Both the position numbers and the translations under genes were made by a program. From the NCBI GenBank assembly GCA_963726195.1, contig CAVSBO010000004.1, positions 96,001 to 160,000 of the forward strand: a stretch of 64,000 nt of DNA, given 5' to 3'. Source of the DNA: Candidatus Thorarchaeota archaeon. Its GTDB lineage: Archaea > Asgardarchaeota > Thorarchaeia > Thorarchaeales > Thorarchaeaceae. Numbering within the stretch: position 1 is the first letter of the stretch; the number at the start of each line of letters is the position of its first letter. The notes below the pieces were generated by a model. That model ran no database searches. It was not told where the DNA came from and worked only from the letters and a program-made list of their open reading frames with translations. Below are positions 1 to 64,000 of this stretch, piece after piece.

Positions 1-565
1 GGCTCTCGAGAACTGTGCCTTGATGCTTCAAGAAGGCGGAGCTGAGGCCGTCAAAATGGAGGGCAGCGGACGCGTTGCGGACAGAGTTGAGGCAGTTGTG
101 GAGGCAGGGATTCCCGTCATGGGCCATATTGGTCTCACGCCTCAGTCAATCTACGAGTTCGGAGGATACAGGGTACAAGGGCGGACTTCGGAATCTGCTG
201 AGATGCTTGTCCAGCAGGCTAGAAGACTTGAAGATGCAGGAGCCTTCTCACTCGTGATTGAACTGGTACCTGATGAAACTGCCAAGATGATCACTGAGGC
301 CGTCGAAATACCCACAATCGGAATAGGAGCCGGTCCTTATTGTGATGGCCAAGTCTTGGTGCTGTGGGATATGCTGGGCCTGTTTGAGGATTTCAAGCCC
401 AAATTCGTAAAGAAGTATGCAAACATCAGAGGCGTAATATCTGATGCAGTAAAGCAATATGCCACCGAGGTGCGAGAGGGCGAGTTCCCCGACTCGGAGC
501 ATAGTTTCGCTATGGAAGAAGAGAACTCCGGTCGACTGTACGGACGTGAAAAGCCCCCTGAGTGA
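1..565 (+). CDS. panB: 3-methyl-2-oxobutanoate hydroxymethyltransferase (5' end outside window)
   Basis: Motifs AVKMEG, VMGHIGLTPQS, IPTIGIGAG, CDGQVLV, PKFVKKY. Confidence 0.95.
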   Translation, partial: ALENCALMLQEGGAEAVKMEGSGRVADRVEAVVEAGIPVMGHIGLTPQSIYEFGGYRVQGRTSESAEMLVQQARRLEDAGAFSLVIELVPDETAKMITEAVEIPTIGIGAGPYCDGQVLVLWDMLGLFEDFKPKFVKKYANIRGVISDAVKQYATEVREGEFPDSEHSFAMEEENSGRLYGREKPPE

Positions 566-585
566 AGGAGCTCTCCTTAGCCATT

Positions 586-825
586 TCAGGAGTTGGCTAC
601 TTCATTTAGTGCTTTCAACAAATCGTCGACCGGAATGCCGTGAGCCGCAGCGCCCTGTTCAATTGTCTCGAAACGAGCGACGCCGCAACCAAAGCAATAG
701 AGTCCCATCTCCATGAAAGTGTTCTGCGTTTGTGGCCACTTCATTGCCACTTCAGAGATCTTCATGTCTTTGGTTATCTTCGGTTTCTCAATCTTTGTTT
801 TCTGGATTTTTGCCTTTGCAGCCAT
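586..825 (-). CDS. DUF1858 domain protein (hybrid-cluster-associated redox disulfide domain)
   Basis: ITKDMKISEV...GLYCFGCGVARFETIEQGAAAHG. Confidence 0.85.
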   Translation of the reverse strand: MAAKAKIQKTKIEKPKITKDMKISEVAMKWPQTQNTFMEMGLYCFGCGVARFETIEQGAAAHGIPVDDLLKALNEVANS

Positions 826-887
826 TGTATTTCCACCTTTCATTTAACTATAATTAACTCGTTCATCTGTGCTAATAAGCTTTCACA

Positions 888-1868
888 TCAGTGACTTTGT
901 ACGATGTACCTGCTCCCGACCCCCGAACATGCATAGGCAGCAGGAAAGTTCCGGGCAAGAAGGTGTGTCGCCTGCCAGCCCGTGCAGTGAGCGGGCACAA
1001 TGAGACCTGGGCTCGTCTTTTCCAGATAGCTCACGGTCTGCTGCAATCCCGCTCGCGCGCTCTCACCGACAAGGTGAAACCCACCAAGCACTGCTTCAAC
1101 CCTGTCTACATTGGCCAAGCTCATCGCGTACTGAATCGTATTTGTGAGGCCTGCATGGCAGCACCCAGTCAGTATCACGAGGCCTTTGTTCCGGACGAAG
1201 GCCATCAGACTGGTGTCATCGATGATTGGCTCATCGCTTTCCCATTTGCCATCGACGAATGCCCTGTGGCCAGGGACGCCGCGCTCATAGTCTGCTACTC
1301 GTGGTATCTCCCCGCTTGTTAACAGAGTGTCTCCCGCCAACAGCTCGGGTTGTTTGGCCACGTATGGTCTGCCGCCGGATTCGATTATTGTCTTCTGCTT
1401 TGGAAAGGCTGGCTCGAGCTCCCTGACCTTCTCTCCTTGGTCCGTTTTGGTGAGCTTGCCTCTCTTGAGAAAAGCACGAGGATGAACATAGACTGGTGTA
1501 TGACTGCCACCGATTCTCTTCAGTACCAATAGAAGCCCACCGAAATGATCGTTGTGCCCATGCGACATCACAACCTCGGATGTGTCTCTCAGAGAGATTC
1601 CGAGAGCACTAAGGTTGTGAGCGATGAGTGTGGGAGACGGACCAGCATCATATACGACTTGATGGATTTCATCGTCGACGAAAGTTCTAACCAACATCGA
1701 AAGACCGTGTCCTGCGAATACATCAGTGGGTCTTGCTCGCTTTTCCTTGTCCCACTGCCAGGACTTCTGCACTTCCGGTCTTGAGTCGTCGGGCCCAAGT
1801 TCGACGACATTGTCAACCAGAAATGTAATCTCCACCGAATCGACAGGTCTGAGTTTGGTCATTGTCAT
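888..1868 (-). CDS. MBL-fold metallo-hydrolase (dihydropteroate-synthase-like MBL subfamily)
   Basis: LVDN, GHGLS, SHGHNDHFGG, TGCCHAG, GGFHL, PAHCTG. Confidence 0.85.
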   Translation of the reverse strand: MTMTKLRPVDSVEITFLVDNVVELGPDDSRPEVQKSWQWDKEKRARPTDVFAGHGLSMLVRTFVDDEIHQVVYDAGPSPTLIAHNLSALGISLRDTSEVVMSHGHNDHFGGLLLVLKRIGGSHTPVYVHPRAFLKRGKLTKTDQGEKVRELEPAFPKQKTIIESGGRPYVAKQPELLAGDTLLTSGEIPRVADYERGVPGHRAFVDGKWESDEPIIDDTSLMAFVRNKGLVILTGCCHAGLTNTIQYAMSLANVDRVEAVLGGFHLVGESARAGLQQTVSYLEKTSPGLIVPAHCTGWQATHLLARNFPAAYACSGVGSRYIVQSH

Positions 1869-1974
1869 CTTCCCACGGCCAGCCATACTAGGTCTGAGTG
1901 GGTTGCTGTACAATTGAGCCTTTATCTACCTGCCCTGCAAGTCAGATTCGTTACCATGTCAGCCAACCGGGAAT

Positions 1975-3273
1975 TCAGTGTGCGAAGAGGTACCTATCGA
2001 TCTCCCAGTCTGTTACTTTGGCGACACTGGATTTTCCTGCAACCTTGAGATACTCGCGCCACTCTGTACTGCGGGACTTGATAATGCTGGCCACGATTCT
2101 CTCTCCCAGTGCATGCCTGACTGTCTCGTCTTCCTCAAGACAATGCAGTGCCTGAATCAGGGATTCCGGGAGTGATGGTACATCGGCCCCTTTGCTGTAG
2201 AGATCCTCGGAGGTAGGCTCTGGTGGTTCAAGACCGCGTGCTATTCCATCGAGACCGGCCGCCATGATTACCGCAAGAGCAAGGTGCGGACTGCATGAAG
2301 GGTCAGGGCATCTGAACTCAATCCTCGCCTTTGCATCCGAGCCATTGAACTCAGGGATTCTGATCATTACGGTTCTGTTCCTCGGTCCCCAAGCAATGCG
2401 CGTTGGTGCTTCGAACCCCGGTCTGAGTCTCTTGAATGAGTTCACAGTGGGTGCGACAATGGCTGCCAAGGCAGGAGCGTGCTCCATTAGGCCCGCGACG
2501 TAGTGGTAGGCTATCTCAGAGACCGTGCCCGGAGACCCGTTGGCGAAAAGGTTCTTCCCTTCACTATCCCAGAGACTCTGATGAATATGCATTCCACTTC
2601 CGTTCCTGTCAGCGAATGGTTTTGGCATGAAGGTAGCCAAGAGCCCTTTGGAGTATGCAATCTCTGCTATTGCGAGTCTCGCAAGCAGCACACGATCCGC
2701 AATCTCCATTGCTGAGTCAAAGACAAGTCCAATCTCGTGCTGACCTGATGCCACTTCGTGGTGATGTGAAGTCGTGGGGATGCCCAATCCAGTTAGCGCC
2801 GACACCATGTCCCTTCTAAGCTCAAGTCCGCCGTCTGCTGGCTGTGTAGCGTAGTATCCTCCTTGGTCAGCGGGAGAAATGTAACGGTCTTGTGACCTGC
2901 TAACCATGAAGAACTCAATTTCAGGACCTGCTTTCAGAATAAGTCCTCGCTTAGAGCCGTCTTCTATCACCTTCCTGAGGACCTCTCTGGGATCACATGG
3001 GTGTGGAGTTCCCGTGACTTCGTATACACTGCAGAGGTGAATAGCGGCCCTCGTGTCCCACGGCTGGGTTAGGGGTGTACGTGAAACTGGCCGCAGCTGC
3101 AAATCGCTTGAGTTGACATCTGCATATCCTGGGATGGACGAGCCATCAAAGTACACTCCATCTCTGACCACTTCATCAAGCGTATCATAGCGTACCTCAA
3201 CAGAGCGAGTAGCACCGAGTGGAGTAGTGAATAGAAGTCTGAGGAATTCTGGGGTTTCTTTGAGCTGAGTCAT
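1975..3273 (-). CDS. glnA: Glutamine synthetase, type I-alpha
   Basis: FDGSS, GPEIEFF, HEVASGQHEI, FMPKP...GSGMHIHQS, PGFEAP, RIEFRCPD. Confidence 0.9.
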   Translation of the reverse strand: MTQLKETPEFLRLLFTTPLGATRSVEVRYDTLDEVVRDGVYFDGSSIPGYADVNSSDLQLRPVSRTPLTQPWDTRAAIHLCSVYEVTGTPHPCDPREVLRKVIEDGSKRGLILKAGPEIEFFMVSRSQDRYISPADQGGYYATQPADGGLELRRDMVSALTGLGIPTTSHHHEVASGQHEIGLVFDSAMEIADRVLLARLAIAEIAYSKGLLATFMPKPFADRNGSGMHIHQSLWDSEGKNLFANGSPGTVSEIAYHYVAGLMEHAPALAAIVAPTVNSFKRLRPGFEAPTRIAWGPRNRTVMIRIPEFNGSDAKARIEFRCPDPSCSPHLALAVIMAAGLDGIARGLEPPEPTSEDLYSKGADVPSLPESLIQALHCLEEDETVRHALGERIVASIIKSRSTEWREYLKVAGKSSVAKVTDWEIDRYLFAH

Positions 3274-3337
3274 TGCTGCTGCTCACGTCTACGAGTTTCG
3301 CTAGTGTGAACCGCGTGTAGGTATAAGCATTTGCCGC

Positions 3338-3363
3338 CAAAACACGAAAGTATTTCTGTTTTG
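3338..3363. promoter_or_regulatory. Inverted repeat in the glnA/Lrp divergent promoter, putative operator
   Basis: caaaaca-c-gaaa-gta-tttc-tgttttg, next to TATA-like gtataag at 3321. Confidence 0.45.
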
Positions 3364-3380
3364 TACGGTAGAAAGTGCAC

Positions 3381-3908
3381 ATGGCCGAAAGAGTTTCGGA
3401 ATATGAGCCCGGGATTGGCCCAAGCGAGACCGAACTTGACGAGACGGACATCAGAATACTCCAGTTACTCCAAGAGAACTGCAAAATGAGCATCATGGAA
3501 ATCTCCAAGGAAGTTGACAAGGGAATCTCGACGGTTCATGCAAGAATCAAGGCACTCGAGAACTCCGGAGTAATCAAGAAGTACACGGCCATACTTGATT
3601 CCGCCAAGCTATCCCGGCAGACTCTCGCGTTCGTGCTCATCAGGATAAGATACTACGCTCCCGGACAAGAAGGAATGTTATCCCAAAGAGACTTCTGCAA
3701 GGAGATTGCACAGCATCCGCTCGTGCAGGACGTTCACGTTCTCAGCGGGGAGTACGACGTGCTGCTGAAAATCAGAGCCAAGGACATTAACGAGATCAAT
3801 CACTTTATTGTGGACTTCCTGAGGCACAAGCCTGCTGTGGACAGGACTCTCACGATGTTTGCGATGGACAGTTACCTGGAGTCAACAGAACTCAGAGGTC
3901 TTCGGTGA
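3381..3908 (+). CDS. Lrp/AsnC family transcriptional regulator
   Basis: LDETDIRILQLLQEN HTH, RIKALENSGVIKKY, SGEYDVLLKI RAM domain. Confidence 0.92.
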   Translation: MAERVSEYEPGIGPSETELDETDIRILQLLQENCKMSIMEISKEVDKGISTVHARIKALENSGVIKKYTAILDSAKLSRQTLAFVLIRIRYYAPGQEGMLSQRDFCKEIAQHPLVQDVHVLSGEYDVLLKIRAKDINEINHFIVDFLRHKPAVDRTLTMFAMDSYLESTELRGLR

Positions 3909-4038
3909 GAACTATACTGATGTGACCATGTCTCAGATGGTAATCTCAGTATCGCACCACATCCGGCCTCGAGGGAGTCCAGATAGATTATTAGCCAAAT
4001 AAGCTGCCAGTTCCCCAAGAAGGAAGTGCACACCTCCA

Positions 4039-4592
4039 ATGACAGGGCAAGTATCTGACGAGGTACTGTACAGAAAGAAGTCTTCTCGCTGGTGGCTGTC
4101 AACGGCAAAGGTCTTTACACACCCGAGGATTTCGGGATGAAACCCTACTCCTCATGCACTGCCTGCTGGAGAGGCTACATGATGTGGTACAAATGCGAGA
4201 ACGACAAGCTCATCCTTGACGGCATGTCGATCAATGTTGACAAGCCGACGAAGGTAAACGGCATCCTACCGAAGCCGACAACGGACATGTTCAAGTTCAT
4301 GTACGAAGGGCTGTCCCTCAAGACGAGATTAAGCGGCTCCATGCTGATTGCCAAGGACTTCATCCAGTCGATGTACGTGCACATGGGATTCCAGAGCCCG
4401 GAGGCTTACAAGACTGTTCTCCAGTTAGAAGTGCAGAACGGAGACATAGTGAAAGAAGACGACCTATCAGCGAAAATGGAAGCGCGGCGAAGAGAGGGTC
4501 CTTTGGGCGCCCAAGCCCCTCGTTCCGGGGAAAAAGGAGACATGATGGAGTGGATTGAGCGTAGGTTCTCTCTTGACCGCGAATCAGGCTAG
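4039..4592 (+). CDS. Conserved hypothetical protein (TACWRGY motif), frameshift near 4075
   Basis: ATG at 4039 gives MTGQVSDEVLY, joining ORF 4092-4592 after a 1-nt shift. Confidence 0.65.
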
Positions 4593-4717
4593 GACTGCCA
4601 ACCTGCTAGTAGAGCGCTGAGCACAGTTTCCGAAGCTGTTAAGTACCACCTCCCCTCGACTGCGCATTGTAACGACCGATTGTTCTGACGGTCGCCTAGG
4701 GGAAAACACGATCAAAG

Positions 4718-5980
4718 ATGAGTCGTCGAGTCTGTTTAGCTGGCGGCGCGGTTACACCCTTTGACTACCCTATGCACCTAGAACCTGAGTCTATGATTGC
4801 GAACTGCATTGTGGAAACTCAGCATGACATCCCGGACTTTCATCTTCGGGACCTGCAGTTCATGGTATATTCTCACTTTTCTGTTCACTTTGGGAAGCAA
4901 CTCGCACCGGAGTGGATTGTGCATGACCATCTGGGTCTAGTGGGTGTGCCGCATTTCCGCATTGAGAACGGAGGTAACACAGGAGGGTCTGCATTGTACG
5001 GCGCCTTCCTTGCGATAAAGTCTGGTCTCTTCGATGTTGTTGGAGTGGCGGGCTGGGAGACCATGGACAACGTCACCCAGTCACAGGGTTCAGAGTTCAT
5101 CGCGCTCGCGTCGGACACTCGATACGAGGCACTAGCGGGCGGCATCTATCCTATCTACTACGCCGCGATGGCTTACAAGTTCATGAAGGAGAATGGTCTC
5201 ACAGAAGAGGACTTTGCACTCGCTGCGATTAAGAACCGGAACAACGCTGTCGACAATGAGAAGTCGCAATGGTACCGAGGCGAGTACCAGCAGTACAAGC
5301 GAGACCTGACCGTGGATGATATCATGAAGAGCAGGCTAATGAGCTATCCACTGAAACGCTATGACTGCTGCCTCATGAGTCGTGGTGGTGCATTCTGCCT
5401 TGTTACGAGCGAGGATTGGGCGAAGAAACATGCAGACGGCAGGTACGTCATAATCGATGGAGCTGGACTGAGTAGCTGCACGATAAGAGCCGGTGACAGA
5501 CTCAACTTCCCAGCATGGACTGAGATGTATGGCGAAGGCTACCCTGACATGACTGAGTTTGCGGCATGCAGGAAGTCGGGCGAGGTGGCCTACGACATGG
5601 CCGGCATCGAATACGACAAGGCATTGAAAGAAATCGACGTCGCAGAGATTCACGACGCGTTCAGCAGCTCTGAGGTTCAAATCTACAAAGCGCTTCACTG
5701 GTGCAACAAGGACAATGTCAGAGAGTTCGTCCGTGGGAAGCGCACGTTCATGGATGGTGATCTGCCTGTAAATCCGGGTGGAGGTCTGATGGGCTACGGG
5801 CATCCTGTGGGCGCCACTGGCATCATGTCTGCAGTAGAATGCTACTATCAGCTCACAGACATGACTCCGAAGAAGCACCGGAGCTCGAAGACCTACGTGA
5901 AGGATGCGAACACTGGCCTGGTCAACAGTCACGCAGGAACCGGAACAAGCATTTCGAACTTCATTCTGAGGAGGCCGTGA
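4718..5980 (+). CDS. Thiolase-family (SCP2-type) protein lacking the catalytic Cys
   Basis: HDAF, NPGGGL..YGHPVGATG; ENGGNTG in place of EAACASG. Confidence 0.88.
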   Translation: MSRRVCLAGGAVTPFDYPMHLEPESMIANCIVETQHDIPDFHLRDLQFMVYSHFSVHFGKQLAPEWIVHDHLGLVGVPHFRIENGGNTGGSALYGAFLAIKSGLFDVVGVAGWETMDNVTQSQGSEFIALASDTRYEALAGGIYPIYYAAMAYKFMKENGLTEEDFALAAIKNRNNAVDNEKSQWYRGEYQQYKRDLTVDDIMKSRLMSYPLKRYDCCLMSRGGAFCLVTSEDWAKKHADGRYVIIDGAGLSSCTIRAGDRLNFPAWTEMYGEGYPDMTEFAACRKSGEVAYDMAGIEYDKALKEIDVAEIHDAFSSSEVQIYKALHWCNKDNVREFVRGKRTFMDGDLPVNPGGGLMGYGHPVGATGIMSAVECYYQLTDMTPKKHRSSKTYVKDANTGLVNSHAGTGTSISNFILRRP

Positions 5981-5983
5981 GAA

Positions 5984-6707
5984 ATGAGCAAGAAGACACA
6001 GAAGACTCCAGAGAAGAAGCCAGCTCCTCGTCCAGAGGCTGCGCCGAAGAAGGCTGTCGACCCACGCATGCACCCTATCCCCTTGAGGGTGGATTATGAC
6101 GAGAAGCATACGAACGACTTCCGCGGAGACGTAAAGGAAGTTGGCTTTCACTTCGCAGGTTACGAATGGTCCTCCAAAGAGGAGCAGCTTCTCATCGATT
6201 TGCATTATGATCAATTGTACTACTGGAAGTATGCGGAACTGTCAAAAATGGGGCGCGGCTTTCTTGACGGGGAATTGTGGGGAACTCAGTGCCCGAAATG
6301 CGGGGACAAGTTCTTTCCACCAAGGGTCAATTGCTGGCGTATCGAGGAAGACCTCCAGCGCACAAATTGGGTCAAGCTGGCACCCAGTGGACGCGTGCAT
6401 ACTTTCACTGTCGCGGGTTGGTCGGGCCGGTCGTCTCTAAAGAGGCTCCCGTTCGTTCTTGCATATGTAGTCGTAGATGATTGCAAGACTGCAATCGCCA
6501 ACGAACTCAGAGGCATCAAGCCTTGGGATGCTGAGTTCAGCATGCCGGTGAAGGTGGTCTGGGCCAAGAAGGAGGACCGACGCGGAGTGATAACCGACTT
6601 TTGGTTCGAACCGGCTGACGGCTGGAAACCCTCTCCGATGAATGCAGAGAAGGAACGAATCAAGGAGCTCTGCGCGCCAGTTTATGAATGGGTGAAGACC
6701 TGAAATA
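5984..6707 (+). CDS. Zn-ribbon/OB-fold DUF35 protein, partner of the upstream thiolase
   Basis: GTQCPKCG..FFPPRVNC, GRVHTFTV, LPFVLAYV, MPVKVVW. True end probably VKTLK-TAG (one C missing near 6700). Confidence 0.88.
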
Positions 6708-6797
6708 GTGGCAGCTTCTATGGAGTTGGAGATTTTGCCACTCTACGCTTTTTCCTATCGAGGCTGACATTACCTGAATCTCATCTCTCTTCGCATG

Positions 6798-7352
6798 CTA
6801 CATATCTAACTGGAATCTGTGCTGGAGTGGTGAGGTGGTATGATGGCAGGTTAATAGAAAGGATTGTGTGTGTGTGGGAAGAACAGATGTTCTCCATGTA
6901 GTTCTGTTGTGCAAGCACGGCGCCTGCGCTATCCGCAAGCAATGGAGTTTGGAATCGACATGACCATAAGAAGCAACGGAAACGCTACGCTTGCAGTGGC
7001 TGCAGATACACTCCTTCTTGAGCACTTGTCTTGACAGAGACGGACAACCAGCACACCAAAGACAAATCCAAAGAACGTCACAGGAAGAAGGCCAATCATA
7101 CTGAGTGGGTAGAGCCGAAAAATCCTGGTAATAGAAGTTGTAGTTGTCTCCGAAAGCGAATGTCCATAACGGCGCAATAATTACATGTTCCACGTAGAAA
7201 ACTTGATGGCCCACAATCCCATCTCCACTGATTGAACTAAACACTGCAATCGGTGCGAACAATGTCACAAGAGTCATCAAGAGCACAATCTGACGGATTG
7301 TGAGGGCACTGAACCATCTGATCGGCTCTTCATTCCCCGCTCGTTCCTCTCA
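6798..7352 (-). CDS. Hypothetical membrane protein, frameshifted
   Basis: Hydrophobic segments split between ORFs 6798-7286 and 6929-7177; TATA-like tttaata upstream near 7375. Confidence 0.5.
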
Positions 7353-7914
7353 AGGAGGTCACGCAAGAGTCCATATTAAAGCCATTGCCTGCACAACAGA
7401 ACGCGAACAGTGCAGTCTGTGCCGATGGAGCAGACAGGTGGTTACTATGACTGCAAACCTGATGAATTCAGCCGATGCCATCACAGACCTACTAACGATA
7501 TCGAGGAGTGAACAGTAGAACCTAGACCATGAATGATTGCAGCTATTATGACCTGACACGCCGTTTCACCAGCCAAAGAGTGTGGACCCAGGCAGCAGTA
7601 GAGTTTTTCGTTATGTTAACGCTCTTCAGCACAGTGTGGTAGTCGTTTCTACGCACGACTGAGTCCATGGGATGCATCCTGATGCGGAGATTCACGTGGC
7701 AATCATTCGCCTGCACGAGGAGATAGGGTCTCGGCTTCTGTATGGGCAGAGGAGTCAGTCCTAGTAGTGTGTTGAGAGGAAAACAGCCTCTTTCCAGTGT
7801 GCTTTCCTTGAGGAAGAGTGTCTCGAGCAACAGATTGATGGTAGAAGCCACCACTCTCAGCGACTTCTCACATCCTAGAAGAGAATAGACAGTGCTCCCA
7901 TAGTCAGCCAATTC

Positions 7915-9588
7915 CTATTTCTCGGGGCGTCCTAGAGATCTAATACCAATCTGGAATATCAATAGGCCCGACAATGTCAGGGGAAGACTGCCAAACAGAA
8001 AGAACGCATAGCTGGGGTCCGTTCCAAGCCAACCTGAACTAATCACTGCGACTGGCAGTCCTAGCGAAAACACCATCACAACTACGAGGGCCGAGATTAT
8101 GTTTAGCTTGTACATGGAGGAATGTTGGTCCTCGTATGTAGGGTTTATGGCTGTAACTCCAATCCCCGTGAGAGTAGACCCCCACACCAGCAACAGAGCT
8201 TGGCCAAAGATGGTTAGGCTAAGGGGAATGCTGAGTCCTAATAACCAGGTTGCCACGGCAGGCAAAACTGCGAGCGGCAAGGACAAGATAACCATCGCCA
8301 TCAGACGTGCATGAACTAGCTTATCCGATCCTCTTGGCGTAGTCTTGAAAACCCAGAGATGGTTCCTGCTCTCAAGGAAGCCCGTGCCACTAAATGATGC
8401 AACAGCGACAGTCGGGTATACCATGGTTACTGCCATCACCGCAAGGAGGAATATGACTCTAGGAATCAGCGACATGGTTTGGCTGTCCAGCCCACCCATA
8501 CTAGTGACAACAATCTGTACCACAAACCCGGGGATGGTCCCCAGGACAAGCGCGTAACAGTATCTGACAATGTTTGCGGTCTTCCGAAAGAAGTCCTTCA
8601 TTGCAACAACCACAAGTGCACCGGTTGGCCACCCGAAGACACGCCTAATACCGCGAAAGAATCTGTTCTCTTTGCGGACAGTCCTCACGATTTCGGTTCG
8701 GGCACCCAGGTCAAAAGTGAACACTCTATCTGCCGCCAGTGCTCCAGCCACAAGAGACAACAATGCAAAGGCCAACATGAGTACAGCACATCCCTGCGCG
8801 CTAGAGACAAGTACTGACTCAAATGCTTCTAGCTGCGCTGGTGAGAGCAATACCCCACTAAACAGCAGAACACTCCAAGTAACCAAATCCGCTCCCCAAG
8901 TGAAAGGCAGGAAGATTACCAGCTCGCTCTTCATCGACTGGTTCAGCAAATCAGGCAAGTATAGAAACAATATCACGGGCACTATCAGAATCAAAGCAGT
9001 CAGAACGCTAATCACCTTGGCGATGGCATCCCCGCGAGAGGATTGTGCCAGCCTCCCTCGAACTGTCGATGCCAGTATGTCTGATATCCAGAGTGCCGGG
9101 AACGTCGTGACGAGAACGCTCGCGTATATCGCAAGCACCCCTTCCCACTGTACCTGAAAGGTCGATATGACCGGTGAGATTAGGAGAGGTGACAGGCCCA
9201 TGACAAGGAAGAAATAGACAGGAACCTTGCCCAGCCATTGGCCAAAGAGTATGCTACGTGTGCTTGTGCCAGTGCTGAGGAGTATCTCACATTGTGCTAT
9301 CTTCATTTCCTGAACTGCTTTCGATATAGGGAATGCAAAGAACAGTAGCCACAACATCATAGTCACAGCCCTGACCATTGAGGACGGGTCGCTTGCGATG
9401 AGAATACTAAGGGCGGGCAGGAATTGACCGAATACGATGTCCAGCAGCCTAAAGGCGATCGTAGAGACCCATATGATGACGCCCAGCAGAAGTCCGATAA
9501 GGGCACTCTTTCGTGCTCTTCTGATTCTCTCTGTCGAGAGTAGGAACTCAACTTTCGCAATGGCTAGCCATTCCCTAGGCATACTCAC
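7915..9588 (-). CDS. ABC transporter permease (about 12-14 TM)
   Basis: Highly hydrophobic; GTGA-coupled to the upstream ABC ATPase. Confidence 0.8.
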   Translation of the reverse strand: MSMPREWLAIAKVEFLLSTERIRRARKSALIGLLLGVIIWVSTIAFRLLDIVFGQFLPALSILIASDPSSMVRAVTMMLWLLFFAFPISKAVQEMKIAQCEILLSTGTSTRSILFGQWLGKVPVYFFLVMGLSPLLISPVISTFQVQWEGVLAIYASVLVTTFPALWISDILASTVRGRLAQSSRGDAIAKVISVLTALILIVPVILFLYLPDLLNQSMKSELVIFLPFTWGADLVTWSVLLFSGVLLSPAQLEAFESVLVSSAQGCAVLMLAFALLSLVAGALAADRVFTFDLGARTEIVRTVRKENRFFRGIRRVFGWPTGALVVVAMKDFFRKTANIVRYCYALVLGTIPGFVVQIVVTSMGGLDSQTMSLIPRVIFLLAVMAVTMVYPTVAVASFSGTGFLESRNHLWVFKTTPRGSDKLVHARLMAMVILSLPLAVLPAVATWLLGLSIPLSLTIFGQALLLVWGSTLTGIGVTAINPTYEDQHSSMYKLNIISALVVVMVFSLGLPVAVISSGWLGTDPSYAFFLFGSLPLTLSGLLIFQIGIRSLGRPEK

Positions 9589-10338
9589 GTCCTCCAGTCG
9601 AGTAGACGCTCTCTTGGAACCTCGCCGCCAACTATCTTCATGTAAGCCCCTTCCAGACTCGTAGAACTGGTCTTGTCAACTATGTCTTGGGGTGACCCAA
9701 ACGCTATCAGGCGCCCGTTGACGAGTATTCCCAAAATCAGAGACCTCGGCCAGGTCCGTCATGTGAGTACATATGAAGAATGTCGTCTTCGTTTCTTCCG
9801 ACAGAACGCGGATCATGTCCTTGACCAGAATGCTGGCCGCAGGATCCAAATGCGATGTGGGCTCATCAAGAAATACTAGGGAGGGTTCATGTATCAATGC
9901 AGAGGCTACGAGGACCTTCTGCTTCATGCCGGCGCTGTAGGACTCCATCTGGTCATCTTCTCTTCCAGTTAGACCCAGTAAATCAAGCATCGTATCGATG
10001 CGTTTCATCAGAGCACCGTGATCCATATTGCGTAGTGCTCCAAGGAACTCCAGAAACTCGACTGCCGAAAGCTTGGAATAGAGACCAGGTGTTTCAGGGA
10101 GGAAGCCCGTAGCCCTCTTGATCTCGTTTCGCTGCGAGTGGATGTCGAAACCGCACACGGTAGCGCTCCCTTGAGTGGGTCTTAGGAACCCCACAAGTAT
10201 GCGAACAGTTGTTGTCTTTCCAGCCCCATTAGGGCCCAAGAATGCGAATCGACTTCCCTTCGGAATGTCGAGGTCCAGGCCTGCTAACGCCTCAATCTTC
10301 CCGTAATTCTTTGTCAACTTCCTAGTTGTTATTTCCAT
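9585..10338 (-). CDS. ABC transporter ATP-binding protein, frameshift near C-terminus
   Basis: GPNGAGKTT, YSAGMKQK, LVFLDEPT, CTH. Confidence 0.9.
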
Positions 10339-10369
10339 TATCTCCCGTTCCCAAAGCGTAGAGGCCGAT

Positions 10370-10740
10370 TCAGTCTGTATGAAAGTAGTAGAAGGCTGAC
10401 CCCCAAGCAATCGCAAGAGCGACAATCCATAGGGCGAACAACGCGACGGCCGCATTCACCGCGAGCACACCGTATCCTATGTAGGCGGCCATCCACGGCA
10501 TCGCAAACAGGAGGAAAATGAATGCATTCCGGGAGCCTAAGACAAAGAGTTGCATGCTCCGTTCATCCTTCCTCGAGTCTATCTGGCGCGCCACAAAATA
10601 AGAAGAATCACTGCCACAGTTGCAGACGCTACTATGAGCAGATGGAACGCTTGATCCGGGACGGCAATCATCAAGGATACAATGAACACGACAGCAATTA
10701 CTAAAAACGCCGCGTTTGCCAGTATATCCCTACGCTCCAT
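10370..10740 (-). CDS. DUF2178-like membrane protein, frameshift near 10590
   Basis: TM helices flanking KDERS motif; typical XRE-DUF2178-ABC operon layout. Confidence 0.65.
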
Positions 10741-10965
10741 GACTCTTCCCCCATAGTTGAAAATCTCCTCGATAGATATCTCGAACTCGGCTGCTAATCG
10801 GAATGCGAGTTCCAAGGATGGGTTGTACGTGCCCCGCTCTACAGCTATTATCGTTTGGCGAGTGACGCCCACCCTTTTTGCGAGAGCCTCTTGAGTCCAA
10901 ATCCCTGAATTGTCGTCTTCGTTCATGCGCTTTTCCCTCAGTTCCTTGACACGGTTGACAATCAT
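10730..10965 (-). CDS. XRE-family HTH transcriptional regulator
   Basis: NRVKELR...TQEALAKRVGVTRQTIIAVERGTYNPSLELAFRLA. Confidence 0.9.
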
Positions 10966-10984
10966 CCTGATCACGCAGGCCGAG

Positions 10985-11020
10985 ATGTAAAGTATACTAT
11001 ACGTAAAGCAAACTTTACAT
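10985..11020. promoter_or_regulatory. Tandem palindromic operator GTAAAG-N4-CTWTAC upstream of the XRE gene
   Basis: tgtaaag-tata-ctatacg overlapping cgtaaag-caaa-ctttaca, about 20 nt upstream of the ATG. Confidence 0.65.
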
Positions 11021-11051
11021 AAGTGCTTTGCGGTGACGGGCCGCGGCAGCG

Positions 11052-11257
11052 CGAGCTCTCGGGATTCGACCTTGGGATGTGAGTTCCTATGCCGGTGAAG
11101 GTGGTCTGGGCGAGGAAGGAGGACAGACGCGGAGTGATAACCGATTTTTGGTTCGAACCGGCTGACGGCTGGAAACCGCTCTCCGATGAATGCAGAGAAG
11201 GAACGAATCAAGGAACTCTGCGCGCCAGTTTATGAATGGGTGAAGACCCTCAAGTAA
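11052..11257 (+). repeat. Second copy of the DUF35 gene 3' end
   Basis: 11089-11248 matches 6542-6700 with 5 substitutions and 1 indel; ends VKTLK-TAA. Confidence 0.95.
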
Positions 11258-11267
11258 TCATTTCGTT

Positions 11268-11295
11268 GAGTCAGCAGATACTCCACTGCTGGCTC
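11268..11295 (+). terminator. Hairpin after DUF35 copy 2
   Basis: gagtcagcag-atactcca-ctgctggctc, 10-bp stem with one G-U pair. Confidence 0.5.
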
Positions 11296-11432
11296 CGCTT
11301 CATCTTGTCCCGGACGAGATACCTACGACGTTAGGGCGACTGGTGCAATAAACCAACACTGAGTCCCGGACAAGGACTATCGAAGGGTAGGGCAGGCACT
11401 GACGGGCTACCATAGTTTCTGCAGTACAGACT

Positions 11433-11815
11433 CTAGATGGAGTATGAATGCATTCTCATCCACTCTGCAAGCTCTGTGGGTGCCATCTCTCCCTGAGCGA
11501 CTCTTCTGACAGTAGTCTCAGCGTTTTCTGTCGATGCATTGAGTCCAAAACCATTGAGCAGTAAGAAAACCCTGGCTGCTGTCCAACCAGTCCTCTTATT
11601 CCCATCCACGAAGGGATGACGTATCACGATGCAGTGCATAAGTGCAGCGGCCTTGACCACACGGATTTGCCAGTTTCAGTACCGAAAACTGGCATCATGG
11701 GAAGTGCGACGCAGTTCTCCAATGATTCCTCGGATAGGATACCTGCTTCGCCGCCAAAGTCCATGATCATCCTGTCGTGAATCCGGAGTATCTCATCAAA
11801 GCTGAGATATCGCAA
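11433..11815 (-). CDS. doc: Doc/Fic family toxin, frameshift near 11660
   Basis: MRYLSFDEILRIH...KAAAL...HPFVDGNKRTG. Confidence 0.9.
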
Positions 11816-11840
11816 GCGAATCTAAGTCCTTATTCAGAGG

Positions 11841-12043
11841 CTATTGTGCTAACCGTCGTAAGAGTTGTGCATCTTCCTTCGTGATGTCGTCCAGCGCCTC
11901 ATCGAACGTGGCGTTGAACTCCTTTCCCCGAGGCTTTATCCGCAGAGTCGGAGGATGGTTTGGTCGAGTCTCTCTCCAGGAAGTCGTATCCTCTCCAGTA
12001 GACCATACACCTCCTCAGAGACCGAGATTCTCTTTGTGGTCAT
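11841..12043 (-). CDS. Antitoxin with VapB/DUF217-like N-terminus and Doc-neutralising-type tail; frameshift near 11940; not in ORF track
   Basis: MTTKRISVSEEVYGLLERIRLPGERLDQTILRLCG / IKPRGKEFNATFDEALDDITKEDAQLLRRLAQ*. Confidence 0.75.
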
Positions 12044-12111
12044 TAAGGCCAGACCTCAGCGATACATTCGTTCTGATTGATATAAGGCTGTAGATTGAGT
12101 GAATGTGTACG

Positions 12112-12358
12112 TATGTGGTCAAGGATGGGTGCAAGACCGCAGTAGCAAACGAGCTTAGAGGCGAGAAACCGTGGGATCCTGATTTCAACATGCCCGTGAA
12201 GGTAGTCTGGGCGCCGAAGCAGGATAGACGCAGCGTGATCACTGATTCCCACTTCGAGCCAGCAGACTGCCAGAAGCAGGGGCTCAATGATCTCGGAGAA
12301 AGAGCGAATCAAGGAGCTTTGTTTGCCCGTCTATGAGTGGGTAAAGACTCTCAAGTGA
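12112..12358 (+). pseudogene. Third, more diverged copy of the DUF35 gene 3' end
   Basis: YVVKDGCKTAVANELRGEKPWDPDFNMPVKVVW...EKERIKELCLPVYEWVKTLK*, colinear with 6464-6707, many third-position changes. Confidence 0.92.
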
Positions 12359-12364
12359 AAACAG

Positions 12365-12397
12365 GGGCGTCGGCAGACATGTCGCTGCTGACTGCCC
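12365..12397 (+). terminator. Hairpin after DUF35 copy 3, homologous to 11268-11295
   Basis: gggcgtcggcag-acatgtcg-ctgctgactgccc. Confidence 0.5.
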
Positions 12398-12547
12398 ACT
12401 TCTCCCCGATGAGGACGCCTTCCTCCAGAACGCCAACACATGAACATACTCCTTTGTCACGAGATAAGATCGGAGCAATCGCCCCAAGATTCTTTAGCTG
12501 GACCGAGCATCAAGAAGGATTGTTTTAAGAAAAGGAGATGGCGATCA

Positions 12548-12916
12548 TTGCCAAGAGTGAATTACTTTGAGTTTGTGGCCGATAACCCTGAGAGAGCGAA
12601 GAAGTTCTATCAGAGCGTGTTTGGTTGGAAAATCGAGAAGTGGAAGGGCCCAATAGAGTACTGGCTTGTGACAACAGGCGTCGCAAACGAACCCGGCATA
12701 GACGGAGGTTTCCTCAAGAGGCAGAGTCCACAGGATGTATCTGTTAACTTCATCGAAGTGTCTGACGTCGACAAGTACACGAAGCTCATAGAGAAGTCCG
12801 GCGGAACCATCGTACACCCCAAGCAGGCAGTCCCGGGTGTTGGCTGGATGGTCTACTTCAAAGACCCCGAGGGCAACGCTTGGGGTATGATGCAGAATGA
12901 TCGGTCGGCCAAGTAG
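12548..12916 (+). CDS. VOC/glyoxalase family protein
   Basis: RVNYFEFVADNPERAKKFY..VFGW, GIDGG, VPGVGWMVYFKDPEGN; aggag RBS and TTG start. Confidence 0.9.
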   Translation: MPRVNYFEFVADNPERAKKFYQSVFGWKIEKWKGPIEYWLVTTGVANEPGIDGGFLKRQSPQDVSVNFIEVSDVDKYTKLIEKSGGTIVHPKQAVPGVGWMVYFKDPEGNAWGMMQNDRSAK

Positions 12917-13293
12917 TCGTACTTCGGGCTATGATCACAGGTTGCAGTCGATTACAGATGAGCACAGACCCGGAAACATCGGATCTTGAAGGCGGTAGAT
13001 TCTTGCACACCGTCACGTTCAGGGCCCTTCAAGAGTCCTTACCTTTGTCCCTTGCTCGCTACTATCCGCCATGTCATGGCACACTGTCGAGAAAGGTCAG
13101 AAATACCTTGCGCTGAGCACAATAGTGGACCACTTCCCGACAACTCAGAGGAGGGTGCGAAGCCACGGCTCCGAATCGCGAGAAATAGCGAATCTAGTCC
13201 TTCCGCTAACCCGAAGCTACTCAAACGATGAGCATTTATCGTGAAAGGCACGTAGTTCTGCTAGCCCGTTGAAGTTCATCTGTGAGGTAAGTC

Positions 13294-13524
13294 TTGACGA
13301 TGCGAATCGATTACGACCCCGTTGCGGATGCCGTCTACTTTCATTTTAGGACTGCCGCTGTTGCAGACAGTGTGGAGATACGCGAGGGAGTAGTAGTAGA
13401 CTACGATGCCGACGGCAGTATTTGTGGCATTGAGATTCTCTCATACTCGAGACGCAACATGGATCTTAACCATCTCATAACCCTCCGAGAGGAGGAAATC
13501 GTCGCTGAGGTCGCCGTTGTTTGA
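13294..13524 (+). CDS. DUF2283 putative antitoxin
   Basis: MRIDYDPVADAVY...VVVDYDADGSICGIEIL. Confidence 0.88.
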   Translation: MTMRIDYDPVADAVYFHFRTAAVADSVEIREGVVVDYDADGSICGIEILSYSRRNMDLNHLITLREEEIVAEVAVV

Positions 13525-13759
13525 TCCTATTCACAAGGCACGCCTTGGAGCGGATGAAACAGAGAGGCGTTACCAGAGTGAAGTTGAGGCGGTCGTTGTT
13601 GGCGAGGCAATCACTGCTGTCGCAGATGGTAGTGGAAATCTAGTAGTGCAGAAAAGATTCAGGAATCGGATCCTTCGTGTGCACTTCCGTATTGTGAACG
13701 GCGACAGGCTCATTGTGACAGCATACTGGACCTCGAAGCTGAAGAAGTATCCGGCGTAG
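13521..13759 (+). CDS. DUF4258 (RelE-like) putative toxin, frameshift near 13580
   Basis: TTG at 13521 gives ILFTRHALERMKQRGVT, then ...ILRVHF...IVTAYWTSK; TTGA overlap with DUF2283. Confidence 0.8.
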
Positions 13760-13887
13760 AATGACAGGCGCAGAGCCTCTCGCCCTTCGATTATACGGCA
13801 ATCAAGATGAGCACTTGGATCCGCCTGCATGTTGAGAAATGAATTTAGGCTACCAGTGGACTCGTTCTTTGGTCAGATGGTGACGAC

Positions 13888-14355
13888 ATGAGCGCATCTT
13901 CTCCTCTAGACGAATGGCTTTTCCTCATTGGCACTTGGAAGGGCAAAGCGAAAGGGGGTCAGTTCGGCGAGAAAGACACGATTGAAGGCAACGCTGTCTT
14001 TTCGAGTGAGCCCGGTGCTATGTTTATCATGAGTACAGGTGAGAACTGGTCCGGAGGTCAGCTTCTCCACAAGAACATCAGCATCATGTTCTATGATGAC
14101 GTCGCAAGGAAGTTCAGGCGCAAGACCTTCTTCTCATATGGATTTGTCAACAACGAAGTGGAATGTGCAAGAACCAAGAACGAGATAACATTCGACATTA
14201 CTATGGAGCCATTGCCCAAGCAATTCGAGGGGACCAAGTGGCGTTCCTACATGAGAAAGATATCTGACACCAAGATAGCCACGGGACTTCAGACATCAAA
14301 AGAGGGGAAGGAATTCAAGTCCTACGGTGAATCAATACTTGAGAAACAAAAATAG
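13888..14355 (+). CDS. Beta-barrel protein (DUF1579/nitrobindin-like)
   Basis: FLIGTWKG N-terminal motif; beta-strand pattern. Confidence 0.6.
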   Translation: MSASSPLDEWLFLIGTWKGKAKGGQFGEKDTIEGNAVFSSEPGAMFIMSTGENWSGGQLLHKNISIMFYDDVARKFRRKTFFSYGFVNNEVECARTKNEITFDITMEPLPKQFEGTKWRSYMRKISDTKIATGLQTSKEGKEFKSYGESILEKQK

Positions 14356-14477
14356 GAAGATATGGAAGGACTTGTTCTCAGTGACCAGTACAACTGATTC
14401 CATGAGCGCAAGACACAATGTCCTCTTGCTGCTCTGAATGCAAAGTCCATTCTGTGGTCGTCGGAGGATATTGAGAG

Positions 14478-14897
14478 TTACTTGAGCGATCTACTCACTG
14501 AGGTAATGAAGTCCTTCAAGTCCTTGATTGCAGAAATGGCACTCTCGTGAACGATAGTGGGGTCTACGTCCAGATACATATGGACCAATACGTTCCTCAA
14601 CTTCACGAGCTCTATGAGTCTCCCTGCGAGTGCCGAACTGATGATACGGTTCTGTCCGATAATCTTCACCGCATCAATGTATGATTCCGGTGTTCCCCAA
14701 TGGTTGTGGGCCACAAGGTGAGTTGAGATATCAATTACGGCTTGGGCTGCCAACTGCAGATTCCTCTCAGTTGCGCCTTGGAGCACTTGGTCAGATAGGA
14801 ACCCTTCCCGGTCAGTCGAAGCCGCGACCTTTAGCACCTCAACTGCTCTGGCAATTCTGTCCAATCGGAGCCTTATGACAAGCGGGTCTACTGTCAC
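14478..14897 (-). CDS. hepT: HepT/DUF86 HEPN RNase toxin
   Basis: ERNLQLAAQAVID, RNVLVHMY (RX4HXY). Confidence 0.9.
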   Translation of the reverse strand: MTVDPLVIRLRLDRIARAVEVLKVAASTDREGFLSDQVLQGATERNLQLAAQAVIDISTHLVAHNHWGTPESYIDAVKIIGQNRIISSALAGRLIELVKLRNVLVHMYLDVDPTIVHESAISAIKDLKDFITSVSRSLK

Positions 14898-14902
14898 CCA
14901 GA

Positions 14903-15313
14903 CTACGCCTCCAGAGACTCATTCAGGTAGTTCTCAATGTAGGTTTTCCAGTCCGGATATAACGTGAGGACGGTCTCAACAAATCGTAGCCAGCATTCCT
15001 CATCTTTGACATAGAGCAGTTTTCCGTCCCTCACAACTCGAAAGCAGAGAGACAGAGGTGCTGAGTTAAGCAGTGTTATGTCTGTCTTCTGACCGGCCTC
15101 TGAGTCGAAAAGCCCCAAGAGATCTTTGAAGATGGGCGCCCATCGTTCCTCAGGACTGTGGACAAAAACCCCGATGTCCAAATCACTCATTGCATGAGTA
15201 TGGCCTGTTGCTGCAGAACCGAACAGAATGATGAAATCGACTTGGTCACCAAGCAAACCCAAGACCAATGTCACGATTGAGTCTAGTCGCTTCTTCAGTT
15301 CCAGGAGAACCAC
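14903..15313 (-). CDS. mntA: MntA-type nucleotidyltransferase antitoxin
   Basis: ILFGSAATG...SDLDIGV, DITLLN, GKLLY. Confidence 0.9.
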   Translation of the reverse strand: MVLLELKKRLDSIVTLVLGLLGDQVDFIILFGSAATGHTHAMSDLDIGVFVHSPEERWAPIFKDLLGLFDSEAGQKTDITLLNSAPLSLCFRVVRDGKLLYVKDEECWLRFVETVLTLYPDWKTYIENYLNESLEA

Positions 15314-15833
15314 ACTCCTACGTGCTCGGGATTCTGTCCTGCGCGTCTGTATTTATGCACGGCGGTTATGCTTGCTCGTCCACTCGTCTGCCGGCAGTAG
15401 TAGTATGCTGGTTCCGATAGTAGGATCTCACATAGTCCATGTATGACGTCAGTCAACCAACGGTTAAGACATCTTGGTCAGGCTCACGTATTGGAGCGTA
15501 AGTGAAGCGAAAGAATGTCAATTGAATCACCACCTCTCGTAATGGCTGACTACATATTACGAAGCTTATCTGCCGATGACAAGCGGCCAGATGCCCGTAG
15601 CATAGCCTTCCTACAGAGCTCGTCCTTCAAGGGTATGCAACAGCTGCGTAGAAGCTGGACAATCTTGGACATTTTCGAGTAGGGGCTTAAATAGCTTGAA
15701 CCAGACTGCTCTTTGAGGCTAACTCGACACACACCAGCCTCAAGGAGTGCGACCCCAGTGCCGTTTCTGGGAGGGCAAAGACTCCTGTGTCCAACTTTGT
15801 CCAACTCACAATGAACGGTATCAACTCAATGAT

Positions 15834-16151
15834 TCAGGTCATCGCTACGAAATCGGTACACCTTAAGCCGGGCGCTATCTCCACCGCGCTGCTTTCGTGT
15901 ACTGGTTCCATGTCGCTGGCTATCTTGTGGATTCTCTTGACGACCAGAATCTTGGTCTCACCTAGTGGCGCCACTTCCAGCTGAACTGTATCACCTATGT
16001 CGAAATCATCGCGGTCAGTGTAGGCATCGATCTTAACCTTCACCACAGTCCTGTTTTCTGTTTCCACAGCAATGAATCCGTACAGCGCGGGCGGATTGCC
16101 GAACCGACCGAGCTGACTCGATACTACGACACCACTTAGTATTGTGTTCAT
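15834..16151 (-). CDS. Small hypothetical protein, probable OB fold
   Basis: Beta-rich, FDIGDTVQLEV; TATA-like box at about 16185. Confidence 0.6.
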   Translation of the reverse strand: MNTILSGVVVSSQLGRFGNPPALYGFIAVETENRTVVKVKIDAYTDRDDFDIGDTVQLEVAPLGETKILVVKRIHKIASDMEPVHESSAVEIAPGLRCTDFVAMT

Positions 16152-16293
16152 CTCAGTATCACCATTAACTATAGTGAATTCGACCTTTATACACTATTTG
16201 AAAGCGGATGTGAACCACGAGCCAACCTTCAGCAAGTGATGCGTGTGATGCCTGCTGGTAATCTCGCGCAATACACGCGGAATCTCGCCTGCC

Positions 16294-17812
16294 TTACCAC
16301 AAGTAGGTGCCAAACAGCTGCATTATGACGACCTGAATGAAGACGAGGACCAGCAGCGTAATCTTCTCTCGTCGGTCGATTCCCGATCTCTCAATGTAGA
16401 CAAGCACCGGGATTAGTGCGAAGGGCAAGACGAACATGCAGATTCTTGCAGTCTCGCCCTTCTTTGGTGCTCCAGTTAGGAAGAGGAGCAACAGAGCCAA
16501 CAGGGATGAAAGGAAGAGGTTGTACTGTTTCTTGCTTGTCGGATCTTTGGATACATCAGACCGCAGAATCTTGGCACCACGGTATGCAAGCACTGTCAGT
16601 ACCGGTCCGAAGAAGACCATGATATCCAGGATGTCTTCTGCTCTTGTCGACACGTAGTGACCAAGGCTGGACAATAGCATGAATCCTCCCGGGTTCTCTG
16701 AGGTGGTTGCATATTCGAAAGCCTGAACGTAGTTGAAGTCCAAGGAGAACAGAAGGAAGACGTATGCCAACGCAACAACTACACAGACAGCGACGAGATA
16801 ACGTACGGAGTATAGGATTTCCTTGAGCCAAGCAATGGTGCCCTTCGACCTGTCGAATCCTGTCTGGAGTCAGCTCGAAGATGAGCAGAAGCATCACCAC
16901 GTACACAAACAGGAAGGAAATGAAGGTTCCCAAGAAGAGACAGACGATGGTCCCTGCGAGCCTCGCCTTCACGTTCGGCTGAAGGTAGAAGTAGACCGTT
17001 CCGGCCACCAATGTGGCTACCACCGCATAGATGTTCGCCAGATAGTAGACTTGAACGGCTGGGAGAATGAGGAACAGAAACGAACCGTATCTAGAGGCCT
17101 CAGATCCAATCAGTCGATTGTAGATTCCCCTGACAAAGAACACCGAGGCGAGCGAGCATACTACGGCGAGAGCTATCGCGATAGCCCCTGCACTTTGAAA
17201 TAGCACATAGAACATGTAGATGGTCAACACTGCACCGGGCGGCTGAGTCACTGCATGCAACGACAGTGTCCCCTGAATTGAGTTGAAGCTGGCTATGAAC
17301 TGCAACGGGTTCAGAATCCGTACTGCGTCGGTAAGCAATTCAGAGCCGCCGCCAATTGCCGACACGATGGAACTCCAGCCCTGAATCAGGTTTGTGGCAA
17401 CCATGAGACCGATGCCTAGCGGAACCAGCAGTGCTGATCTCGGTATGTTTGAGTTGTTTCGCCTAAGAGCGTATGCAAACGTTCCGAATCCACCAAGCAA
17501 TGCACCGGCAAAAGCGATTTTTCCGAGCGACGGTGATACAAGGCTGCCCCACAGCGGCCATAAGTTGAAACCGAACATGCCCATGCCGGGCCGCACGAAG
17601 GCTCCCCCGTCTGGCGCTGGGCCTCCGAAGTTTCGGCCTGGCGGTCCTCCGAAGGATACGGAACCGCTGAACAGGTAGTAAAGAGAGACTACTACAGCAA
17701 CTCCCGCAATCATCATGAAATAGCCCTTGATGTGGTCTGAGTCTAGAAGCTTAGGATGTCTGGGTTCATCGTTAGTTGTCTCAGTCAACACTATCACAAT
17801 CCACAATCTCAT
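16294..17812 (-). CDS. Multi-pass membrane protein, GT-C glycosyltransferase-like, frameshifted near 16.8 kb
   Basis: LSLHAVTQPPG, many TM helices, late GETARI motif. Confidence 0.6.
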
Positions 17813-17910
17813 GTGTTCGTCCTATTGTCATTGCACCTGGGCGTCAAACAGGATATAACGAATGGCCGACTTCGAGCCAGAATCATGCCCAAATCGTGCC
17901 CGCATTTCCT

Positions 17911-18342
17911 TCATTCAAAGCTGAGGTACAGCAGTACGATGAGGGCGAATGTGCAGAACAGGTCTGGGATAATCGCGAAGGGCCCGAGTCCAGTCTCATA
18001 GAAGCCGAACGAATAATGAATAATCGGGTTGGACGAGAGTGCATACATGAGGAGCACCAGAACCATGATAATAAGGCCCAGCGTGAAACGAGACCTGACT
18101 TTGCGATAGGTGCCCACGTATATCCAGAGTAGAGATAGTATCAGAGCCAAGTTGACAAAAGATACCACTGTCTTGATGGCAACTAGCTGGATTGTCTCTG
18201 CAGCCTGCGGAGGAGGTAGTGGCGGAAAGGGTGTGCCCGGACGAGGGAGGAACGATGCCGAGAGCGCCAGTCCTACGAAACCGGCGATTATGACTGATAT
18301 GACTATGCACAACATGAAGGCATTCTGTTTCATTTCACTCAA
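17911..18342 (-). CDS. 4-TM membrane protein typically encoded next to archaeal ArsR regulators
   Basis: YRKVRSRFTLGL...LSSNP. Confidence 0.7.
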   Translation of the reverse strand: MSEMKQNAFMLCIVISVIIAGFVGLALSASFLPRPGTPFPPLPPPQAAETIQLVAIKTVVSFVNLALILSLLWIYVGTYRKVRSRFTLGLIIMVLVLLMYALSSNPIIHYSFGFYETGLGPFAIIPDLFCTFALIVLLYLSFE

Positions 18343-18351
18343 CTTCTCTTT

Positions 18352-18654
18352 TCATTCACCGCTTTTGCCAGTTTCCCCAAATCTCACCCAGATTTCGTTG
18401 AAGGAATCGTAGTCGTCCTCTAAGTCCTGTGACAGGAAGTAGATCATGCCGTACCCATCACCTTGGGTCACGAGCAATCGATTCTTGACCAAAACATCCA
18501 AGTGATGCCGTACCGTTTTGTAGTCGAGCCCCAGCATCTGAGCAATCTGGTTTGCATTAGCAGGCCTATCATGAAGCGTACTGATGATTCTGGCACGGTT
18601 GGCTCCACCTCGGGTCCCAGCGATAAGCCACCACAGTACCCGTTTCATGCTCAT
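18352..18654 (-). CDS. ArsR/winged-helix transcriptional regulator
   Basis: LWWLIAGTRGGANRARII..L..RPANANQIA..LDYKTVRHHLDVL. Confidence 0.9.
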   Translation of the reverse strand: MSMKRVLWWLIAGTRGGANRARIISTLHDRPANANQIAQMLGLDYKTVRHHLDVLVKNRLLVTQGDGYGMIYFLSQDLEDDYDSFNEIWVRFGETGKSGE

Positions 18655-18793
18655 GATATTCAAGCGAGGGCCTATGTTTCCGGTATTAAGTTCTTTTAGA
18701 CCACGCCGATCGACAAGAGCAGACAATGACTCGTCACGAACAGAATATAGAAATAGGCCCTCATCGCAGTCCACGATTCGTGGCGAGAACCTG

Positions 18794-19919
18794 ATGACCG
18801 TGCATGAAAGTAAGAAAGCATCTATCCCACGCACGTACTTTGCAATTGCTGTATCTGACGTTCATCTCGGTTACAAGAAGAGTGACCGTGACGCATTCAA
18901 GGCGTTCGTCTATGATTTCCTACCAAAGCAAAGTGTCGATCACTTTGTCATGATGGGCGACATCCTTGACCTGTGGACACGGGACGATGACAAGTTATTG
19001 AAAGAAGTCAGTGGCCTACTTGAGCAGCTTTCCTCACTTAAGGAAGAAGGAAGAATCGGCGTCATTGACTATGTAATTGGGAACCACGACTACGTCATTG
19101 AAAGTCATAAGGCCAAATTCCCCGTGCTCAATGCTTTCGATTTCAAGAGTCCGGCATCTGAACAACCGGCTTGGCTCCTCTTGGAACCTCCAAAGCAGAA
19201 GGGTACTCGAAAGAAGACGTATGGCTTCCTTCACGGGCACCAGCTTCTTGAGGGTCGTGCTGGAAAGACGTACGATGGCACCTGCCGATTCTTGTGCACT
19301 CAAGGAGACTTCAGAGGCTGGCTGTCACGTTTGCTCTTTGATGTCAGGAACTGGGTTCCGATTATCTTCGCGGCGGCATCACTCTTATTCTTGGCCCAGT
19401 CCAGATACTATTCGGCGTTGTTCGCAGCAATCATTGCTATCGCAACTGGCGTAACACTATTCAAGAGTCCTCCAAACCTAGAAGCTCATTTCCGCCAGTA
19501 GCTATGATGAGCAGATAGAAGAGCTGGTCAAGAGCATGCGATGGAGAGACCGACGCAAGCTTGTTCGATATTTGAAACAGTCTCCGGAAAAGAGAAGAGG
19601 TATGGAGCCTCTGCAATTGAAGGCGATTGAACGTGCTTACCACCCCGTTCGGCGCAAACTTTCTGACGTCAAGGTGCATGAGGCCCACACTGCGTTAAGC
19701 AAATCACTGGCAATGCCTCTGGATGAATCAGCGTACTCTGCGTTGGTCACTGCGGAGCATAGAGTGCTCGGACACACTCACAAGAAAGTCGAAGATCCAC
19801 ATTACACAAACTTGGGCTGTTGGGAGAAGAAAGCGCAGCATTGGTACTTCACCATTAGCGAGAACGGTGACTACCGTCTTGAGGAATGGAAGGTAGACAC
19901 CTCTTCGAAATCCAAATAG
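18794..19919 (+). CDS. Calcineurin-like metallophosphoesterase (LpxH-like) with internal TM hairpin, frameshift near 19480
   Basis: SDVHLG, GDILD, GNHD, HGH, GHTH, NLGCW. Confidence 0.8.
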
Positions 19920-20057
19920 CAATCCAGAACTGGCGCTTGACGGGGGACGTCCGGTCTCCGTCCACCAGTCGAAGAGCAACATTCATTGGCCCTTATCAGC
20001 GGATTGAATGCAAAATCCCCTGTCAGGGTGTCACATCTTGGGTGTCGTCCTTCTGCG

Positions 20058-22042
20058 CTAGATTTGATGCCGTGCCGATATTCTGACGACCGAGAGAAAT
20101 GCCAGAGCAGAAGCTCCGCCAATACCGACGAGCAGAATTGCCACCATGGGAGCTGATTGAGCAGAATCTGGTATGTGAGGGTCATGGCCCGTCTGGTATT
20201 CCACTATATTCGTGAGACCATCTCCGTCAGGATCCAATTGTGAATCGTCAACTAGCGGATTGAGGCCATGGGCTACCTCCCAACCATCAGGCATGCCATC
20301 TCCATCCGTGTCGTTGTTATGCGGGTTGGTCCCAAGTGAGTACTCGACGATGTTGATTAGCCCATCATGGTCGGGGTCTTCTCTCGAATCGTCAACAAGA
20401 GGATTGAGGTTGCTGTCGGCCTCCCACCCGTCTGGCATGCCGTCCCCATCCGTGTCATTGTTCTGGGGATTAGTGCCCAGATTGAATTCAGCGATGTTTG
20501 TGAGCCCGTCCTTGTCGGGGTCTTGCTTTGTATCATTGACAAGGGGGTTCAGACCGTATTTGATTTCCCACGCGTCATTCATTCCGTCGTGATCGGTATC
20601 CGCGCTAAATCGGTCTAACCCCAATATCATCTCTTCACCATTCGAGACTCCATCGCCATCGGAGTCGACATCGAACGCATTGTGCCAGAACTCATTGCTG
20701 TCTGTAATGCTGTCTCCTTCAAGGTCTGTGTCGTACGCCAGCACCACATCCACTCTGATTGGATTTACACCTGTGTTGGTTATCCGAAGTGTATGGATTC
20801 CCAGTGTCGTTGTATTGAGGCGTAGTACTGTTGCATTCTCTGCAGACTCGTCACCAGTACTGTCTGAGGCCAGTTCAGAGGAGTTAGGGTCCAACACTGA
20901 GAACCGGAGTCCTGTTCCACCTGACCACGATCCATTGACTTGGACTTGAGTCGGGATTGTCATTTCGAAAGGATAATCGCGGCTCTCACCCGGAGAGATA
21001 TCTGTTGTGTACTTTGAGCATGTCAGCTGACCCTGAACCCGGCTGAGAGTGAATGCAATGCTGGCACCGATGCTAGCGACAGCAATCGCGGCGACCGTGT
21101 AGTTGTACATAGGGTTGTTCCATGTGTCTTGTGGAGTGTGGTAAGCGTTGTCATGCGCACTCCCACTCTCGAAGACGAATATGTTGCGTTTGTACCCCTT
21201 TTGCACGAATGAGTAGTGGTCTGATTGTCTCCAATACTGGAAAGATGATGATGGCGATGGGAGAATGATAGGGGAGGCGAAATCTGCGCTCATGCACCTA
21301 GCTAGCTCAGCCCAGTATCTGGCATCCTGAGGAATTGTTCCACTGCCCACTTGGTAGTTCATGAGTATCCTCTCATCTGCTGGCAGGCCGGAATCCTGCA
21401 CAAGAAGCATATCGACATTGAAGTTCACAAGGACGTCAATCCTCCAGCTGAGAAACATGCTTGACACTTCTCTACTTCCGTAAAGACCCTGTTCTTCGTT
21501 GTTCCACAGGCAGAAGTAGATGTCCAGCGGCCACTCATACTGCGAAAGTACACGCGCCAGTTCAAGGACGGCTGCAACTCCTGAACCATCGTCATTTGCC
21601 CCGGGCGCACCCGGCACCGAATCAAAATGCCCGCCGATTACAATGGAAGGCCCGTTTGCCCCGAGATATCCTGGCAGCTTTCCTATGACAGACTTGTAGG
21701 TTCCAAGAATGCTGACACTGATTCTGCCGCTCGAAAGGCCGACTAGTTCTTGGGTCAGCCACGATATCGCCCGGGTATTTGCATCGGACCCAAAGTATCG
21801 GCTACCGTTTTCTGTGAGCTTGACTATGAACTGCCGATACGAAGTAAGCGAGAACGTTCTCATAGACCGTCTTGGCCAGATTCGTCGCATATACGAGAAC
21901 AACTGGATGCTTCTTGGCCTTGCGTCTCGGGAGATGATGGAGTGATGTTGACGAAACTGGATTCCCCTTGAAGCGTCATGGAGACCAGCGGGCTTAAAAT
22001 GAAGAGGAGTGAGCAGACTGTGAAGACGTACAGCTTCTTCAA
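20058..22042 (-). CDS. Secreted, membrane-anchored M28 peptidase with TSP3-like Ca-binding repeats, frameshift near 21900
   Basis: Signal peptide, GGHFDS, GANDDGSG, NNEEQGL, SDH, YHT..D, DxDGDG repeats, C-terminal TM. Confidence 0.88.
20170..20603 (-). repeat. Three 48-aa (144-bp) DTDGDGMPDGWE...DPDxDGLxNxxE units
   Basis: Visible in the translation and as diverged DNA repeats. Confidence 0.85.
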
Positions 22043-22254
22043 GGAGCGTTCCTTGGCCTCGGAGTGGTTCGCTGCTCTATTGTACTTTCTGATGAGCGCG
22101 GCATATGGTTTCGCGTGTGCAATGGGACCTAGCATCTGCCAGCATTCGACAGAACTTGACTCCGAAGCTCGGCAACCTAAAATTCATGTTGTTTCTACTT
22201 CGATAGAAAAGCGCAGAATGGACTCTTGTCCCGAACAGAAAAGGGGGCAAAAAC

Positions 22255-23926
22255 TTGAGAATAGCACTAGCTCAGGTCGACCCGACCATGGGCGACTTTC
22301 AGGGAAATCTGAGAAAGATTGGCAATCTTGTTGAGGATGCAAAGAAGAATCACGCAGACATTGTGGCTTTCCCGGAATTGGCCGTCTCAGGATATCCCCC
22401 GCAAGATCTGTTGTATGAGCATTCGTTCGTTAAGGCCAACAAGGCTGCAGTTGAGGAACTAGCTGGCAAGACTGATGGAATCGTTGTCATCGTGGGTTTC
22501 GTGGACTTCGATGAAGAATGGCACCTTTACAACTCCGCCGCACTAATACGAAATCATGAAGTGATGGCCGTTGTCCACAAGACGCTTCTTCCAACATACG
22601 ATGTGTTCGATGAAGCTCGTTATTTCCATCCGAACAGCCGCGAATCAATCGCTCCGGTGTTGGTCGAAGTGGGCAAAGCTTCTATCAAACTCGGAGTAGA
22701 GATTTGCGAAGACCTGTGGGACCATGACTACGACACAAAGGTAACTGACATACTCGCTGAGCGAGGCGCCCAGCTCGTGATCAACATCTCCGCTTCACCT
22801 TTCTACGTTGGCAAGCGGTTCGAACGTGAAGCGTTGTTGAAAGAGAAGGCAATGAAAAACAAGATACCGATGTTCCTTGTCAATCTGGTTGGCGGGCAAG
22901 ACGAGCTCGTTTTTGACGGTCAGAGCCTCGTCGTTGACGCGACAGGAGAGACAGTAGCTGCAGGAGCACCGTTCAAGGAGGACCTGCTCTTGGTCGACTT
23001 CTATCCCGGCAAGCGTATCTCGAAGAAGACCGCACTACCAGAGTATGACAAGGACGAAGAGATACTCAATTGTCTAGTGTTAGGGATTCGTGACTACTTC
23101 TTGAAGACAGGTTTCCAGAGAGCAGTTCTCGGTCTCAGCGGAGGCATCGATTCATCTGTAACAGCTTGCATCGCAGTGGAGGCCCTCGGTTCAAAGAATG
23201 TGATTGGCTTCTCCATGCCGTCCAAGTTTTCGAGTTCTCACAGCAGAACAGATGCCGAGCAGCTGAGCTCAGAATCTGGGCATACGTTTGGTCAAGTTCC
23301 CAATTCAAGACATAGTGGACTCATATCACCGTACTCTAGAGCGTCCCTTGAGTGAAGTCAGGGCTTTATTCGGGCTCGGTGTGGACAAAGATGATTCTGT
23401 AGCTGATGAGAACCTTCAGCCAAGGGCGAGAGGCAATTGCCTAATGGATTTCTCGAACCGGCTGAAGGATCTGAAGATACTCGTTTTGAACACAGGGAAC
23501 AAGACAGAGCTTGCCTTAGGATACTGCACACTCTATGGAGACATGAGTGGGGGAGTGGGCGCTCTCGGCGACGTAAGTAAACTCCAAGTGTTCAGGCTCG
23601 CAGACTACGTAAACCGCAGGGCCGGTCGAGAGATTATCCCAAAGAGCATTCTGACCAAGACGCCTTCACCTGAGCTCAGAGACGACCAGTTTGACCCATT
23701 CGACTTCTCCGTTGTTAGCCCCCTGGTCGATGAGGTAGTTGAGAACCGACGGAGCAGACAGGAATTGATTGAGATGGGTTACCCTCCTTCTGCTGTTGAG
23801 GACGTTTACACTCGAATTAGAAGAGCAGAGTATAAGCGATTCCAAGCTCCTCCGTGCATCAAGATCACCCGGAAAGCTTTCGGAACCGGATGGAAAATGC
23901 CCATTGTGAACCGTTACCGTGGATAA
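22255..23926 (+). CDS. nadE: Glutamine-dependent NAD+ synthetase, frameshift near 23270
   Basis: Nitrilase domain (FPEL, K..LP.YDVFDE, EICEDLW) plus GLSGGIDS, ENLQPRARG, TGNKTE, YCTLYGD. Confidence 0.95.
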
Positions 23927-24140
23927 GCCAATTGCAGGCATATGCTATCTTCGCAGCTGTATCGGACTGCCTCGAACTTAGGCAGAGACGAGTGAATTGC
24001 ATTCAGGTGCGACAGTCGGGTTTTGACACTCCAAGAGGTCTATGCAGAACCGACGCAGCGGTAACCGAAAGTCAAGCGGGCCTAGGGTTTTTATGTGTCC
24101 TGTCTCATGAAAATCCTTGTATCGAGGGGCCGTGTTGTCA

Positions 24141-26366
24141 GTGAAAGACAGCAGAAAAGCAACAATCACTTTCGCTTTTGTTCTTCTTCTCGGCTGCGTG
24201 CTCCAAATGGGCTGTTCCATGGTGCCGGGAAACGAGAACGTTTCCAGAGTGAATACTGCAATAAACAGTGCGCAACCAGTTCTGATCCAGAGTGACAACG
24301 ATTTCATCACTCAGGGTTGGCCTGGTAATGGAAGCTCAGTAAACCCCTATGTTATTCAAGGGTTGCACTTTCAAAGCACACAGCGGCCCTGTGTAAACAT
24401 CTCCAATGTCGAGAGCTACTTTGTAATCAGAGACTGTTCATTTGTTGTTAACTTGACCGAGGGGTATCCTATTTCCGTGAGCTTGTTGAAAGTCAAGCAA
24501 TTCCTGATTGCCAACAGTACATTCAATCAGGGTTTCATTTTTGTACGCAATTCCACAACTTGTGTCTTCAAGGGAAATAACCTGACCTCGAACGTGCCAA
24601 TAGAGGCTTGGTTCTGCAATCACATTGAGCTGACGGACAATCACATTGCCTTCTCCAACCAGCCTATCCAGGTATTGGATTGCGGAAACCTGAGTGCATG
24701 TGGAAACGAGATAGTCGGCGATGGGTATGTCTTTGCCGACTTCAGGAATGCATTTGAATTTGCACACAACAGCGTTTCTGGCGATTTATATTTTAGTCTG
24801 AACGCCGCTTTCGTGAATATCTCCGGAAATGCGTTCGCGAAGGCTCTAGTGACTAGTGTTGAAAATCGCATTGATGTTTCTTCGCCCACCATAATCGTAT
24901 CTCACAACAACTTCACAACCGGAGGCATTCTATTCAGTCGAGATAGGTCTCCGTACGTCAGGGGTCTATTCGACCTGAGCGGCAACTATATGGCGGGTCG
25001 GCTGATTCCATTCCTGAAAGGGCTTCACTCTCAGGCCATTGATTGCTACAGCTATCCAGAAGTTATCGCATATGACTGTGCTGACATCATCTTGTCAAGA
25101 GCACTATTCTCTGAGGCGGCCACGGCAATCGCGGTTCTTGGCTGCAAGAATGTCACTGTCGTTAATGTCTATCCGGGAGGATGCAGTACGGGAATCTTCT
25201 TCCAGGATTGTTACGGATGCACTGTGATGGATTCCCAAACGATGCAATGTGGCACTGGCATAGTCGTGACGAACTGCAGCATATCACGCATATTTCGGTG
25301 TTACCTTCAAGATGGGGGTACAGGGATCTTCCTGCGTAACGCAGACAACGCAACAATCGTTTTCAACACGATGGATGGCAACGATTATGGAATAATGATT
25401 GAGTTCTCCAGTGGACTGCTTGTCTATGGGAACACCTTTGTGGGAAATAGGCAGAGCGTTTTCTACTACTTCTATGCCTCACCCTTCGATAGATGGGACA
25501 ACGGCAACGGAGAGGGCAACGCTTGGAGTGACTACTTTGGAGTCGGGCCATACATAGTGTCGATTATGCCTGGCTGGACTCTTGCCGACCACTATCCAAT
25601 GTCAACACTTGCTCAGGATGCCACACCGATAGCATTCGTCAGAACAGTGGTCCTCATGGTCTCCGCGTTGGTTGTGTGTGTGGTCTGTGCTTGCAGGACA
25701 AGTGGGAGAGGAAAGGGTGCTCTTGCCAAAGCAATGACTTCCCGGAACAACCGGCTGTTGATGGTTTCGCTTGTTTGGCTGCTTGTCCCGCCGTTCGTCC
25801 TCATGATTGAGTTCAGTGACTACATTGGCACAACGGTAGTACTGGGCTCGATGTCATACACTATTTGGTATGATCTTGGTTCGGTCTATGCTTCGCCCAC
25901 TTTCTTCACACTCTCCGGGTACAACTTGTACTCCGTTACTTTTCTGATGCAGATTCTGTGCATCGTCCTTCTATTCGCCCTAGTTGGAATTGCGTGGAAT
26001 GACAAGAGGAGAGGGCAGCACAGGAGGCTAGTCTCTAATCCCATTCTATGGACCGCCGCTGTCTACGCCTTCTTTGCGCTGTTCTTGCGTGGCACTCCAT
26101 ACGATATGTGGTTCAACCCACTTGGAATACCGATACCAATCTCGCCCATCTTGGTTTTCCTGTCCCTTCGTTACGTGGTCCTAGAGGAACCTCATCCGGT
26201 GAAAGACGAATTCAGACTGACAACGGACACGGCGACGCGATGTCCATACTGCGGCGCATCCTACGTCTATCCAAAGGATCGAGTGGCTACTGACGGGACA
26301 GTGCAATGTCAAAACTGTGCAAAGAGGTTTCAGCCGGGTGGCGGATCCGAATCACAGGAGTTGTAG
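24141..26366 (+). CDS. NosD/CASH beta-helix surface protein with multi-TM region and C-terminal Zn ribbon
   Basis: GWPGNGSSVNPYVI, GI-repeat beta-helix, GNAWSDY, TM helices, CPYCG...CQNC. Confidence 0.8.
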   Translation: MKDSRKATITFAFVLLLGCVLQMGCSMVPGNENVSRVNTAINSAQPVLIQSDNDFITQGWPGNGSSVNPYVIQGLHFQSTQRPCVNISNVESYFVIRDCSFVVNLTEGYPISVSLLKVKQFLIANSTFNQGFIFVRNSTTCVFKGNNLTSNVPIEAWFCNHIELTDNHIAFSNQPIQVLDCGNLSACGNEIVGDGYVFADFRNAFEFAHNSVSGDLYFSLNAAFVNISGNAFAKALVTSVENRIDVSSPTIIVSHNNFTTGGILFSRDRSPYVRGLFDLSGNYMAGRLIPFLKGLHSQAIDCYSYPEVIAYDCADIILSRALFSEAATAIAVLGCKNVTVVNVYPGGCSTGIFFQDCYGCTVMDSQTMQCGTGIVVTNCSISRIFRCYLQDGGTGIFLRNADNATIVFNTMDGNDYGIMIEFSSGLLVYGNTFVGNRQSVFYYFYASPFDRWDNGNGEGNAWSDYFGVGPYIVSIMPGWTLADHYPMSTLAQDATPIAFVRTVVLMVSALVVCVVCACRTSGRGKGALAKAMTSRNNRLLMVSLVWLLVPPFVLMIEFSDYIGTTVVLGSMSYTIWYDLGSVYASPTFFTLSGYNLYSVTFLMQILCIVLLFALVGIAWNDKRRGQHRRLVSNPILWTAAVYAFFALFLRGTPYDMWFNPLGIPIPISPILVFLSLRYVVLEEPHPVKDEFRLTTDTATRCPYCGASYVYPKDRVATDGTVQCQNCAKRFQPGGGSESQEL

Positions 26367-26443
26367 TCAAGTTGGACCTTCAGGCTCGGGGATTGCTGAC
26401 AGTAATGCTGCTCTGTGACCGGTTGCAGTAGTCCTCGCATATT

Positions 26444-27233
26444 CTAGCCGGGATGCCACAAAGCCACGGTTGCGAGACCCGCATCGATTACAGCATCCAG
26501 TCCCGAGAAGAATGCAGGCTCCATCTTTTCCGAGTCAAAGGGTCCTATTCCCGTCGCAGGCAGGTCCGAGATGCAATTGAGGGATGCCGATGGGATCGCC
26601 GCCTTGGTTGAAATCCCAAGTATTACGGAACTCTCCATATCTACAGCCGTTGCTCCCTTGGCAATCCAGCCCTCGAGGAGTTCCTTGGTTTGTCCTAGGA
26701 GAATATCCGTAGTCCAAATCGCTCCCGCATGTACTGAGAGCCCGCGCTTCTCTGCCTGCCCACCTACATACTTGCTCAGTTCGAAATCGCTGGCGACCTG
26801 TGTCTCCAATCCGAAGTACGCCGACCCGCAGCCATCACCGACAAGCGCCTCATTGGCAACAAAGGCATCTCCCACTTTCTGTGAAGGTCCAAGTCCCCCG
26901 CAGACATCGCCACGGACGACGAGAATGGGTTTCGTTCTCACGACAGCCTCCATCACCATTGCGGGCAGAAGGCGTCCCCATGCCCGTGTCGACTATTCCA
27001 ACCTGACTATCCATATAGACCCCGGTCGTCACCCTACCGTGCGAACGTGCATGTTTCAGTCTCCCACACGCCTTCTTCAAGATGAAAGAAGTAGCCACGA
27101 GTAGTAACCTCTTTGGGACAGAGTCTGCGTTCGTATCCAAAAGCCCGCGCACTATCCTCTCATCACCGTCCATGTTGCTGAGGACTCGAGATGCAATCCC
27201 AGCGATTACTTTGTCCTTCGTCTTGGTTTTCAC
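26444..27233 (-). CDS. Nucleoside phosphorylase (NP-I) family, frameshift near 26965
   Basis: TGMGTPSA, VCGGL, WTTD, AVDMESS, ISD. Confidence 0.8.
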
Positions 27234-27293
27234 AAGATGCACGTCCCAGAGCGGTCGATTCATTCAACATTCACACACGAATGCAATAGAAAA

Positions 27294-27680
27294 CTACCAG
27301 CCTTGTGGCGTCTGCGGCAACGGTATCTCCGCCGTGTAGTTCTTGCCGCATTCGCAGGTCAGTTTCACAGACCAACGCTTTGGTGTTGGAACATTGAACT
27401 CTCTCACGACATCAGCCAAGTTCCTTTTGATTCCGTCAATCAGCTTGACGTAGGCAGCGCCCAGTTGTTGAAGCTCGTTTGGAAAATCCAAGTCTGACAT
27501 AAAGTACCTGTACGAATCTCTGCATTCGGGACAAGCTGTGGCCATGACGCTTGTCCTGTCACCGCATTTCTCACATACAACCTCAATCGAGTCCATCTTG
27601 GGAGCTAGCGGGATCTCAAGGGTGGTATCATTTCTCTGGCCGCATTTGTGGCAGAAGTAGCTAAACGCGAATTTCGGCAT
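27294..27680 (-). CDS. Multi-zinc-finger hypothetical protein
   Basis: CHKC, CEKC, CPEC, CEC. Confidence 0.75.
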   Translation of the reverse strand: MPKFAFSYFCHKCGQRNDTTLEIPLAPKMDSIEVVCEKCGDRTSVMATACPECRDSYRYFMSDLDFPNELQQLGAAYVKLIDGIKRNLADVVREFNVPTPKRWSVKLTCECGKNYTAEIPLPQTPQGW

Positions 27681-27941
27681 TCTGAGACCTCGGGAACTCG
27701 TTCGCTATCACAGCTTGTGACGCTAAAAGCATGTCTGATGCAACAGTCAGTGGTAATTCGCCTCAGCTCTATCAAGACTGCTCTTCTCGCTCCAGCGATT
27801 GAGTGGGATCTGGCTTTCTGGGCTGTTGAGAATCACATGTCACTGCCTCTTCATGTTGAGGCTCTCCCGGAAGTCAGCCTAATCGTATTCTATTCACTAC
27901 CCGGCTGGATTTATATCGTGACTCAGTATTGGGCGGTCATC

Positions 27942-28667
27942 ATGAGTGAGAGCGATATCCTGAAACTCATCCAGCAGAGGCAATCTGCTCGACTTCCCTT
28001 TGATCCGAACCGGCAGGTCTCCAAAGAGGACCTAAAGAAGATTCTAGAAGCGGGTAGGTGGGCGCCCACAGCTCACAATATGCAGAACTACGAAGTTCTT
28101 GTCGTTGATGACAAGAAGGTTCTGGAAAAGATAGGGAACATCAAATCTCGCATCTCCGTAGAGTTCTTGCGCGAGAACTATGAACAGCTCTCGTTCTCGG
28201 AAGAGGAGTTACGTAAGAAGAAGGTCGGAATCCTCGGTACACAGTTTCCGCCAGCGTGGAGAGACCCTGCCAAGATGGAAGAAGTCGCACGCAAAAGCGA
28301 GCCTTCGCCACTCACCCAAAGGATTGGTAATAGTCCGATGCTTCTGATTGTGATTTACGATTCCAAGAAGAGAGCGCCTGCTTCGGAAGGCGATGTCTTG
28401 GGTTTCATGAGCCTCGGTTGTGTCATGCAGAACATGTGGCTCATGGCACAGTCATTAGGAATTAGTCTTCAGATACTGAGCGCCTTCAGCGCATATCCTG
28501 TAGCGAAGGAGGTGAAGCGAATTCTCGGCATCCCTGAGCACATGAACATCGCATTTACTCTTCGCCTCGGGTACCCTGCTTCTCAGCCAGCTAAGTACCT
28601 GAGAGTTAGAAGAGATGTGGGAGAATTCACCCACCACAATCAGTATCAGAACACGGGCATTGACTGA
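27942..28667 (+). CDS. Nitroreductase family protein
   Basis: IQQRQSAR, ILEAGRWAPTAHNMQ, QNMWLMAQSLG, LGYP. Confidence 0.9.
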   Translation: MSESDILKLIQQRQSARLPFDPNRQVSKEDLKKILEAGRWAPTAHNMQNYEVLVVDDKKVLEKIGNIKSRISVEFLRENYEQLSFSEEELRKKKVGILGTQFPPAWRDPAKMEEVARKSEPSPLTQRIGNSPMLLIVIYDSKKRAPASEGDVLGFMSLGCVMQNMWLMAQSLGISLQILSAFSAYPVAKEVKRILGIPEHMNIAFTLRLGYPASQPAKYLRVRRDVGEFTHHNQYQNTGID

Positions 28668-28783
28668 CCAAGCCGTGCTTTACTGGCCGATTACTCGTTT
28701 GCCCTCAAAGGCTGTCCTATGATGAGCATGACCAGTGCCGCCCTGAGTCTTATATGGACGTGTGAATCTGATTGTACGCAACC

Positions 28784-29449
28784 ATGCAGGAGGATCCGGC
28801 GGCAAGGGCAATCTTCGACAAGCTCAAACAAGAGATGGGTGAGTACTCCATTATACTTGAGACCCACGATCGTCTGACGCGTGCTCTGGGAGCTCCGCTG
28901 GGTGTCCTATTAACGGGAATATGGATACTAAGGCTTCCCATTGACAGGTTCTTCCAGATTGCGCTTGTCAGTACCTGCATGATTGCGACTTTGTTTGCCT
29001 GCATAAGGAACTCCGCCAAATCGACATTCACACGTAGAGATGGGCAGGATGTCTTTACCTACCAGAAAAGGGGTGTGTCTTGGGGTTTTCTTGTAAGCGG
29101 CCTGTTGGGAGAGGCAGTCGTTTTCACCGCTCTGGACTTCCTAACAGTGAACGGCATGCCTGATTCTCCGTCCGTTAGCGTAGGCGTTGCGCTCTTTGCC
29201 GTTGCAGTGACTGTGTTGATTGTTCCTGTGACACCTCTGCTCGCTAACTTGCAGAAGGTGGGATTTCTCAAGACGTCGCTCGAAGTTGTGATTAGCACAA
29301 ACGGCGAACGAGCGGCCCGCTCATCACTTCATGTTTGTTCTGCGGACCAATTTGCGCCCAATCGAGCAGAACAAGACGAGATCATACGGAGATTGGATGC
29401 TGCCTTTTCCGGGCTGACCCACGATACTCTGTCGTCTGGCGGAACATGA
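28784..29449 (+). CDS. Hypothetical 4-TM membrane protein
   Basis: Hydrophobic segments; ttatat promoter-like box upstream. Confidence 0.6.
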   Translation: MQEDPAARAIFDKLKQEMGEYSIILETHDRLTRALGAPLGVLLTGIWILRLPIDRFFQIALVSTCMIATLFACIRNSAKSTFTRRDGQDVFTYQKRGVSWGFLVSGLLGEAVVFTALDFLTVNGMPDSPSVSVGVALFAVAVTVLIVPVTPLLANLQKVGFLKTSLEVVISTNGERAARSSLHVCSADQFAPNRAEQDEIIRRLDAAFSGLTHDTLSSGGT

Positions 29450-29530
29450 ATCGGACTTAGTAGCTGATTGTCATTTCACCCCACGGTCGAACTCGAAGAA
29501 GGATGATGGTGAGAAAGCAGTCGCGAGCAC

Positions 29531-30796
29531 CTAAATGACATCAAAGACGATTTCCCAGAAGTCGTGCTCCGAGACCCCTGTGCGCAGTGCTTTAGTCTTA
29601 GCCTTGATTTCATCGAAAGTCTCAAGCGTCTGGCGTTTCTTTTGCTCTTCCTCAGTTGCCTTTACCCGATCGGTGATTTCCTTGAGCTGTTCTGGTGTAG
29701 CTTGAACACCGCCCATCTTCAGAAGATACTCTATGAAGTGACGGCCCGTGAACTTTCCCAGATGAAACTCTCTCCTCCGTCCGACGGTCAGCGGGTTAAT
29801 CGGCTCGTAGGTCATCGAATGAGTTAGCTGACCGTGGGAGTGGATGCCGCTTGAGTGTGTAAAGGCGTTCTCCCCTGTGATGGCCTTGTGTAGCGGTAAC
29901 GGAATGACGAAGCATTTCTCGACGAGTCTTGAAAGACTGTATATCTTCTCCTTGGTTATGCCGGTGCCTACGCCGTACAGCTCTTCGAGGCACATTACGA
30001 CCTCCTCGAATGCAGCATTCCCTGCTCTCTCACCATACCCATTGACGCATACGTGCGGATAGGTGGCTCCCTCTTCAATGGCAGCGAGGGTATTGGCTGT
30101 TGCCAAACCGAAGTCGTTGTGGCAATGGACCGAGATTGGCACCTTGTACTTTGATTTGGTCCAAAGTCTGGCCTTGATTTCGCGCATGATGAACCTCATG
30201 ACTTCTGGTCGGACGAAACCCACTGTGTCTGCTACGCAGATCTTGTCAGCACCAGCATCGATAGCGGTCCGGTAAGCTTGACAAAGAAACTCCATGTCGC
30301 TTCTTGTGGAGTCCTCAGCAATGTAGTCTATTGTGAGACCGTGTGACTTACCATACTCAATGCACTCAACCAGTCGTTCAAGCATCTGTTCTCTTGTCAT
30401 TCGAAGCTGATACTTGAGCCTGAAGTCCGATGTGGCGATGAATATGGGCACTTCCTTCACTCCGGCATCTATGCAGTCATCGATGTCGGATATGACAGCA
30501 CGAGCAGGAGCCCCAATGCTCGCATGACTGAATCCTTCACGAGCAACTGCTGTGACAGCTTGCTTCTCGTTCTCGCTTACTGCCGGAAAGCCCACAACGA
30601 CTATTGCGGCGCCTATGTCGTCAAGCATCTTTGCAATCTCAATCTTCTCATCCACAGTCAACGCAACGCCTGGGGTCTGTTCGCCGTCCCTCAGCGTCTC
30701 ATCCCAGATGAACACTCGGGAGGGAAGGCTTTGGTGCTTGGTCTCACTTCGCGTGTTGTAGTCAACTGCCAATCCGGCTTTGACAAGGGATTCCAT
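29531..30796 (-). CDS. Homocitrate/2-isopropylmalate synthase family (DRE-TIM), no regulatory domain
   Basis: DETLRDGEQTPG, HCHNDFGLA, GERAGNA, HSSGIH. Confidence 0.9.
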   Translation of the reverse strand: MESLVKAGLAVDYNTRSETKHQSLPSRVFIWDETLRDGEQTPGVALTVDEKIEIAKMLDDIGAAIVVVGFPAVSENEKQAVTAVAREGFSHASIGAPARAVISDIDDCIDAGVKEVPIFIATSDFRLKYQLRMTREQMLERLVECIEYGKSHGLTIDYIAEDSTRSDMEFLCQAYRTAIDAGADKICVADTVGFVRPEVMRFIMREIKARLWTKSKYKVPISVHCHNDFGLATANTLAAIEEGATYPHVCVNGYGERAGNAAFEEVVMCLEELYGVGTGITKEKIYSLSRLVEKCFVIPLPLHKAITGENAFTHSSGIHSHGQLTHSMTYEPINPLTVGRRREFHLGKFTGRHFIEYLLKMGGVQATPEQLKEITDRVKATEEEQKKRQTLETFDEIKAKTKALRTGVSEHDFWEIVFDVI

Positions 30797-30842
30797 AATG
30801 CATCTGCCTGCCTGATTCGCCGCTGTGTAAGATTTCTTGGTC

Positions 30843-31399
30843 TTACTCGAAGCGATAACGGCCCGTTCTTGGGAGCTTGGCCATGCTCTGTTCGAGCATA
30901 TCTCTTTGTTTATTGTACTCCGCCTGCGTAATCTCACCCTTTTCAGAAGACGACTTTGCTCTGTCAAGCTTGTACTGCAGCTTTGCTCTCTCAAGATACG
31001 CGTCCCTGAGTGATGACACTAGGACAGGCTTGGCTCCTGCTTTCTGGCCTATGCCGGTGAGCAACGGTGTATAGCAGATCTCCTCAATATGGAAGGCGTA
31101 CTCTAGGCCGCGCTGGAGGATCCTGTTCCAGAGCGGGCACGACTTGATTTCAATCTCCTTACCTTTCTGGTCCACCTCAAGTCCAATCGCCCTGAGTGTC
31201 TCTGCAGCTGTGCGTGCAGCACCTTCGGGTCCCTTGGCTGCAGCTTTTCGGCCGCCTCTTGTCCCAACTGCTTGAAACCACCGATGTAGCCTTCGTACAT
31301 CGAGAGAGCGCCGACTGTATTCCTGAGTGACCACCAGAGACCGTCCAAGAACGCTATGAACCCATTTCTGAGTATCTCAAGCTCGCTCATGTCGTTCAC
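30843..31399 (-). CDS. Hypothetical protein, possible V4R/TRAPP-like fold, frameshift near 31245
   Basis: ORFs 31103-31399 and 30843-31334 joined; helical N-terminus, IKSCPL, EEIC. Confidence 0.55.
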
Positions 31400-32136
31400 C
31401 TCTTCTTAGAGAAAGGTTGCCCCCACCGATTCAGGAATGCAATCTGTTCTGGGGGTTGTCTTGGCGGGCCGAGAGTACGTTCGAACTTCGGATAGCCTAG
31501 GGTAAGACATAGGATGGGTACCCAGTGGGGATACGGTATCCCAATCTTCTCACATACAGCACCCACATCATCGAAATGATCGAGTTGGACTGAGGAAACA
31601 CAGCTGCCAAGACCCAGTGAAGTGGCGGCCAATGCCATGTTCATGAGCATCATCGAGCCAGCTATTACGGCATGCCTCGGTGATGACCAACCGAACACGC
31701 CACCGGTGCCTCTCAATGTTGCCTGGGAATTGCCTACATGAGTCTGGTCAACAGCAAGTACCAAGAGGACTGGAGCACCATTGGTTTCCGGTTTTCCCTT
31801 GATGTACTCGAATCTCTGACCAGTGATGAGAATATCGATTGTGTGTTCAAGGCTGACCTTTGATTCAATGTAACTCAGCCTGCGTTCAAGTTCCTGACGC
31901 GGAGTTGCTCTGCCGAAAAGCTGGACTGTACGGTCAACAGCAAGCTGGCCAATGAACTCTTGCAGTTTCTTGTCTCTAATCACAATGATTCTCCAGGGCT
32001 GCTGATTCTCCGCACTGGGAGCGTAGCAGCCAGCCTCAATCACCTTGTACACAAGGTCGTCAGGTACGTCCTTCGAAGTTTCGTAGTCCCTGATGGCTCG
32101 CCGGGACTTGATCATTCTGATTGTTCTCGTTGTCAT
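31396..32136 (-). CDS. Nitroreductase family protein
   Basis: IKSRRAIRDY, APSAENQQPW, NMALAATSLGLGSC, LGYP. Confidence 0.9.
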   Translation of the reverse strand: MTTRTIRMIKSRRAIRDYETSKDVPDDLVYKVIEAGCYAPSAENQQPWRIIVIRDKKLQEFIGQLAVDRTVQLFGRATPRQELERRLSYIESKVSLEHTIDILITGQRFEYIKGKPETNGAPVLLVLAVDQTHVGNSQATLRGTGGVFGWSSPRHAVIAGSMMLMNMALAATSLGLGSCVSSVQLDHFDDVGAVCEKIGIPYPHWVPILCLTLGYPKFERTLGPPRQPPEQIAFLNRWGQPFSKKR

Positions 32137-32241
32137 CCAAGACGGTCTCTCTCCATTGAGTGGTGCAAGCCCGTCGAGAGGATATCCTTCTTAAAAGGAT
32201 GGAGAGAATCAAAGTTTTCGCCGATGATTTTGGTGAGTTTA

Positions 32242-32847
32242 CTATTTGGCCAGCCGTTTCGCTATTTCTGCCACATGCCTGCCGTAGTCTCTTCCCAGTT
32301 TCCGTTCTGTCTGGTCCATTTGTCGCGAATTGTCCGAGCCTGCAAGCACGCTGGGGCCATATGGTGTGCCTCCGGCTTGAGTTGAGCCGATCTCCGGGAC
32401 ATTAGAACCCAATGGTACGATAATCATCCCATGGTGCATGAGTGGAACCATCATTGTAAGAAGCGTTGACTCATGTCCGCCGTGCATTTCGCTTGCCCCT
32501 GTGAAGAAGCCTGCTACCTTATCGACGAGCTTTCGCCTCGACCACAATCCTCCCGTCTGGTCAATGAAGTTCTTCATTTGAGAAGTCATATTACCAAATC
32601 TGGTTGGACTGCCGAAGATGATGGCGTCATACTCACCCAGTTCATCGACGGTTGCAATTGGAACATCCTTCTGCAGTTCAGCACCGCGCTTCAGCCCCGG
32701 GTTGGTAGCGATAACTGAGGCGGGCACTAATTCTGGTACCTTCTTGATGCTGACTTCTGCACCTGCTTCTTTTGCGCCGGCGGCAATTTCCTTTGCCATC
32801 TCATACATGTGGCCGTATGAGCTGTAGTAGAGAACGAGAACCTTCAC
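32242..32847 (-). CDS. wrbA: NAD(P)H:quinone oxidoreductase WrbA
   Basis: YYSSYGH, GSPTRFGNM, HGGHEST, GGTPYG. Confidence 0.93.
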   Translation of the reverse strand: MKVLVLYYSSYGHMYEMAKEIAAGAKEAGAEVSIKKVPELVPASVIATNPGLKRGAELQKDVPIATVDELGEYDAIIFGSPTRFGNMTSQMKNFIDQTGGLWSRRKLVDKVAGFFTGASEMHGGHESTLLTMMVPLMHHGMIIVPLGSNVPEIGSTQAGGTPYGPSVLAGSDNSRQMDQTERKLGRDYGRHVAEIAKRLAK

Positions 32848-32936
32848 GTTGTTTCGATGGCAACCAAAACACTTGAAGATGACGGAAGGGGCGGCGCCAA
32901 TCATGTCATCATCCATGAAGATCAATGCCTGGGAAG

Positions 32937-33404
32937 CTAGCCATTCCTCAATTCAAGCAAGTGTTGGTATTGCCAAACTCGTTCTTTGGCTGTGGCAGCA
33001 TCGGCATCGGAGGAGTTGCTAGCCCTATGAATAGCCTGTAAGGCGTAATTTGCAGCACCTACAGAATGAGTGGGAACATGTGCAGTTGCCACAGCTTGAC
33101 CTGCGGCGCGAGCCGCAGAGCGAGCCGCATTGTCTTCTCCCACCTCGCGAGCGGCCGCATGAGCGTCAAGTGCAGCCTTGCGTATGTCTGCCATCTTGAA
33201 TATCCCAGTCGCTATCCATTTCCGAAGTGCTTCGATAGCCGCCCGAGGGCGGTGGTCTTCTGGGTATTCTCCGTCAAAGTACAGCATCACCCGCTCGACA
33301 CAATCATCAGCCCAGATGGCCAATGTCTTATGGCCAGTTCTTTTCACGAGCTCCATAGTTGCCTCGTCTTTGTATGTAACTGAGAATCTGGATTTTTCTT
33401 TCAT
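32937..33404 (-). CDS. Imm5-like putative immunity-fold protein
   Basis: LAIWADDCVERV...DHRPRAAI...AHAAAR...ARAAGQAVATAH. Confidence 0.75.
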   Translation of the reverse strand: MKEKSRFSVTYKDEATMELVKRTGHKTLAIWADDCVERVMLYFDGEYPEDHRPRAAIEALRKWIATGIFKMADIRKAALDAHAAAREVGEDNAARSAARAAGQAVATAHVPTHSVGAANYALQAIHRASNSSDADAATAKERVWQYQHLLELRNG

Positions 33405-33518
33405 ATTCTCACCCGAGAGAGGCAACGCCAGTGATGCGATTTTCCTTGATGGGAAATAGTCTCTCTGCACTTTTTGTGCAGGCTATCTCCCATCGAAGGT
33501 AAGCTGATGTCACCGAAA

Positions 33519-34721
33519 CTAAATCTGCGGAGCGTCTCTGCCCGGATACTTGAGCCGGAATCCGGTGTCCATGCCTTTGCTTTCTTTCAGAATCACGCCG
33601 CTGGCGACCACTCTTTGGACTTGGTTTGTGCCCTCGTAGATTTGAAGGAGCTTTGCATCACGCATGAGTTTCTCGAATGGGTATTCGTTTACGTACCCGT
33701 ATCCACCGGCGATTTGTATCGCATCGATTGCATTCTGCATGGCTGAGTCTGCTGCGAAGAACTTGGCGAATGCGGAGTCCTTCGAGTTGTCCTTTCCTTG
33801 ATCGGCAAGCCAAGCAGCATAGTGCGTGAGTTGTCTTGCTGCCGCCGCACGGCAAGCCATGTCTGCAAGAGTGAAGCTGATTCCCTCGAACTCTCCAATT
33901 GGATGTCCGAACTGCTGACGAACATTGGCGAACTTCGCCGCCTCATCGACCGCCCTCTGAGCTACACCTGTAGCAATTGCCGCAATTCCTGCTCTAGTCT
34001 TGTCCAGTGTTTTCATTGCAATCTTGAACCCATCGCCCTCTTTCCCAACAAGACAGTCCTTCGGTACTCTCGCATCTTCGAAGAAGACCTCGGTCTGTAT
34101 CGAGTTGCGCTGCCCAATCTTGTTCTCGATATGGCCGATTTTCACAGCCTTGCTCTTTGGCACCATGAACACTGAGAGACCTTTGTGCTTCAGCTCTGGC
34201 TGAGTCGTAGTGAATACAGTGAATAGCGATGCGACAGACGCATTGGTAATGAAACACTTCACGCCGTTGATCACATACTCATCGCCATCTCGAACTGCTT
34301 TTGTTGACACGGAGGCGGCATCAGAGCCTGCGGTCCTCTCGGTTAGACAGAAAGCACCGAACTTGGCTTCTTTTCCAGTAATAAGCGGCTGAACATACTT
34401 CTTGAGCTGCTCTGTCGTTGCCGCGATAACAAGCGGTGCGAACGCAAGGTTGTTGCACATAATCGAAGTCGCCATGCCTGCGCAGCCATAGCCTGTAGCT
34501 TCAGAGACCAAAGTCTCTTCCAGTAGGGTCCGACCCGGTCCTCCGGCCTCCGAAGGAATGTGCAGATTCATTAGACCCGCTTCGTACGCTTTCTGGACGA
34601 TTTCCTTTGGGAACTCATCACGTTTCTCAAGCTCACCTGCTCGCGGTGTAATGTATTGACGTGTGAATTCCTTGGCTTTATCCTGAAGTTTCTGCTCTTT
34701 CTCAGTCAGCGAAAAGTCCAT
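33519..34721 (-). CDS. Acyl-CoA dehydrogenase
   Basis: FCLTERTAGSD, NGVKCFITN, RQQFG, GGYGY, QIYEGTNQ. Confidence 0.95.
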   Translation of the reverse strand: MDFSLTEKEQKLQDKAKEFTRQYITPRAGELEKRDEFPKEIVQKAYEAGLMNLHIPSEAGGPGRTLLEETLVSEATGYGCAGMATSIMCNNLAFAPLVIAATTEQLKKYVQPLITGKEAKFGAFCLTERTAGSDAASVSTKAVRDGDEYVINGVKCFITNASVASLFTVFTTTQPELKHKGLSVFMVPKSKAVKIGHIENKIGQRNSIQTEVFFEDARVPKDCLVGKEGDGFKIAMKTLDKTRAGIAAIATGVAQRAVDEAAKFANVRQQFGHPIGEFEGISFTLADMACRAAAARQLTHYAAWLADQGKDNSKDSAFAKFFAADSAMQNAIDAIQIAGGYGYVNEYPFEKLMRDAKLLQIYEGTNQVQRVVASGVILKESKGMDTGFRLKYPGRDAPQI

Positions 34722-34861
34722 TTTTAGTCAACCCGGCCGGATTCGTCTAGAATCTCCCTTTAAAACTCACCGAGTAGCCCGAGTCAACTCTATGGCTACC
34801 ATCTCCCTTAAATCCTCAATTTGATGTCGCCCGCTCAAAACTTGACCATGAGACGACTGAC

Positions 34862-36031
34862 TTGCCGCTAAAGAGGACCCATATCGTAAGTGGAGCCCAA
34901 ACGAAATTCGGAGCGCTGGAAGGAATCACTTTCAGGGAGATGTTTGCAGAGGCTGTCGACAAAGCGACCACTCAGGCGAACATACCCAAGAAGGAGATCG
35001 AAGCGGTTTTCGTTGGGACGTTCAATCCTGAGATGCTTATTCACCAGGGACACACCGCGCCGTTGCTTCTGGACTACGCGGGACTCAGAGGACTGCCGGC
35101 CACGAGGCACGAAGCCGCTTGCGCGTCCGGTGCTGTTGCACTTCGCGCTGGCATAATGGCTATTGAATCTGGGTTGTATGATACCGTGCTTGTGGCGGGT
35201 GTAGAGAAGATGACCTCGGTGTCCACGAACAAGGCAACCGAAGCTCTGGCTGCTGCAGCCGACGATGAGTTCGAGTCCGGTGTTGGTCTCACATTCCCCG
35301 GTGTCTTCGCACTTGCTGCAGTGGCACACATGCAGAAGTACGGCACCACACAAGAGGACATGGCACGTGTTGCGGTCAAAGCTCACAAGAACGCGGCTTC
35401 GAATCCTTTGGCTCAGTTCCAGAAAGAGATCACTCTTGAGAAGGCAATGACACCGAAGTATGTGGCTTGGCCTCTGAAGCTGTACGACTGCTCTCCGATT
35501 TCTGATGGTGCGGCCGCACTCGTATTGGCTTCTGACAAGAAGGCGAAGCAGTATACGGACACGCCAGTCAAGATCGTTGGTACTGGTCAAGCATCCGCTT
35601 CGATGGATCTATCTAACCGAACGGATTTGACGACCTTCGAAGCTTCCGTCTTAGCAAGCAAGATTGCCTACAAGATGGCGGGAGTGACTCCCAAGGATAT
35701 TGACTTCGCGGTTGTTCACGACTGCTTCACTATTGCCGAGATCATAGCAACGGAGGACTTGGGCTTCTTCAAGCCTGGCGAGGGTGCCAAAGCAGTCAGG
35801 GACGGCGTAACTGCGAAGGACGGTTCCAAGCCTATCAACCCGACTGGAGGATTGAAAGCGGTCGGCCACCCTGTTGGAGCGACAGGAGTGAAGCAAGCTG
35901 TTGAGGTGTACAGAGAGCTCATTGGCGCTGCTGGTGCGCTTCAAGTTCCAAAGCACAACATTGGATTGATGCACAACTTCGGCGGCACAGGAGCCACTTG
36001 TGTGGTCAATATCATGCGGAGGGCGGACTAA
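34862..36031 (+). CDS. Acetyl-CoA acetyltransferase (archaeal thiolase)
   Basis: HEAACASG, HDCF, GHPVGATG, HNFGG. Confidence 0.93.
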   Translation: MPLKRTHIVSGAQTKFGALEGITFREMFAEAVDKATTQANIPKKEIEAVFVGTFNPEMLIHQGHTAPLLLDYAGLRGLPATRHEAACASGAVALRAGIMAIESGLYDTVLVAGVEKMTSVSTNKATEALAAAADDEFESGVGLTFPGVFALAAVAHMQKYGTTQEDMARVAVKAHKNAASNPLAQFQKEITLEKAMTPKYVAWPLKLYDCSPISDGAAALVLASDKKAKQYTDTPVKIVGTGQASASMDLSNRTDLTTFEASVLASKIAYKMAGVTPKDIDFAVVHDCFTIAEIIATEDLGFFKPGEGAKAVRDGVTAKDGSKPINPTGGLKAVGHPVGATGVKQAVEVYRELIGAAGALQVPKHNIGLMHNFGGTGATCVVNIMRRAD

Positions 36032-36420
36032 TGAGCGAACAACCGACACTCGAAGCGTACAAGAAGAACATTCAGGAAGGCAAGTTCAAGGCTTACAGGT
36101 GTACAAAGTGTAAGGCTGTTATTGCTCCTCCCCTGAGTACGTGCTACAACTGTGGAAACACCAAGATGGAATGGACGACAGTGAGCGGCAAAGGCAAGCT
36201 TGTTTCCTTCACAGTCATCTTCGTAGCACCCGACGAATTCGCGGCCGAGGCTCCGTACATCGTTGGCATAGTAGAACTCGAAGAGAAGGCGAGAGTTACA
36301 GCACGACTCGTCGGTTTCGATCCCAACAAGCCGGAGTCCATAAAGGTGGGCACACCCCTCAAGCTTGACTACGAGAAGGGCAAGTCCGGCAAGACCTATC
36401 TTGCTTTCAGGCCTGCCTGA
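36031..36420 (+). CDS. DUF35 Zn-ribbon/OB-fold protein
   Basis: CTKC..PP..CYNCG, GKLVSFTV, APYIVGIVEL; coupled to the thiolase. Confidence 0.92.
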   Translation: MSEQPTLEAYKKNIQEGKFKAYRCTKCKAVIAPPLSTCYNCGNTKMEWTTVSGKGKLVSFTVIFVAPDEFAAEAPYIVGIVELEEKARVTARLVGFDPNKPESIKVGTPLKLDYEKGKSGKTYLAFRPA

Positions 36421-36550
36421 TACAGCACCTCAGCGATATCGGCTGGGCAGGGGCTCGAGTCTGCCCCTATCTCAATGCCAAGCATAGGGGCATTTTCGTA
36501 CTGACCATAAAGGAATCTGTTGCCACCGAGTCTTCTATTATCTTGGATGC

Positions 36551-37315
36551 CTACGTATCTGGCCCTTGGCCATTGCTTTCTGGAGACGCTTCATGGACCT
36601 TGGGCATCATAAGCCTTGACCAGTCAATCCGAATCAGTAGATAGACCGCGGCAAGCACGAGCAGAATGGTAAGGGGTTCGACCGATCTTGAAAGTATATT
36701 CGTAGACTCTCCTGATGCGAGAATCTCTTCGACCCATTGCAGACCCATTCTTCCCGACCATGCTATTGCTGTGAGAAACATAGTCTTGCCAATGCACTGA
36801 GGTATAATGACTCTCCACCAAGAGTACCTTGCTGCACCGAGCGGCACAACGACGATATCGTCGGGAAGTGGAGTGACAGCCATGAACCATATGACTGCCG
36901 GTGTCCATCTCGGATGCGCTGCTAGTATGTTCAGAAACGCTTCTCGCTGACTGTCTTGGACATAGTGCCCACCTATGTAGCCTATTGCGTACCCGGTCAT
37001 GTCTCCAAGGGTGGCACCTATGCCGGAAATCAAACCCACGACTATCGGGTCAAATACGAACTGCAGACTGACTGAGTCCCGGAGGCCACCAAAGACGAAG
37101 GTCGTCACGAAGTAGGGGAAGGGCACGAGCACTGTCGCATTGCCTAGGAAGCATATGGCGAAGAGGCCAGGGTAGCCAGCCAACATAGAAAAATCGAGCA
37201 ACCAATTATAGATGACAGCAAATGGGCTTATCAAGTCTGGATAAATGATGATTAGAGCCCAATAGACGCCAACCATTGCGCCCATGGCGATGAATGCTTT
37301 CTCGCGTCTCTTCAA
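36551..37315 (-). CDS. VTT/DedA (SNARE-associated) membrane protein
   Basis: NATVLVPFP, GIGATLGDMTGYAIG, TPLPDD, GK. Confidence 0.8.
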   Translation of the reverse strand: MKRREKAFIAMGAMVGVYWALIIIYPDLISPFAVIYNWLLDFSMLAGYPGLFAICFLGNATVLVPFPYFVTTFVFGGLRDSVSLQFVFDPIVVGLISGIGATLGDMTGYAIGYIGGHYVQDSQREAFLNILAAHPRWTPAVIWFMAVTPLPDDIVVVPLGAARYSWWRVIIPQCIGKTMFLTAIAWSGRMGLQWVEEILASGESTNILSRSVEPLTILLVLAAVYLLIRIDWSRLMMPKVHEASPESNGQGPDT

Positions 37316-37461
37316 GGATTCCCGGTCGCCAAGCAGGGAACTATCCTGTACATCATATGAAGATTGACGTTATGTATTGAGAGTGAGGAGCGTGACTCGG
37401 GGTCGACATGCACCTAGTCACCACTGCTGCTAACCTTAAGAAGCACAGCGGCAATTGATGC

Positions 37462-38731
37462 GTGAACAAGATGAGGTACAGTCTAGCCTACGGCAATGGT
37501 CATCTATCCGTCGACTACGAGCGCTTGGGCAATATCCAAGAGGTAGTACCGAAGTCAGCTGTCGCTCATCCTGAACTTGAGAACGAAATAGTCGCTGCCA
37601 TGGAGCATCCAATTCAAGCCGAACCTCTTTCGAAATCACTGACGGACTCCTCCACTGTTGCGATAGTCGTGGATGAGCCCTCACCGGTGTGTCCAACGCA
37701 GAGTCTTCTGGAATCTGTCTTATCATCTACGAGAGTTCTTGGCTTGAATCCCGCGAACGTTACCATTCTTGCTGCTTATCGACTTGGGTCTGTTCACCTC
37801 GAGAACGAGATCAATCGCCAACTGGGGGACCCGATATCCAGTGGTCATACTCTAATCATTCACGACCCAGACGATTCAGAGAGTCTGTCCAATATTGGTG
37901 AGACCCCGAGCTTCCACACGCCGCTGGAGATTAGCAGAGCATTCTTGCAGGCCGATTATCGGATTGGCCTAAGTGCAATACTGCCCGATGTATTTGCCGG
38001 AGCCACGGGAGGGGGAATGTCGGTTCTTCCCGGCGTTAGTGGCCAGAAGACAATCCTCCGTAACATGAAACTAAGAGTCTCGGCGGAGAATGGCCCCCTA
38101 GATGTGGCATGCCCTGCCAGTGTTGATAATCAAGAGGCATCATATCTTGCGGGTCTTGACTTCATAGTCAACACAGTCCCTGACTGGAGGGGGTCTGTCG
38201 CGAGCATTGTCTGCGGGGACCCGTCAGCGGCATGGCATGAAGGTGTAGAGACCTCAAGAAACCTCTCCACCAAAACCATCAATCGGATGGCTGATGCCGT
38301 TCTCGTGAGTGCGGGCGGCTACCCGTTTGACAGGACTCTCTATGACGCGGTCGACAGCTTGTATGCCGCTTTGCGGTGCTCAAGGCACGACGGTGTCATT
38401 GTGCTTGCCGCCGAGTGCGCCGAAGGCCTTGGCCCCAAAGGTTTCGAGAGAGGTTCTCTTTGAGACAAAATCGGAAAAGGAGGCAGTGGTCTTGGCAAAG
38501 AAACGGTTCGAGACAGGAATGGAAAAGTTGAGACTTCTTCGGCATATCACAGACACAAGGAAGCTGGTCTTGTGCTCCAATCTCCAGCAACCCATCATGG
38601 AGGAGACAATCGTGTGCACTCTCACAAGCAGTATGAGCGAGGCTCTAGAGGCTGCAAGAAATCACTTGGGCAGTTGGTCCAGCACAACGATATTGCCCAA
38701 TGGTCGGGCCACATTGATTCAAAGCAGTTAG
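37462..38731 (+). CDS. LarA (lactate racemase) superfamily homologue with degenerate active site, frameshift near 38450
   Basis: LAYGNG start, FAGATGG..SVLPG, SAGGYPFD, AECAEGLG, LPNG end. Confidence 0.8.
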
Positions 38732-38737
38732 CAGAGT

Positions 38738-39070
38738 TCAGGGAGTCTTCTTCTGGGCCGCTTGAGTTTTCTTCTGATCAAACATGGCGTCTACAGCTGA
38801 AAGAGCGTCGGAAGTCTCCTTCTTAGTGAATTCCTTCAGTTTGCCAACCTTGCCGATTCTGACTGTCACGAGAGCGTCTTCATCTCTTGGCGTCATTGCC
38901 CATGATACCTCATAACCTGGCCTCTCAGCGACAAACTGACGCAACATGTCGAACCATGCTTTTTTCACGTCATCAATCGTTACATAGATGAAGTGCCTTA
39001 GAGGTATGCTCACCTCCACGCAAAGAACACGCCCGGACTCGATGTAGTAGTTATCAACCTTCCAAGCCAA
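38738..39070 (-). CDS. Hypothetical protein
   Basis: 110-aa ORF with natural composition; no motif recognised. Confidence 0.55.
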   Translation of the reverse strand: MAWKVDNYYIESGRVLCVEVSIPLRHFIYVTIDDVKKAWFDMLRQFVAERPGYEVSWAMTPRDEDALVTVRIGKVGKLKEFTKKETSDALSAVDAMFDQKKTQAAQKKTP

Positions 39071-39153
39071 TGCAAAGCACTCCTCAAACTCGAATGCGAC
39101 GCCGTCAAACTATAGATAAGTCTTATTCAAAGGGGAATCGGACCGCCAGAAGT

Positions 39154-42100
39154 CTAGTCTTCGTCCTGCCCTTTGTTTGACGAGAGACGTTTCTCCACAT
39201 CCTCTACGAAACTGTCAGCCCCATCCTTCTGCTTCTTCTCCTTGCTCTGCGATGCTTCTTGCTTCTTCTCACGTTCGGCCATCATGAGCTTCTCAATCTC
39301 AGCCAAGAACCGTTCTTCCGGCTTGAGTTCGATATGTTCCGATGCCGCTTCAAGACCCGGTTCAGCTTTTCCTCCGTAGGAGCTTCATCAGCCAGATTCG
39401 TCTGTGCCTTCCCACTTGTGCGCGCAGGCTTTGTTTCGATTCTTGCCGAACTTCCGCGCGGTCCCGGCTTTTCCTCTGTCTTCGCTTGGACCACTACGAC
39501 CACACCGGGTGACACCGGTTCCTCTCCGGCGGCGCATGCCTCCTTGTCCACAAGAGCCATTCCTTGACGCTGGAGGACTGTTGATATGCTAATTGGGACC
39601 ATCAGACCATTTTCTTCCATATTGAGGAGATAGTCGAATGCTTCTGGCTCTGTCCTGCCAGTTGCTTCGGCGATGGGTGACAGAACGTCTCCAATAAGGA
39701 ACTCGCCTTTCTCATCAATTCTCGTGCCTAAGATGCGTAGAATCTTCTTCTGGTCGCCACTCATCTTCTTTTGCGTGGACAACTTGTGCGGTAGTAGCCA
39801 GTTGAAGTTGAACGCTGCTACTAAGTTGGAAACTATCCACTCGGGGTCGAAGCATTCGGTCTCCCCATTCCAGTCTCTCAGGTTGTCCTGATACTGAGCC
39901 TCGAATCTTTCAACGAAGTACTGCAGTCTGTCCTTCAGTAGCGGAGTGAGTTCGCCCTCGAGAATGAGGATTCCAATAACGTACTTGCCACTATAGCTGT
40001 TCAGCCTGAGTCCGTGGTAATGGATTTCTTCCAGTGTACCTTGGACACCGTTGCCCTTTATCTCTCCATAGACGCTTGTGATCGCAGAGATGAAGCCACT
40101 GATTAGGTCGGCCTGAATTCTGCTTTCGGTGAACGGATGGTAGAAAACGCAGGTTCCGCGGTTCACGTATACTGCCATGAAGTGACGCAACGTCCCGAGG
40201 TCTCTGAAATCCTGCAACTGATGCTCAAGTGACCGCTTGGCGGCAATCTTCTTTGGCTTACGCTTCTTCTGGTTGTAAGCTGCCGCCACGACGGCGCCGA
40301 ACACAAACGTCATTGCCACAAGACCCTCAGGACTTGTGAGAAAGAGAAACATGATAGCGACCATGCCTAGCGTGACTTTGATTTGCAGAGTCTTGTTCGC
40401 AGCCCATACGGAAGTGGCTCCGTGGTATCTTGCGCTGACTTCTAGATAATCGACGGCTGATAATGTACCCACAGGTATGTTGAACGCCCAGCTGGCTTCT
40501 CCGCTGCTGCTAGTCAGATAGGCTTGTATGAAGTTCTGTCTCGTTCCATTAACATAAACTGCGGCGACCTCGAATTCCACGAGGGCTCCCACGATGGGCG
40601 CGTCTGTATTGCTGTGCTTTACGATTGCCCGAAGAGTAATCGAATTGCCTTCAACCGGGCTTCCTACAAAATCCAGAGTAATATACGAGTACTCCTTCGC
40701 GAGGACGGCAAGGCCGGTTGACGTAGTATTTGCTTCACAGCCAACTGCAGCCGCGTTGATGGTCACAATGTACGGAACCGAGGATGGGGGAAGCGTGATT
40801 CGAAAGCTCACTGAGTATACACCGTGGCTGGAATACGTCATTGGATAAACAATGCCTTGGACAGTGGCATTCACACTAGCCCAAAGAACGAACTTTCCGT
40901 GATCTACGTCAGTGAGGTTAACCCAGATGAGGGCCGTCTCATTCTCATATTGCGAGAAGGACGTCAGAGTCGTAAAATGGGTGTGTACTGGCCTAATCAT
41001 GATGGGGCTCACAAACTTACCAGTGGTAAAGTTGACATGACCGAGTGTGACATTGAACAGGTGACTATCCAACGACAACATGAAGGAGCTTATGTTGACG
41101 CGGTACCTACCCGGAGAGATCATTTCTGTGATGACATTTGGCCAAATGAAGTCTGCCACGTTGGCGCCGGGTATTGCGTTGCCGGTATGATTGTCGACGT
41201 ACTCAAGCACAAACACGCAACTCTGGTTGAGATACATGACAGACGGAACCTGACCTTGGCTCACGATGATGTGAGCCGGAACTGGCGCAACCACCAGAGA
41301 AAGAGGAGTCGTCTTCTCTTGGTACCCGTCAGCATAGACATGAATGGTACCCGAGTGCAGTCCGACGCCGAAGTAACGTGCCTGCAATGTCACCGTGTAG
41401 TTATCGCTAGGCTGAGGAGTGAAAGTGTAGGTGTGAGCTTCAATGGTCAAGTTGACTGAACCAAGTGTGATGGGATTGGACCCCATGTCCTGAACCCTGA
41501 CCGAGACGACCACCCAGCCGTCGTTGTAAAGGACAGACGAGCTGTATACACCGAACCCGTATGTCTGACCTGTGGTCACTGAAATAAGAGAGTCTGACGC
41601 AACAGTCACATTCAAGCCCAAAGTCAACATGGTTTGGTATTCGTACCCGTACGACCAAGCTTGGATTGTCGCACTGTGGTTACCCAAGCCTACGTCCTTG
41701 CCTGGGATAGACACGTGCCACGCACCGGCGTAGTATGTCAGATTATGGGTGTGACCGCTGACAGTTACGTTAACAATGGCTGAAGGCGGAACATCGATGC
41801 CTCCGTAAGTGTAGTCCACGGTCAGATTAAACGACTGCGCATATGTTATCGTGGTGTTGGAGGGTTGCCAAGAAATACTAATGCTGGTTTTAGCAAAGAT
41901 GCTCACTGTAATCGTTATGGTCTGATTCTGTAGCGCATATCCCTCAGCGTATACCTTGAATTGGTAGGTGCCAGCAGCTATGCCCAAGGTCGAAGTGATG
42001 TTAGTCCAAGTTCCGTTGCTGTGACCATCGCTCATGCTGACATTGGCCTCGTTGTTGAATGAGCACCTTACAGTCGCATAAGTTGAGTTCAGACCCTGGG

Positions 42101-43808
42101 AATTGTAGGTGTTGACGTAATTGACCCTGACGAAGAAGCTCTCATCACTTATTGCATCAATGGTGTAATCATCAGCGATCAATGATGTGGGGTAGTAAAC
42201 TGCTAAGTCCTTCGAGAGGTAACCGGCTTCGGTCCCATTGCTCCAGAAGATTTCTATCGTATGACGGCCATTCTGGCTAGTTGTAGTGCTGATGTCCCAG
42301 GTGTAACTGGATTTGCCAGCGGTTACTGTCGCATTGGGTGGAGCCCAGATTCTTGAGGCTGAGTGCCAGATGGTAAGGTTTGTCGTGCCTGTAACTGCGG
42401 GATTATTGGTCTGATCTTGAACGCTAGGCTCGATGCTTACATTGGCAAGAATGCTAGCCGTCGTCGGCAACGGCTGTCCGGAGCCCGAGTCCTTGGTTGC
42501 TATGAGCGTCAGATAGTTGAAAGCAATACACCTCAACTTCCATGTCCCATTTGTCATTGAGGTACAATAGGCAACCTTCGAATAGGACGCATAGTGGCCG
42601 TAGTCTGAGGTTGAAGTTCCATTGTACAAGCCAACGATGCTCCAGTCCGACATCTTTGACACATTCAGGAACTTTCTATTTGAACTGAAAATAGGAGCAT
42701 AGGACGCAGTCACTGTGGCATTCCACATGACAGTGCCGCCCGGGTTTGCGCATCTCCATACCATATTGGAGGCGATATCCTTCTTGTACCAAAGAGTCAT
42801 GTTGTAATCCATGTATACGGACTGGTTCGAAGTAACTCGAATCTGGACGATGCTCTTGCTCGAAGTAATGTTCCAGTTCTTTCCAGTGAGTGCAGTGCCA
42901 TTGGCTGCCATGGCCGTATTCTCGGCTCGCTTGTACAATAAGGCAGAGCTCGTGGTTCTGTTCCAGGGAGTGTATGTGTAGTTAAGGAACGCCTCGTAGG
43001 GGATGGAACCCCAAAGGCTATCGAACGTATAGTACCGTTCTGTTGAGTATCCAGCTCCGGTTATCTGTGACTGCCAATACATGGCTGGATACTTGCTCGC
43101 TTTCTTGGTGAGCGTCGTCCCGTTCATCACAACAAAGTATTCCTTGTTTGCATTCAGGTCTGCGCTTGTGTTGACTGTGAGCCAAGTCTTCAGCGCTTGG
43201 GCCGCCATGTCAACTTCGGAAGTTGTCGCATTCGACCCGCTTAGGTATCCATCTCTCACACCTAGGTAGATATGGCCGTAAGTTGATAATGGATTGCCAT
43301 AGGTGTTTGTGTAGTAGAAAACAGAATAATTGTTTAGTCTCGCGTCAAAGCCCTTCTTGAAGAATCCTTGAGTTACCTGGTTGTAGTAATATCCTGAGGC
43401 ATCCGGGTATTCCTTTATTGAAAAGTCGTCGGAAGGTGTTTCAGTGATTCCTGCAATCGCCCTTTCAGGAGAGGCAGTGAGGTTGCGAACCCGAAAACCC
43501 ACTCTGTACAGGATCCAGCCCGGTACTTGATAGGCTACCAGACTGACGTTTCCAATGTGCAGACTAGTATTCACGTAGTGATTAAGAACACGAAGCTGGA
43601 GTCCGGTGACAGTTCTATCAGCGAACAGTGTGGAAGTCAGAGTGCTGCCTGTTCCGCTTACGTCGGCCACGTCGAACGTATTCATCGCCCCTGAGCTCGA
43701 AAGAAGGAATGATGCTTTGGACTGTCGGTCACTGTCGGCAGGTGCAACCAGCGTCAGTACGATTGCAGTAACAAACGCAAGGACAAGGATTCCTTTCTTG
43801 GACATCAC
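39154..43808 (-). CDS. Large single-pass surface protein: Ig-like ectodomain, TM, cytoplasmic longin-like and winged-helix domains; frameshift near 39330
   Basis: Signal peptide, many NxS/T sequons, TM followed by KKRKPKK, then CVFYHPF..DLISGFISAITS...LQYFVERFE. Confidence 0.8.
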
Positions 43809-44069
43809 TCAGTCGCCTCAGAGGCATTGTGCCATTAGATTCTCGGCGTGCTCGACGTGCTATTCACGGCGGCACAACTTGTAACTATCATCACGCACCC
43901 GCCTTGTAGGTCCCGGGCATCTACTCTGCGAATGCGCGTAGACAGATATCCACACACAATTCGTAAGCAAATGATATATAGCTGATCTTGGGCGGCCTAT
44001 CTCGGAAATCGGACCACTCAGGCTCAAAGTGCGACGAGACCACGCTCAATTCGTCCTTTGCGAGAATAA

Positions 44070-44664
44070 TCATGTGTAATATGAGGGTCCCGCAGCTTCG
44101 GGCTCGTGACCCTTCTCACCAGTCTGTCCAGTGACCTCATTTAGTATCTGTATGACCATGTCAACAGCACTGTGTACTCTTCTGACGACGTTCCAGAGTT
44201 TGTCCTCGCTGAAGGCATCATCATAGATTCGCTCGGATGCGACGAAAGCCTGGACCTGGCGGCTGAGGACCCGGCTGTCCCGGCTGCGGTTGGATGAAAC
44301 CAAGATTCACATTTTGGGCAAAGCTAAACCTCATTGCTTGCATCTGGAACACGAGCATCTTTTCCGGAGTAAGCAGCTTCAGGTGTTCAGGGGATATCAT
44401 GACCTGCGCTTCAATCTGGACGAACCTCTGATCGTTCGGTCTGACCACAGTGAAGAAGAAACGCATGAACTTGACTTTGAAAAGGAACTCAGCGCGGGGA
44501 TCTGATATTGTTTCTACCTTCGTGCCCTCACGCGAGAACCAATCACGCACGGCTTCCTTAATCCTCTGAGATTGCTCCGAAAGCAGCCTGTCAGAGCGTT
44601 CGGGTTCCTTAATCTTGTCGGGCAGTGCGGCCTTCTTGGTTTTGTCAGGTTGTATGCCAGGCAT
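44070..44664 (-). CDS. DUF2299-like protein, frameshift near 44250
   Basis: VRDWFSREG, ISPEH, ERIYDDAFSEDKLWNVVRRV. Confidence 0.6.
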
Positions 44665-44729
44665 TTGCTTGGTCTCCAGGTAACAGGGGGTTCTGATGAG
44701 ATTCACTTAACGGTTGCGTTGAGCCGTGT

Positions 44730-45530
44730 CTAGTCTTTGAACCATTGGACTTTATCGTATGCCCCGGGTGCGCGATCCTTGTAACAGGTGATTTGGTTTC
44801 GTACTGAATCGAGGGCGACTGTGTCTCCGCTGTTAGTAAAGACCTGCTCTTCAGAGGTCATCCGTGTAAGCCGCACTCCCGAGGGATCTATCATCTGACT
44901 ATGGCCGAAGTATGTTTTTCCATCGAATCCCCGCCCGACTCTGTTTGCCGCCGCCACATAGAGCTGATTCTCGATTGCTCGGGCAATGAGCAGGCTGTCC
45001 CAATGTGCGCTTCTCGGGTCAGGAAACGCTCCGGGAACAAGAATGAGCTGCGCGCCTTCAAGCGCCATTGTTCTGGTTAGTTCTGGGAAGCGAATGTCGT
45101 AGCAGATATCGACCCCTACTTTGATTCCCTTGGCATCAAACAGCACAACCCGGTCGCCGCCACCGAAGACAGTCTTCTCAGCCTGAAACGGATGCACCTT
45201 CCTATACGTGGCGATTGTCTTTCCCGCCGGAGAAGCTGCTATGAGCGTGTTGTAGTAGCCGCCATCCGCTTTCTCAAGTCCCGAACCAACCACGTACGCC
45301 TTGTGCTCCTTTGCAAGGCCCTCGATGAAGCGCGTCGTAGGTCCGGGAACCCCGGGACCGATTCGAGCATAATCGTCGTATCTGAATCCGACGTCGAACA
45401 GCTCAGGCAGTACAATGAATTGTGCACCGTCTTCTGGTCGCTGTCGCAGCAAGTTCCGCACTACAGAGTAGTTCCTTTCCCTGTCCCCTTCTGCAGTCGA
45501 CATCTGGACCATGGTCACTGAGAATTTCAT
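44730..45530 (-). CDS. Carbon-nitrogen hydrolase (nitrilase/omega-amidase family)
   Basis: LPELF, YRKVH, ICYDIRFPE, ARAIENQ. Confidence 0.92.
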   Translation of the reverse strand: MKFSVTMVQMSTAEGDRERNYSVVRNLLRQRPEDGAQFIVLPELFDVGFRYDDYARIGPGVPGPTTRFIEGLAKEHKAYVVGSGLEKADGGYYNTLIAASPAGKTIATYRKVHPFQAEKTVFGGGDRVVLFDAKGIKVGVDICYDIRFPELTRTMALEGAQLILVPGAFPDPRSAHWDSLLIARAIENQLYVAAANRVGRGFDGKTYFGHSQMIDPSGVRLTRMTSEEQVFTNSGDTVALDSVRNQITCYKDRAPGAYDKVQWFKD

Positions 45531-45704
45531 CCTTGGCCACCCGCATCAATGAAAAGAGGTTCCAGCGCGCACCATGACTGTGCGTCTCTTAAGAATGGTG
45601 ACTCGTCACACCGTTGAATCACGCCACATAGCAAGTTGCTGGGGCGAATACGGATTCCACCTTACCATTATACTTATTTCAAACCTTCAAGCCTTTGCGG
45701 AACT

Positions 45705-47130
45705 ATGAATCAGTACGACATGCTGGTCTTGGGCTCAGGCGCCGGAGCCAATGTCGCGAGTGATGCCTACGAGCAGGGGATGACGGTCGCTATCGTGGAC
45801 AACGATCGGTTTGGTGGAACCTGCCTTAACAGAGGATGTATTCCAACCAAGATTCTGACCTATGTTGCGGACCTGATAGTGGAGATTCGTAATGCCGATA
45901 GAGTGAATCTCAAGGCAAGGGTGGAGGAAGTTGATTTCAAGGCGTTGATGGAGCGCATGCGACACGAGACGTGGGACGAATCGGAAGAGATGGAACGCAG
46001 TTTCGGCAAGGTCAAGGGATACGATTTCTACAAAGGAACAGGGGAATTCATTGCGTCCCTACACTATGGAAGTGAATAATGAGAGAATCAAGGCGCAGCA
46101 TGTCGTAATCGCGTCTGGTGCGCGACCTGCGATTCCGAACATCCCGGGCATTGACAGAGTCGAGTACTTCACGAACAAGACGGTCCTCGAGTTGGACGAG
46201 ATTCCCAAGTCAATGATAATAATTGGCGGAGGATTCATAGCTGTCGAGTTCGGGCACTTCTTTTCTGCAGTAGGTACTGATGTTACGATTCTGCAAAGAG
46301 CTCCTTCGCTTATGGTTCAGGAGGACACCGACATCTCGGAACTGCTACATAGAGAGCTTTCGAAGCGAATGCAGGTTTTGACAAACCACGAGGTTATCGC
46401 CGTGCGCGAGGCTCAAGGATTGAAGAGCGTAACAGCAAGAGAGCGTCAGTCTGGCGCTGAGAGGGAATTCACTGCGGAGACCTTGCTCGTAGCGTCCGGG
46501 AGGAGATCCAATGCTGACCTGTTCAAGCCCGAGAAAACCGGCGTCAAGGTTGACAAAGATGGGTGGGTGATCGTGGACGACTACTTCCGGACAAGCCAGA
46601 AGAATATCTGGGCCTTCGGAGACACGCTTGGTCGCTGGATGTTCAGACACGTCGCTAACCAGCAATCAGGCATTGTGTGGCACAACATCTCCGAGACGAT
46701 CAAGCCTGCTGAGGGACGTGTGCCCAGCCTCGCGAAAATGGACTATCATGCTATCCCTAGAGCTGTATTCACGTATCCGGCGATTGCAACGGTCGGGATG
46801 ACATTGCAGGAAGCGAAGGGATCAGGACGCCCGCTGTTGGTTGGCAGGGCTGACTTCACTTCAGTTGCCAAGGGCATAGCGATGGGAAATCCGCCGGGCT
46901 TTGTCAGAGTCATATGCGACGCTGAAGCAGGAGCCATTCTCGGAGCGACAATCATAGGACCGGAAGCTCCCACACTGATACAGGAGATTACTAATCTGAT
47001 GAACAGCGGCAACGGTGACTTCTATCCTGCCTTTCAGTCAATTCACATCCATCCAGCGCTGTCGGAGGTTGTCCAGCACGCCTTCGGGGCTCTAGCGCCC
47101 ATCGACCATGAACATACTCACCATCACTAG
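45705..47130 (+). CDS. Dihydrolipoyl dehydrogenase-like flavoprotein disulfide reductase, frameshift near 46050
   Basis: GSGAG, GGTCLNRGCIP, GGGFIAVE, HIHPALSE; His-rich tail. Confidence 0.88.
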
Positions 47131-47197
47131 ATGCATTTCGTAACATCATAACGCTTAATATGCTCGGCACGGGGTTGCGACCTTGTAAGGGCGGCAG

Positions 47198-47527
47198 ATG
47201 GATGTGCATCCTGTGGTAAACGAAGTCAACACTGAGCCCAAGAAAAGGAAGGACATGCCAAAGACCTCCTACTCGAAACCCGTGATTGGGTCCACAGGGA
47301 AGACAGGTAGTTGGCGAGTATTCGATCCTGTGATAGACCACGACAAGTGTACGCGATGCAGGACCTGTTGGATGGTCTGTCCTGAGGCATGCATAGACCT
47401 CGACGAAGATGACACTCCCCACATCGATTTGGACTATTGCAAAGGTTGTGGAATCTGCGCTGAAGAATGTCCGTCGAAATGCATCTCTATGGTACGGAAA
47501 GGGGAGACCAAGGAAGAACAGCAATAA
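47198..47527 (+). CDS. porD: 2-oxoacid:ferredoxin oxidoreductase delta subunit
   Basis: KTGSWR..PVID..CTRCRTCWMVCPE...YCKGCGICAEECP. Confidence 0.9.
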   Translation: MDVHPVVNEVNTEPKKRKDMPKTSYSKPVIGSTGKTGSWRVFDPVIDHDKCTRCRTCWMVCPEACIDLDEDDTPHIDLDYCKGCGICAEECPSKCISMVRKGETKEEQQ

Positions 47528-47560
47528 GGACAGAGCTGATGAGTGCGAACTACGCCACTG
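47468..47560 (+). repeat. Left copy of the 93-bp porD/porA junction (intact porD end plus dead porA start)
   Basis: Colinear with 58640-58732; 47529-47560 matches 58701-58732 at 30/32 nt. Confidence 0.9.
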
Positions 47561-47566
47561 TGACAG

Positions 47567-47713
47567 CTATGACCGTTCTCGTCTTGTCCACTTCCCGCAT
47601 TTCACGCAGCGGAAATGCACGAACACGGTCGTCTTCCCTTTGTCGACCTCGGTTTCCTCATGCTTCTCTATGAGTCTACCTCCGCAATATGGGCATTCTT
47701 CGCTCAACGTCAT
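47567..47713 (-). CDS. Small Zn-ribbon protein (48 aa)
   Basis: MTLSEECPYCGG...FRCVKCGK. Confidence 0.65.
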   Translation of the reverse strand: MTLSEECPYCGGRLIEKHEETEVDKGKTTVFVHFRCVKCGKWTRRERS

Positions 47714-48610
47714 ATCGACTCTCGAGGGGCCAAATCGGTGATATCGTTCACTCGATGGAGTAATCTCTCTCAGCCATACCTTGACATCGGAACGTATTGA
47801 AGCTTGCACCTTGCTCTTTCACTACGAGAAAATCTCACTAGCTGCAGCCTGCCTGTCGAATCAATCTATGGGCTGGAGCTCGCAGATTGCGCTCTTGCCC
47901 GTAGTCTAGGCCGCCCTCTAGGCTCCGTGGCGGAAGCGCTCAGGCGAGTCTACGGAAAGAGCCGTCACGTTTCCAATGTTCAGATACTTTCGATACCTGT
48001 TGCAGGCCACAGAAATCAAACACACGTACAAGATGATTGGCGATACCGGTGGTTGTCTCTTGCGCGAGTCGCTCGCCAATCGCCATATGAGAATTCCGGG
48101 ATTACATGGACAGAACGGACAGGTTTCTTGCGCTTTTCTGTCCTGTAGCAGAAAGACGCCTCGAACGGGACCAGCCTGCTGTCGCAAGACGATACACGGA
48201 ACACTCATGCTAAACCGTCAAACAGTGGACTGCTCCCGAAGAAACTCGGAAGGAGTGTCGCAGCCTCTCTCGTTTTTCACGCACAGACACAAGAGGCGGT
48301 CTCAGTCCATTTGCTGACCCTTGACAATTCGAATAGCGACATGAGCGGTTGGACGGACCAACTCACGCTAGCGACATCGAACGCTGTCTTCTGACGGCCT
48401 TTGTACGGGTTCAGGAGCACGAGGCTGACGCATGCATCTCCAACTCTCACGGGATAAATCACAAGTTAGCTTATTACTGACTGGGTAATCAAGACTAACA
48501 TCGTCTCGTGATTGGCGCCGGAGTAAGACAGGTGGCGTCTGACAACTGCCAATGCAGCTCTCTGTAATGGTATCGATGTGCCCTACGGCCTTGGAAAGAA
48601 GGTTGGCCAC

Positions 48611-49704
48611 ATGGAAAGTGTGAGATTGATATGGACCCTCATCGAGGGAACCAATGATATGGTTCAGAGTGTAAAACCAGATGGCACGTTCGAGTACGTT
48701 AACAAGTCTTGGCTAAGAGCGCTGGGATACACGGACGATGAGTACCCGGACCTCCATCTTAGCGATGTCATCTATCCTCCGAATCTTAACGAGTATGAGG
48801 AATATGTGGCTAGGGTCATGAATGGCGAGACTCTTAGCGACATTCAGGTAACCTTTGTAAAGAAGGACGGCACTCAAGTTCACGTTGAAGGTAATCTGTA
48901 TCCTCGTTACGAAGGGAATCGGGCGGCAAGCACAATAGGATTCTATCGCGACATCACCGAGCGCCTCCGGGCAGAGACAGCGATTCGTGATGAGCGTGCC
49001 CGCACCCAGTTCTTTGGTGATCTCATGACCCATGATCTCACTAACATTCACCAGGAGATACTGTCGACTTTCGAGCTGCTTGTGCAGACTTCCTCACTTT
49101 CTTCAGAACTGCGCGAATTGGTCCGAGAAGGACTTGTCGAAGTGGAGCGCGCTGCAACCCTTATTGCGAATGTCAAGAAGCTCTCCCAGCTTTATGCAGA
49201 GAAGCCGGAGATTACTCAGGTCGACCCTGCAGACGCTCTTCAGGAAGCTGTAGAGCTACTATCGAAGCCTTCCCGGACAAGCGTCTTCTACTGAAAGCCA
49301 ATCTGTCCCCTGGCCAATGCACTGTGCTTGGGAACCAGTACCTGAAGGATGTGTTCTATAGTCTGCTTCACAACGCGATGAAGTTCGATGAACGAAAGAA
49401 GGTAGAGGTGGACATAGAGGCCGAGCCCATTATGCACACGCCTTTCCTGAAGATTCAGATTAAGGATCATGGGCGAGGGGTCCCTGATGAACATAAGCAA
49501 GATATCTTCGCCAGAATCATTGATAGAAGGGAGAGTATCTTGGGGTTGGGACTGGGCCTTACCTTGGTGAAGAAGATCTTAGAAAGCTATGGCGGTCAGA
49601 TAAGCATCGAAGACAGGGTGGAGGGCGATTACACGAAGGGAGCCAACTTCATTGTGCTGCTCCGATGTGAATTGCCCGGAGAACAACAGGGAGGTACAGT
49701 GTGA
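48611..49704 (+). CDS. PAS-domain sensor histidine kinase, frameshifted at about 49.27-49.32 kb
   Basis: PAS (YVNKSW...RDITER), DLMTHDLTN, NAMKF, DHGRG, GLGLGL. Confidence 0.88.
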
Positions 49705-50066
49705 TGGTAAGCATCTTCATTGTGGACGATGATGAGCTGATACACAAGGTGTTGGAACGCCTGCTAGCCGCTGCAGGTTTTCGCGTATCTGCACATGCCT
49801 TCAATGGGGCCGAGGCTGTCGAGAAGTTCGTTCAGATGAACCCGCGGCCCGACATTATTCTCATGGACCATCGGATGCCTGTGATGAGTGGTGCTGCTGC
49901 GACCCGGGAGATTCTCGCGTTGGACCCGTCTTCCAAAATCCTCTTTGTAAGTGCTGATGAAACTGTGAAAGATGAGGCCATCGCTGCAGGAGCTCTAGAC
50001 TTTCTGACAAAACCGATTCGTAGTGTCGTTCTGTTCGATATGATAAAGAAGTACGCATCCGCCTAG
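49704..50066 (+). CDS. Single-domain response regulator
   Basis: IVDDD, MDHRMP, SAD, KP. Confidence 0.92.
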   Translation: MVSIFIVDDDELIHKVLERLLAAAGFRVSAHAFNGAEAVEKFVQMNPRPDIILMDHRMPVMSGAAATREILALDPSSKILFVSADETVKDEAIAAGALDFLTKPIRSVVLFDMIKKYASA

Positions 50067-50626
50067 TCTCCATGTATCCGATAGGTGCAGGGGTTCTAAT
50101 CAGTCGTTTTAGTGATTACTGTGCGCAACAGGTGGTTTCTCCTGCCAATGCAGACACAATCCTGAGAAGCAAGACGAGATCCTGTCCTACAACCCTCCCC
50201 AAAGGCAACGGTGATTGATTCGACAGCAACAGCGGCAAACGCCCGTGCGGCGCACCACAGCTGCCGCCTCTCATGTGGAGGTAGCTCCTACCAAGACGCT
50301 ATGGCGGGTAGCCTGCTCACAGGTGCCAGCCTAGGAAGTAAGCCACATATACGCTTTCATCGGGGACCGCAGCATATGCACACAATACCATTATCAGGTA
50401 CTCCACGAAATCGTAAGGAAGGGTAGGTGTTTGGCAGTCGCTTCTCAAATAACACCTTGGACTCTTCTCGCGCTTCCAGAATGCAGTATACCAGCCCGAC
50501 TGGCTCCTGGAGGGTGAACACAGGTTGAGATGGTATCGCCATGAAAAAAAGGCTCGCGGGCAAGTCAGTGAGTCCGCAACAGCAAAGCCCTCGGGCGGGC
50601 TGAGGACTTCAGCTCAACCCTTGACA

Positions 50627-51865
50627 ATGGAAACACCCAACCCGACAACAGCCGACTATTGTGCACGGTCTAATGAAAGACTTCTATTCCTTTACCACAG
50701 AGCCTCAGGAATGGCGCCCTATTCCCACACGTTCGTGTCTGGAGGACATGATCCCCAGATGCTATCGGGAATGGTGTCAGCCATGTCAAGCTTCATGAAT
50801 GAAGTCACGGGGGTTCAGGAGTCCAAATGGAAAACAGTCTACGGTTCCAATTCGGTCCTTATCGTACAAGCGGGAGAGTGGATGGCTGGAGTCCTTGAAG
50901 TGATGAGAGAAACAAGCGAAATGCGAAGTAGGCTACGCCGCATCGTAAAGGAATTCGAAGATAGCTTTCCAATGTTCAGGGGCGGAGATGTCTTCGATGG
51001 GACCATCTTTGAACAGTTTGACAGATTTGTTAGACGCGTGTTCGTTGATGACAGGTTGTCAGAGCGCTCGGCTATTCTGAAGGGCTCCGACTGGGGTGAT
51101 ATCCACGGACAATATGCGCATCCCAGCATTAGCTTCAAGGTGGCAAGACTCTTGCATGGCCTCAAGAGCGGACAGTCAATCGCGGAAGTTGCTCAGTCAC
51201 AGGGCTTGCCCCTTGAGGAAGTCAAGAACCTCGTGTCAGAGGCTGTCTGGCAAAACGTAATCCATCTAAAGTACGTCCCAGCAGATGATGATGTTCTGGC
51301 CCTCTCGGAGAGGTCTTCCAGCGTGATCCTGAAGCAGGGAAACCCAATGGGAATCTCCTCTGCGGCTCTGAGAGTGCTCGCACATCTTGATAGTCGCACT
51401 CCTGTTTACTCCCTTATGAGAGGAGTGGGTTCAGAGTCTGTCGACAGAGTGCTGGATGAGCTAGGGAACCTGATTGATGAGGGATACGTTCAAAGGATTC
51501 CACTTGAAAGACGCTTTGTTCTGCTACACGAATGTATCCTCTCTCGATTCATGGCCGCAATCGCCAAAGCTACAGGTCCCGCAAGAGCAAGGAGCTGGTG
51601 GCTAACCGTTTGCAGCAAGGGGACTGACCAGCATCCGTTGCTAGGAAGGATCCATCTCACAAGAGACTTCCGAGCTAGATGTGTGATCGAAGATACCATG
51701 ACTCCCGCTGACTTGGACAACATGTACGACGCCCTTGGCTACCTCATAAACGAGATTGAGAATCAGCCATCGATAGCAAGAGATTTGAACAGAAACCTGC
51801 TCCAAATCGCCAGAGAGCACTGCCGCCGGACATGGGGCTCATACTTGATGGACACAACATTGTAG
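50627..51865 (+). CDS. Longin-like domain plus tandem winged-helix protein
   Basis: FLYHRASGMAPYSHTF..DPQMLSGMVSAMSSFMNE...RLRRIVKEFE, then two HTH-like segments. Confidence 0.7.
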   Translation: METPNPTTADYCARSNERLLFLYHRASGMAPYSHTFVSGGHDPQMLSGMVSAMSSFMNEVTGVQESKWKTVYGSNSVLIVQAGEWMAGVLEVMRETSEMRSRLRRIVKEFEDSFPMFRGGDVFDGTIFEQFDRFVRRVFVDDRLSERSAILKGSDWGDIHGQYAHPSISFKVARLLHGLKSGQSIAEVAQSQGLPLEEVKNLVSEAVWQNVIHLKYVPADDDVLALSERSSSVILKQGNPMGISSAALRVLAHLDSRTPVYSLMRGVGSESVDRVLDELGNLIDEGYVQRIPLERRFVLLHECILSRFMAAIAKATGPARARSWWLTVCSKGTDQHPLLGRIHLTRDFRARCVIEDTMTPADLDNMYDALGYLINEIENQPSIARDLNRNLLQIAREHCRRTWGSYLMDTTL

Positions 51866-52084
51866 CGGCGGAAGTTGAATCGTTCTTGTCGTTCTCCTAC
51901 GGTTTGCTGGTTGGGTCCGCATCCTTGCAAAAGGTGATTGACCATGGGCTGGTCCACGCCGATTGATGATAAGGGTTCAGGCGTTCCCGGGCGGCCTGTC
52001 ACGACAAATCATACATATTCAACCCTGACAAATAGCCCTCTGTCGAACCTAGGCCGGCTATTCAAAACAATGTGCATTATGAAA

Positions 52085-53197
52085 CTAGATTGCCTTCGGC
52101 AGCATTACCTTGAACGTGGCACCTGATCCCTTCTCAGTATCGACTAGCTCGATGGACCCCCCCATTCCATTGACAATTTCTCTAGAGAGATACAGTCCAA
52201 GCCCCCCTCCCGTTGTGGAAGCTCCCTTCTGAAAGAGCTTGTCCCTCAATGATTCTGCTATCCCGGGGCCATTGTCAGAGACAACGACTTGGGCATAGCT
52301 TCCCACGAGTGAAACATGCACCTCGACTGTGGGTGTTGCCCCCGCGTATTTGGCTGCATTCCGCAATAGGTTGTCAAACACGGCTGGCAGAAGCCTGCTT
52401 TCCTCAATCTTCAGGTCTTCAGCTTCTGGGTCAACAATCACGTTGACTTTCATGCCGGTGTTAGCCTCTTCCGCCTGTCTGCAAGCTCCCCTAACAAGCA
52501 ACGCGATACCCCTCCCTAAAGAGTCTGAGGGTTTGCCAAGTGCTTGCAGTAGGCCCATCATTCGCTCTGATACAGCTTCTATTGAGGACAGAGCTTCCCG
52601 AACGCCGCTATCGCTTCTATCGGTAATCATGCGAAGCAAATCTACATTCGATAGGATGACATTCATGTCATTCTTCAAATCATGGCGAAGCAGAGAAGAA
52701 TACAGTTCGAGTTCCCGCTGTAGTTGAACTCCTAGCCTCTTGGCACGTGTCCTTTCGATGAATGCCGATAGCTCAGCAGCGAGGGTATCGATTAGTATTC
52801 GTTCTTCGAATAGAAAGGGCTCCTCATTATGCTTCGGCTTCATCTCCTTGAGATAGGAGACATCCAAGCGCCCCGCTTTTCCCTCAGATGTCACTATGTC
52901 GGACGACAGCATCCAAGGCGTTTCAAGAAAATTCTCCGTCTGCACACACAGGCTTCCGATCACGACTCTAGAACAGGCAATAGATTGGTGTTGAAACCCC
53001 TCTATTATGACATGAACAAACGTGTACAGAGTATCATTTACATTCTTCTCCAAGTCCGAGAGAATCTGCCTGACAGTGAAAAGGCAGACAATCTGGTGGC
53101 CAGCACGCGCAACGGGGGCATCGCTGTTCGTGGTGACCTTTGGCCCAGCAGACTTTGGTTTGTCTCCTCTCTTAGGCGCCAATGCTTGACCCTCCAA
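52085..53197 (-). CDS. Sensor histidine kinase with GAF-like N-terminus
   Basis: LLRHDLKN, NLLRNAAKY, DNGPGI, GGGLGLY. Confidence 0.9.
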   Translation of the reverse strand: MEGQALAPKRGDKPKSAGPKVTTNSDAPVARAGHQIVCLFTVRQILSDLEKNVNDTLYTFVHVIIEGFQHQSIACSRVVIGSLCVQTENFLETPWMLSSDIVTSEGKAGRLDVSYLKEMKPKHNEEPFLFEERILIDTLAAELSAFIERTRAKRLGVQLQRELELYSSLLRHDLKNDMNVILSNVDLLRMITDRSDSGVREALSSIEAVSERMMGLLQALGKPSDSLGRGIALLVRGACRQAEEANTGMKVNVIVDPEAEDLKIEESRLLPAVFDNLLRNAAKYAGATPTVEVHVSLVGSYAQVVVSDNGPGIAESLRDKLFQKGASTTGGGLGLYLSREIVNGMGGSIELVDTEKGSGATFKVMLPKAI

Positions 53198-53846
53198 ATC
53201 CCTTCAGGCAGTTCCCGGTGGGCTCTGTCCCGCTTGATGCCACATCAGATTCACTGTCCTCGTAGTCCACATCCGTCAGAGGAGAGGTCAAGGATTGACG
53301 TACTTCTGCATAAACCCCCTTATAACTTTTCGACTAGGAACTCTGTGCGACTATTTTTTCGAGAAGGGCTGGTCCCGAGTCAGCTGTTCTAGTGTGTCGG
53401 TTAACAAGAGCATTAGTACAGCAATTCGCGATTAGCAGCTAAAGGCCCGTTCAGCGACCCTCAATTCCTTCGAGAGATTGTGATTGCGTGAACTCCAAGT
53501 TGAAAACTACAGGTCTCAGGAAATGAGATGTGTGCCTATCGAACCTGATATGCAGAAGCACTTGGTTTGACCGTAGACGTGTAGCTGTGGCAGCCTCCTC
53601 GGTAGAAGCAAGAAGCTCACCGGAGGCAAGTTGTAGGAGGTCGTGTGAGGCAGGTCGGCACCGGTCGTTTGACAAGACCAAACTAAGGAGGCCCTTCTTG
53701 AGCACCAATCTGTAGCAGATTCGCTTATCTGCATTGTTCCGTGTTTATTCAATTGGGACTCGTGCAATTCGCAGCCAATGCTTGTGGCCGCCGCGATTCT
53801 GTCAAGGGTTGTTGGGTAGGGATGTCTGACGACGGTTGAAGCGAAG

Positions 53847-55970
53847 ATGGACTCGTCCAGCATGGAGAAGCTCGTTAGAAGGAGCAGATTGCTCGATGCT
53901 GCGGGCAGGATTCTTCTTGATTCATTGAAGTGCGATACCTTGCGGGAAGTGGCATCATTGGGCCTTACTGCCATTGAGGATTTGGTCGGGAGCGAATTCG
54001 GATTCGTTGATGAGATAAACGCCCAAGGGACTCTCGATGCAATCGCTCTGGGTGGCATCGGCTGGGAAGCCTGTTCCCGAGAGCCGGAACGGGCAGGAAA
54101 GCAGCTGGCAGGTTTGCCAATAGGAGGCTACTGGAGCAAACCTGTTGTCACAGGAGAGCCGGTGCTGGTAAACAGCCCGAATTCATATCCGGAGGGACTC
54201 GGAATACCTGAAGGGCATCCTCCGATTGAGTGCTATCTCGGCGTGCCGATAAGATATGGAACAAGAATCGTCGGCCTTATAGGACTTGCCAACAAGCCAG
54301 GAGGATTCACACAGTCAGATGTTGAAGACGTGAACGAGTTATCCTTGTGGCTCGCAGACATCATCCTACGAAAGCATTTGGAGGATGGCAAAGAACAGGC
54401 CGTCCGGTACTATGAGGGCTTGTTTTCAAATGCCATAGTCGGCATCGCCCATTGCAGAGTCCTGACTGACGAGGCTGGCAATCCCGTTGACTATGAGTTC
54501 TTGGATGTAAACCACGCGTATGAAGTGCTCGGAGGGCTTGAGAAGGAGAAGATCATTGGGAAGAGGGTCACAGAGGTGCTTCCGGACATAGTGCACGATG
54601 ATTTCGACTGGATTGGCACTTACGGACGCGTCGCTCTCACTGGCGAACCAATGACGTTCGAGGCGCACTCTTCATCGTTGGACCAGTGGTATCTAGCAGC
54701 TGTATATAGCCCGAGGAAGTACGACTTCATTGCCTCTCTTGTGAACATCACTCGTGAACACCTTCTGCAGGCGGCACTGAGAGAAACTGAGACCTTGACC
54801 ACAGTTCTGTTTGAAAATGCACCAATTTCACTCTGGGAAGTGGATCTATCAAGCGTCAGGTCGAAGGTGGCCCAGGTGGAAAGCTCGTGTCAGGTGGACC
54901 TCGGGCGCTATTTGCAGGACCACCCCGGAGCCCTTGCCGGGCTCGTCTCTGACGCGTATGTGCGCAAGGTCAATGGGCGGACGCTGGAGCTTTTTGGCGC
55001 AGAAACCGAGCAGGATTTCCAGTTCCACCTGCCAGAAATCATCACTGACACGAATTTTTTCCTGACAATTGTTTCTGCTCTTGTCGGACCTGAGCGTGGA
55101 ATCACAACTCAAGGAGCCCTCAGGACTCTGCAGGGCAGGAACATCGAGGTCGGAGTCAAGGCAAAGGTTGTTCCGGGCTATGAAGCAACCTTAGGGAAAG
55201 TGATCATTTCTGTGACTGATGTGACAGCCCTGAGACAGGCCGACCAATGCGTGAAGGAGCGTACTGCGCAGCTGGAAAACGCCAACAACGAGATCGAGTC
55301 GTTCTCGTACTCTGTATCACACGATTTGAGGGCCCCGCTCCGAGCTATCGATGGTTTCAGCAGAGAGCTGCTCGAGGGCTATCGCGGTAGTCTGGACGAA
55401 AAGGGAGTCCACTACCTCGAGCGCGTAAGAGTGGCCGCTCAACGTATGGGCGTTATGATTGACGATCTCCTGAAGTTATCTCGGGTCACTCGGTCACAGA
55501 TGAACCGTGAGTGGGTGGACGTGACATCCATGGCCAATGAGATTGCCGAAGAACTTCGCCGCAGTGATGAGAACAGACATGTCGAGTTCGTCATAGCAAA
55601 TGACATTGTCGCAAACGCAGATAAGGAACTCCTCCGTGTTGTGTTGAACAACCTGATAGGAAATGCGTGGAAGTTCTCTGCGAAGTGTCCGCTTGCAAGA
55701 ATCGAAGTGGGAACGCTAAGAGAGGGTCCGAACACTGTGTATTTCGTGCGCGACAATGGTGTGGGCTTTGACATGCAATATGCAGACAAGCTGTTCATTG
55801 CGTTTCAGCGACTCCACACGCAGGAAGAGTTCGAGGGCACAGGGATTGGGCTGGCGACAGTGCGTCGCATCGTCAATCGGCACGGTGGGCGAGTCTGGGC
55901 TGAAAGCACTCCTGAGCAAGGAGCAACATTCTACTTCACAGTACTGACGGAGGAAGCCATGAATGTCTAG
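53847..55970 (+). CDS. GAF-PAS-PAS histidine kinase with bacterial phytochrome-type transmitter
   Basis: PEGHPPI..YLGVP GAF; YSVSHDLRAPLR; NAWKF; FQRLH; GTGIGL. Confidence 0.92.
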   Translation: MDSSSMEKLVRRSRLLDAAGRILLDSLKCDTLREVASLGLTAIEDLVGSEFGFVDEINAQGTLDAIALGGIGWEACSREPERAGKQLAGLPIGGYWSKPVVTGEPVLVNSPNSYPEGLGIPEGHPPIECYLGVPIRYGTRIVGLIGLANKPGGFTQSDVEDVNELSLWLADIILRKHLEDGKEQAVRYYEGLFSNAIVGIAHCRVLTDEAGNPVDYEFLDVNHAYEVLGGLEKEKIIGKRVTEVLPDIVHDDFDWIGTYGRVALTGEPMTFEAHSSSLDQWYLAAVYSPRKYDFIASLVNITREHLLQAALRETETLTTVLFENAPISLWEVDLSSVRSKVAQVESSCQVDLGRYLQDHPGALAGLVSDAYVRKVNGRTLELFGAETEQDFQFHLPEIITDTNFFLTIVSALVGPERGITTQGALRTLQGRNIEVGVKAKVVPGYEATLGKVIISVTDVTALRQADQCVKERTAQLENANNEIESFSYSVSHDLRAPLRAIDGFSRELLEGYRGSLDEKGVHYLERVRVAAQRMGVMIDDLLKLSRVTRSQMNREWVDVTSMANEIAEELRRSDENRHVEFVIANDIVANADKELLRVVLNNLIGNAWKFSAKCPLARIEVGTLREGPNTVYFVRDNGVGFDMQYADKLFIAFQRLHTQEEFEGTGIGLATVRRIVNRHGGRVWAESTPEQGATFYFTVLTEEAMNV

Positions 55971-56391
55971 TCGAAATGGGGACTTACTACTCGTTGAGGA
56001 TAATCCTGATGACGCGGAGCTCGCGATTGATGCCTTAGAGGGGGCGAAATTGCTAAACAGGATAGTGCGCGCTCACGACGGGGAAGAGGCTCTTCGATAT
56101 CTGTTTCAGGCGCCACTACACCCTCTTCCCGTTGTAGTGTTGCTGGACCTGAAAATGCCCAAAGTGAACGGTCTTGACGTACTGAAGCGTATCAGGTCTG
56201 AGAACAGGACAAGGACCCTGCCAGTTGTCATCGTGACCTCCTCCAAGGAGGATCGCGACATTCGTGCGTGTTATGACCTCGGAGTGAACAGCTACATTGT
56301 CAAGCCCGTGGACTTCGAACAGTTCGTATCATGTGTGAAGCAGCTCGGTCTATACTGGGTGGTCCTCAATACGGTACCGCCTGTCTCGTGA
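55963..56391 (+). CDS. Rcp1-type single-domain response regulator
   Basis: LLVEDNPDD, LLDLKMP, TSS, GVNSYIVKPVDF. Confidence 0.93.
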   Translation: MSSRNGDLLLVEDNPDDAELAIDALEGAKLLNRIVRAHDGEEALRYLFQAPLHPLPVVVLLDLKMPKVNGLDVLKRIRSENRTRTLPVVIVTSSKEDRDIRACYDLGVNSYIVKPVDFEQFVSCVKQLGLYWVVLNTVPPVS

Positions 56392-56403
56392 GGTGAGGTT
56401 CGG

Positions 56404-58312
56404 GTGCCAGTCCTTCGAGTACTCATAATAGAGGACTCAGAAGACGATGCAGACTTGATAGTTCTTGAATTAGAGGGAGCGGGGTGGCAGTTAGTCCACA
56501 AGCGCGTAGAAAGCAGTCAACAGATGTTGGCGAGCCTGAGAGAGAACGAATGGGATCTTGTGCTGTCTGACTATTCTATGCCCGGCTTCAGTGGGCTTCA
56601 AGCGCTTGACATCTGGAAGCAACAAGGCTCTGACGGGCCATTCATAATTGTTTCAGGGACGATTGGCGAGGAACAGGCCGTGGAGGCCGTGAAGTCTGGG
56701 GCGCACGACTACGTTCTGAAGAACAATCTCAGGAGGCTTGGTCCAGTTATTGACCGTGCTCTTCGGGATGTAGAAGGCAAGCGTCTGCGACTTGAGGCTG
56801 AGGGATCCTTACGCTCAACCATGGAACTGTTCAGAAAGACTCTCGATAGTCAGAGGGACGCAGTCTTCGTTCTAGACATCAACACTCCTCCAAGAATCCT
56901 AGAAGTCAATTCTCCCGCGACAGGGATTTTTGGCTACTCACGAGAGGAGCTCGTGGGGCAGTCCGTTAGCATTCTTCATGTTGACGAGGCAAGATACAGC
57001 AAGTTTCCGTTCGGTTGTCAGTCGCGATATGTGGGAACAAGGCTATTCTCAGCTTGAATTCAGTATGAAGAAGAAGGATCAAAGTTTCTTTCCGACCGAA
57101 CATGTGGTGACCCCAATTGTGGGCGAGGACGGGGTACAATCTGGATTTGTCAGTGTAGTACGCGATATAACTAGTCGAAAAGATTCTGAGAAGGCTTTGA
57201 GGGAGAGGGATGAGCTCTATCGTCTGACCATCGAGTCGACTGATGATGGCATAGCAGTTGTTGCCCTCGATGGTCACGTTCTTGAAGCGAACTCTCGTTT
57301 CATTCAAATGTGGGCGGTTCCGGAACCTGTACTCCAGAAAGGGGGCAATGAGCTGATCAGTCACATGACCAATAGGCTGGTGGCAGTCGAAGGTCTGACT
57401 TCCGAGGGATGGAGTCCCCTATTACCCGAGGATCTCGGCCCTTCACGTGATATCTTCCACCTGAAGGATGGTCGCATTCTTGAGGTCTATCAGGCACCTG
57501 TTGTGAGGGACGGAACAGCCATAGCGCAGCTCTGGATGTTTCACGATATCACCCAGTTGGAGAGAGCCCGACAATCTGCAGGGCTATACCTGGACCTCAT
57601 GTGTCATGACATCAGGAACAGACTCCAAGTGATTACCATGAATGTTGATCTCATGGGCATGCTCTTTGCGGGCTTGGATGTTTCCTCATATCTTTCTCAG
57701 ATACAGAGCGACGTTACCAGATGTGCAGAGTTGATCGGCAAGGCAAAACAAACTGAACGACTTGAGGAAGTTCCCCTACGATTGATATCGCTGTCCCAAG
57801 CTGTCAGAGAGAGCACAGCCTTGGTCCTTGGTCACTACAGTGATGTTGCAGTGGAGCTGTTTCTGGGGAACTCAGAAGCCTTCATTGAAGCTAACGAGTA
57901 CCTTACGGTGCTCTTGGCACAGCTTATGCAAAACGCTGTCATTCACAACCCGCGTGAGGCTAAGGCCATATGGATACGCCTTGACGAGCATCATGAAGAC
58001 TATGAGTTGTCAGTAGCTGATAACGGATCAGGAATCCCTGACAGTAGGAAGCAAAGCCTGTTTGATAGTAGCAGGAGGTATGGCGGTATCGGACTTCACC
58101 TGGCTCATCACATAATGGACAGATACGGAGGCAGAATTGCTGTCCGGGATCGTGTCGAAGGTGACCCGAGCCAAGGAGCGGATTTCTGGGTTTCCTTTCC
58201 AAAGCCCCATCGACATCAGGTCGACTTGGCCAACCGTATGCCCGGTGAGGGTATCGTGGATTCGTCCGGGACTGTTTCTAAGACTGGTGATTCACAGAGC
58301 ACAATAACATAG
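56404..58312 (+). CDS. REC-PAS-PAS hybrid histidine kinase, frameshift near 57005
   Basis: IIEDSEDD/SDYSMP REC domain; two PAS; LDLMCHDIRN; DNGSGI; GGIGL. Confidence 0.88.
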
Positions 58313-58639
58313 TTCCGATTGTAGGGGGGCTAGATTGCTCCCTCCTAACATGGACCTTCTCTCTGGCAGACAGTGAAAAGGCTCATACGCCGTGTGCTTA
58401 ATGAAACACTCGGCCTAGGATCGGCAGCAACCGCTTACTTACTTGAAACGGCCGTCCAGAACAACAGTATCTGTCGATTGAGACTGGTGACACACAATCG
58501 CACGCTTCGGATTCTGAGGGGTCATCTGGCATCACGTTTCGCCAAAGAGATAAGTCCAAAAGATGTGCAGTCTAGCCGGCTCTCGTTTGCATCCACAGGA
58601 CGGAGGTCACTAGGTACGACTGAGCGTGAGGCTGGGACT

Positions 58640-58732
58640 TGCGCCCCAAAATGCGCCTCAATGGCACGAAGGGGATCCAAGAAGGAGAAACAACCGTGAA
58701 GACAGAGTTGATGAGTGCGAACTACGCCGCTG
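58640..58732 (+). repeat. Right copy of the porD/porA junction (relic porD end plus intact porA start)
   Basis: CAPKCASMARRGSKKEKQP* vs CPSKCISMVRKGETKEEQQ*; GTGA overlap at 58696. Confidence 0.9.
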
Positions 58733-59874
58733 CACATGCGATAGTATCTGCGCGAGTAGAAGTAGTAGCAGCATACCCTATCACTCCCGCAACAACGGTC
58801 CCCGAGGAAGTCGCTCTCCTTAGTGAAGAGGGCCTGTACAAGGGCGAATTCATCCGCGTAGAGTCTGAACACTCTGCAATGTTTGCTTGCATTGGAGCCA
58901 GCTCCACAGGAGCTCGAGCCTTCACTGCGACGTCTTCTCAAGGCTTGCTGCTCATGCATGAGGCACTTCACTGGGCGGCAGCTGCAAGATTGCCAATCGT
59001 CCTAGCGAACGTCAATCGTTCTTTGTCACCGAGTTGGAACATACATGTGACCCATGACGATGCCTATTCACAGAGAGACACTGGTTGGATACAGTTTTAC
59101 ATATCCAGTGTCGATGAGTACTATCACACTATTATCCAAGCATTCAAACTTGCGGAAGACGAGAGAGTCCTGATGCCGGTGATGGTGAATGCCGATGGTT
59201 TTGTGCTGAGCCACACCGTATCCACGTTCGACTATCTTGAACCTGAGGAAGTTGACAAGTTTCTGCCTCCTTACAAGCCTCCCCACTGGGTCATGGACCC
59301 GAGCAACCCGGTGGCGCACGGCAACATAGTCTTTCCTGAATACTACCAAGAGTTCCGCTATGCGATGCATGAAGGCAGTCTGAATGCGTACAAGGTTTAC
59401 GCGGAGGTAGAGAAGGACTACAAGCGGCTGTTTGGCAAGTACTTCGGTGGTCCAATCGACTGCTACAAGTGCGAAGACGCGGATGTGTTGTTTGTCTCAC
59501 TTGGCACTATTGGTGCTGAAGCAAAGGATGCGATTGATCAGCTGAGAGACGAGGGTTACAGAGTTGGAAATGCACGGCTTAGGATGTTTCGCCCGTTCCC
59601 CGTAGCCAGAGCACGAGAGCTCGCAAAGAAAGCAAAGGCGTTTGCCTGTTTCGACAGAGGGCTGTCATACGGGTTTGGTGGTCCAGCAGCAGGCGACCTC
59701 CGCTCCTCCCTCTATGCCACCAAGTACCGTCCCATGATTAAGAGCTATATCGGAGGCTTCGGAGGTAGGGACGTTACAATCACTGATATCAAGGAGGTTA
59801 TCCTTGATACCTACAAGTCGTTGGAGTCTGGGAACCTAGGTCCTGAGGAGACCTGGCATGATTTGATGGAGTGA
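58696..59874 (+). CDS. porA: 2-oxoacid (pyruvate-type):ferredoxin oxidoreductase alpha subunit
   Basis: AAYPITP, VESEHSA, TATSSQGL, RDTGW, DGFVLSH. Confidence 0.92.
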   Translation: MKTELMSANYAAAHAIVSARVEVVAAYPITPATTVPEEVALLSEEGLYKGEFIRVESEHSAMFACIGASSTGARAFTATSSQGLLLMHEALHWAAAARLPIVLANVNRSLSPSWNIHVTHDDAYSQRDTGWIQFYISSVDEYYHTIIQAFKLAEDERVLMPVMVNADGFVLSHTVSTFDYLEPEEVDKFLPPYKPPHWVMDPSNPVAHGNIVFPEYYQEFRYAMHEGSLNAYKVYAEVEKDYKRLFGKYFGGPIDCYKCEDADVLFVSLGTIGAEAKDAIDQLRDEGYRVGNARLRMFRPFPVARARELAKKAKAFACFDRGLSYGFGGPAAGDLRSSLYATKYRPMIKSYIGGFGGRDVTITDIKEVILDTYKSLESGNLGPEETWHDLME

Positions 59875-59879
59875 GAATA

Positions 59880-60786
59880 ATGGTCACCGCGAAGGAAATG
59901 CCGCAACGGGAGTACGTGCTGAAGGGGAATGCTTCGTGTGCAGGATGCCAAGACATGGTAGCACTGAGAACACGCTCTCAAGGCCCTTGAGGGGGACGTC
60001 ATACAGGTTGTGCCTGCCTGTTGTACCAGTGTAGTACAGTCATTGTGGCCCAATGAGTGTTTGGATGTCCCGGTGCTGAACACCGCATTCATGGCCGCTG
60101 GAGCAACCGCCTCGGGCGTGAAGGCGGCTCTCAAAGTAAAGGGGCGTGACTCTACTCAGGTGATGGTGTGGGCAGGAGACGGTGGAACGTTCGACATTGG
60201 TATTCAGGCATTGAGTGGAGCATTCGAACGCAGGACAGACATACTCTATGTCTGTTACAACAACCAAGTCTATAGCAACACAGGTACGCAGCGCTCTGGA
60301 GCTACGCCACTGTACGCCCAGACCAGCACAACTTGGTACGGCAAGACTGAACCCGAAAAACTTCTCGACTTGATAATTGCAGCACACGAACCTGTGTATC
60401 AGGCGACTGCCGACACTGCATATCCACGCGACCTCTATGACAAGTTCAGAAAGGCCCGTGACATTCGAGGACCCAAGTTCATTCACATCTTTGTACCCTG
60501 CCCTCAAGCATGGAACTACCCCGTCGAAAAAGGTGCGGAGATAGGAAAGCTTGCAGTGGAAACCGGTTACTGGATACTCTGGGAGCGCGTGGGTGACAAG
60601 TTCGAACTTAGTCCAATCAGCAAGCGATACCAGGATCCTGCGAAGAGAAAGCCAATTGAGGAATTCCTCGAAATGCAGGGCCGGTTCTCAAGGCTGTTCA
60701 AGCCCACTCGTAACGAAGAGCGATTGGAGAAGTTTCGGGCTTTTGTCCAGCACAGATGGGACGTGACGCTGAAGACGCTTGCATGA
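59880..60786 (+). CDS. porB: 2-oxoacid:ferredoxin oxidoreductase beta subunit, frameshift near 59970
   Basis: GNASCAGC, GDGGTFDIG, YNNQVYSNTG.QRS, PCP. Confidence 0.92.
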
Positions 60787-60789
60787 GTA

Positions 60790-61416
60790 TCAGACACTGC
60801 CCGACTGCCGTGATTGTAGTATTAGATAGATAAGACCGGCCTCGTGTGCAGTAACTATGCGCTCTTCTCGGTCCATGCTTGGCTTCGATTCCGAGGGTAC
60901 AACGTATCGGCCCCTCATGCATTCTTCGGCGATGAGTCTAGAGACCCAAGACAAATCCAGTATGTATTGCCCGAAATCCAGATAGTCCAAGATCTTGAAG
61001 CACGTTTCAAAACTCAGTGCTTCGGCGAACCTCTCTCTGTCCTCCCCCAGTGTCTCCTTGTTCTTCTCTATGATTTGCACTATGGAGTCGAAGACCGGCT
61101 TTAGTTCGTCTGCAAGAGCCGTGTCAAAACCGGCCGCTCTCGCCCTGACCTTGAGCCTTCCTTCAAGAAGATTCAGACTCTCGACATATACCGTCTCTGG
61201 TGAGCGTGCCTGCTTGATAGTCGCCTTCGCCTTGTTTCTCACTGTGAGAAGCTCGGTCTGCAGTGCATCTCCTTTATCCTGTGATTTGGATACACGAGTA
61301 GAAATCTCACGCTTCTTGGTTGTCAGAGAATCTATGAAGCTCGCCAGATTGTCACTTGTTCCCTTTCCTCTTCTGCTCTTGAGCGTGTTTGAGTAGTGAG
61401 CGATTAATTCATCCAA
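60790..61416 (-). CDS. Hypothetical helical/coiled-coil protein
   Basis: 208-aa ORF; start overlaps the stop of the upstream gene. Confidence 0.7.
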   Translation of the reverse strand: MDELIAHYSNTLKSRRGKGTSDNLASFIDSLTTKKREISTRVSKSQDKGDALQTELLTVRNKAKATIKQARSPETVYVESLNLLEGRLKVRARAAGFDTALADELKPVFDSIVQIIEKNKETLGEDRERFAEALSFETCFKILDYLDFGQYILDLSWVSRLIAEECMRGRYVVPSESKPSMDREERIVTAHEAGLIYLILQSRQSGSV

Positions 61417-62326
61417 GAAGATCGAGAACCGTTCTTTGGCCTACGGACGCCGTATCATCTGTCTCTTTTCCTGAGAAGAAAGTGCAGCATCTTGCATCGG
61501 CTGATGTGGTCTCTAACAGGTTGAGGGCGGCTGATACCCTGCTCAGTACTCTCTTGTCGCCTACCATGGGCCAATCGAATGGCCTGTTGTGGGCGTCGCC
61601 TGAGATCATCTGTCGCAGAAGTCTCATGACATGGAATATCACTACGTAAGCCGCAGTGGCTCGTGTTAGCTGCTCTTTGTCTTGTCTGACTAGGCATACA
61701 TGGTCGTATGGCAACGAGGTTGAATCTATCAATATCAAAGAGATTGCGGCAGGGATTAGTCTTGATACTTGGGGGTCTTCGGTATCATACCCGCTCAGAA
61801 CGTTCCTTATGTCGAAATCCTGATAGTTGAGGCCCCTTTCCTTCATCTCAGCTCTAACGGCTGTGACAAACAGGTCCCTTGATTCATTGGATTGGAGCAG
61901 ACTCCTCATCAGAAAATCAATGGATTCCTTCCTGAGCTCATCAGCGCCTGCAGCGGAGCCAATCGTGTTTCGAGGGATTGCCGACAGCCAGATAATGGAC
62001 ACTGCGGCCTTCCTAGACTTTTCGTCCAGAGCTACTTGCGTGTCTGGCCAGTCTCTCGTCGAGGGTTTGAACCCAATCAGTTCGGGAATCTTCATGATCG
62101 ATTCTACGTGAGATTTCTCCGGGATTGCAGTTGACAAGAGGAATCTCTTGCTCTCGCGGAAGGCACGTTCCTCGTCGGGAAGCCGTTCTTGTGTCGTTGT
62201 CTTATGCCAAGATGTTTGCCATCGGGGTATCTCTTCTCTTGCTACTTCATCGATGATCTTTAGCGTCTGTGTGCGTCGTAGGTTGTCGACCAGAGTCTTT
62301 GCCACACATGTGAGATCTCCGCTCAA
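61409..62326 (-). CDS. Hypothetical alpha-helical protein
   Basis: 305-aa ORF in an apparent operon. Confidence 0.7.
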   Translation of the reverse strand: MSGDLTCVAKTLVDNLRRTQTLKIIDEVAREEIPRWQTSWHKTTTQERLPDEERAFRESKRFLLSTAIPEKSHVESIMKIPELIGFKPSTRDWPDTQVALDEKSRKAAVSIIWLSAIPRNTIGSAAGADELRKESIDFLMRSLLQSNESRDLFVTAVRAEMKERGLNYQDFDIRNVLSGYDTEDPQVSRLIPAAISLILIDSTSLPYDHVCLVRQDKEQLTRATAAYVVIFHVMRLLRQMISGDAHNRPFDWPMVGDKRVLSRVSAALNLLETTSADARCCTFFSGKETDDTASVGQRTVLDLLG

Positions 62327-62337
62327 TTGCAGGCCCC

Positions 62338-63541
62338 CTAGTAGATGAGCCCGATGATCTTGTTTCTAGAAGATTCATGGCCGAGTTCGGACAACATGAA
62401 CTCGCTGATTTCTATAATCGCTTCTTCTATGCTAACTTCCCTGTTGACTATTCCAAGACTGGAGAAGGTAAGTTCGGATAGACTCGGTGCTCACATCGAT
62501 ATCCTCGGGGCATTCGAGTCCCGTTTCCGAGTTCAGCTGAAGTATGTTGTCCAGCGTTCTATACTTGGCTTCTATTACTTTGCCGCTTGGGTATTTTCTG
62601 TTCCGTATGTATATCCTGTGCCTAGGCGTGACACCCTCCAGTTCTATGTCACCGATTAATGCTTCAAGACGAATAGGGAATGACTGTTCGAAAAAGGTAG
62701 GCCTGTCTCAGTTCCTCCAGTGGCATTGTCCTGCTGAGGCGGAGTGCAGCATCGATTTCAGCAGCACGCGACAGACTTCGTTGTTGGGTTTGTCGCGACA
62801 TGCTTCCCCATGTGGAGCCTGTTTGCTGGCTTACGATACCTGTGTCGGGCCTCTCTGGCAATGTTGCAGCGGCTGAGGATCGAGAGGGGTTCCTTCTGGT
62901 TCCACTGGTGAGGCCTTCATTGGCATGGAATGTACGCACGCCTTCAGGTCGGAAACTAGTCAAACTCGTCCCAAACATCTCGTTCTGACTGACCTCTATT
63001 AACACGGCATCCACGGAAGTGCGCTCATTCGAGATATAGAACAAGCCAGGCAGGAAAGGCGTAGAGGTTCATCGGCTCTATCTCGAGTTTCATGGATTGA
63101 TCTGGTCTCAGTTGATCGGGACCAGCTAGTTCCGGTCCTAGTTCCCGTTGTGACCCTGATGATTGAATCTGTTGACATTCTGAATCTTCAATGAGAGCCG
63201 GGCCAGGCATGACTTCTGTTTCGGATTCCGCGTCAGGAGCTGGTTGGTTCAAGTTCTATTATGCAGCCGGTATCTTCGGGTGAAAGCCATGGTCCGCCTT
63301 GGAGCCTGTGATATTCTCCGGATGACAGTGGCATCGAGAAGCCGACCCCCCTGAAATACGTCATGTCAGAGATACCAATGAGCCACTCGTCCTCAGGAAG
63401 GACGCTGTCTTGTATCTCCACAAGCTGAAGGGATTGCTTTTCTGATACGTACACTGCGACGACACGGTCTCCGGTTGAGTTCCCCCAACTTTCTCTACAG
63501 CGGGCTGATATATCCGAATCTGTGATGTGTTCTGGCGTCAC
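62338..63541 (-). CDS. Hypothetical protein (about 400 aa) broken by several frameshifts
   Basis: Overlapping ORFs 63233-63670, 63025-63252 and 62664-63044, plus manually read frames to TAG at 62338; start uncertain. Confidence 0.5.
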
Positions 63542-63581
63542 ATCGGAAGATTTATCTGCAAGATTCACAATCGTTAACAAC

Positions 63582-64000
63582 ATGTCATCAAAACTAAACC
63601 CGCATTTCTTGCAGATCGCAAATGCGGTATCGATACTGGCGGCACTTGCAGTCAATCTGCTGGCAAACATTATTCCTCTGAATAATGTCTACACTGGTGC
63701 AGTTTCGGACCACTATCCGAACTTGTTCACACCGCCAGGCTACGTGTTCGCTATCTGGGGGGCAATATACATCCTTCTGGGCGTATTTCTGGTCTACCAA
63801 GTCAGAGGCAATCAGCGTGACGCTCCTTACTTGAAGGAGATAGGACTTTGGTACGTCTTGGGCTCACTTGCCAACATAACTTGGCTGTTCCTGTTCCATT
63901 ACTCCTACACTAATCCAGCCCTTCTTGTGGTATCCATGGTCCCAATAGTCGTTCTGCTGTTTTCACTCCTCATGGTCCACGTGCGCTTGGGAATCGGAAA
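63582..64000 (+). CDS. TspO/tryptophan-rich sensory membrane protein (runs off the window; not in ORF track)
   Basis: MSSKLNPHFLQIANA...LANIIPLN..TGAVSDHYPNLFTPPGYVFAIWGAIY. Confidence 0.85.
   Translation, partial: MSSKLNPHFLQIANAVSILAALAVNLLANIIPLNNVYTGAVSDHYPNLFTPPGYVFAIWGAIYILLGVFLVYQVRGNQRDAPYLKEIGLWYVLGSLANITWLFLFHYSYTNPALLVVSMVPIVVLLFSLLMVHVRLGIG

Follow-up and report, generated by a model that had tools for sequence, protein, structure and literature searches.

Displaced copies of a DUF35 gene end at a recurrent insertion hotspot in a Thorarchaeota genome

The genome of this member of the Thorarchaeota (Asgard archaea) has a recurrent insertion hotspot between a conserved thiolase–DUF35 gene pair and NadE, in which the live DUF35 gene is followed by displaced copies of its own 3' end (tails) with cargo between them. 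The locus lies in a 64,000-nt stretch from Candidatus Thorarchaeota archaeon (the window). We lean, with modest confidence, towards the view that the DUF35-to-NadE island arose by integrase-independent, homology-anchored sequential displacement, followed by gene conversion among the tails. DUF35 adjoins the thiolase in all relatives compared, and the downstream content varies between them. The distance from DUF35 to NadE, 15.5 kb in the window genome, was 112 nt (L050), 237 nt (L041), 858 nt, 3.2 kb, 8.1 kb and 8.3 kb in relatives, the two shortest gaps representing empty target sites. A sequence-only reading had proposed an integration hotspot and expected relatives to carry empty sites and different cargo behind the same gene; the synteny comparison bore this out on both counts. 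About 20 of 88 contigs break less than 1 kb 3' of DUF35. The thiolase is 82–94% identical at the protein level across family relatives and is the likely homology anchor for recombination at the DUF35 locus.

Gene ends and cargo in the window

Table 1. Features of the thiolase–DUF35 to NadE interval in window coordinates
Feature	Position	Strand	Remarks
SCP-x-type thiolase	4718..5980	+	Pfam Thiolase_C_1, Thiolase_N; first gene of conserved pair
Intact DUF35 gene (ChsH2-like zinc ribbon + OB fold)	5984..6703	+	Pfam OB_ChsH2_C, zf-ChsH2
Tail 1	6464-6703	+	last ~240 nt of intact DUF35 gene
Post-stop hairpin and T-tract of current DUF35 gene, terminator-like	6704..6760	+	z -1.2, weak fold
Cargo 1	6761..11069	-	five genes between live gene and tail 2
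Degenerate membrane-protein gene (cargo 1)	~6800-7350	-	
ABC-2-like permease (cargo 1)	7915-9588	-	no Pfam family
ABC ATPase (cargo 1)	~9585-10344	-	Pfam ABC_tran
Small hydrophobic membrane-like protein (cargo 1)	~10370-10745	-	134 aa, no Pfam match
XRE regulator (cargo 1)	~10730-10965	-	Pfam HTH_3
Tail 2, displaced DUF35 3' end	11070..11257	+	Met187 region to stop (TAA)
Hairpin of tail 2, terminator-like	11258..11311	+	-18.6 kcal/mol, z -3.85
Cargo 2	11433..12050	-	Doc toxin and small upstream gene
Doc (Fic-family) toxin	11433-11815	-	Pfam Fic; split by 1-nt indel near 11653
Small antitoxin-like gene upstream of Doc	~11840-12050	-	frame-broken; ORF in two frames
Tail 3, displaced DUF35 3' end	12112..12358	+	~82 codons, ends ...PVYEWVKTLK-stop
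Hairpin of tail 3, terminator-like	12359..12411	+	-21.8 kcal/mol, z -2.4
Rest of variable island, without tail relic	12412..22254	.	Pfam: VOC/glyoxalase gene, DUF2283 gene with small partner, HepT/MNT pair, ArsR regulator; metallophosphoesterase, M28 peptidase, membrane proteins
NadE (glutamine-dependent NAD synthase)	22255..23926	+	Pfam CN_hydrolase + NAD_synthase; conserved right border

The three copies of the DUF35 3' end reported by the sequence-only reading (Table 1) were recovered both by BLASTN within the 2.9-Mb genome and by local alignment. Copy 1 matched copy 2 at 94.5% over 181 nt (E=1e-73) and copy 3 at 72% over 237 nt (E=3e-30); in local alignments, tail 2 agreed with 6521-6700 at 171/178 nt (96%) and tail 3 with 6464-6699 at 172/235 nt (73%). 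Between 6542-6699 and 11089-11248 we obtained the same count as that reading, namely five substitutions (four synonymous, one K>R) and one 1-nt indel, and copy 2 indeed ends CTC-AAG-TAA against (C)TG-AAA-TAG in the gene. Its start had been placed at 11052 and is corrected here: homology begins at 11070 and is robust from 11089, the codon of Met187. Copy 3 can be read to the conserved C-terminus as proposed, after a frame change, and its differences from the gene are rich in third positions (11/8/25 at codon positions 1/2/3, 54 sites each), but positions 1 and 2 are raised as well, with about twice as many differences as in gene-to-gene comparisons. Invariant residues are replaced in it (G22S, W35Q, P37Q, A2 numbering) in addition to the one frame change. 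Tail 3 is an older displaced DUF35 end. A rise of divergence with distance from the gene, also part of the earlier reading, holds within the window but is not general among relatives (L060).

Each tail includes about 45 nt of post-stop hairpin; for tails 2 and 3 the fold z scores lie between -2.4 and -3.9. Behind the live gene, the window lacks bases relative to a second haplotype (contig C2), in which the stem GGCAG...CTGCC is complete. With their own stop, a terminator and divergence mostly at third positions, the stranded tails are former functional gene ends. The C-terminus reads ...EWVK(T/S)(L/M)K-stop in 16/16 DUF35 orthologues, whereas the window gene reads VKT-stop instead of VKTLK-stop. 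An extra base near the stop is present in C2 and absent in the window (~6699); if this missing base is an assembly indel, the true stop probably lies 6 nt further, restoring VKTLK-stop. In the window, frameshifts affect tail 2, Doc, NadE, the small membrane gene and the end of the ATPase gene; like the premature DUF35 stop, they may stem from indel errors in long reads. The genes that are frame-broken in the window are intact in C2, where the permease is broken instead.

Regarding the cargo, the label DUF2178 given earlier to one product found no Pfam support; the protein has 134 aa with hydrophobic, membrane-like stretches. The small gene upstream of Doc is called antitoxin-like from its position and size only. 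Of the island beyond tail 3, only the VOC gene and the next ORF are common to the same-genus contigs L052, L053 and L058.

Tails in relatives and in a second haplotype

We found at least 16 displaced tails on at least 13 independent Thorarchaeota contigs. All lie downstream of the live gene in the same orientation and are truncated at the 5' side at variable points, the boundaries falling 63, 69, 72, 76, 96, 97, 105, 108, 116, 119, 119, 170-189, 203, 246 and 360 nt before the stop and thus forming a continuum from 63 to 360 nt. At the other end, 15/16 tails reach about the stop, the exception being tail A of L060, which is cut 43 nt before it. The sequence right after the tails reads as inverted repeats, and inspection of the junctions of 16 tails by eye revealed no common motif. 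Cargo between gene and tail measures 0.5-9.3 kb, with many segments of only 0.5-2 kb and often a single gene, and comprises ABC transporter parts, toxin-antitoxin pairs, NosD-like proteins, methyltransferases, a GNAT, peptidases and an HNH/HerA module. Orthologues of tail 2 occur in C2, L052 and L049; L052 shares the XRE and small-protein part together with tail 2, at 75%.

Contig C2 holds the same 4.4-kb cargo 1 as the window, about 99% identical and differing mostly by 1-nt indels, whereas the flanks of the shared cargo are only 71-91% identical. Identity between the two versions jumps at ~6700 from 77-80% to at least 89%, and the hairpin of the live gene forms the left edge of the ~99% block. 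The block ends no more than about 10-15 nt from either cargo edge; it takes in the whole left hairpin and leaves out tail 2 and the hairpin of tail 2. When paired between the two versions, tails are 75-80% identical, with no near-identical pair among them, and no single crossover position fits the comparison.

The tail swapping proposed by the sequence-only reading has a counterpart in live genes, where tail-length segments were exchanged. In a comparison of C2 with the G002 species, identity is 75% up to window coordinate 6533 and 91% beyond it (p<=0.001), with dS falling from 2.07 upstream of the breakpoint to 0.55 in the tail, and this breakpoint in the live gene falls exactly at the tail-2 boundary. 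Tail 2 is old, because its orthologues in C2, L052 and L049 are only 67-82% identical to the adjoining genes or to the window copies. Together with the breakpoint, the 96% identity of tails 1 and 2 of the window shows that tails recombine with the live gene. The differences between the window and C2 copies of tail 2, mostly at third codon positions, fit such exchange.

Alternative explanations for the array

A less likely alternative, though one with clear precedents, holds that a tyrosine or serine recombinase with the DUF35 3' end as its target moved integrative elements whose att sites are the tails, the integrase having since been lost from every island or acting in trans. The locus would then be akin to tRNA-type islands, to tycheposons or to the thaumarchaeal elements integrated in 3'-distal parts of protein genes. 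Its topology is as expected, with an intact gene, cargo and same-orientation partial direct repeats in a polar tandem array. Archaeal tandem arrays and integration in 3'-distal protein-gene regions are documented (PMC6563490), and degenerate arrays with partial tRNA copies are known for tycheposons (bioRxiv 10.1101/2020.12.28.424599). As in both of these systems, the incoming replacement end keeps the target gene intact, inserts are flanked by partial direct repeats, relatives have empty sites, and the newer inserts of the tandem arrays lie nearest the gene. The sharp edges of the identity block shared with C2 would also fit a site-specific cassette mechanism. Moreover, a radical-SAM gene on contig C17 of this genome has its 5' end duplicated beside a tyrosine integrase, flanking an integrase-bearing 2.4-kb element; since the duplication adjoins the integrase, integrase-mediated gene-end swapping exists in this organism.

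Unlike those elements, however, none of the DUF35 inserts tested was found to carry an integrase. As the sequence-only reading had stated, the window holds none: no tyrosine or serine recombinase (PF00589, PF00239) was matched in it or anywhere in the 15.5-kb island, and the cargo between gene and tails contained no integrase or transposase at the ~15 loci tested. A search of the remaining genome, which that reading had suggested, returned one PF00589 match (tyrosine; C17) and one resolvase PF00239 match (serine; contig C3), both on other contigs, and no IS110-type or Cas1 match; by tBLASTn, no relative of the genome's integrase was found at any DUF35 locus. With genome completeness at 89%, a recombinase could sit on DNA missing from the assembly. 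The repeats also argue against att sites, being 63-360 nt long, continuously variable and 73-96% alike, whereas reported att cores are short and fixed. Many cargos are small, and no free site-carrying element was found for DUF35 (viral contigs without a tail; best 80 of 225 metagenome matches). For a single att-type crossover with an element-borne tail, all four combinations predict a near-identical tail pair between window and C2, contrary to the 75-80% seen. Finally, a similar pattern occurs at several unrelated genes of a genome that encodes a single tyrosine and a single serine recombinase: three other genes have their 3' end copied 0.9-3.7 kb downstream, and mirror-image copies of gene 5' ends were also found. 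The earlier analogy with tRNA-targeting islands is therefore not supported, given ~15 loci without an integrase, a continuum of tail lengths, many cargos of 0.5-2 kb, no viral contig with a tail, and the same architecture at other genes despite only one tyrosine integrase.

We regard it as quite improbable that the tails are kept as useful, be it as expressed C-terminal DUF35 peptides, as insulating terminator modules or as integron-like hairpin sites. Tail 2 forms an intact frame from Met187 in C2 (55 aa, with Doc also intact) and in L049, but the C2 frame carries K11M and R20G at invariant residues, while invariant residues, the start or the stop are gone from tail 3 and from the L052 tail; lengths range from 21 to 125 codons. 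The tail-2 copies differ mostly at third codon positions (5/3/23 at positions 1/2/3 between window and C2, a coding-type pattern), which gene conversion from live genes explains equally well. Stable hairpins were found in every tail whose downstream sequence was folded (window tails 2 and 3, one L060 tail). In L060, a GNAT cassette lies between two tails, with ~20-30 nt between its edges and the aligned ends of the tails, and recurs at 94% identity in another genome; in L035, however, this shared cassette has no tails at its edges, and the limits of the window/C2 block are not where an attC-type crossover would fall. An integron-like cassette array was rejected, as there is no integrase and as the left hairpin lies entirely inside the block, with tail 2 and its own hairpin outside.

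It is hardly credible that the array is an assembly artefact, with co-occurring strains chimerically joined through the repeated tail. The bin does have alternative short contigs from a second population, and both locus versions carry indel errors. However, the series gene, cargo 1, tail 2 and Doc is found independently on C2, a contig of another metagenome (L052) runs from the gene through the XRE module and tail 2 into the genes beyond, and gene, cargo and tail occur together on a dozen further contigs of unrelated samples, some of them 80-150 kb long. The copies are also 4-28% apart, too divergent for assembler collapse or mis-joining.

Proposed sequential displacement and its known parallels

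The recombination mechanism and the order of events in the displacement account are inferred, as is illegitimate joining at the far end of the inserts. DNA of related Thorarchaeota, either linear or a circle carrying part of the DUF35 end, would pair with the conserved operon, and the incoming copy would bring the genes that follow DUF35 in the donor as well as an intact gene end with its terminator. The far joint, formed illegitimately or where the homology of the circle ends, would fall within or behind the resident gene, so that the 5'-truncated resident tail would be displaced downstream with its own stop and terminator.

A circle with part of the 3'-conserved segment integrates homologously in complex class 1 integrons, where a partial duplicate flanks the new cargo and the circles are made by ISCR1 rolling-circle transposition. 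Unlike in these integrons, nothing comparable to ISCR1 was seen at the DUF35 locus.

Close parallels are the C-terminal displacement arrays of polymorphic-toxin loci, among them Rhs, CDI and the effector-immunity clusters of the Vibrio cholerae T6SS (PMC5361080, which cites Jackson et al. 2009); sequential displacement with homology-facilitated illegitimate recombination has been proposed for the V. cholerae T6SS effector-immunity and Rhs arrays (PMC5361080). We found no demonstration of such recombination in Asgard archaea in the literature, and for the DUF35 locus we infer the same mechanism. In contrast to those arrays, the DUF35 end is a conserved housekeeping-type tail instead of a variable toxin tip, the cargo (toxin-antitoxin, ABC transporter, enzymes) is unrelated to the gene, where those arrays have a cognate immunity gene, the host belongs to the Asgard archaea, and no selective logic is evident for retaining the orphan ends. 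As in those arrays, a conserved anchor region precedes the variable region, new 3' ends come with downstream cargo, and older 3' fragments are stranded downstream in the same orientation with a variable length of the conserved part, all without a recombinase; a stranded end can also re-enter the live gene by recombination. Repeated rounds of displacement at the DUF35 locus would thus yield the polar array of gene, cargo 1, tail 2, cargo 2 and tail 3, whose tails would remain recombinogenic, being converted by the live gene and swappable into it, and would probably mediate the loss of cassettes.

The DUF35 array and the hotspot behind it

The DUF35 gene is followed by two displaced copies of its own 3′ end (tail 1), referred to as tails 2 and 3 and separated by cargo. 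BLAST within the 2.9-Mb genome returned E=1e-73 for tail 2 and 3e-30 for tail 3, and re-alignment reproduced what the sequence-only reading had counted between tails 1 and 2 (four synonymous changes, one K>R and one indel), as well as the alternative endings it had described for gene and tail 2. Folding yielded stable hairpins past the stop at tails 2 and 3 (z −3.85 and −2.4); the hairpin of DUF35 itself, as read in the window, folds weakly (z −1.2), with bases missing there relative to C2, a second contig of the same bin carrying the alternative haplotype. Because tails 2 and 3 carry such post-stop hairpins, the copies are complete former gene ends, terminator included. The 239-aa DUF35 protein has long N- and C-terminal extensions, and belongs to a paralogous thiolase/DUF35 pair, as follows from a second compact trio 27 kb downstream.

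For cargo 1, the label DUF2178 used in the first description found no Pfam support. Terminal inverted repeats or a transposon-like structure were sought at this cargo and none was found; a transposon-like nature was rejected, the two ends sharing nearby only the 7-nt direct word TGGCAGC, which is compatible with chance. Elsewhere in the window, an intergenic element of ~190 nt behaves like a small, MITE-like mobile repeat. It is 94% identical to a copy upstream of the thiolase in another Thorarchaeota contig (L058) and 83% identical to a second stretch of the window's own contig.

Coordinates of the features discussed (plain numbers, window, which is bases 96001-160000 of contig C4; G000, genome of the window; C3, C4, C5, C13 and C17, its contigs; L numbers, locus handles)
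Feature	Position	Description
SCP-x-type thiolase	4718-5980	420 aa, directly before DUF35
DUF35 gene	5984-6703	239 aa, ChsH2-like zinc ribbon + OB fold
Cargo 1	6761-11069	degenerate membrane gene; operon of XRE regulator, small membrane protein and ABC transporter
Tail 2	11070-11257	same strand as DUF35; 171/178 nt identical to 6521-6700
Cargo 2	11433-12050	Doc toxin and small upstream gene, antitoxin assigned by position
Tail 3	12112-12358	same strand as DUF35; 172/235 nt identical to 6464-6699
MITE-like element	15628-15819	matches L058:6153-6344 and G000:C4:88206-88317
NadE	22255-23926	two overlapping ORFs, 22255-23355 and 23288-23926
Second thiolase/DUF35-like trio	33519-36420	400-aa gene, 389-aa thiolase, 140-aa DUF35-like ORF
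NUMOD3/HNH and HerA-like pair	L043:11384-16320	in 9.3-kb cargo between DUF35 and 360-nt tail
AP-endonuclease-2-type TIM-barrel gene, 3′ end copy	G000:C13:118256-122187 (L145)	90% identity; 3.7-kb cargo including TnpB fragment
361-aa gene, 3′ end copy	C5	80% identity
GT2 glycosyltransferase, 3′ end copy	C5	71% identity
The two C5 gene-end copies	G000:C5:2348-3693 (L146); G000:C5:58509-60653 (L147)	
C17 integrase	G000:C17:26360-29991 (L149:1361-4992)	403 aa, PF00589; 2.4-kb insert; the only tyrosine integrase found in the genome
Candidate mirror-image copies (5′ end 0.9-6 kb upstream)	G000:C4:62937-63124 / 69081-69268; G000:C17:84219-84601 / 85537-85919; G000:C3:649326-649477 / 650611-650762	

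The proposal of an insertion hotspot after DUF35, with empty sites and differing cargo in relatives, was borne out by synteny. NadE is the first window gene past DUF35 that is kept beside it in relatives, which are annotated Thorarchaeota, and the gap between the two ranges from empty sites of 112 nt (L050) and 237 nt (L041) through 858 nt (L040), 3.2 kb (L023) and 8.1–8.3 kb (L031/L032) to 15.5 kb in the window. Moreover, about 20 of 88 contigs end less than 1 kb past DUF35, as expected of a strain-variable site. The two overlapping ORFs of NadE stem from a frameshift error or from a genuine split; its tBLASTn matches in relatives show a similar overlap.

Scanning metagenomes with a tail profile, together with GTDB relatives, uncovered at least 16 displaced tails in at least 13 loci. 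Their 5′ ends form a near-continuum from 63 to 360 nt before the stop. On the 3′ side, 15 of 16 extend to about the stop, the exception being tail A of locus L060, which is 43 nt short. The sequence just past the displaced tails reads as inverted repeats, with stable hairpins where folded. The polar stacking described from the window holds. Cargo between gene and tail measures 0.5–9.3 kb and is of ordinary or defence type: NosD-like proteins, methyltransferases, a hydrolase, GNAT, M3 peptidase, a CAAX protease, a ferredoxin-type membrane protein and an HNH/NUMOD3 plus HerA-like pair. The latter pair, at L043, consists of a 618-aa NUMOD3-repeat/HNH protein beside a 1028-aa HerA-like (DUF87) ATPase and may represent a defence module. 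Cargo 1 was searched for in 87 genomes of the order, and relatives of its permease in GTDB genomes; only distant paralogues came up (32–35% protein identity, 64–79% DNA identity), in uninformative contexts. A tail relic immediately before the VOC gene, which would have marked tail 3 as the ancestral end, was sought in same-genus contigs and none was found.

Recombination at the gene end and the search for a recombinase

Tail 2 has a long history. In L052, a same-genus contig from another metagenome, the order is gene, small hydrophobic protein and XRE, tail 2, HicAB-like pair, 586-aa protein and VOC, and window 10384-11239 matches its XRE block and tail at 75% identity. A second locus, L049, carries an orthologous tail that starts in the same Met187 region. 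Tail 2 is therefore older than the split of lineages whose synonymous sites are saturated, and recent gene conversion is the best explanation for tails 1 and 2 of the window being 96% identical. Between the tail 2 copies of the window and C2, codon positions 1, 2 and 3 differ at 5, 3 and 23 sites, a pattern showing that functional alleles, and not the neutral decay of a single stranded copy, are the source of tail 2 content. Tail exchange could also be traced in a live gene, in agreement with the swapped tails first proposed. The C2 gene is 75% identical to that of a related species (G002; L038/L053) up to position 6533 and 91% identical over the remainder of the gene (maximum chi-square p<=0.001 for the breakpoint), with dS falling from 2.07 upstream to 0.55 in the tail. 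This breakpoint falls at the 5′ boundary of tail 2; a segment as long as tail 2 has therefore been swapped into, or out of, a functional gene. Detecting foreign tails by comparing synonymous rates of thiolase and DUF35 segments was abandoned owing to saturation among genus members (pS 0.57–0.98), and was informative only in the contrast of C2 with G002.

An integrase that was lost or acts in trans would offer another explanation. No recombinase was found in the window or in the whole 15.5-kb island. Elsewhere, G000, which is 89% complete, contains one tyrosine-type PF00589 match (C17) and one serine-type resolvase match (C3), and no relative of the C17 integrase turned up at any DUF35 locus. 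IS110-type transposases and Cas1 were sought in the same assembly and none was found, and no IMG/VR contig encodes the tail. ORFs strictly between gene and tail were scanned one by one in the window and in L027, L030, L043, L053, L057, L058 and L060; the small cargo ORFs of L052, L064 and L067 were covered by a pooled Pfam scan of 127 ORFs or lay outside the scans, as did the L088 cargo, and the pooled scan reports only the 25 commonest families, such that a single integrase could escape.

The arrangement recurs at other genes. A genome-wide self-BLAST for local direct repeats revealed three further genes whose last 100–224 nt are copied 0.9–3.7 kb downstream in the same orientation, all with integrase-free cargo. 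About ten possible mirror-image cases, in which gene 5′ ends are copied upstream, came from an automated screen; the C17 case alone was checked. Of all these loci, it is the only one with an integrase, and its insert is flanked by an intact radical-SAM gene and a displaced 5′ fragment of that gene (encoding the CxxxCxxC region, ~74% identical). It looks like an integrase-linked 'gene-head swap', and an integrase-driven route is accordingly also present in this organism. The pattern occurs at many unrelated genes in a genome where one tyrosine and one serine recombinase were found, which favours a general, host-driven route of recombination. We lean, by a modest degree, toward integrase-independent, homology-anchored displacement with later gene conversion, and consider a lost or trans-acting integrase rather unlikely.

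Cargo 1 in two haplotypes and the evidence for decay

C2 (5,578 nt) is an alternative version of window 6236-11755. Identity between the two is 76–80% in the DUF35 gene, ~99% between ~6700 and ~11075 (precisely the span of cargo 1 with its left hairpin) and 71–91% in tail 2 and Doc. A single att/Campbell crossover with a shared element-borne tail was rejected: every crossover combination predicts one near-identical tail pair and none exists, all four pairs being only 75–80% identical. We favour the reading that C2 represents a sister strain whose flanks were overwritten by divergent alleles, the conversion tracts stopping where cargo 1 homology ends, because it needs no new mechanism and predicts sharp edges. 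The other small contigs of the bin are likewise local variants of large contigs.

The less favoured reading is that cargo 1 moved as a precise cassette. At L060, a GNAT cassette lies between two tails, with edges ~20–30 nt from the aligned tail ends, and is 94% identical to a segment of L035 whose edges lack tails. Both cases would exemplify a dedicated cassette exchange independent of element-encoded integrases in Thorarchaeota, perhaps in Asgard archaea generally, with gene end and terminator hairpin as a reusable docking site at which single-gene cassettes are captured, stacked and moved precisely between lineages. Functionally, this would be an 'integron without an integrase', driven by host recombination or an unrecognised recombinase. 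We regard such a system as improbable.

Within cargo 1, the window and C2 differ almost exclusively by 1-nt indels. Different genes are broken in each version (Doc, a small membrane-like gene and the ATPase end in the window, the permease in C2), and the indels look like long-read errors. The early stop of DUF35 in the window (VKT-stop versus VKTLK-stop in 16/16 orthologues) and the frameshifts that affect tails 2 and 3 are thus weak evidence of decay. Better evidence comes from replaced invariant residues, namely G22S, W35Q and P37Q in tail 3 and K11M and R20G in tail 2 of C2. A cluster of ~20 single-base gaps within 430 nt (6700-7130), nearly all representing a base, usually C, present in C2 and absent from the window, has the look of a local error in the consensus, or of a basecalling problem linked to base modification, and not of evolution. 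As a general reading, tail 2 as a conserved small gene was rejected, since the L052 copy has lost start, stop and invariant residues; functional retention of the tails, to which the excess of third-position differences might otherwise point, is very unlikely. That the array is an assembly artefact is scarcely credible.

Displacement models and gene flow in Asgard archaea

Of the models described so far, sequential displacement comes closest. It was put forward for the T6SS effector-immunity arrays of Vibrio cholerae and for Rhs loci: incoming DNA is anchored by a stretch conserved upstream, its other end is joined illegitimately, and the older 3′ portions move downstream (PMC5361080). Archaeal integration into 3′-distal regions of protein genes, with tandem arrays, has been described for integrases or casposases using short att sites (PMC6563490). 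Tycheposon islands comprise partial-tRNA arrays and degenerate remnants, and published Asgard element surveys report tRNA-linked or short-motif integration by encoded integrases. Whereas the topology of the DUF35 array is common to displacement arrays and integrase islands, the locus lacks the defining traits of the latter, and the analogy initially drawn with them does not hold. It shows the testable features of displacement arrays, the illegitimate joint being part of the model only.

Little is known about gene gain and loss in Asgard archaea, whose described elements are mostly integrase-bearing and tRNA-linked. The DUF35 locus is a clear, recurrent marker of another route, in which small cassettes are stacked in a polar manner behind a conserved operon, relic gene ends record the order of events, and there is evidence of continuing exchange between strains. 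Host recombination anchored in conserved genes, if that is the mechanism, would account for flexible islands in recombinase-poor genomes, and relic tails could then serve to date acquisitions in uncultured lineages and to place them in order. A site-specific mechanism would be a sign of a recombinase or docking site that has so far gone unrecognised.

Follow-up and report, generated by a model that had tools for sequence, protein, structure and literature searches.

A thiolase-like gene (4718-5980, plus strand; Pfam Thiolase_C_1/N) and the gene for a DUF35/ChsH2-like protein with an OB-fold and a zinc ribbon (5984-6703, plus strand; Pfam OB_ChsH2_C and zf-ChsH2) lie together on a contig, here called C4, of a Candidatus Thorarchaeota archaeon (assembly GCA_963726195.1, contig CAVSBO010000004.1; GTDB lineage Archaea; Asgardarchaeota; Thorarchaeia; Thorarchaeales; Thorarchaeaceae). 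The window is the whole stretch of DNA that was analysed (64,000 nt, or 64 kb; 96,001-160,000 of the forward strand), and positions are counted from its first letter. Domains were called by Pfam scans of about 60 window ORFs, and E-values for repeats come from a whole-genome self-BLAST. Congeners used in the comparisons were the genomes G001, G002 and G003 and the contigs L079 and L080; contigs bearing elements or gene-tail copies came from other Thorarchaeota (L065, L082, L071, L090 and L091). The thiolase gene is a conserved upstream partner, with orthologues 80-95% identical in relatives that stand directly 5' of DUF35 every time. DUF35, the first anchor gene, is intact. It is possibly two codons short through a 1-nt indel, for which an assembly error could account; indel-type differences and split genes occur in the assembly.

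The last 53 to 82 codons of DUF35 are found again at 11070-11255 and 12103-12356. The live 3' end of the gene (W1, 6464-6708, plus strand; delimited by self-BLAST) is followed directly by a hairpin with a T-tract (6707-6755), and a terminator-like hairpin is present 3' of the DUF35 stop codon in all genera examined. Cassette 1 (6704-11069) carries its ORFs on the minus strand: two without an assigned function (6798-7286 and 7546-7911) and, identified by Pfam, an ABC permease (7915-9588), an ABC ATPase (9676-10455) and an XRE-type HTH membrane protein (10579-10950). It ends at the relic W2 (11070-11255, plus strand), which comprises DUF35 codons ~181-239 and the stop codon, with a 1-nt frameshift and its own hairpin on the 3' side. 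Cassette 2 (11256-12102) contains a minus-strand Fic/Doc toxin gene split in two frames (11433-11660 and 11624-11815; Pfam Fic) and leads to the relic W3 (12103-12356, plus strand), with codons ~158-239, one frameshift and again a hairpin 3' of it. W1 and W2 align over 181 nt (6521-6700 versus 11070-11248) at 94.5% identity (E 2e-70; 94-97% overall), W1 and W3 over 237 nt (6464-6699 versus 12112-12348) at 72% (E 5e-27), and W2 and W3 (11069-11255 versus 12168-12356) also at 72% (E 7e-19).

The rest of the variable island (12357-22254), downstream of W3, showed no relics. Its Pfam-annotated genes include a glyoxalase gene (12440-12916) that also closes the DUF35 island in L079 and L080, a DUF2283 pair, HEPN-MNT genes, membrane proteins, an ArsR gene, a phosphoesterase and an M28 peptidase gene (20058-21902, minus strand), the last probably ancestral at its position. 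The far edge is formed by a CN-hydrolase/NAD-synthase gene (22255-23355, plus strand), which is the ancestral downstream neighbour of DUF35. A search of island 1 for relics of DUF35, the M28 peptidase gene, the gene at 22255 and the CN-hydrolase gene yielded nothing beyond W2 and W3.

An insert in the por operon

The second anchor is a junction between two genes. The intact porD (47198-47527, plus strand; delta subunit with 2x[4Fe-4S], Pfam Fer4) is 62-80% identical in relatives and there directly precedes porA each time, and in the window an 11-kb block, cassette 3 (47561-58633), splits the operon. The left junction repeat (47462-47560, plus strand) consists of the live porD end and a relic of the first ~13 porA codons, in which the start codon is mutated (ATAAGG versus ATGAAG in relatives). 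The right one (58634-58732, plus strand) consists of a relic of the last ~21 porD codons, followed by the live porA start; tblastn with PorD residues 88-108 gave a match at 58631-58693. The two repeats share 86 nt at 77% identity (47477-47560 versus 58649-58732; E 6e-7). The intact porA (58696-59874, plus strand; Pfam POR_N and PFOR_II) begins with a GTG aligned with the start codon of relatives, and porB, the remainder of the split operon, lies at 60010-60786 (plus strand; tblastn in the genome and relatives).

Cassette 3 has genes on both strands, annotated by Pfam: a Zn-ribbon ORF (47567-47809, minus), a PAS/HATPase kinase in two frames (48578-49704), a response regulator (49701-50066), a 446-aa protein without an assigned function (50525-51865), a histidine kinase (52085-53197, minus), a GAF-PAS kinase (53847-55970), a second response regulator (55963-56391), and a regulator-PAS gene with a PAS kinase in two frames (56404-58312). 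Among the congeners, the 446-aa protein has only paralogues of 26-28% identity in G001 and G002 and no match in G003; homologues of 35-46% occur in other genera of the family. A further oxidoreductase insertion nearby (45636-47130) had no flanking repeats that we could find.

The blocks are insertions bounded by former gene ends

The original prediction had described three repeat pairs around accessory genes, with the host genes left intact, and all of this was confirmed, the pairs by self-BLAST and the cargo by Pfam (ABC permease and ATPase, HTH protein, split Doc toxin, kinases and response regulators). The repeat-bounded blocks are insertions, because relatives hold empty sites. In G007, G013, L081 and L084, the orthologue of the gene at 22255-23355 comes 112-858 nt after DUF35; cassette 1 is missing from the DUF35-end position in 15 relatives; and porD-porA-porB is contiguous in 14 of 14, the same-genus G001 included. 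The claim of lineage-specific insertions at gene termini, integrase-free in the window, is thus supported. The repeats, at 86-237 nt and 72-94% identity, are not transposon target duplications, which measure 2-15 bp, are initially identical and accompany a transposase and terminal inverted repeats.

Differences between relics and the live gene are nearly all synonymous (pS 0.5-0.86, pN 0.04-0.16, dN/dS 0.02-0.17), as expected from the allele-type divergence proposed earlier. The relics are thus former working gene ends from congeners. At DUF35 they comprise the terminal part of the gene only, running past the stop codon through the terminator hairpin. Their inner ends vary (codons 115, 151, 158, 181, 187, 194, 207, 211 and 218), and repeat length at this anchor spans 21 to 125 codons. 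The predicted genome-wide recurrence was found as well: local short direct repeats number 109, against 7 inverted ones, and all ten C-terminal relics outside genes (10/10) lie downstream of their gene on the same strand.

In an alternative view nothing was captured: the locus or paralogous operons were duplicated in tandem and later lost parts by deletion, or the assembly is chimeric. Tandem duplicates, too, lie downstream on the same strand. Many of the genome's 38 direct-repeat clusters are probably tandem paralogues, and the assembly does show indel-type differences and split genes. However, duplication cannot import genes that are missing at the site in 14-15 relatives, and the divergence of the relics is saturated at synonymous sites, unlike the neutral decay of a local copy. 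Neither the thiolase nor the por genes have another close copy in the genome, an assembler would not be misled by repeats that are 72-77% identical, and like structures occur in independent assemblies (L065, L079, L080, G017 and G023). We regard this explanation as very unlikely and as the least probable of all.

Mobility genes in the window and the genome

No mobility gene was detected in the window by Pfam scans of about 60 ORFs and six-frame family searches of the whole genome, in agreement with the original reading. On the window stretch of C4, tyrosine and serine recombinases, HNH, GIY-YIG and LAGLIDADG families gave no match at E ≤ 0.01, HerA/DUF87 none at E ≤ 0.001, and TnpB none above the family cut-off. 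The scanned ORFs lacked transposase domains, and no cassette ORF, including those at cassette ends, had an integrase domain. Genome-wide, the recombinases amount to one Xer-like tyrosine recombinase (the sole PF00589 match, on C17) and one resolvase, neither of them near the window. tRNA genes as anchors were found neither in the window nor in C19, the head of C10, L065 or L071, and the anchors (DUF35 tail, porD-porA junction and others) have no common sequence.

These results bear on a recombinase acting in trans, which had been suggested as one route and would, as in integrons or satellites, use the repeats as attachment sites. Sharp cassette boundaries and the lack of mobility genes in the cassettes themselves would suit it, and bacteria are known to have satellite elements and attC clusters that lack an integrase. 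However, it is left without a candidate: the single Xer-like recombinase and the resolvase are both on other contigs, and the anchors share no motif. Moreover, the range of repeat lengths at one anchor is unlike fixed att or attC sites, and the breakpoints do not fall at a fixed internal core. We consider a trans-acting integrase very unlikely.

Nuclease and ATPase elements at the DUF35 end

In L065, an insert separates DUF35 from a 358-nt tail copy of 84% identity. It encodes a nuclease with seven NUMOD3 motifs and an HNH domain (PHROG homing endonuclease, E 6e-35) and a 1028-aa HerA/FtsK-like ATPase. A small ORF and a nuclease as in L065 stand directly behind DUF35 in L082; L071, a short contig, has a DUF35 tail copy with an HNH homologue ~3.2 kb from it; and L090 and L091 have fragments of the small ORF behind each DUF35 tail copy. 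This anchor is used in other genera too. In the genome studied here, an HNH ORF on C13 follows another anchor gene at ~100-180 nt, and the final 31 codons of that gene are repeated 3.7 kb downstream. HerA modules are present on C19, between 85-nt direct repeats, and on C10, where the module heads a repeat array. The 1219-aa protein of C19 was considered as a homologue of the L065 nuclease and rejected, as the two have no similarity.

On these sequence matches, the NUMOD3-HNH protein is a candidate driver, predicted to cut DUF35 alleles. No sequence match to it was found among solved structures. When the element proteins of L065 and C19 were searched against the window by tblastn, the best E-value was 0.017 and no match fell inside the cassettes. 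Neither nuclease nor ATPase, nor remnants of them, were detected in the three window cassettes or in the relic-bearing islands of G017, G023, L079 and L080, and none of the 14 porD-porA relatives had a nuclease-bearing variant, all being simply empty at that junction.

Recombination at the repeats

The 3' part of DUF35 is mosaic between congeners. Compared with G002, the window gene is 84% identical upstream and drops to 67-78% from ~6290 on (last 400 nt). The gene copy on C2 starts at 67% identity to that of G002 and reaches 92-94% over its final 150 nt; C2 is a second, 5.6-kb contig of this assembly, a metagenome bin whose contamination is estimated at 3.9%. A tree of 3' ends places the relics, W3 among them, inside the genus clade; the genus is monophyletic at the protein level, and there is therefore no sign of import from other genera.

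Cassette 1 is also present on C2, at 99-100% identity, while its flanks are ~78% identical and identity breaks at 6700 and 11076; part of the near-perfect middle of C2 could be a polishing artefact. Cassette 2 is ~90% identical there. This gradient, seen on one short contig, fits a newest cassette nearest the gene and exchange via repeats. At the few sites where W1 and W2 differ, W2 mostly agrees with the C2 relic, which suggests gene conversion between these two copies. Compared site by site, W1, W2, both C2 copies and G002 gave no consistent pointer to the donor-derived repeat. Homologous recombination acts on the repeats, because 3' ends are mosaic and the identity of the cargo breaks exactly at repeat edges. 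Close copies of cassette 1 elsewhere were sought: relatives of its ABC permease were only 32-35% identical and all from Thorarchaeota, so that the cargo is native to that phylum, and the other genomes searched showed no copy on a circle or a plasmid.

Recombination of this kind could be enough by itself. Circles with one copy of a gene end, formed in a donor by repeat-repeat recombination or by circularisation of chromosomal fragments, would integrate in a Campbell-type reaction, a single RadA crossover within the homologous 100-250 nt that duplicates the gene end without any nuclease. The predicted products match those observed (allele-type direct repeats, intact host genes, cargo identity ending at repeat edges), the window cassettes have no nuclease, the variable inner relic ends fit random fragment ends, and the repeats clearly recombine with each other. 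However, crossing over once within 85-180 nt of 75-80% identity ought to be a rare event, and the first porD-porA circle would have required two illegitimate joins around the junction fragment. A circular form was never observed, and the nuclease/ATPase modules at the DUF35 end (on at least three independent contigs) and at the C13 anchor are left unexplained. We hold a nuclease-free route to be rather unlikely, although circle integration may apply to the window's own nuclease-free cassettes. Of the RadA-mediated circle integration in the original prediction, the part that stands is recombination at the repeats, seen in mosaic ends and edge breaks; the nuclease at the DUF35 end points instead to nuclease-driven replacement.

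Discussion

The blocks described here are probably footprints of an archaeal element that replaces gene ends and captures genes, because relatives carry a homing element at the DUF35 end. We lean toward nuclease-seeded replacement of gene ends, as in the WHO elements of yeasts, with later spread of the cassettes by homologous recombination, as the somewhat more probable origin. The seed would most likely be homing-type elements that encode a small protein, a HerA/FtsK-like ATPase and a modular endonuclease, which is NUMOD3-HNH in some copies and a different nuclease in others. Such elements would cut an empty or differing allele, like yeast WHO at FBA1, and accessory genes would travel as passengers. 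The template for repair or recombination may be the DNA of a related cell that already holds an insert at the gene end, with the gene end as one homology arm and the spare end copy beyond the insert as the other. In the recipient the gene would stay intact and gain the insert together with a tail copy, either displaced or imported, and repeated rounds would stack cassettes, the newest adjoining the gene. The nuclease-free cassettes of the window may be passengers or decayed remains, still moving between congeners via recombination at the repeats.

In favour of nuclease-seeded replacement we count the empty sites, the terminal-only relics and their synonymous divergence, the mosaic 3' ends and the C2 breakpoints, together with nuclease elements at the DUF35 end and the C13 anchor, the HerA modules of C19 and C10, and recombinases that are few and never near the window. 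Against it stand the window cassettes and the G017, G023, L079 and L080 islands, with no detectable nuclease or ATPase, and the lack of a nuclease-bearing porD-porA variant among 14 relatives. We infer that such a nuclease made these particular cassettes, and that the porD-porA insert arose like those at DUF35. Extra steps are needed compared with strict WHO homing, because the cargo is 100% shared with C2 and the adjacent gene end is only 78% identical; these steps may have been a crossover in the final codons or gene conversion at a later time.

A more far-reaching proposal, which we advance tentatively and would not yet call probable, is that Thorarchaeota carry "conjugative homing elements". 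Each would combine a HerA/FtsK-type DNA motor with a small partner protein and an exchangeable, site-specific nuclease, and would act at housekeeping gene ends. Replacing these ends again and again, the elements would build islands in which accessory genes are captured and stored, a counterpart of integrons in function that needs no integrase, and nuclease-free cassettes would pass between species via spare gene ends. Cassette 1, 100% identical in backgrounds that differ by 22%, would be an example of such passage.

If these readings are right, a large share of the accessory genes of these Asgard archaea enters and moves via the ends of core genes, through homing and recombination and not by integrases or transposases. 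They would also extend to archaea a class of gene-end-replacing homing described in Torulaspora and Lachancea yeasts (PMC7282813), and provide a concrete, testable route by which genes could flow between archaea closely related to the ancestor of eukaryotes. The chimeric 3' ends of core genes such as DUF35 would be explained, with a bearing on phylogenies and on strain-resolved binning. Since spare gene tails mark the sites, these are easily found from sequence alone, and could therefore serve as markers of recent gene acquisition.

Comparison with known systems

Two published accounts of Asgard mobile elements describe integrases, aloposons and viruses, and do not describe arrays of gene-end relics. 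Elements whose tyrosine integrase targets tRNA or protein genes at the 3' end leave direct repeats of the target end and restore the target, as do the tRNA-anchored islands of Prochlorococcus (tycheposons). In the arrays that result, cargo-only units alternate with incomplete copies of the target, which resembles the loci studied here. Integration at tRNA and gene 3' ends depends on an integrase and a defined crossover core, whereas the present loci have no integrase in or near them and their repeats vary in length and differ by 6-28%.

Integrons have reportedly been found in Archaea (bioRxiv 10.1101/2022.02.06.479319). A likeness in function would be that accessory cassettes poor in promoters are captured one after another at a single site, with the latest arrival next to the anchor. 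Integron attC sites are imperfect palindromes unrelated to host genes. Here, by contrast, there is no IntI, attI or attC hairpin, the boundaries are in-frame copies of DUF35 or porD/porA ends, and the repeat differs from anchor to anchor. Free-standing homing endonucleases encoded by phages, and mobile endonuclease ORFs in fungal mitochondria accompanied by a duplicated gene end, come closer in that the nuclease gene adjoins, and does not interrupt, its target gene and is spread by a repair process that co-converts the adjoining gene end. However, they are single small ORFs with neither cargo nor ATPase, and do not form the multi-kilobase islands seen here.

The WHO homing elements at the aldolase gene FBA1 of Torulaspora and Lachancea yeasts (Coughlan et al., 2020, PMC7282813; follow-up study, bioRxiv 10.64898/2026.08.13.744650) differ from the present loci in several respects. 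Their endonuclease is an intein-derived LAGLIDADG-zinc-finger protein acting in meiosis, whereas the candidate here is an archaeal NUMOD3-HNH protein with a HerA/FtsK-like ATPase. The window cassettes consist of accessory genes, with no nuclease between host gene and fragment; the anchors include an operon-internal junction, porD-porA, with relics of both 3' and 5' ends; and the cargo common to C2 came without the adjacent gene end. The likenesses are nevertheless extensive. At FBA1, as at DUF35, only 3'-end fragments of the host gene are duplicated and interspersed behind the intact gene, and WHO fragments, like the relics here, are off the host gene by ~15% or more (PMC7282813). The 3' part of FBA1 is far more diverse than its 5' part, and DUF35 is likewise mosaic (PMC7282813). 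Both systems are integrase-free, and the WHO model, like the steps proposed here, has stacked insertions, the newest nearest the gene, with the spare fragment as second homology arm (PMC7282813).

Results

The source bin is metagenomic (2.9 Mb, 19 contigs), with the window at C4:96001-160000; publicly available relatives of the window's genes carry the label Thorarchaeota. The original prediction had claimed diverged direct repeats at two loci here, and a repeat finder together with alignments recovered both repeat families. A DUF35/ChsH2-type OB-fold gene (5984-6703), located downstream of a thiolase gene, supplies the first family with its 3' end; the other members are two relics, i.e., spare diverged copies of that end. 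The nearer relic (W2, 11070-11255) carries the last ~53 DUF35 codons with 94.5% identity over 181 nt, and the farther one (W3, 12103-12356) the last ~82 codons with 72% identity over 237 nt; E-values in a self-BLAST of the whole genome were 2e-70 to 7e-19. The second family (E 6e-7) is the junction of the porD end and the porA start. Its left copy (47462-47560) consists of the live porD end followed by ~13 dead porA codons, and its right copy (58634-58732) of ~21 dead porD codons followed by the live porA start. The blocks bounded by these repeats carry ABC permease, ABC ATPase and HTH genes (cassette 1), a split Doc toxin gene, and, between porD and porA, 11 kb with histidine kinase and response regulator genes.

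Pfam scans of ~60 ORFs and six-frame family searches of the genome found no recombinase, transposase or nuclease in the window. A single tyrosine recombinase and a single resolvase are encoded in the genome, each on a contig other than the window's. An integrase acting in trans fits poorly and is very unlikely.

The orthologue of the window gene at 22255-23355 lies within 112-858 nt after DUF35 in four relatives (G007, G013, L081, L084), so that the stretch from 6.7 to ~20-22 kb constitutes a variable island. Within the window's genus there are four distinct fillings behind DUF35 (the window, contig C2 of the same bin, and congeners L079 and L080), and every one of them has DUF35 tail relics of its own. 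A glyoxalase gene marks the far end of the island in the window, L079 and L080; C2 stops short of that point. At the second locus, 14 of 14 relatives, among them G001 of the same genus, have porD, porA and porB side by side, and the 11-kb block thus splits an otherwise invariant operon. The repeat-bounded blocks are insertions.

A DUF2283 gene and an overlapping 80-aa ORF (13294-13759), which look like a toxin-antitoxin pair, lie between the glyoxalase gene and an ORF at 13888-14355. The counterparts of these two neighbors are only 215 nt apart in L079, which makes the pair an additional insertion of small size, around which no repeat was seen. A pyridine-nucleotide-disulphide oxidoreductase gene in two frames (45636-47130) is inserted between a CN-hydrolase gene and porD, a gap of just ~90-350 nt in 14 relatives, and has no flanking repeats. 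A 1508-aa ORF on the minus strand (39282-43808), which matches nothing in Pfam at E <= 0.001, is 35-49% conserved in relatives, close to the same CN-hydrolase/DUF2299 neighbors.

Between relics and genes, synonymous sites are close to saturated with differences (pS 0.5-0.86), and nonsynonymous sites show few (pN just 0.04-0.16; dN/dS 0.02-0.17), a pattern that does not fit a local duplicate under neutral decay. Duplication or artefact fits poorly and is very unlikely; the substitution pattern indicates that the relics are gene ends that once worked. A 3'-end tree nests the relics of the window and C2 within the genus clade, so the exchange is among congeners. The inner ends of the DUF35 relics differ, falling between codons 115 and 218, and every relic extends past the stop codon over the hairpin and T-tract found after DUF35 in every genus.

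This hairpin and T-tract directly follow the stop in all DUF35 genes and relics, both in the window (6707-6755, 11262-11300, 12362-12400) and in relatives. Stem sequences vary among genera with pairing kept, and the structure resembles a conserved terminator of the intrinsic type, here in an archaeon. Several relics have an in-frame ATG at their start or inside, open to the stop (53-126 aa; L071:90-248, window 11089-11255, L065:19947-20327).

The 5.6 kb of C2 correspond, as a variant, to window positions 6236-11755. With the caveats that it is a short contig and that the bin's estimated contamination is 3.9%, C2 is 99-100% identical to the window in cassette 1, ~90% in the Doc block and ~78% in the DUF35 gene. 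Identity breaks at the last DUF35 codons and the first relic bases. W2 is nearly identical to the live gene end; at the sites where the two differ, it agrees for the most part with the relic on C2, a sign suggestive of gene conversion. Compared with congener G002, the window drops in identity from 84% to 67-78% across the last 400 nt of DUF35, and C2, at 67% before the final 150 nt, reaches 92-94% there.

At 6700-7130 the window and C2 are separated by numerous indels of 1-2 nt, chiefly C, which hint at assembly or polishing noise. Single frameshifts split genes at 11433-11815, 45636-47130, 48578-49704 and 56404-58312. Split genes and indels may reflect either decaying cargo or assembly indel errors, and the DUF35 end, two codons short, may be such an error.

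Across this genome, repeats of 40-400 nt spaced 0.2-20 kb apart comprise 109 direct and 7 inverted pairs, versus 22 to 14 at 20-200 kb. The pairs group into 43 clusters, many of them probably tandem paralogues. A protein-level scan of the genome found 14 terminal relics oriented as expected, with anchors (the intact genes owning those ends) including pyruvate-carboxylase-like, xylose-isomerase-like, FAD-oxidase, GT2, M20, acyl-CoA dehydrogenase and OYE-type genes. C-terminal relics outside genes were downstream on the same strand in 10 of 10 cases.

A nuclease was found at the same gene end in relatives. L065, which is a public metagenome-assembled genome, carries an insert of 9.3 kb behind DUF35. 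This insert ends in a tail copy of 358 nt (84% identical) and encodes a small ORF, a 618-aa nuclease-like protein and a 1028-aa HerA/FtsK-like ATPase. The 618-aa protein has seven NUMOD3 motifs and an HNH domain, and matched PHROG homing endonucleases at E 6e-35. In L082 this small ORF and this nuclease come immediately after DUF35, and one short contig (L071) carries a DUF35 tail copy and an HNH homologue ~3.2 kb apart. This type of nuclease/ATPase element is a candidate driver of the gene-end insertions.

A C-terminal fragment of the L065/L082 small ORF follows each tail copy in L090 (395-496, 2448-2531) and L091 (230-394); the repeated unit thus reaches past the host gene into the element.

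The window's genome has three modules of a HerA-like ATPase (~1040 aa), a ~1200-aa protein and a ~200-aa protein: on C19 (L072) between direct repeats of about 85-93 nt, at C10:6-4469 (L073) heading a 22-kb array that contains 43 pairs of direct repeats, and at ~143.9-148.7 kb of C16 (L074). In locus L051 (C13:118266-122949), ~100-180 nt separate the xylose-isomerase-like anchor from a small HNH endonuclease ORF behind it; the last 31 codons of the anchor are repeated 3.7 kb downstream beside a TnpB fragment. A GIY-YIG ORF adjoins a 50-nt direct-repeat pair (92% identical, 1 kb apart) at G000:C5:112393-113704.

Discussion

Our analysis leans modestly toward a process in which a nuclease-bearing element would seed replacement of the gene end, and passenger cassettes would later spread by recombination through the repeats. 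Several observations weigh on this reading. Neither the cassettes of the window nor the islands of several relatives contain a nuclease, which counts against it, and no nuclease-bearing occupant of porD-porA was found among the relatives examined. In addition, the gene end adjoining shared cargo was not transferred along with the cargo. Campbell-type integration of circles by single crossover, which needs no nuclease, would yield the same product as gene-end replacement; we consider it less likely.

Gene-end relic arrays are not described in the Asgard mobile-element literature examined, nor were they found by other text searches. A match does exist with the WHO elements, homing elements of yeast at the gene FBA1. 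In their published model (PMC7282813), only terminal fragments occur, the gene end is hypervariable, units stack up, the newest lying nearest the gene, and a spare fragment serves as the second homology arm. The anatomy of the window loci matches this model, and it is for this reason that we favor nuclease-seeded gene-end replacement.

Follow-up and report, generated by a model that had tools for sequence, protein, structure and literature searches.

An 11-kb insertion flanked by a duplicated gene junction separates porD from porA in a Thorarchaeota genome and leaves both genes intact

In a 64,000-nt stretch of the Candidatus Thorarchaeota contig CAVSBO010000004.1 (the window; its genome is referred to below as G000), porD stands about 11 kb away from porA and porB, and a copy of the porD/porA junction is found at either end of the intervening DNA. 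How could such a pair of genes be pulled apart with neither of them lost, and what has become of the redundant pieces? A sequence-only reading of the locus had proposed the old, single-crossover (Campbell-type) insertion of an island into a core operon. The comparative analysis reported here agrees with that reading that an ancestral porD-porA pair is now split by an inserted 11.07-kb block flanked by the duplicated junction, both genes being intact, and argues for a different mode of insertion.

The delta-subunit gene porD (47198..47527, + strand), with two [4Fe-4S] motifs, matches TIGR02179 (PorD_KorD) at 106 bits against a cut-off of 60, retains both CxxCxxCxxxCP motifs and is 62-80% identical in amino acids to the porA-adjacent porD of relatives. 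The alpha-subunit gene porA (58696..59874, + strand; PF01855 and PF17147) is intact and starts with GTG, and the beta-subunit gene porB (59880..60786, + strand) carries the TPP-binding domain PF02775. In NCBIfam the best matches are to the PorA/VorA and PorB/VorB equivalogs, all of which score below their cut-offs, so that we leave the substrate (pyruvate or 2-ketoisovalerate) ambiguous. No match to the gamma-subunit family PF01558 was found in the window; seven occur elsewhere in the genome, two of them (on contigs C18 and C7) far from any alpha gene, and the gamma gene is also absent from the por locus of close relatives.

Genome-wide, some 30 of about 145 orthologs of at least 200 aa (about a fifth) are split across frames in this assembly, among them proteins 95-99% identical to those of the related genome G002; the assembly carries many +1 indel errors, and apparent pseudogenes in it are therefore not trustworthy. 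The idea that porB is a pseudogene in a decaying operon was rejected, since neither G002 nor the short-read contig L087 has the extra A at 59969; porB reads through in L087, the protein has 301-310 aa in relatives, and the frameshift is an assembly error. The Pyr_redox/dihydrolipoyl-dehydrogenase-like gene to the left of porD (45636..47130, + strand; Pfam and NCBIfam matches) is split here into two ORFs by a +1 C inside their 46051-46079 overlap; contigs L168, L169 and L170 have it whole, with 473-474 aa. The left junction of the insert recurs in the short-read contigs L086 (98.3%) and L177 (97.2%) and the right junction in L087 (96.5%); because these independent contigs, from two other samples (SRR18214549 and SRR18214449), confirm both junctions, the occupied state is not a misassembly.

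The two junction copies form a gapless direct repeat at an offset of 11172, the left one (47459..47560, + strand) consisting of the live porD tail and a dead porA head, the right one (58631..58732, + strand) of a dead porD tail and the live porA head. The colinearity at this offset had been recognized from the sequence alone and is confirmed, with 66 of 93 positions identical over 47468-47560/58640-58732 and 30 of 32 in the core (47529-47560/58701-58732); the 93-bp extent then given to the repeat was too short, since on alignment to empty-site relatives the unit reaches about 9 nt further at its left end. Its length is 102 bp, or 98 bp when the GCTG present at both ends of the duplicated target unit (47459-47462 and 47557-47560) is counted once, and over the 102 bp the copies have diverged to 69%. 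A repeat search returned the pair as the largest direct repeat within 44-64 kb (84 nt, 74%), and in a genome-wide blastn the other copy was the only significant match in the 2.9-Mb genome (28 nt, 96%, E 1.5e-6). The weaker porD-tail part represents real homology, because the 38 of 65 positions identical without gaps (binomial P ~1e-8), and the 45 of 65 in the sister strain (P ~1e-13), lie far above the 25% background. A larger, decayed duplication of the whole of porD was discarded, identity upstream of 58631 being at the level of chance (7/39), and no terminal inverted repeats were found at the insert ends by the repeat search. At the left junction the live porD ends in ...KCISMVRKGETKEEQQ* and is followed by ATA AGG ... 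(IRTELMSANYAT); at the right junction the dead porD end reads ...KCASMARRGSKKEKQP*, its TGA overlapping the GTG of porA (VKTELMSANYAA), both as translated in the earlier reading.

The adjacency of porD and porA in relatives, which that reading had put up for checking, was found in 72 of 72 informative loci on genome contigs of other Thorarchaeota and of Bathyarchaeia, an empty state that spans two phyla, outgroups included. A second genome set gave the same arrangement in 28 of 29 relatives' loci, the 29th (L042) starting at porA with its upstream flank missing; G002 is uninformative for this site, its contig C55 beginning inside porA with no porD ortholog assembled. The CN-hydrolase gene (44730..45530, - strand; PF00795, E 7.6e-50) is conserved on the left side of the por locus, and in six other genera of this family it adjoins porD itself. 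The close empty-site contigs have the Pyr_redox gene between these two, the order in L168, L169, L170, L178 and two ENA contigs being CN-hydrolase gene, Pyr_redox gene, porD, porA (with a 4-nt overlap) and porB; nucleotide identity to the close empty-site relatives is about 90% in the porA region and 82-94% in the porD flank. Both repeat copies align to one single-copy sequence in L168, L169, L170, L178, G001 and 72 of 72 other loci, with sharp breaks: the left copy follows the empty site to 47560, and the right copy follows it from 58631.

Judged by sequence comparison, the porD of this locus is an ortholog and not a paralog, because it is 91-98% identical in amino acids to the remaining proteins of its 90% cluster, several of them encoded on empty-site contigs, and because at third codon positions it has diverged from the empty-site contig L168 (0.245) to the same degree as porA (0.224) and porB (0.233). 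The possibility, raised with the original proposal, that porD is the remnant of a paralogous operon thus falls away. The same equal divergence led us to reject a recent transfer of porA-porB from a G002/L168-like lineage, an idea prompted by the 90-91% nucleotide identity of porA-porB against about 80-82% in neighbouring and genome-wide DNA.

The inserted block (47561..58630, 11,070 bp) looks native, with a GC content of 0.49-0.54, like its flanks, that runs flat across the borders, and calling it an island is therefore misleading. It holds two-component signalling genes, a Zn-ribbon gene and unknown ORFs. At its left edge an 80-aa Zn-ribbon gene (47567..47809, - strand; weak Zn_ribbon/Lar-like matches) is convergent with porD and identical to that of L086 (0/243 nt different). 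There follow a PAS domain and a HATPase_c domain on two ORFs and a response regulator (48578..50066, + strand), the two ORFs probably being one kinase split by an assembly indel, to judge from the genome-wide indel rate; a 446-aa protein (50525..51865, + strand) with no match in Pfam, NCBIfam, PHROGs or PADLOC and with only 26-28% paralogs in the genus; and a histidine kinase (HisKA and HATPase_c; 52085..53197, - strand) with only 30-43% paralogs there. The right part is a cluster co-directional with porA (53847..58312, + strand), made up of a GAF-PAS histidine kinase, a response regulator and an RR-PAS-kinase, the last split into two ORFs by a +1 C near 57007 and a single 614-aa ORF in G001. 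A spacer (58313..58630, + strand) separates the last kinase gene from the right repeat, and 29 of its 318 nt differ from strain L087. An ORF of 108-116 codons that ends at the porA start was rejected as a real gene; it has no family match, and its between-strain differences fall 16/13/10 over the codon positions.

Searches with Pfam, NCBIfam, PHROGs and PADLOC and a six-frame PF00589 scan detected no integrase, transposase, phage or defence gene in the insert, several ORFs of which have no family, and the only PF00589 match in the genome is on contig C17, outside the insert. No tRNA or ncRNA was found in the block or at its borders, and no restriction or modification gene was detected in it. 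The Zn-ribbon gene was considered as part of a mobile element and rejected, its neighbour in G002 being a multi-copy 677-aa gene for a eukaryote-type topoisomerase IB, not a transposase; in G001 its homolog flanks the GAF-kinase cluster on the upstream side, with the relative orientation reversed. Over its right 4.5 kb the insert shares 77% nucleotide identity with a cluster at another locus in the same genus (G001:C10:46354-50807). The left 6 kb has no ortholog in three other genomes of the genus (G001-G003), so that the insert may have come together in several steps. All insert genes are single-copy in G000, and neither a donor locus nor a second copy of the insert was found in this 89% complete genome. 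That the kinase cluster already lay upstream of porD in G001, the end of C10 being joined to the start of C57, is not demonstrable, because C10 and C57 have no sequence overlap and the G000 spacer has no homology with C57; the kinase upstream in G001 is only 33% identical to the insert kinase.

From where does the right copy derive, and when did it arise? TAC and GCC are present in the left and right copies and in ERZ27276978, the closest empty-site contig, and not in L168, L170 or G001. The right tail of the sister strain L087 (...CISMVRKG..KEEQP*), nearer to the live tail than that of G000, keeps CISMVRKG and KEEQ as do the live tail and the close empty-site contigs; G001 differs from it (IAM, KEAPV). 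Because these states are shared with the G000 lineage and the closest empty-site relatives and not with G001, the right copy was made from the target of the host itself, and because the copies share states of ERZ27276978 that L168, L170 and G001 lack, the duplication is recent. The insertion had been called old. It is indeed older than the separation of strains that are about 96.5-98% identical, but it arose after the divergence from relatives that are about 90-94% identical in nucleotides.

The redundant halves have met different fates. The dead porA start on the left (47524..47560, + strand) keeps twelve porA codons; its ATG has become ATA, the porD stop has changed from TGA to TAA, and the upstream Shine-Dalgarno (SD) sequence has changed from GGAGG to GGAAG, which is silent in porD. 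Against the inferred ancestor this head carries 3-4 changes in 37 nt (8-11%). The decayed porD tail on the right (58631..58699, + strand) has kept its frame, its stop, with the TGA overlapping the GTG of porA, and its SD (AGGAG), and 23 of its 65 nt have changed (range 16-23, or 25-35% of sites); between strains it differs at 20% of positions, against 9% for the adjacent spacer. The earlier statement that each copy decayed only in its unneeded half thus gave the direction correctly and missed how uneven the decay is between the tail and the head (Fisher P 0.01-0.04). The live genes have been preserved. porD encodes a protein identical to that of strain L086 and differs from it by 1 nt, too few changes for a selection test, and porA encodes a protein identical to that of L087, with 33 nucleotide differences that are all synonymous, 32 of them at third codon positions. 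porA has been under purifying selection since the insertion, and porD shows no decay.

These comparisons establish the insertion and the duplication, with its polarity and relative age; as to their origin, we consider it likely that a single event of illegitimate, non-site-specific recombination in this lineage duplicated 98-102 bp of the target. The native-looking block entered the 4-nt stop/start overlap of porD and porA; candidate mechanisms are a template switch during replication via GCTG microhomology, or staggered breaks that were then filled in. The duplicated piece covers both the porD end and the porA start, and the enzyme genes therefore survived the split: porD kept its own end at the left, and porA its ribosome-binding site and start at the right. 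Changes silent in porD then killed the porA start and SD in the redundant left half, and in the right half the porD tail drifted fast and the SD and the overlapping stop/start were kept. porA and porB are now physically uncoupled from porD. The sequence-only reading had them transcribed from a promoter inside the insert, which is plausible, for instance within 58313-58695, where no T5 run and no convincing TATA box were found; read-through from the kinase genes, which run in the same direction, is just as plausible. Against the single insertion count the unequal decay of the dead halves, which one event followed by neutral drift does not predict, the absence here of the restriction-modification genes that published cases carry, the failure to find a donor locus or second copy in G000, and the lack of orthologs for the left 6 kb in the three other genomes of the genus.

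The unequal decay is easier to accommodate in a history of several steps, in which slippage or unequal exchange between GCTG tetranucleotides first made a 98-bp tandem duplication, and one or more insertions later entered the joint, the duplication acting as a neutral landing pad with a dead porA head beside a dead porD tail. GCTG at both unit ends is what a microhomology-mediated tandem duplication should leave, and the insert looks mosaic, its right part alone having a counterpart in G001. However, in some 80 loci and in 7 close contigs the duplication was never found without an insert, and the insert must have landed exactly at the joint of the copies, with GCTG on either side; we regard this course of events as unlikely, with a modest chance of being right. 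A small chance, on our estimate, attaches to a one-step duplicative insertion by replication or repair that used no mobile-element enzyme (through a GCTG template switch, or through staggered breaks some 100 nt apart, in an Asgard archaeon) and rewired porA-porB into a phosphorelay unit. The tail changes would then be adaptive, the translation-initiation region of porA having been retuned after the loss of translational coupling to porD, and not drift; the reading cites the excess of change in the dead porD tail, both against the dead porA head and, between strains, against the spacer.

The Campbell-type single crossover fares considerably worse. A circle carrying its own porD/porA junction, integrated by homologous or site-specific exchange, should yield target direct repeats around the insert and whole flanking genes, and one could take the near-identical 32-nt core for the segment in which the crossover took place. 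Against this, the insert has no integrase or other recombinase, tRNA, att-like element, phage or plasmid genes or compositional contrast; its signalling genes are of chromosomal type, and G001 has an ortholog block of them at a different chromosomal locus; and the right copy comes from the host lineage's own junction, so that the circle must already have picked up precisely these 100 bp, and the model becomes circular. The proposal is not supported, and we think it very improbable. That the block is ancestral and was lost from all relatives by repeat recombination, that it is an assembly artefact, or that porD belongs to a decayed paralogous operon is for practical purposes refuted, even though direct repeats can mediate precise deletion and indel errors abound in this assembly, by the uniformly empty loci, the recent date of the duplication, the reproduction of both junctions in independent short-read assemblies and the orthology of porD with its conserved left synteny.

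The locus is a natural and well-documented example of a translationally coupled core-enzyme operon broken without loss of either gene, a duplicated stop/start junction having provided a complete end for each. The fate of the redundant pieces can be read base by base against about 80 empty relatives, the close empty-site relatives and two occupied strains. The arrangement also suggests that in this organism the genes of a phosphorelay cluster and those for 2-oxoacid (or pyruvate) oxidation may have come to be expressed together.

Insertion with long target duplication is a known class, reported in Nobusato et al. 2000 (Gene 259:99). In the survey of Furuta, Abe and Kobayashi 2010 (NAR 38:2428, PMC2853133), cases were recognized by repeats of more than 30 bp, alignment to a single-copy empty site and an insert of less than 20 kb without other mobile-element genes; the direct repeats measured 46-423 bp and often spanned a start or stop codon, leaving the target gene intact, and the inserts lacked mobility genes. 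The published cases carry restriction-modification genes, the authors linking the process to DNA breakage by those systems, and no archaeal case survived the screen of that survey (PMC2853133). The present locus resembles them in its direct repeats of 98-102 bp, its single-copy empty site, its 11,070-bp insert without mobile-element genes, its spanned junction codons and its intact genes. It differs in its cargo, two-component signalling genes in place of restriction-modification genes, in its Asgard host and in its target, a translationally coupled junction in a core-metabolism operon. Because restriction-modification cargo was the screening filter of the survey (PMC2853133), we file the case under the rearrangement class and not as a restriction-modification mobile unit; it extends the class beyond such cargo and, as far as that survey shows, into archaea. 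The divergence of its repeats to 69% makes it an older event than the published examples, which are near-identical. It is a clean but not unprecedented type of rearrangement.

Among prophages and integrative elements that insert by site-specific (Campbell) recombination are those that bring a replacement for the end of the gene they enter, for example the 3' end of a tRNA, or the end of icd in e14 and phage 21. As in those elements, target direct repeats bracket the insert here and the interrupted gene is still functional; unlike them, this block has no recombinase, no element-type genes, a native composition and a host-derived copy. With the archaeal porGDAB and vorGDAB operons, which encode four-subunit pyruvate/2-ketoisovalerate:ferredoxin oxidoreductases, the locus shares porD, porA and porB of the same family (NCBIfam, Pfam) and, in all relatives, the ancestral D-A-B order with overlapping stop/start; it departs from them in that the locus lacks the gamma gene in this Thorarchaeota family, orphan PF01558 genes lying on other contigs, and in that delta here stands 11 kb from alpha and beta.

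The porD-porA operon of the genome under study (G000) is split by an inserted block, and a duplicated gene junction has left both genes whole; this central proposal of the sequence-only reading is confirmed by empty sites and by independent contigs carrying the junctions. The two copies were recovered as the colinear pair originally described: segments 47468-47560 and 58640-58732 align without gaps at an offset of 11172; they agree at 66/93 positions, and at 30/32 within the core (47529-47560 and 58701-58732). A repeat search ranked the pair as the largest direct repeat within 44-64 kb of the window, and across the whole 2.9-Mb assembly each copy matches only the other (28 nt, 96%, E ~1.5e-6). 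The weaker upstream part, formed by the porD tail, is homologous too, with 38 of 65 positions identical against a background of 25% (P ~1e-8) and 45/65 identical in a sister strain. Intact porD (47198-47527) has its live end in the left copy, followed by a dead porA start, and intact porA (58696-59874) begins with a GTG overlapped by the TGA of the porD-tail remnant in the right copy. Compared with the empty sites, the left copy tracks the target to 47560 and then turns into the insert, and the right copy rejoins the target from 58631; the duplicated unit is therefore 47459-47560, or 102 bp. Since GCTG is present at both ends of this unit in the target, the unit can equally well be described as 98 bp with a 4-nt microhomology.

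The insert junctions are not an assembly artefact. Short-read contigs from other sequencing runs contain the left junction (L086, SRR18214549, window 46815-48488, 98.3% identical; L177, SRR18214449, window 46935-48847, 97.2% identical) and the right junction (L087, SRR18214449, window 57584-60632, 96.5% identical); L087 carries the sister-strain right copy. Single-base insertions that split genes are numerous in the G000 assembly. The porB gene has an apparent frameshift, caused by an extra A at 59969, and reads through in L087 and in the same-genus genomes G002 and G001; Pyr_redox (~46051-46079) and the RR-PAS-kinase gene (~57007) likewise carry +1 insertions. When G000 was compared with G002 and other relatives, ~30 of ~145 orthologs of at least 200 aa fell in two frames across many contigs, even ones 95-99% identical. 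Given the porB read-through and these genome-wide frame splits, we rejected the three genes as pseudogenes in favor of assembly errors, as apparent pseudogenes in G000 mostly are. Downstream of porB, genes at 61409-62326 / 60790-61416 (minus strand) and 62664-63670 (minus strand) lie in pieces where G001 has single longer ORFs of 515 aa and 380 aa, probably reflecting further assembly indels. G000 has two copies of a eukaryote-type topoisomerase IB with the domains Topoisom_I_N, Topoisom_I and Topo_C_assoc (C14:12860-14911 and C16:64-2116), each at a contig end, which suggests a repeat or strain heterogeneity breaking the assembly; a further location is L065:7716-9749.

Adjacency of porD and porA in relatives, the check proposed for the split, was found wherever it could be read. 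In a porA search of 40 related genomes, porD ends at the porA start in 28/29 ortholog loci, which is every one with upstream flank, the 29th beginning at porA; 24 genomes of the same family are represented among them. A second, named collection gave the same arrangement in 72 of the 73 loci with enough upstream sequence; in the sole exception, CP070658.1 (L110), a gap of 100 N falls precisely on the porD/porA junction (2400-2500). This 'complete chromosome' is a Thorarchaeota MAG in which porD is absent from the 2.4 kb upstream. The order 161-aa gene (minus), CN-hydrolase (minus), porD, porA, porB is common to six other genera, and the close contigs read DUF2299 (minus), CN-hydrolase (minus), Pyr_redox (473-474 aa), porD, porA (4-nt overlap) and porB. 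These close contigs (L168, L169, L170, L178 and two from ENA), whose porD is 91-98% identical to that of G000 at the amino acid level, are true empty sites in close relatives; nucleotide identity to L178 is 93.7% left of the insertion site and 90.4% right of it. Third-codon-position divergence from L168 is 0.245 for porD, 0.224 for porA and 0.233 for porB, so that the genes flanking the insert have a common history, making porD the ortholog and not the stray paralog that would have undone the proposed split.

Pyr_redox (dihydrolipoyl-dehydrogenase-like; 45636-47130) lies between CN-hydrolase and porD in G000, L168, L170 and the ENA contigs; six other genera of the family lack it there, and it is therefore an earlier, separate insertion beside the same operon. 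In G001 (L056 = G001:C57, 190-1491) a 433-aa histidine-kinase-like gene stands upstream of porD, replacing CN-hydrolase and Pyr_redox; two species of the genus have thus acquired signalling genes next to the por locus independently of each other.

The porD product scores 106 bits with the PorD_KorD model, above the cut-off of 60; porA encodes POR_N and PFOR_II domains, and porB a TPP-binding domain. NCBIfam equivalogs for the pyruvate and 2-ketoisovalerate enzymes were the best scorers yet fell below their cut-offs, so that both are candidate substrates. No gamma subunit gene was found in the por locus, here or in close relatives; PF01558 has seven matches elsewhere in G000. Between strains, 32 of the 33 differing sites in porA are at third positions and the protein is identical; porA has therefore evolved under purifying selection since the insertion. 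With one nucleotide difference, an identical protein and intact cluster motifs, porD shows no sign of decay over the same period.

The insert (47561-58630, 11,070 bp) comprises, in order, an 80-aa Zn-ribbon gene (47567-47809, minus strand), ~770 nt lacking any convincing ORF, a PAS/HATPase kinase with a response regulator, a 446-aa protein without family match, a minus-strand kinase, a run of co-directional genes (GAF-PAS kinase, response regulator and RR-PAS-kinase), and a 318-nt spacer. All its genes are single-copy in G000. No match to integrase, transposase, phage, defence, tRNA or ncRNA was found in the insert, and the sole tyrosine-recombinase match of G000 is on another contig. The right 4.5 kb is 77% identical at the nucleotide level to a cluster with which contig C10 of G001 ends; a Zn-ribbon homolog is found there immediately upstream, its relative orientation being opposite, and G001 has porD and porA side by side on a contig other than that of the kinase cluster. 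The GAF-kinase was found in this genus only, among 31 family genomes. For the left 6 kb, the three other genus genomes offer only paralogs 26-43% identical. With a GC content that is also flat over both borders, the block is therefore native-type DNA and possibly a mosaic, and the term 'island' needs qualifying. The Zn-ribbon gene differs at 0/243 nt between G000 and L086, the adjacent 679 nt (47810-48488) at 3.7%; its homologs are variously placed in the genus: G002 has one after topoisomerase IB, G001 one before the GAF-kinase cluster, and G003 two copies.

TAC and GCC occur in the porA head of both copies; ERZ27276978, the closest empty-site contig, has them as well, and L168, L170 and G001 do not. 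The sister-strain right copy reads ...CISMVRKG..KEEQP*, with the ISM and KEEQ of the lineage's live tail and of the close empty-site contigs; G001 has IAM and KEAPV instead. By these shared states, the right copy was therefore copied from the target of the host itself. The event had been called old, a term to be qualified: the duplication postdates the split from relatives ~90-94% identical and predates the divergence of strains now 96.5-98% identical.

Decay was counted as changes against a parsimony ancestor. On the left, the live porD tail has 4/65 changes, including GGAGG to GGAAG, and the dead porA head 3-4/37, including an ATG to ATA that also turns the porD stop from TGA to TAA; both substitutions are silent for porD, yet they abolish the ribosome-binding site and start of the dead head. 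On the right, the live porA head has 1/37 (ATG to GTG), and the dead porD tail 16/65 in L087 and 23/65 in G000. The two dead halves have decayed at unequal rates (Fisher P 0.01-0.04). A comparison of the two strains gives 13/65 differing sites for the dead tail, 29/318 for the spacer and a divergence of 0.08 at porA third positions. The imbalance is not accounted for by simple neutral decay after a single event; the porA initiation region may have been retuned, the left head may have been subject to constraint or gene conversion, or the history may have had several steps.

Transcription of porA may proceed by read-through from the kinase genes or start at a putative new promoter within the spacer. 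The final three genes of the insert, which the assembly shows as four ORFs, are co-directional with porA, and neither a T5 run nor a clear TATA box was found in the 383 nt before it. The right copy retains AGGAG (GGAGG in L087) 8-12 nt before the porA GTG. In both strains the frame ending at the porA start, the same as that of the preceding kinase gene, contains no stop over 116-121 codons (58349-58699; L087:752-1117), which has a chance of ~0.5% in random sequence; differences between strains, 16/13/10 by codon position, show no coding signature in it.

How the block entered admits more than one route. The junction may first have been duplicated in tandem (98 bp, between the GCTG repeats), with insertion at the joint following, or a single insertion would have duplicated the target in one step; the present data do not separate the two. 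The Campbell-type crossover initially proposed would yield the same topology but requires a circle already bearing the porD/porA junction, and usually a recombinase, and nothing here supports it.

Insertion with long target duplication is a known class, in which inserts are <20 kb and lack mobility genes, and the direct repeats around them measure 46-423 bp and match a single-copy empty site (PMC2853133). Such repeats frequently extend over a start or stop codon, which lets the neighbouring genes survive, and the published cases are bacterial, with restriction-modification genes as cargo (PMC2853133). The product of the rearrangement described here matches this class, to which the case belongs as a well-documented member; unlike the published examples, its cargo consists of signalling genes and its host is an Asgard archaeon.
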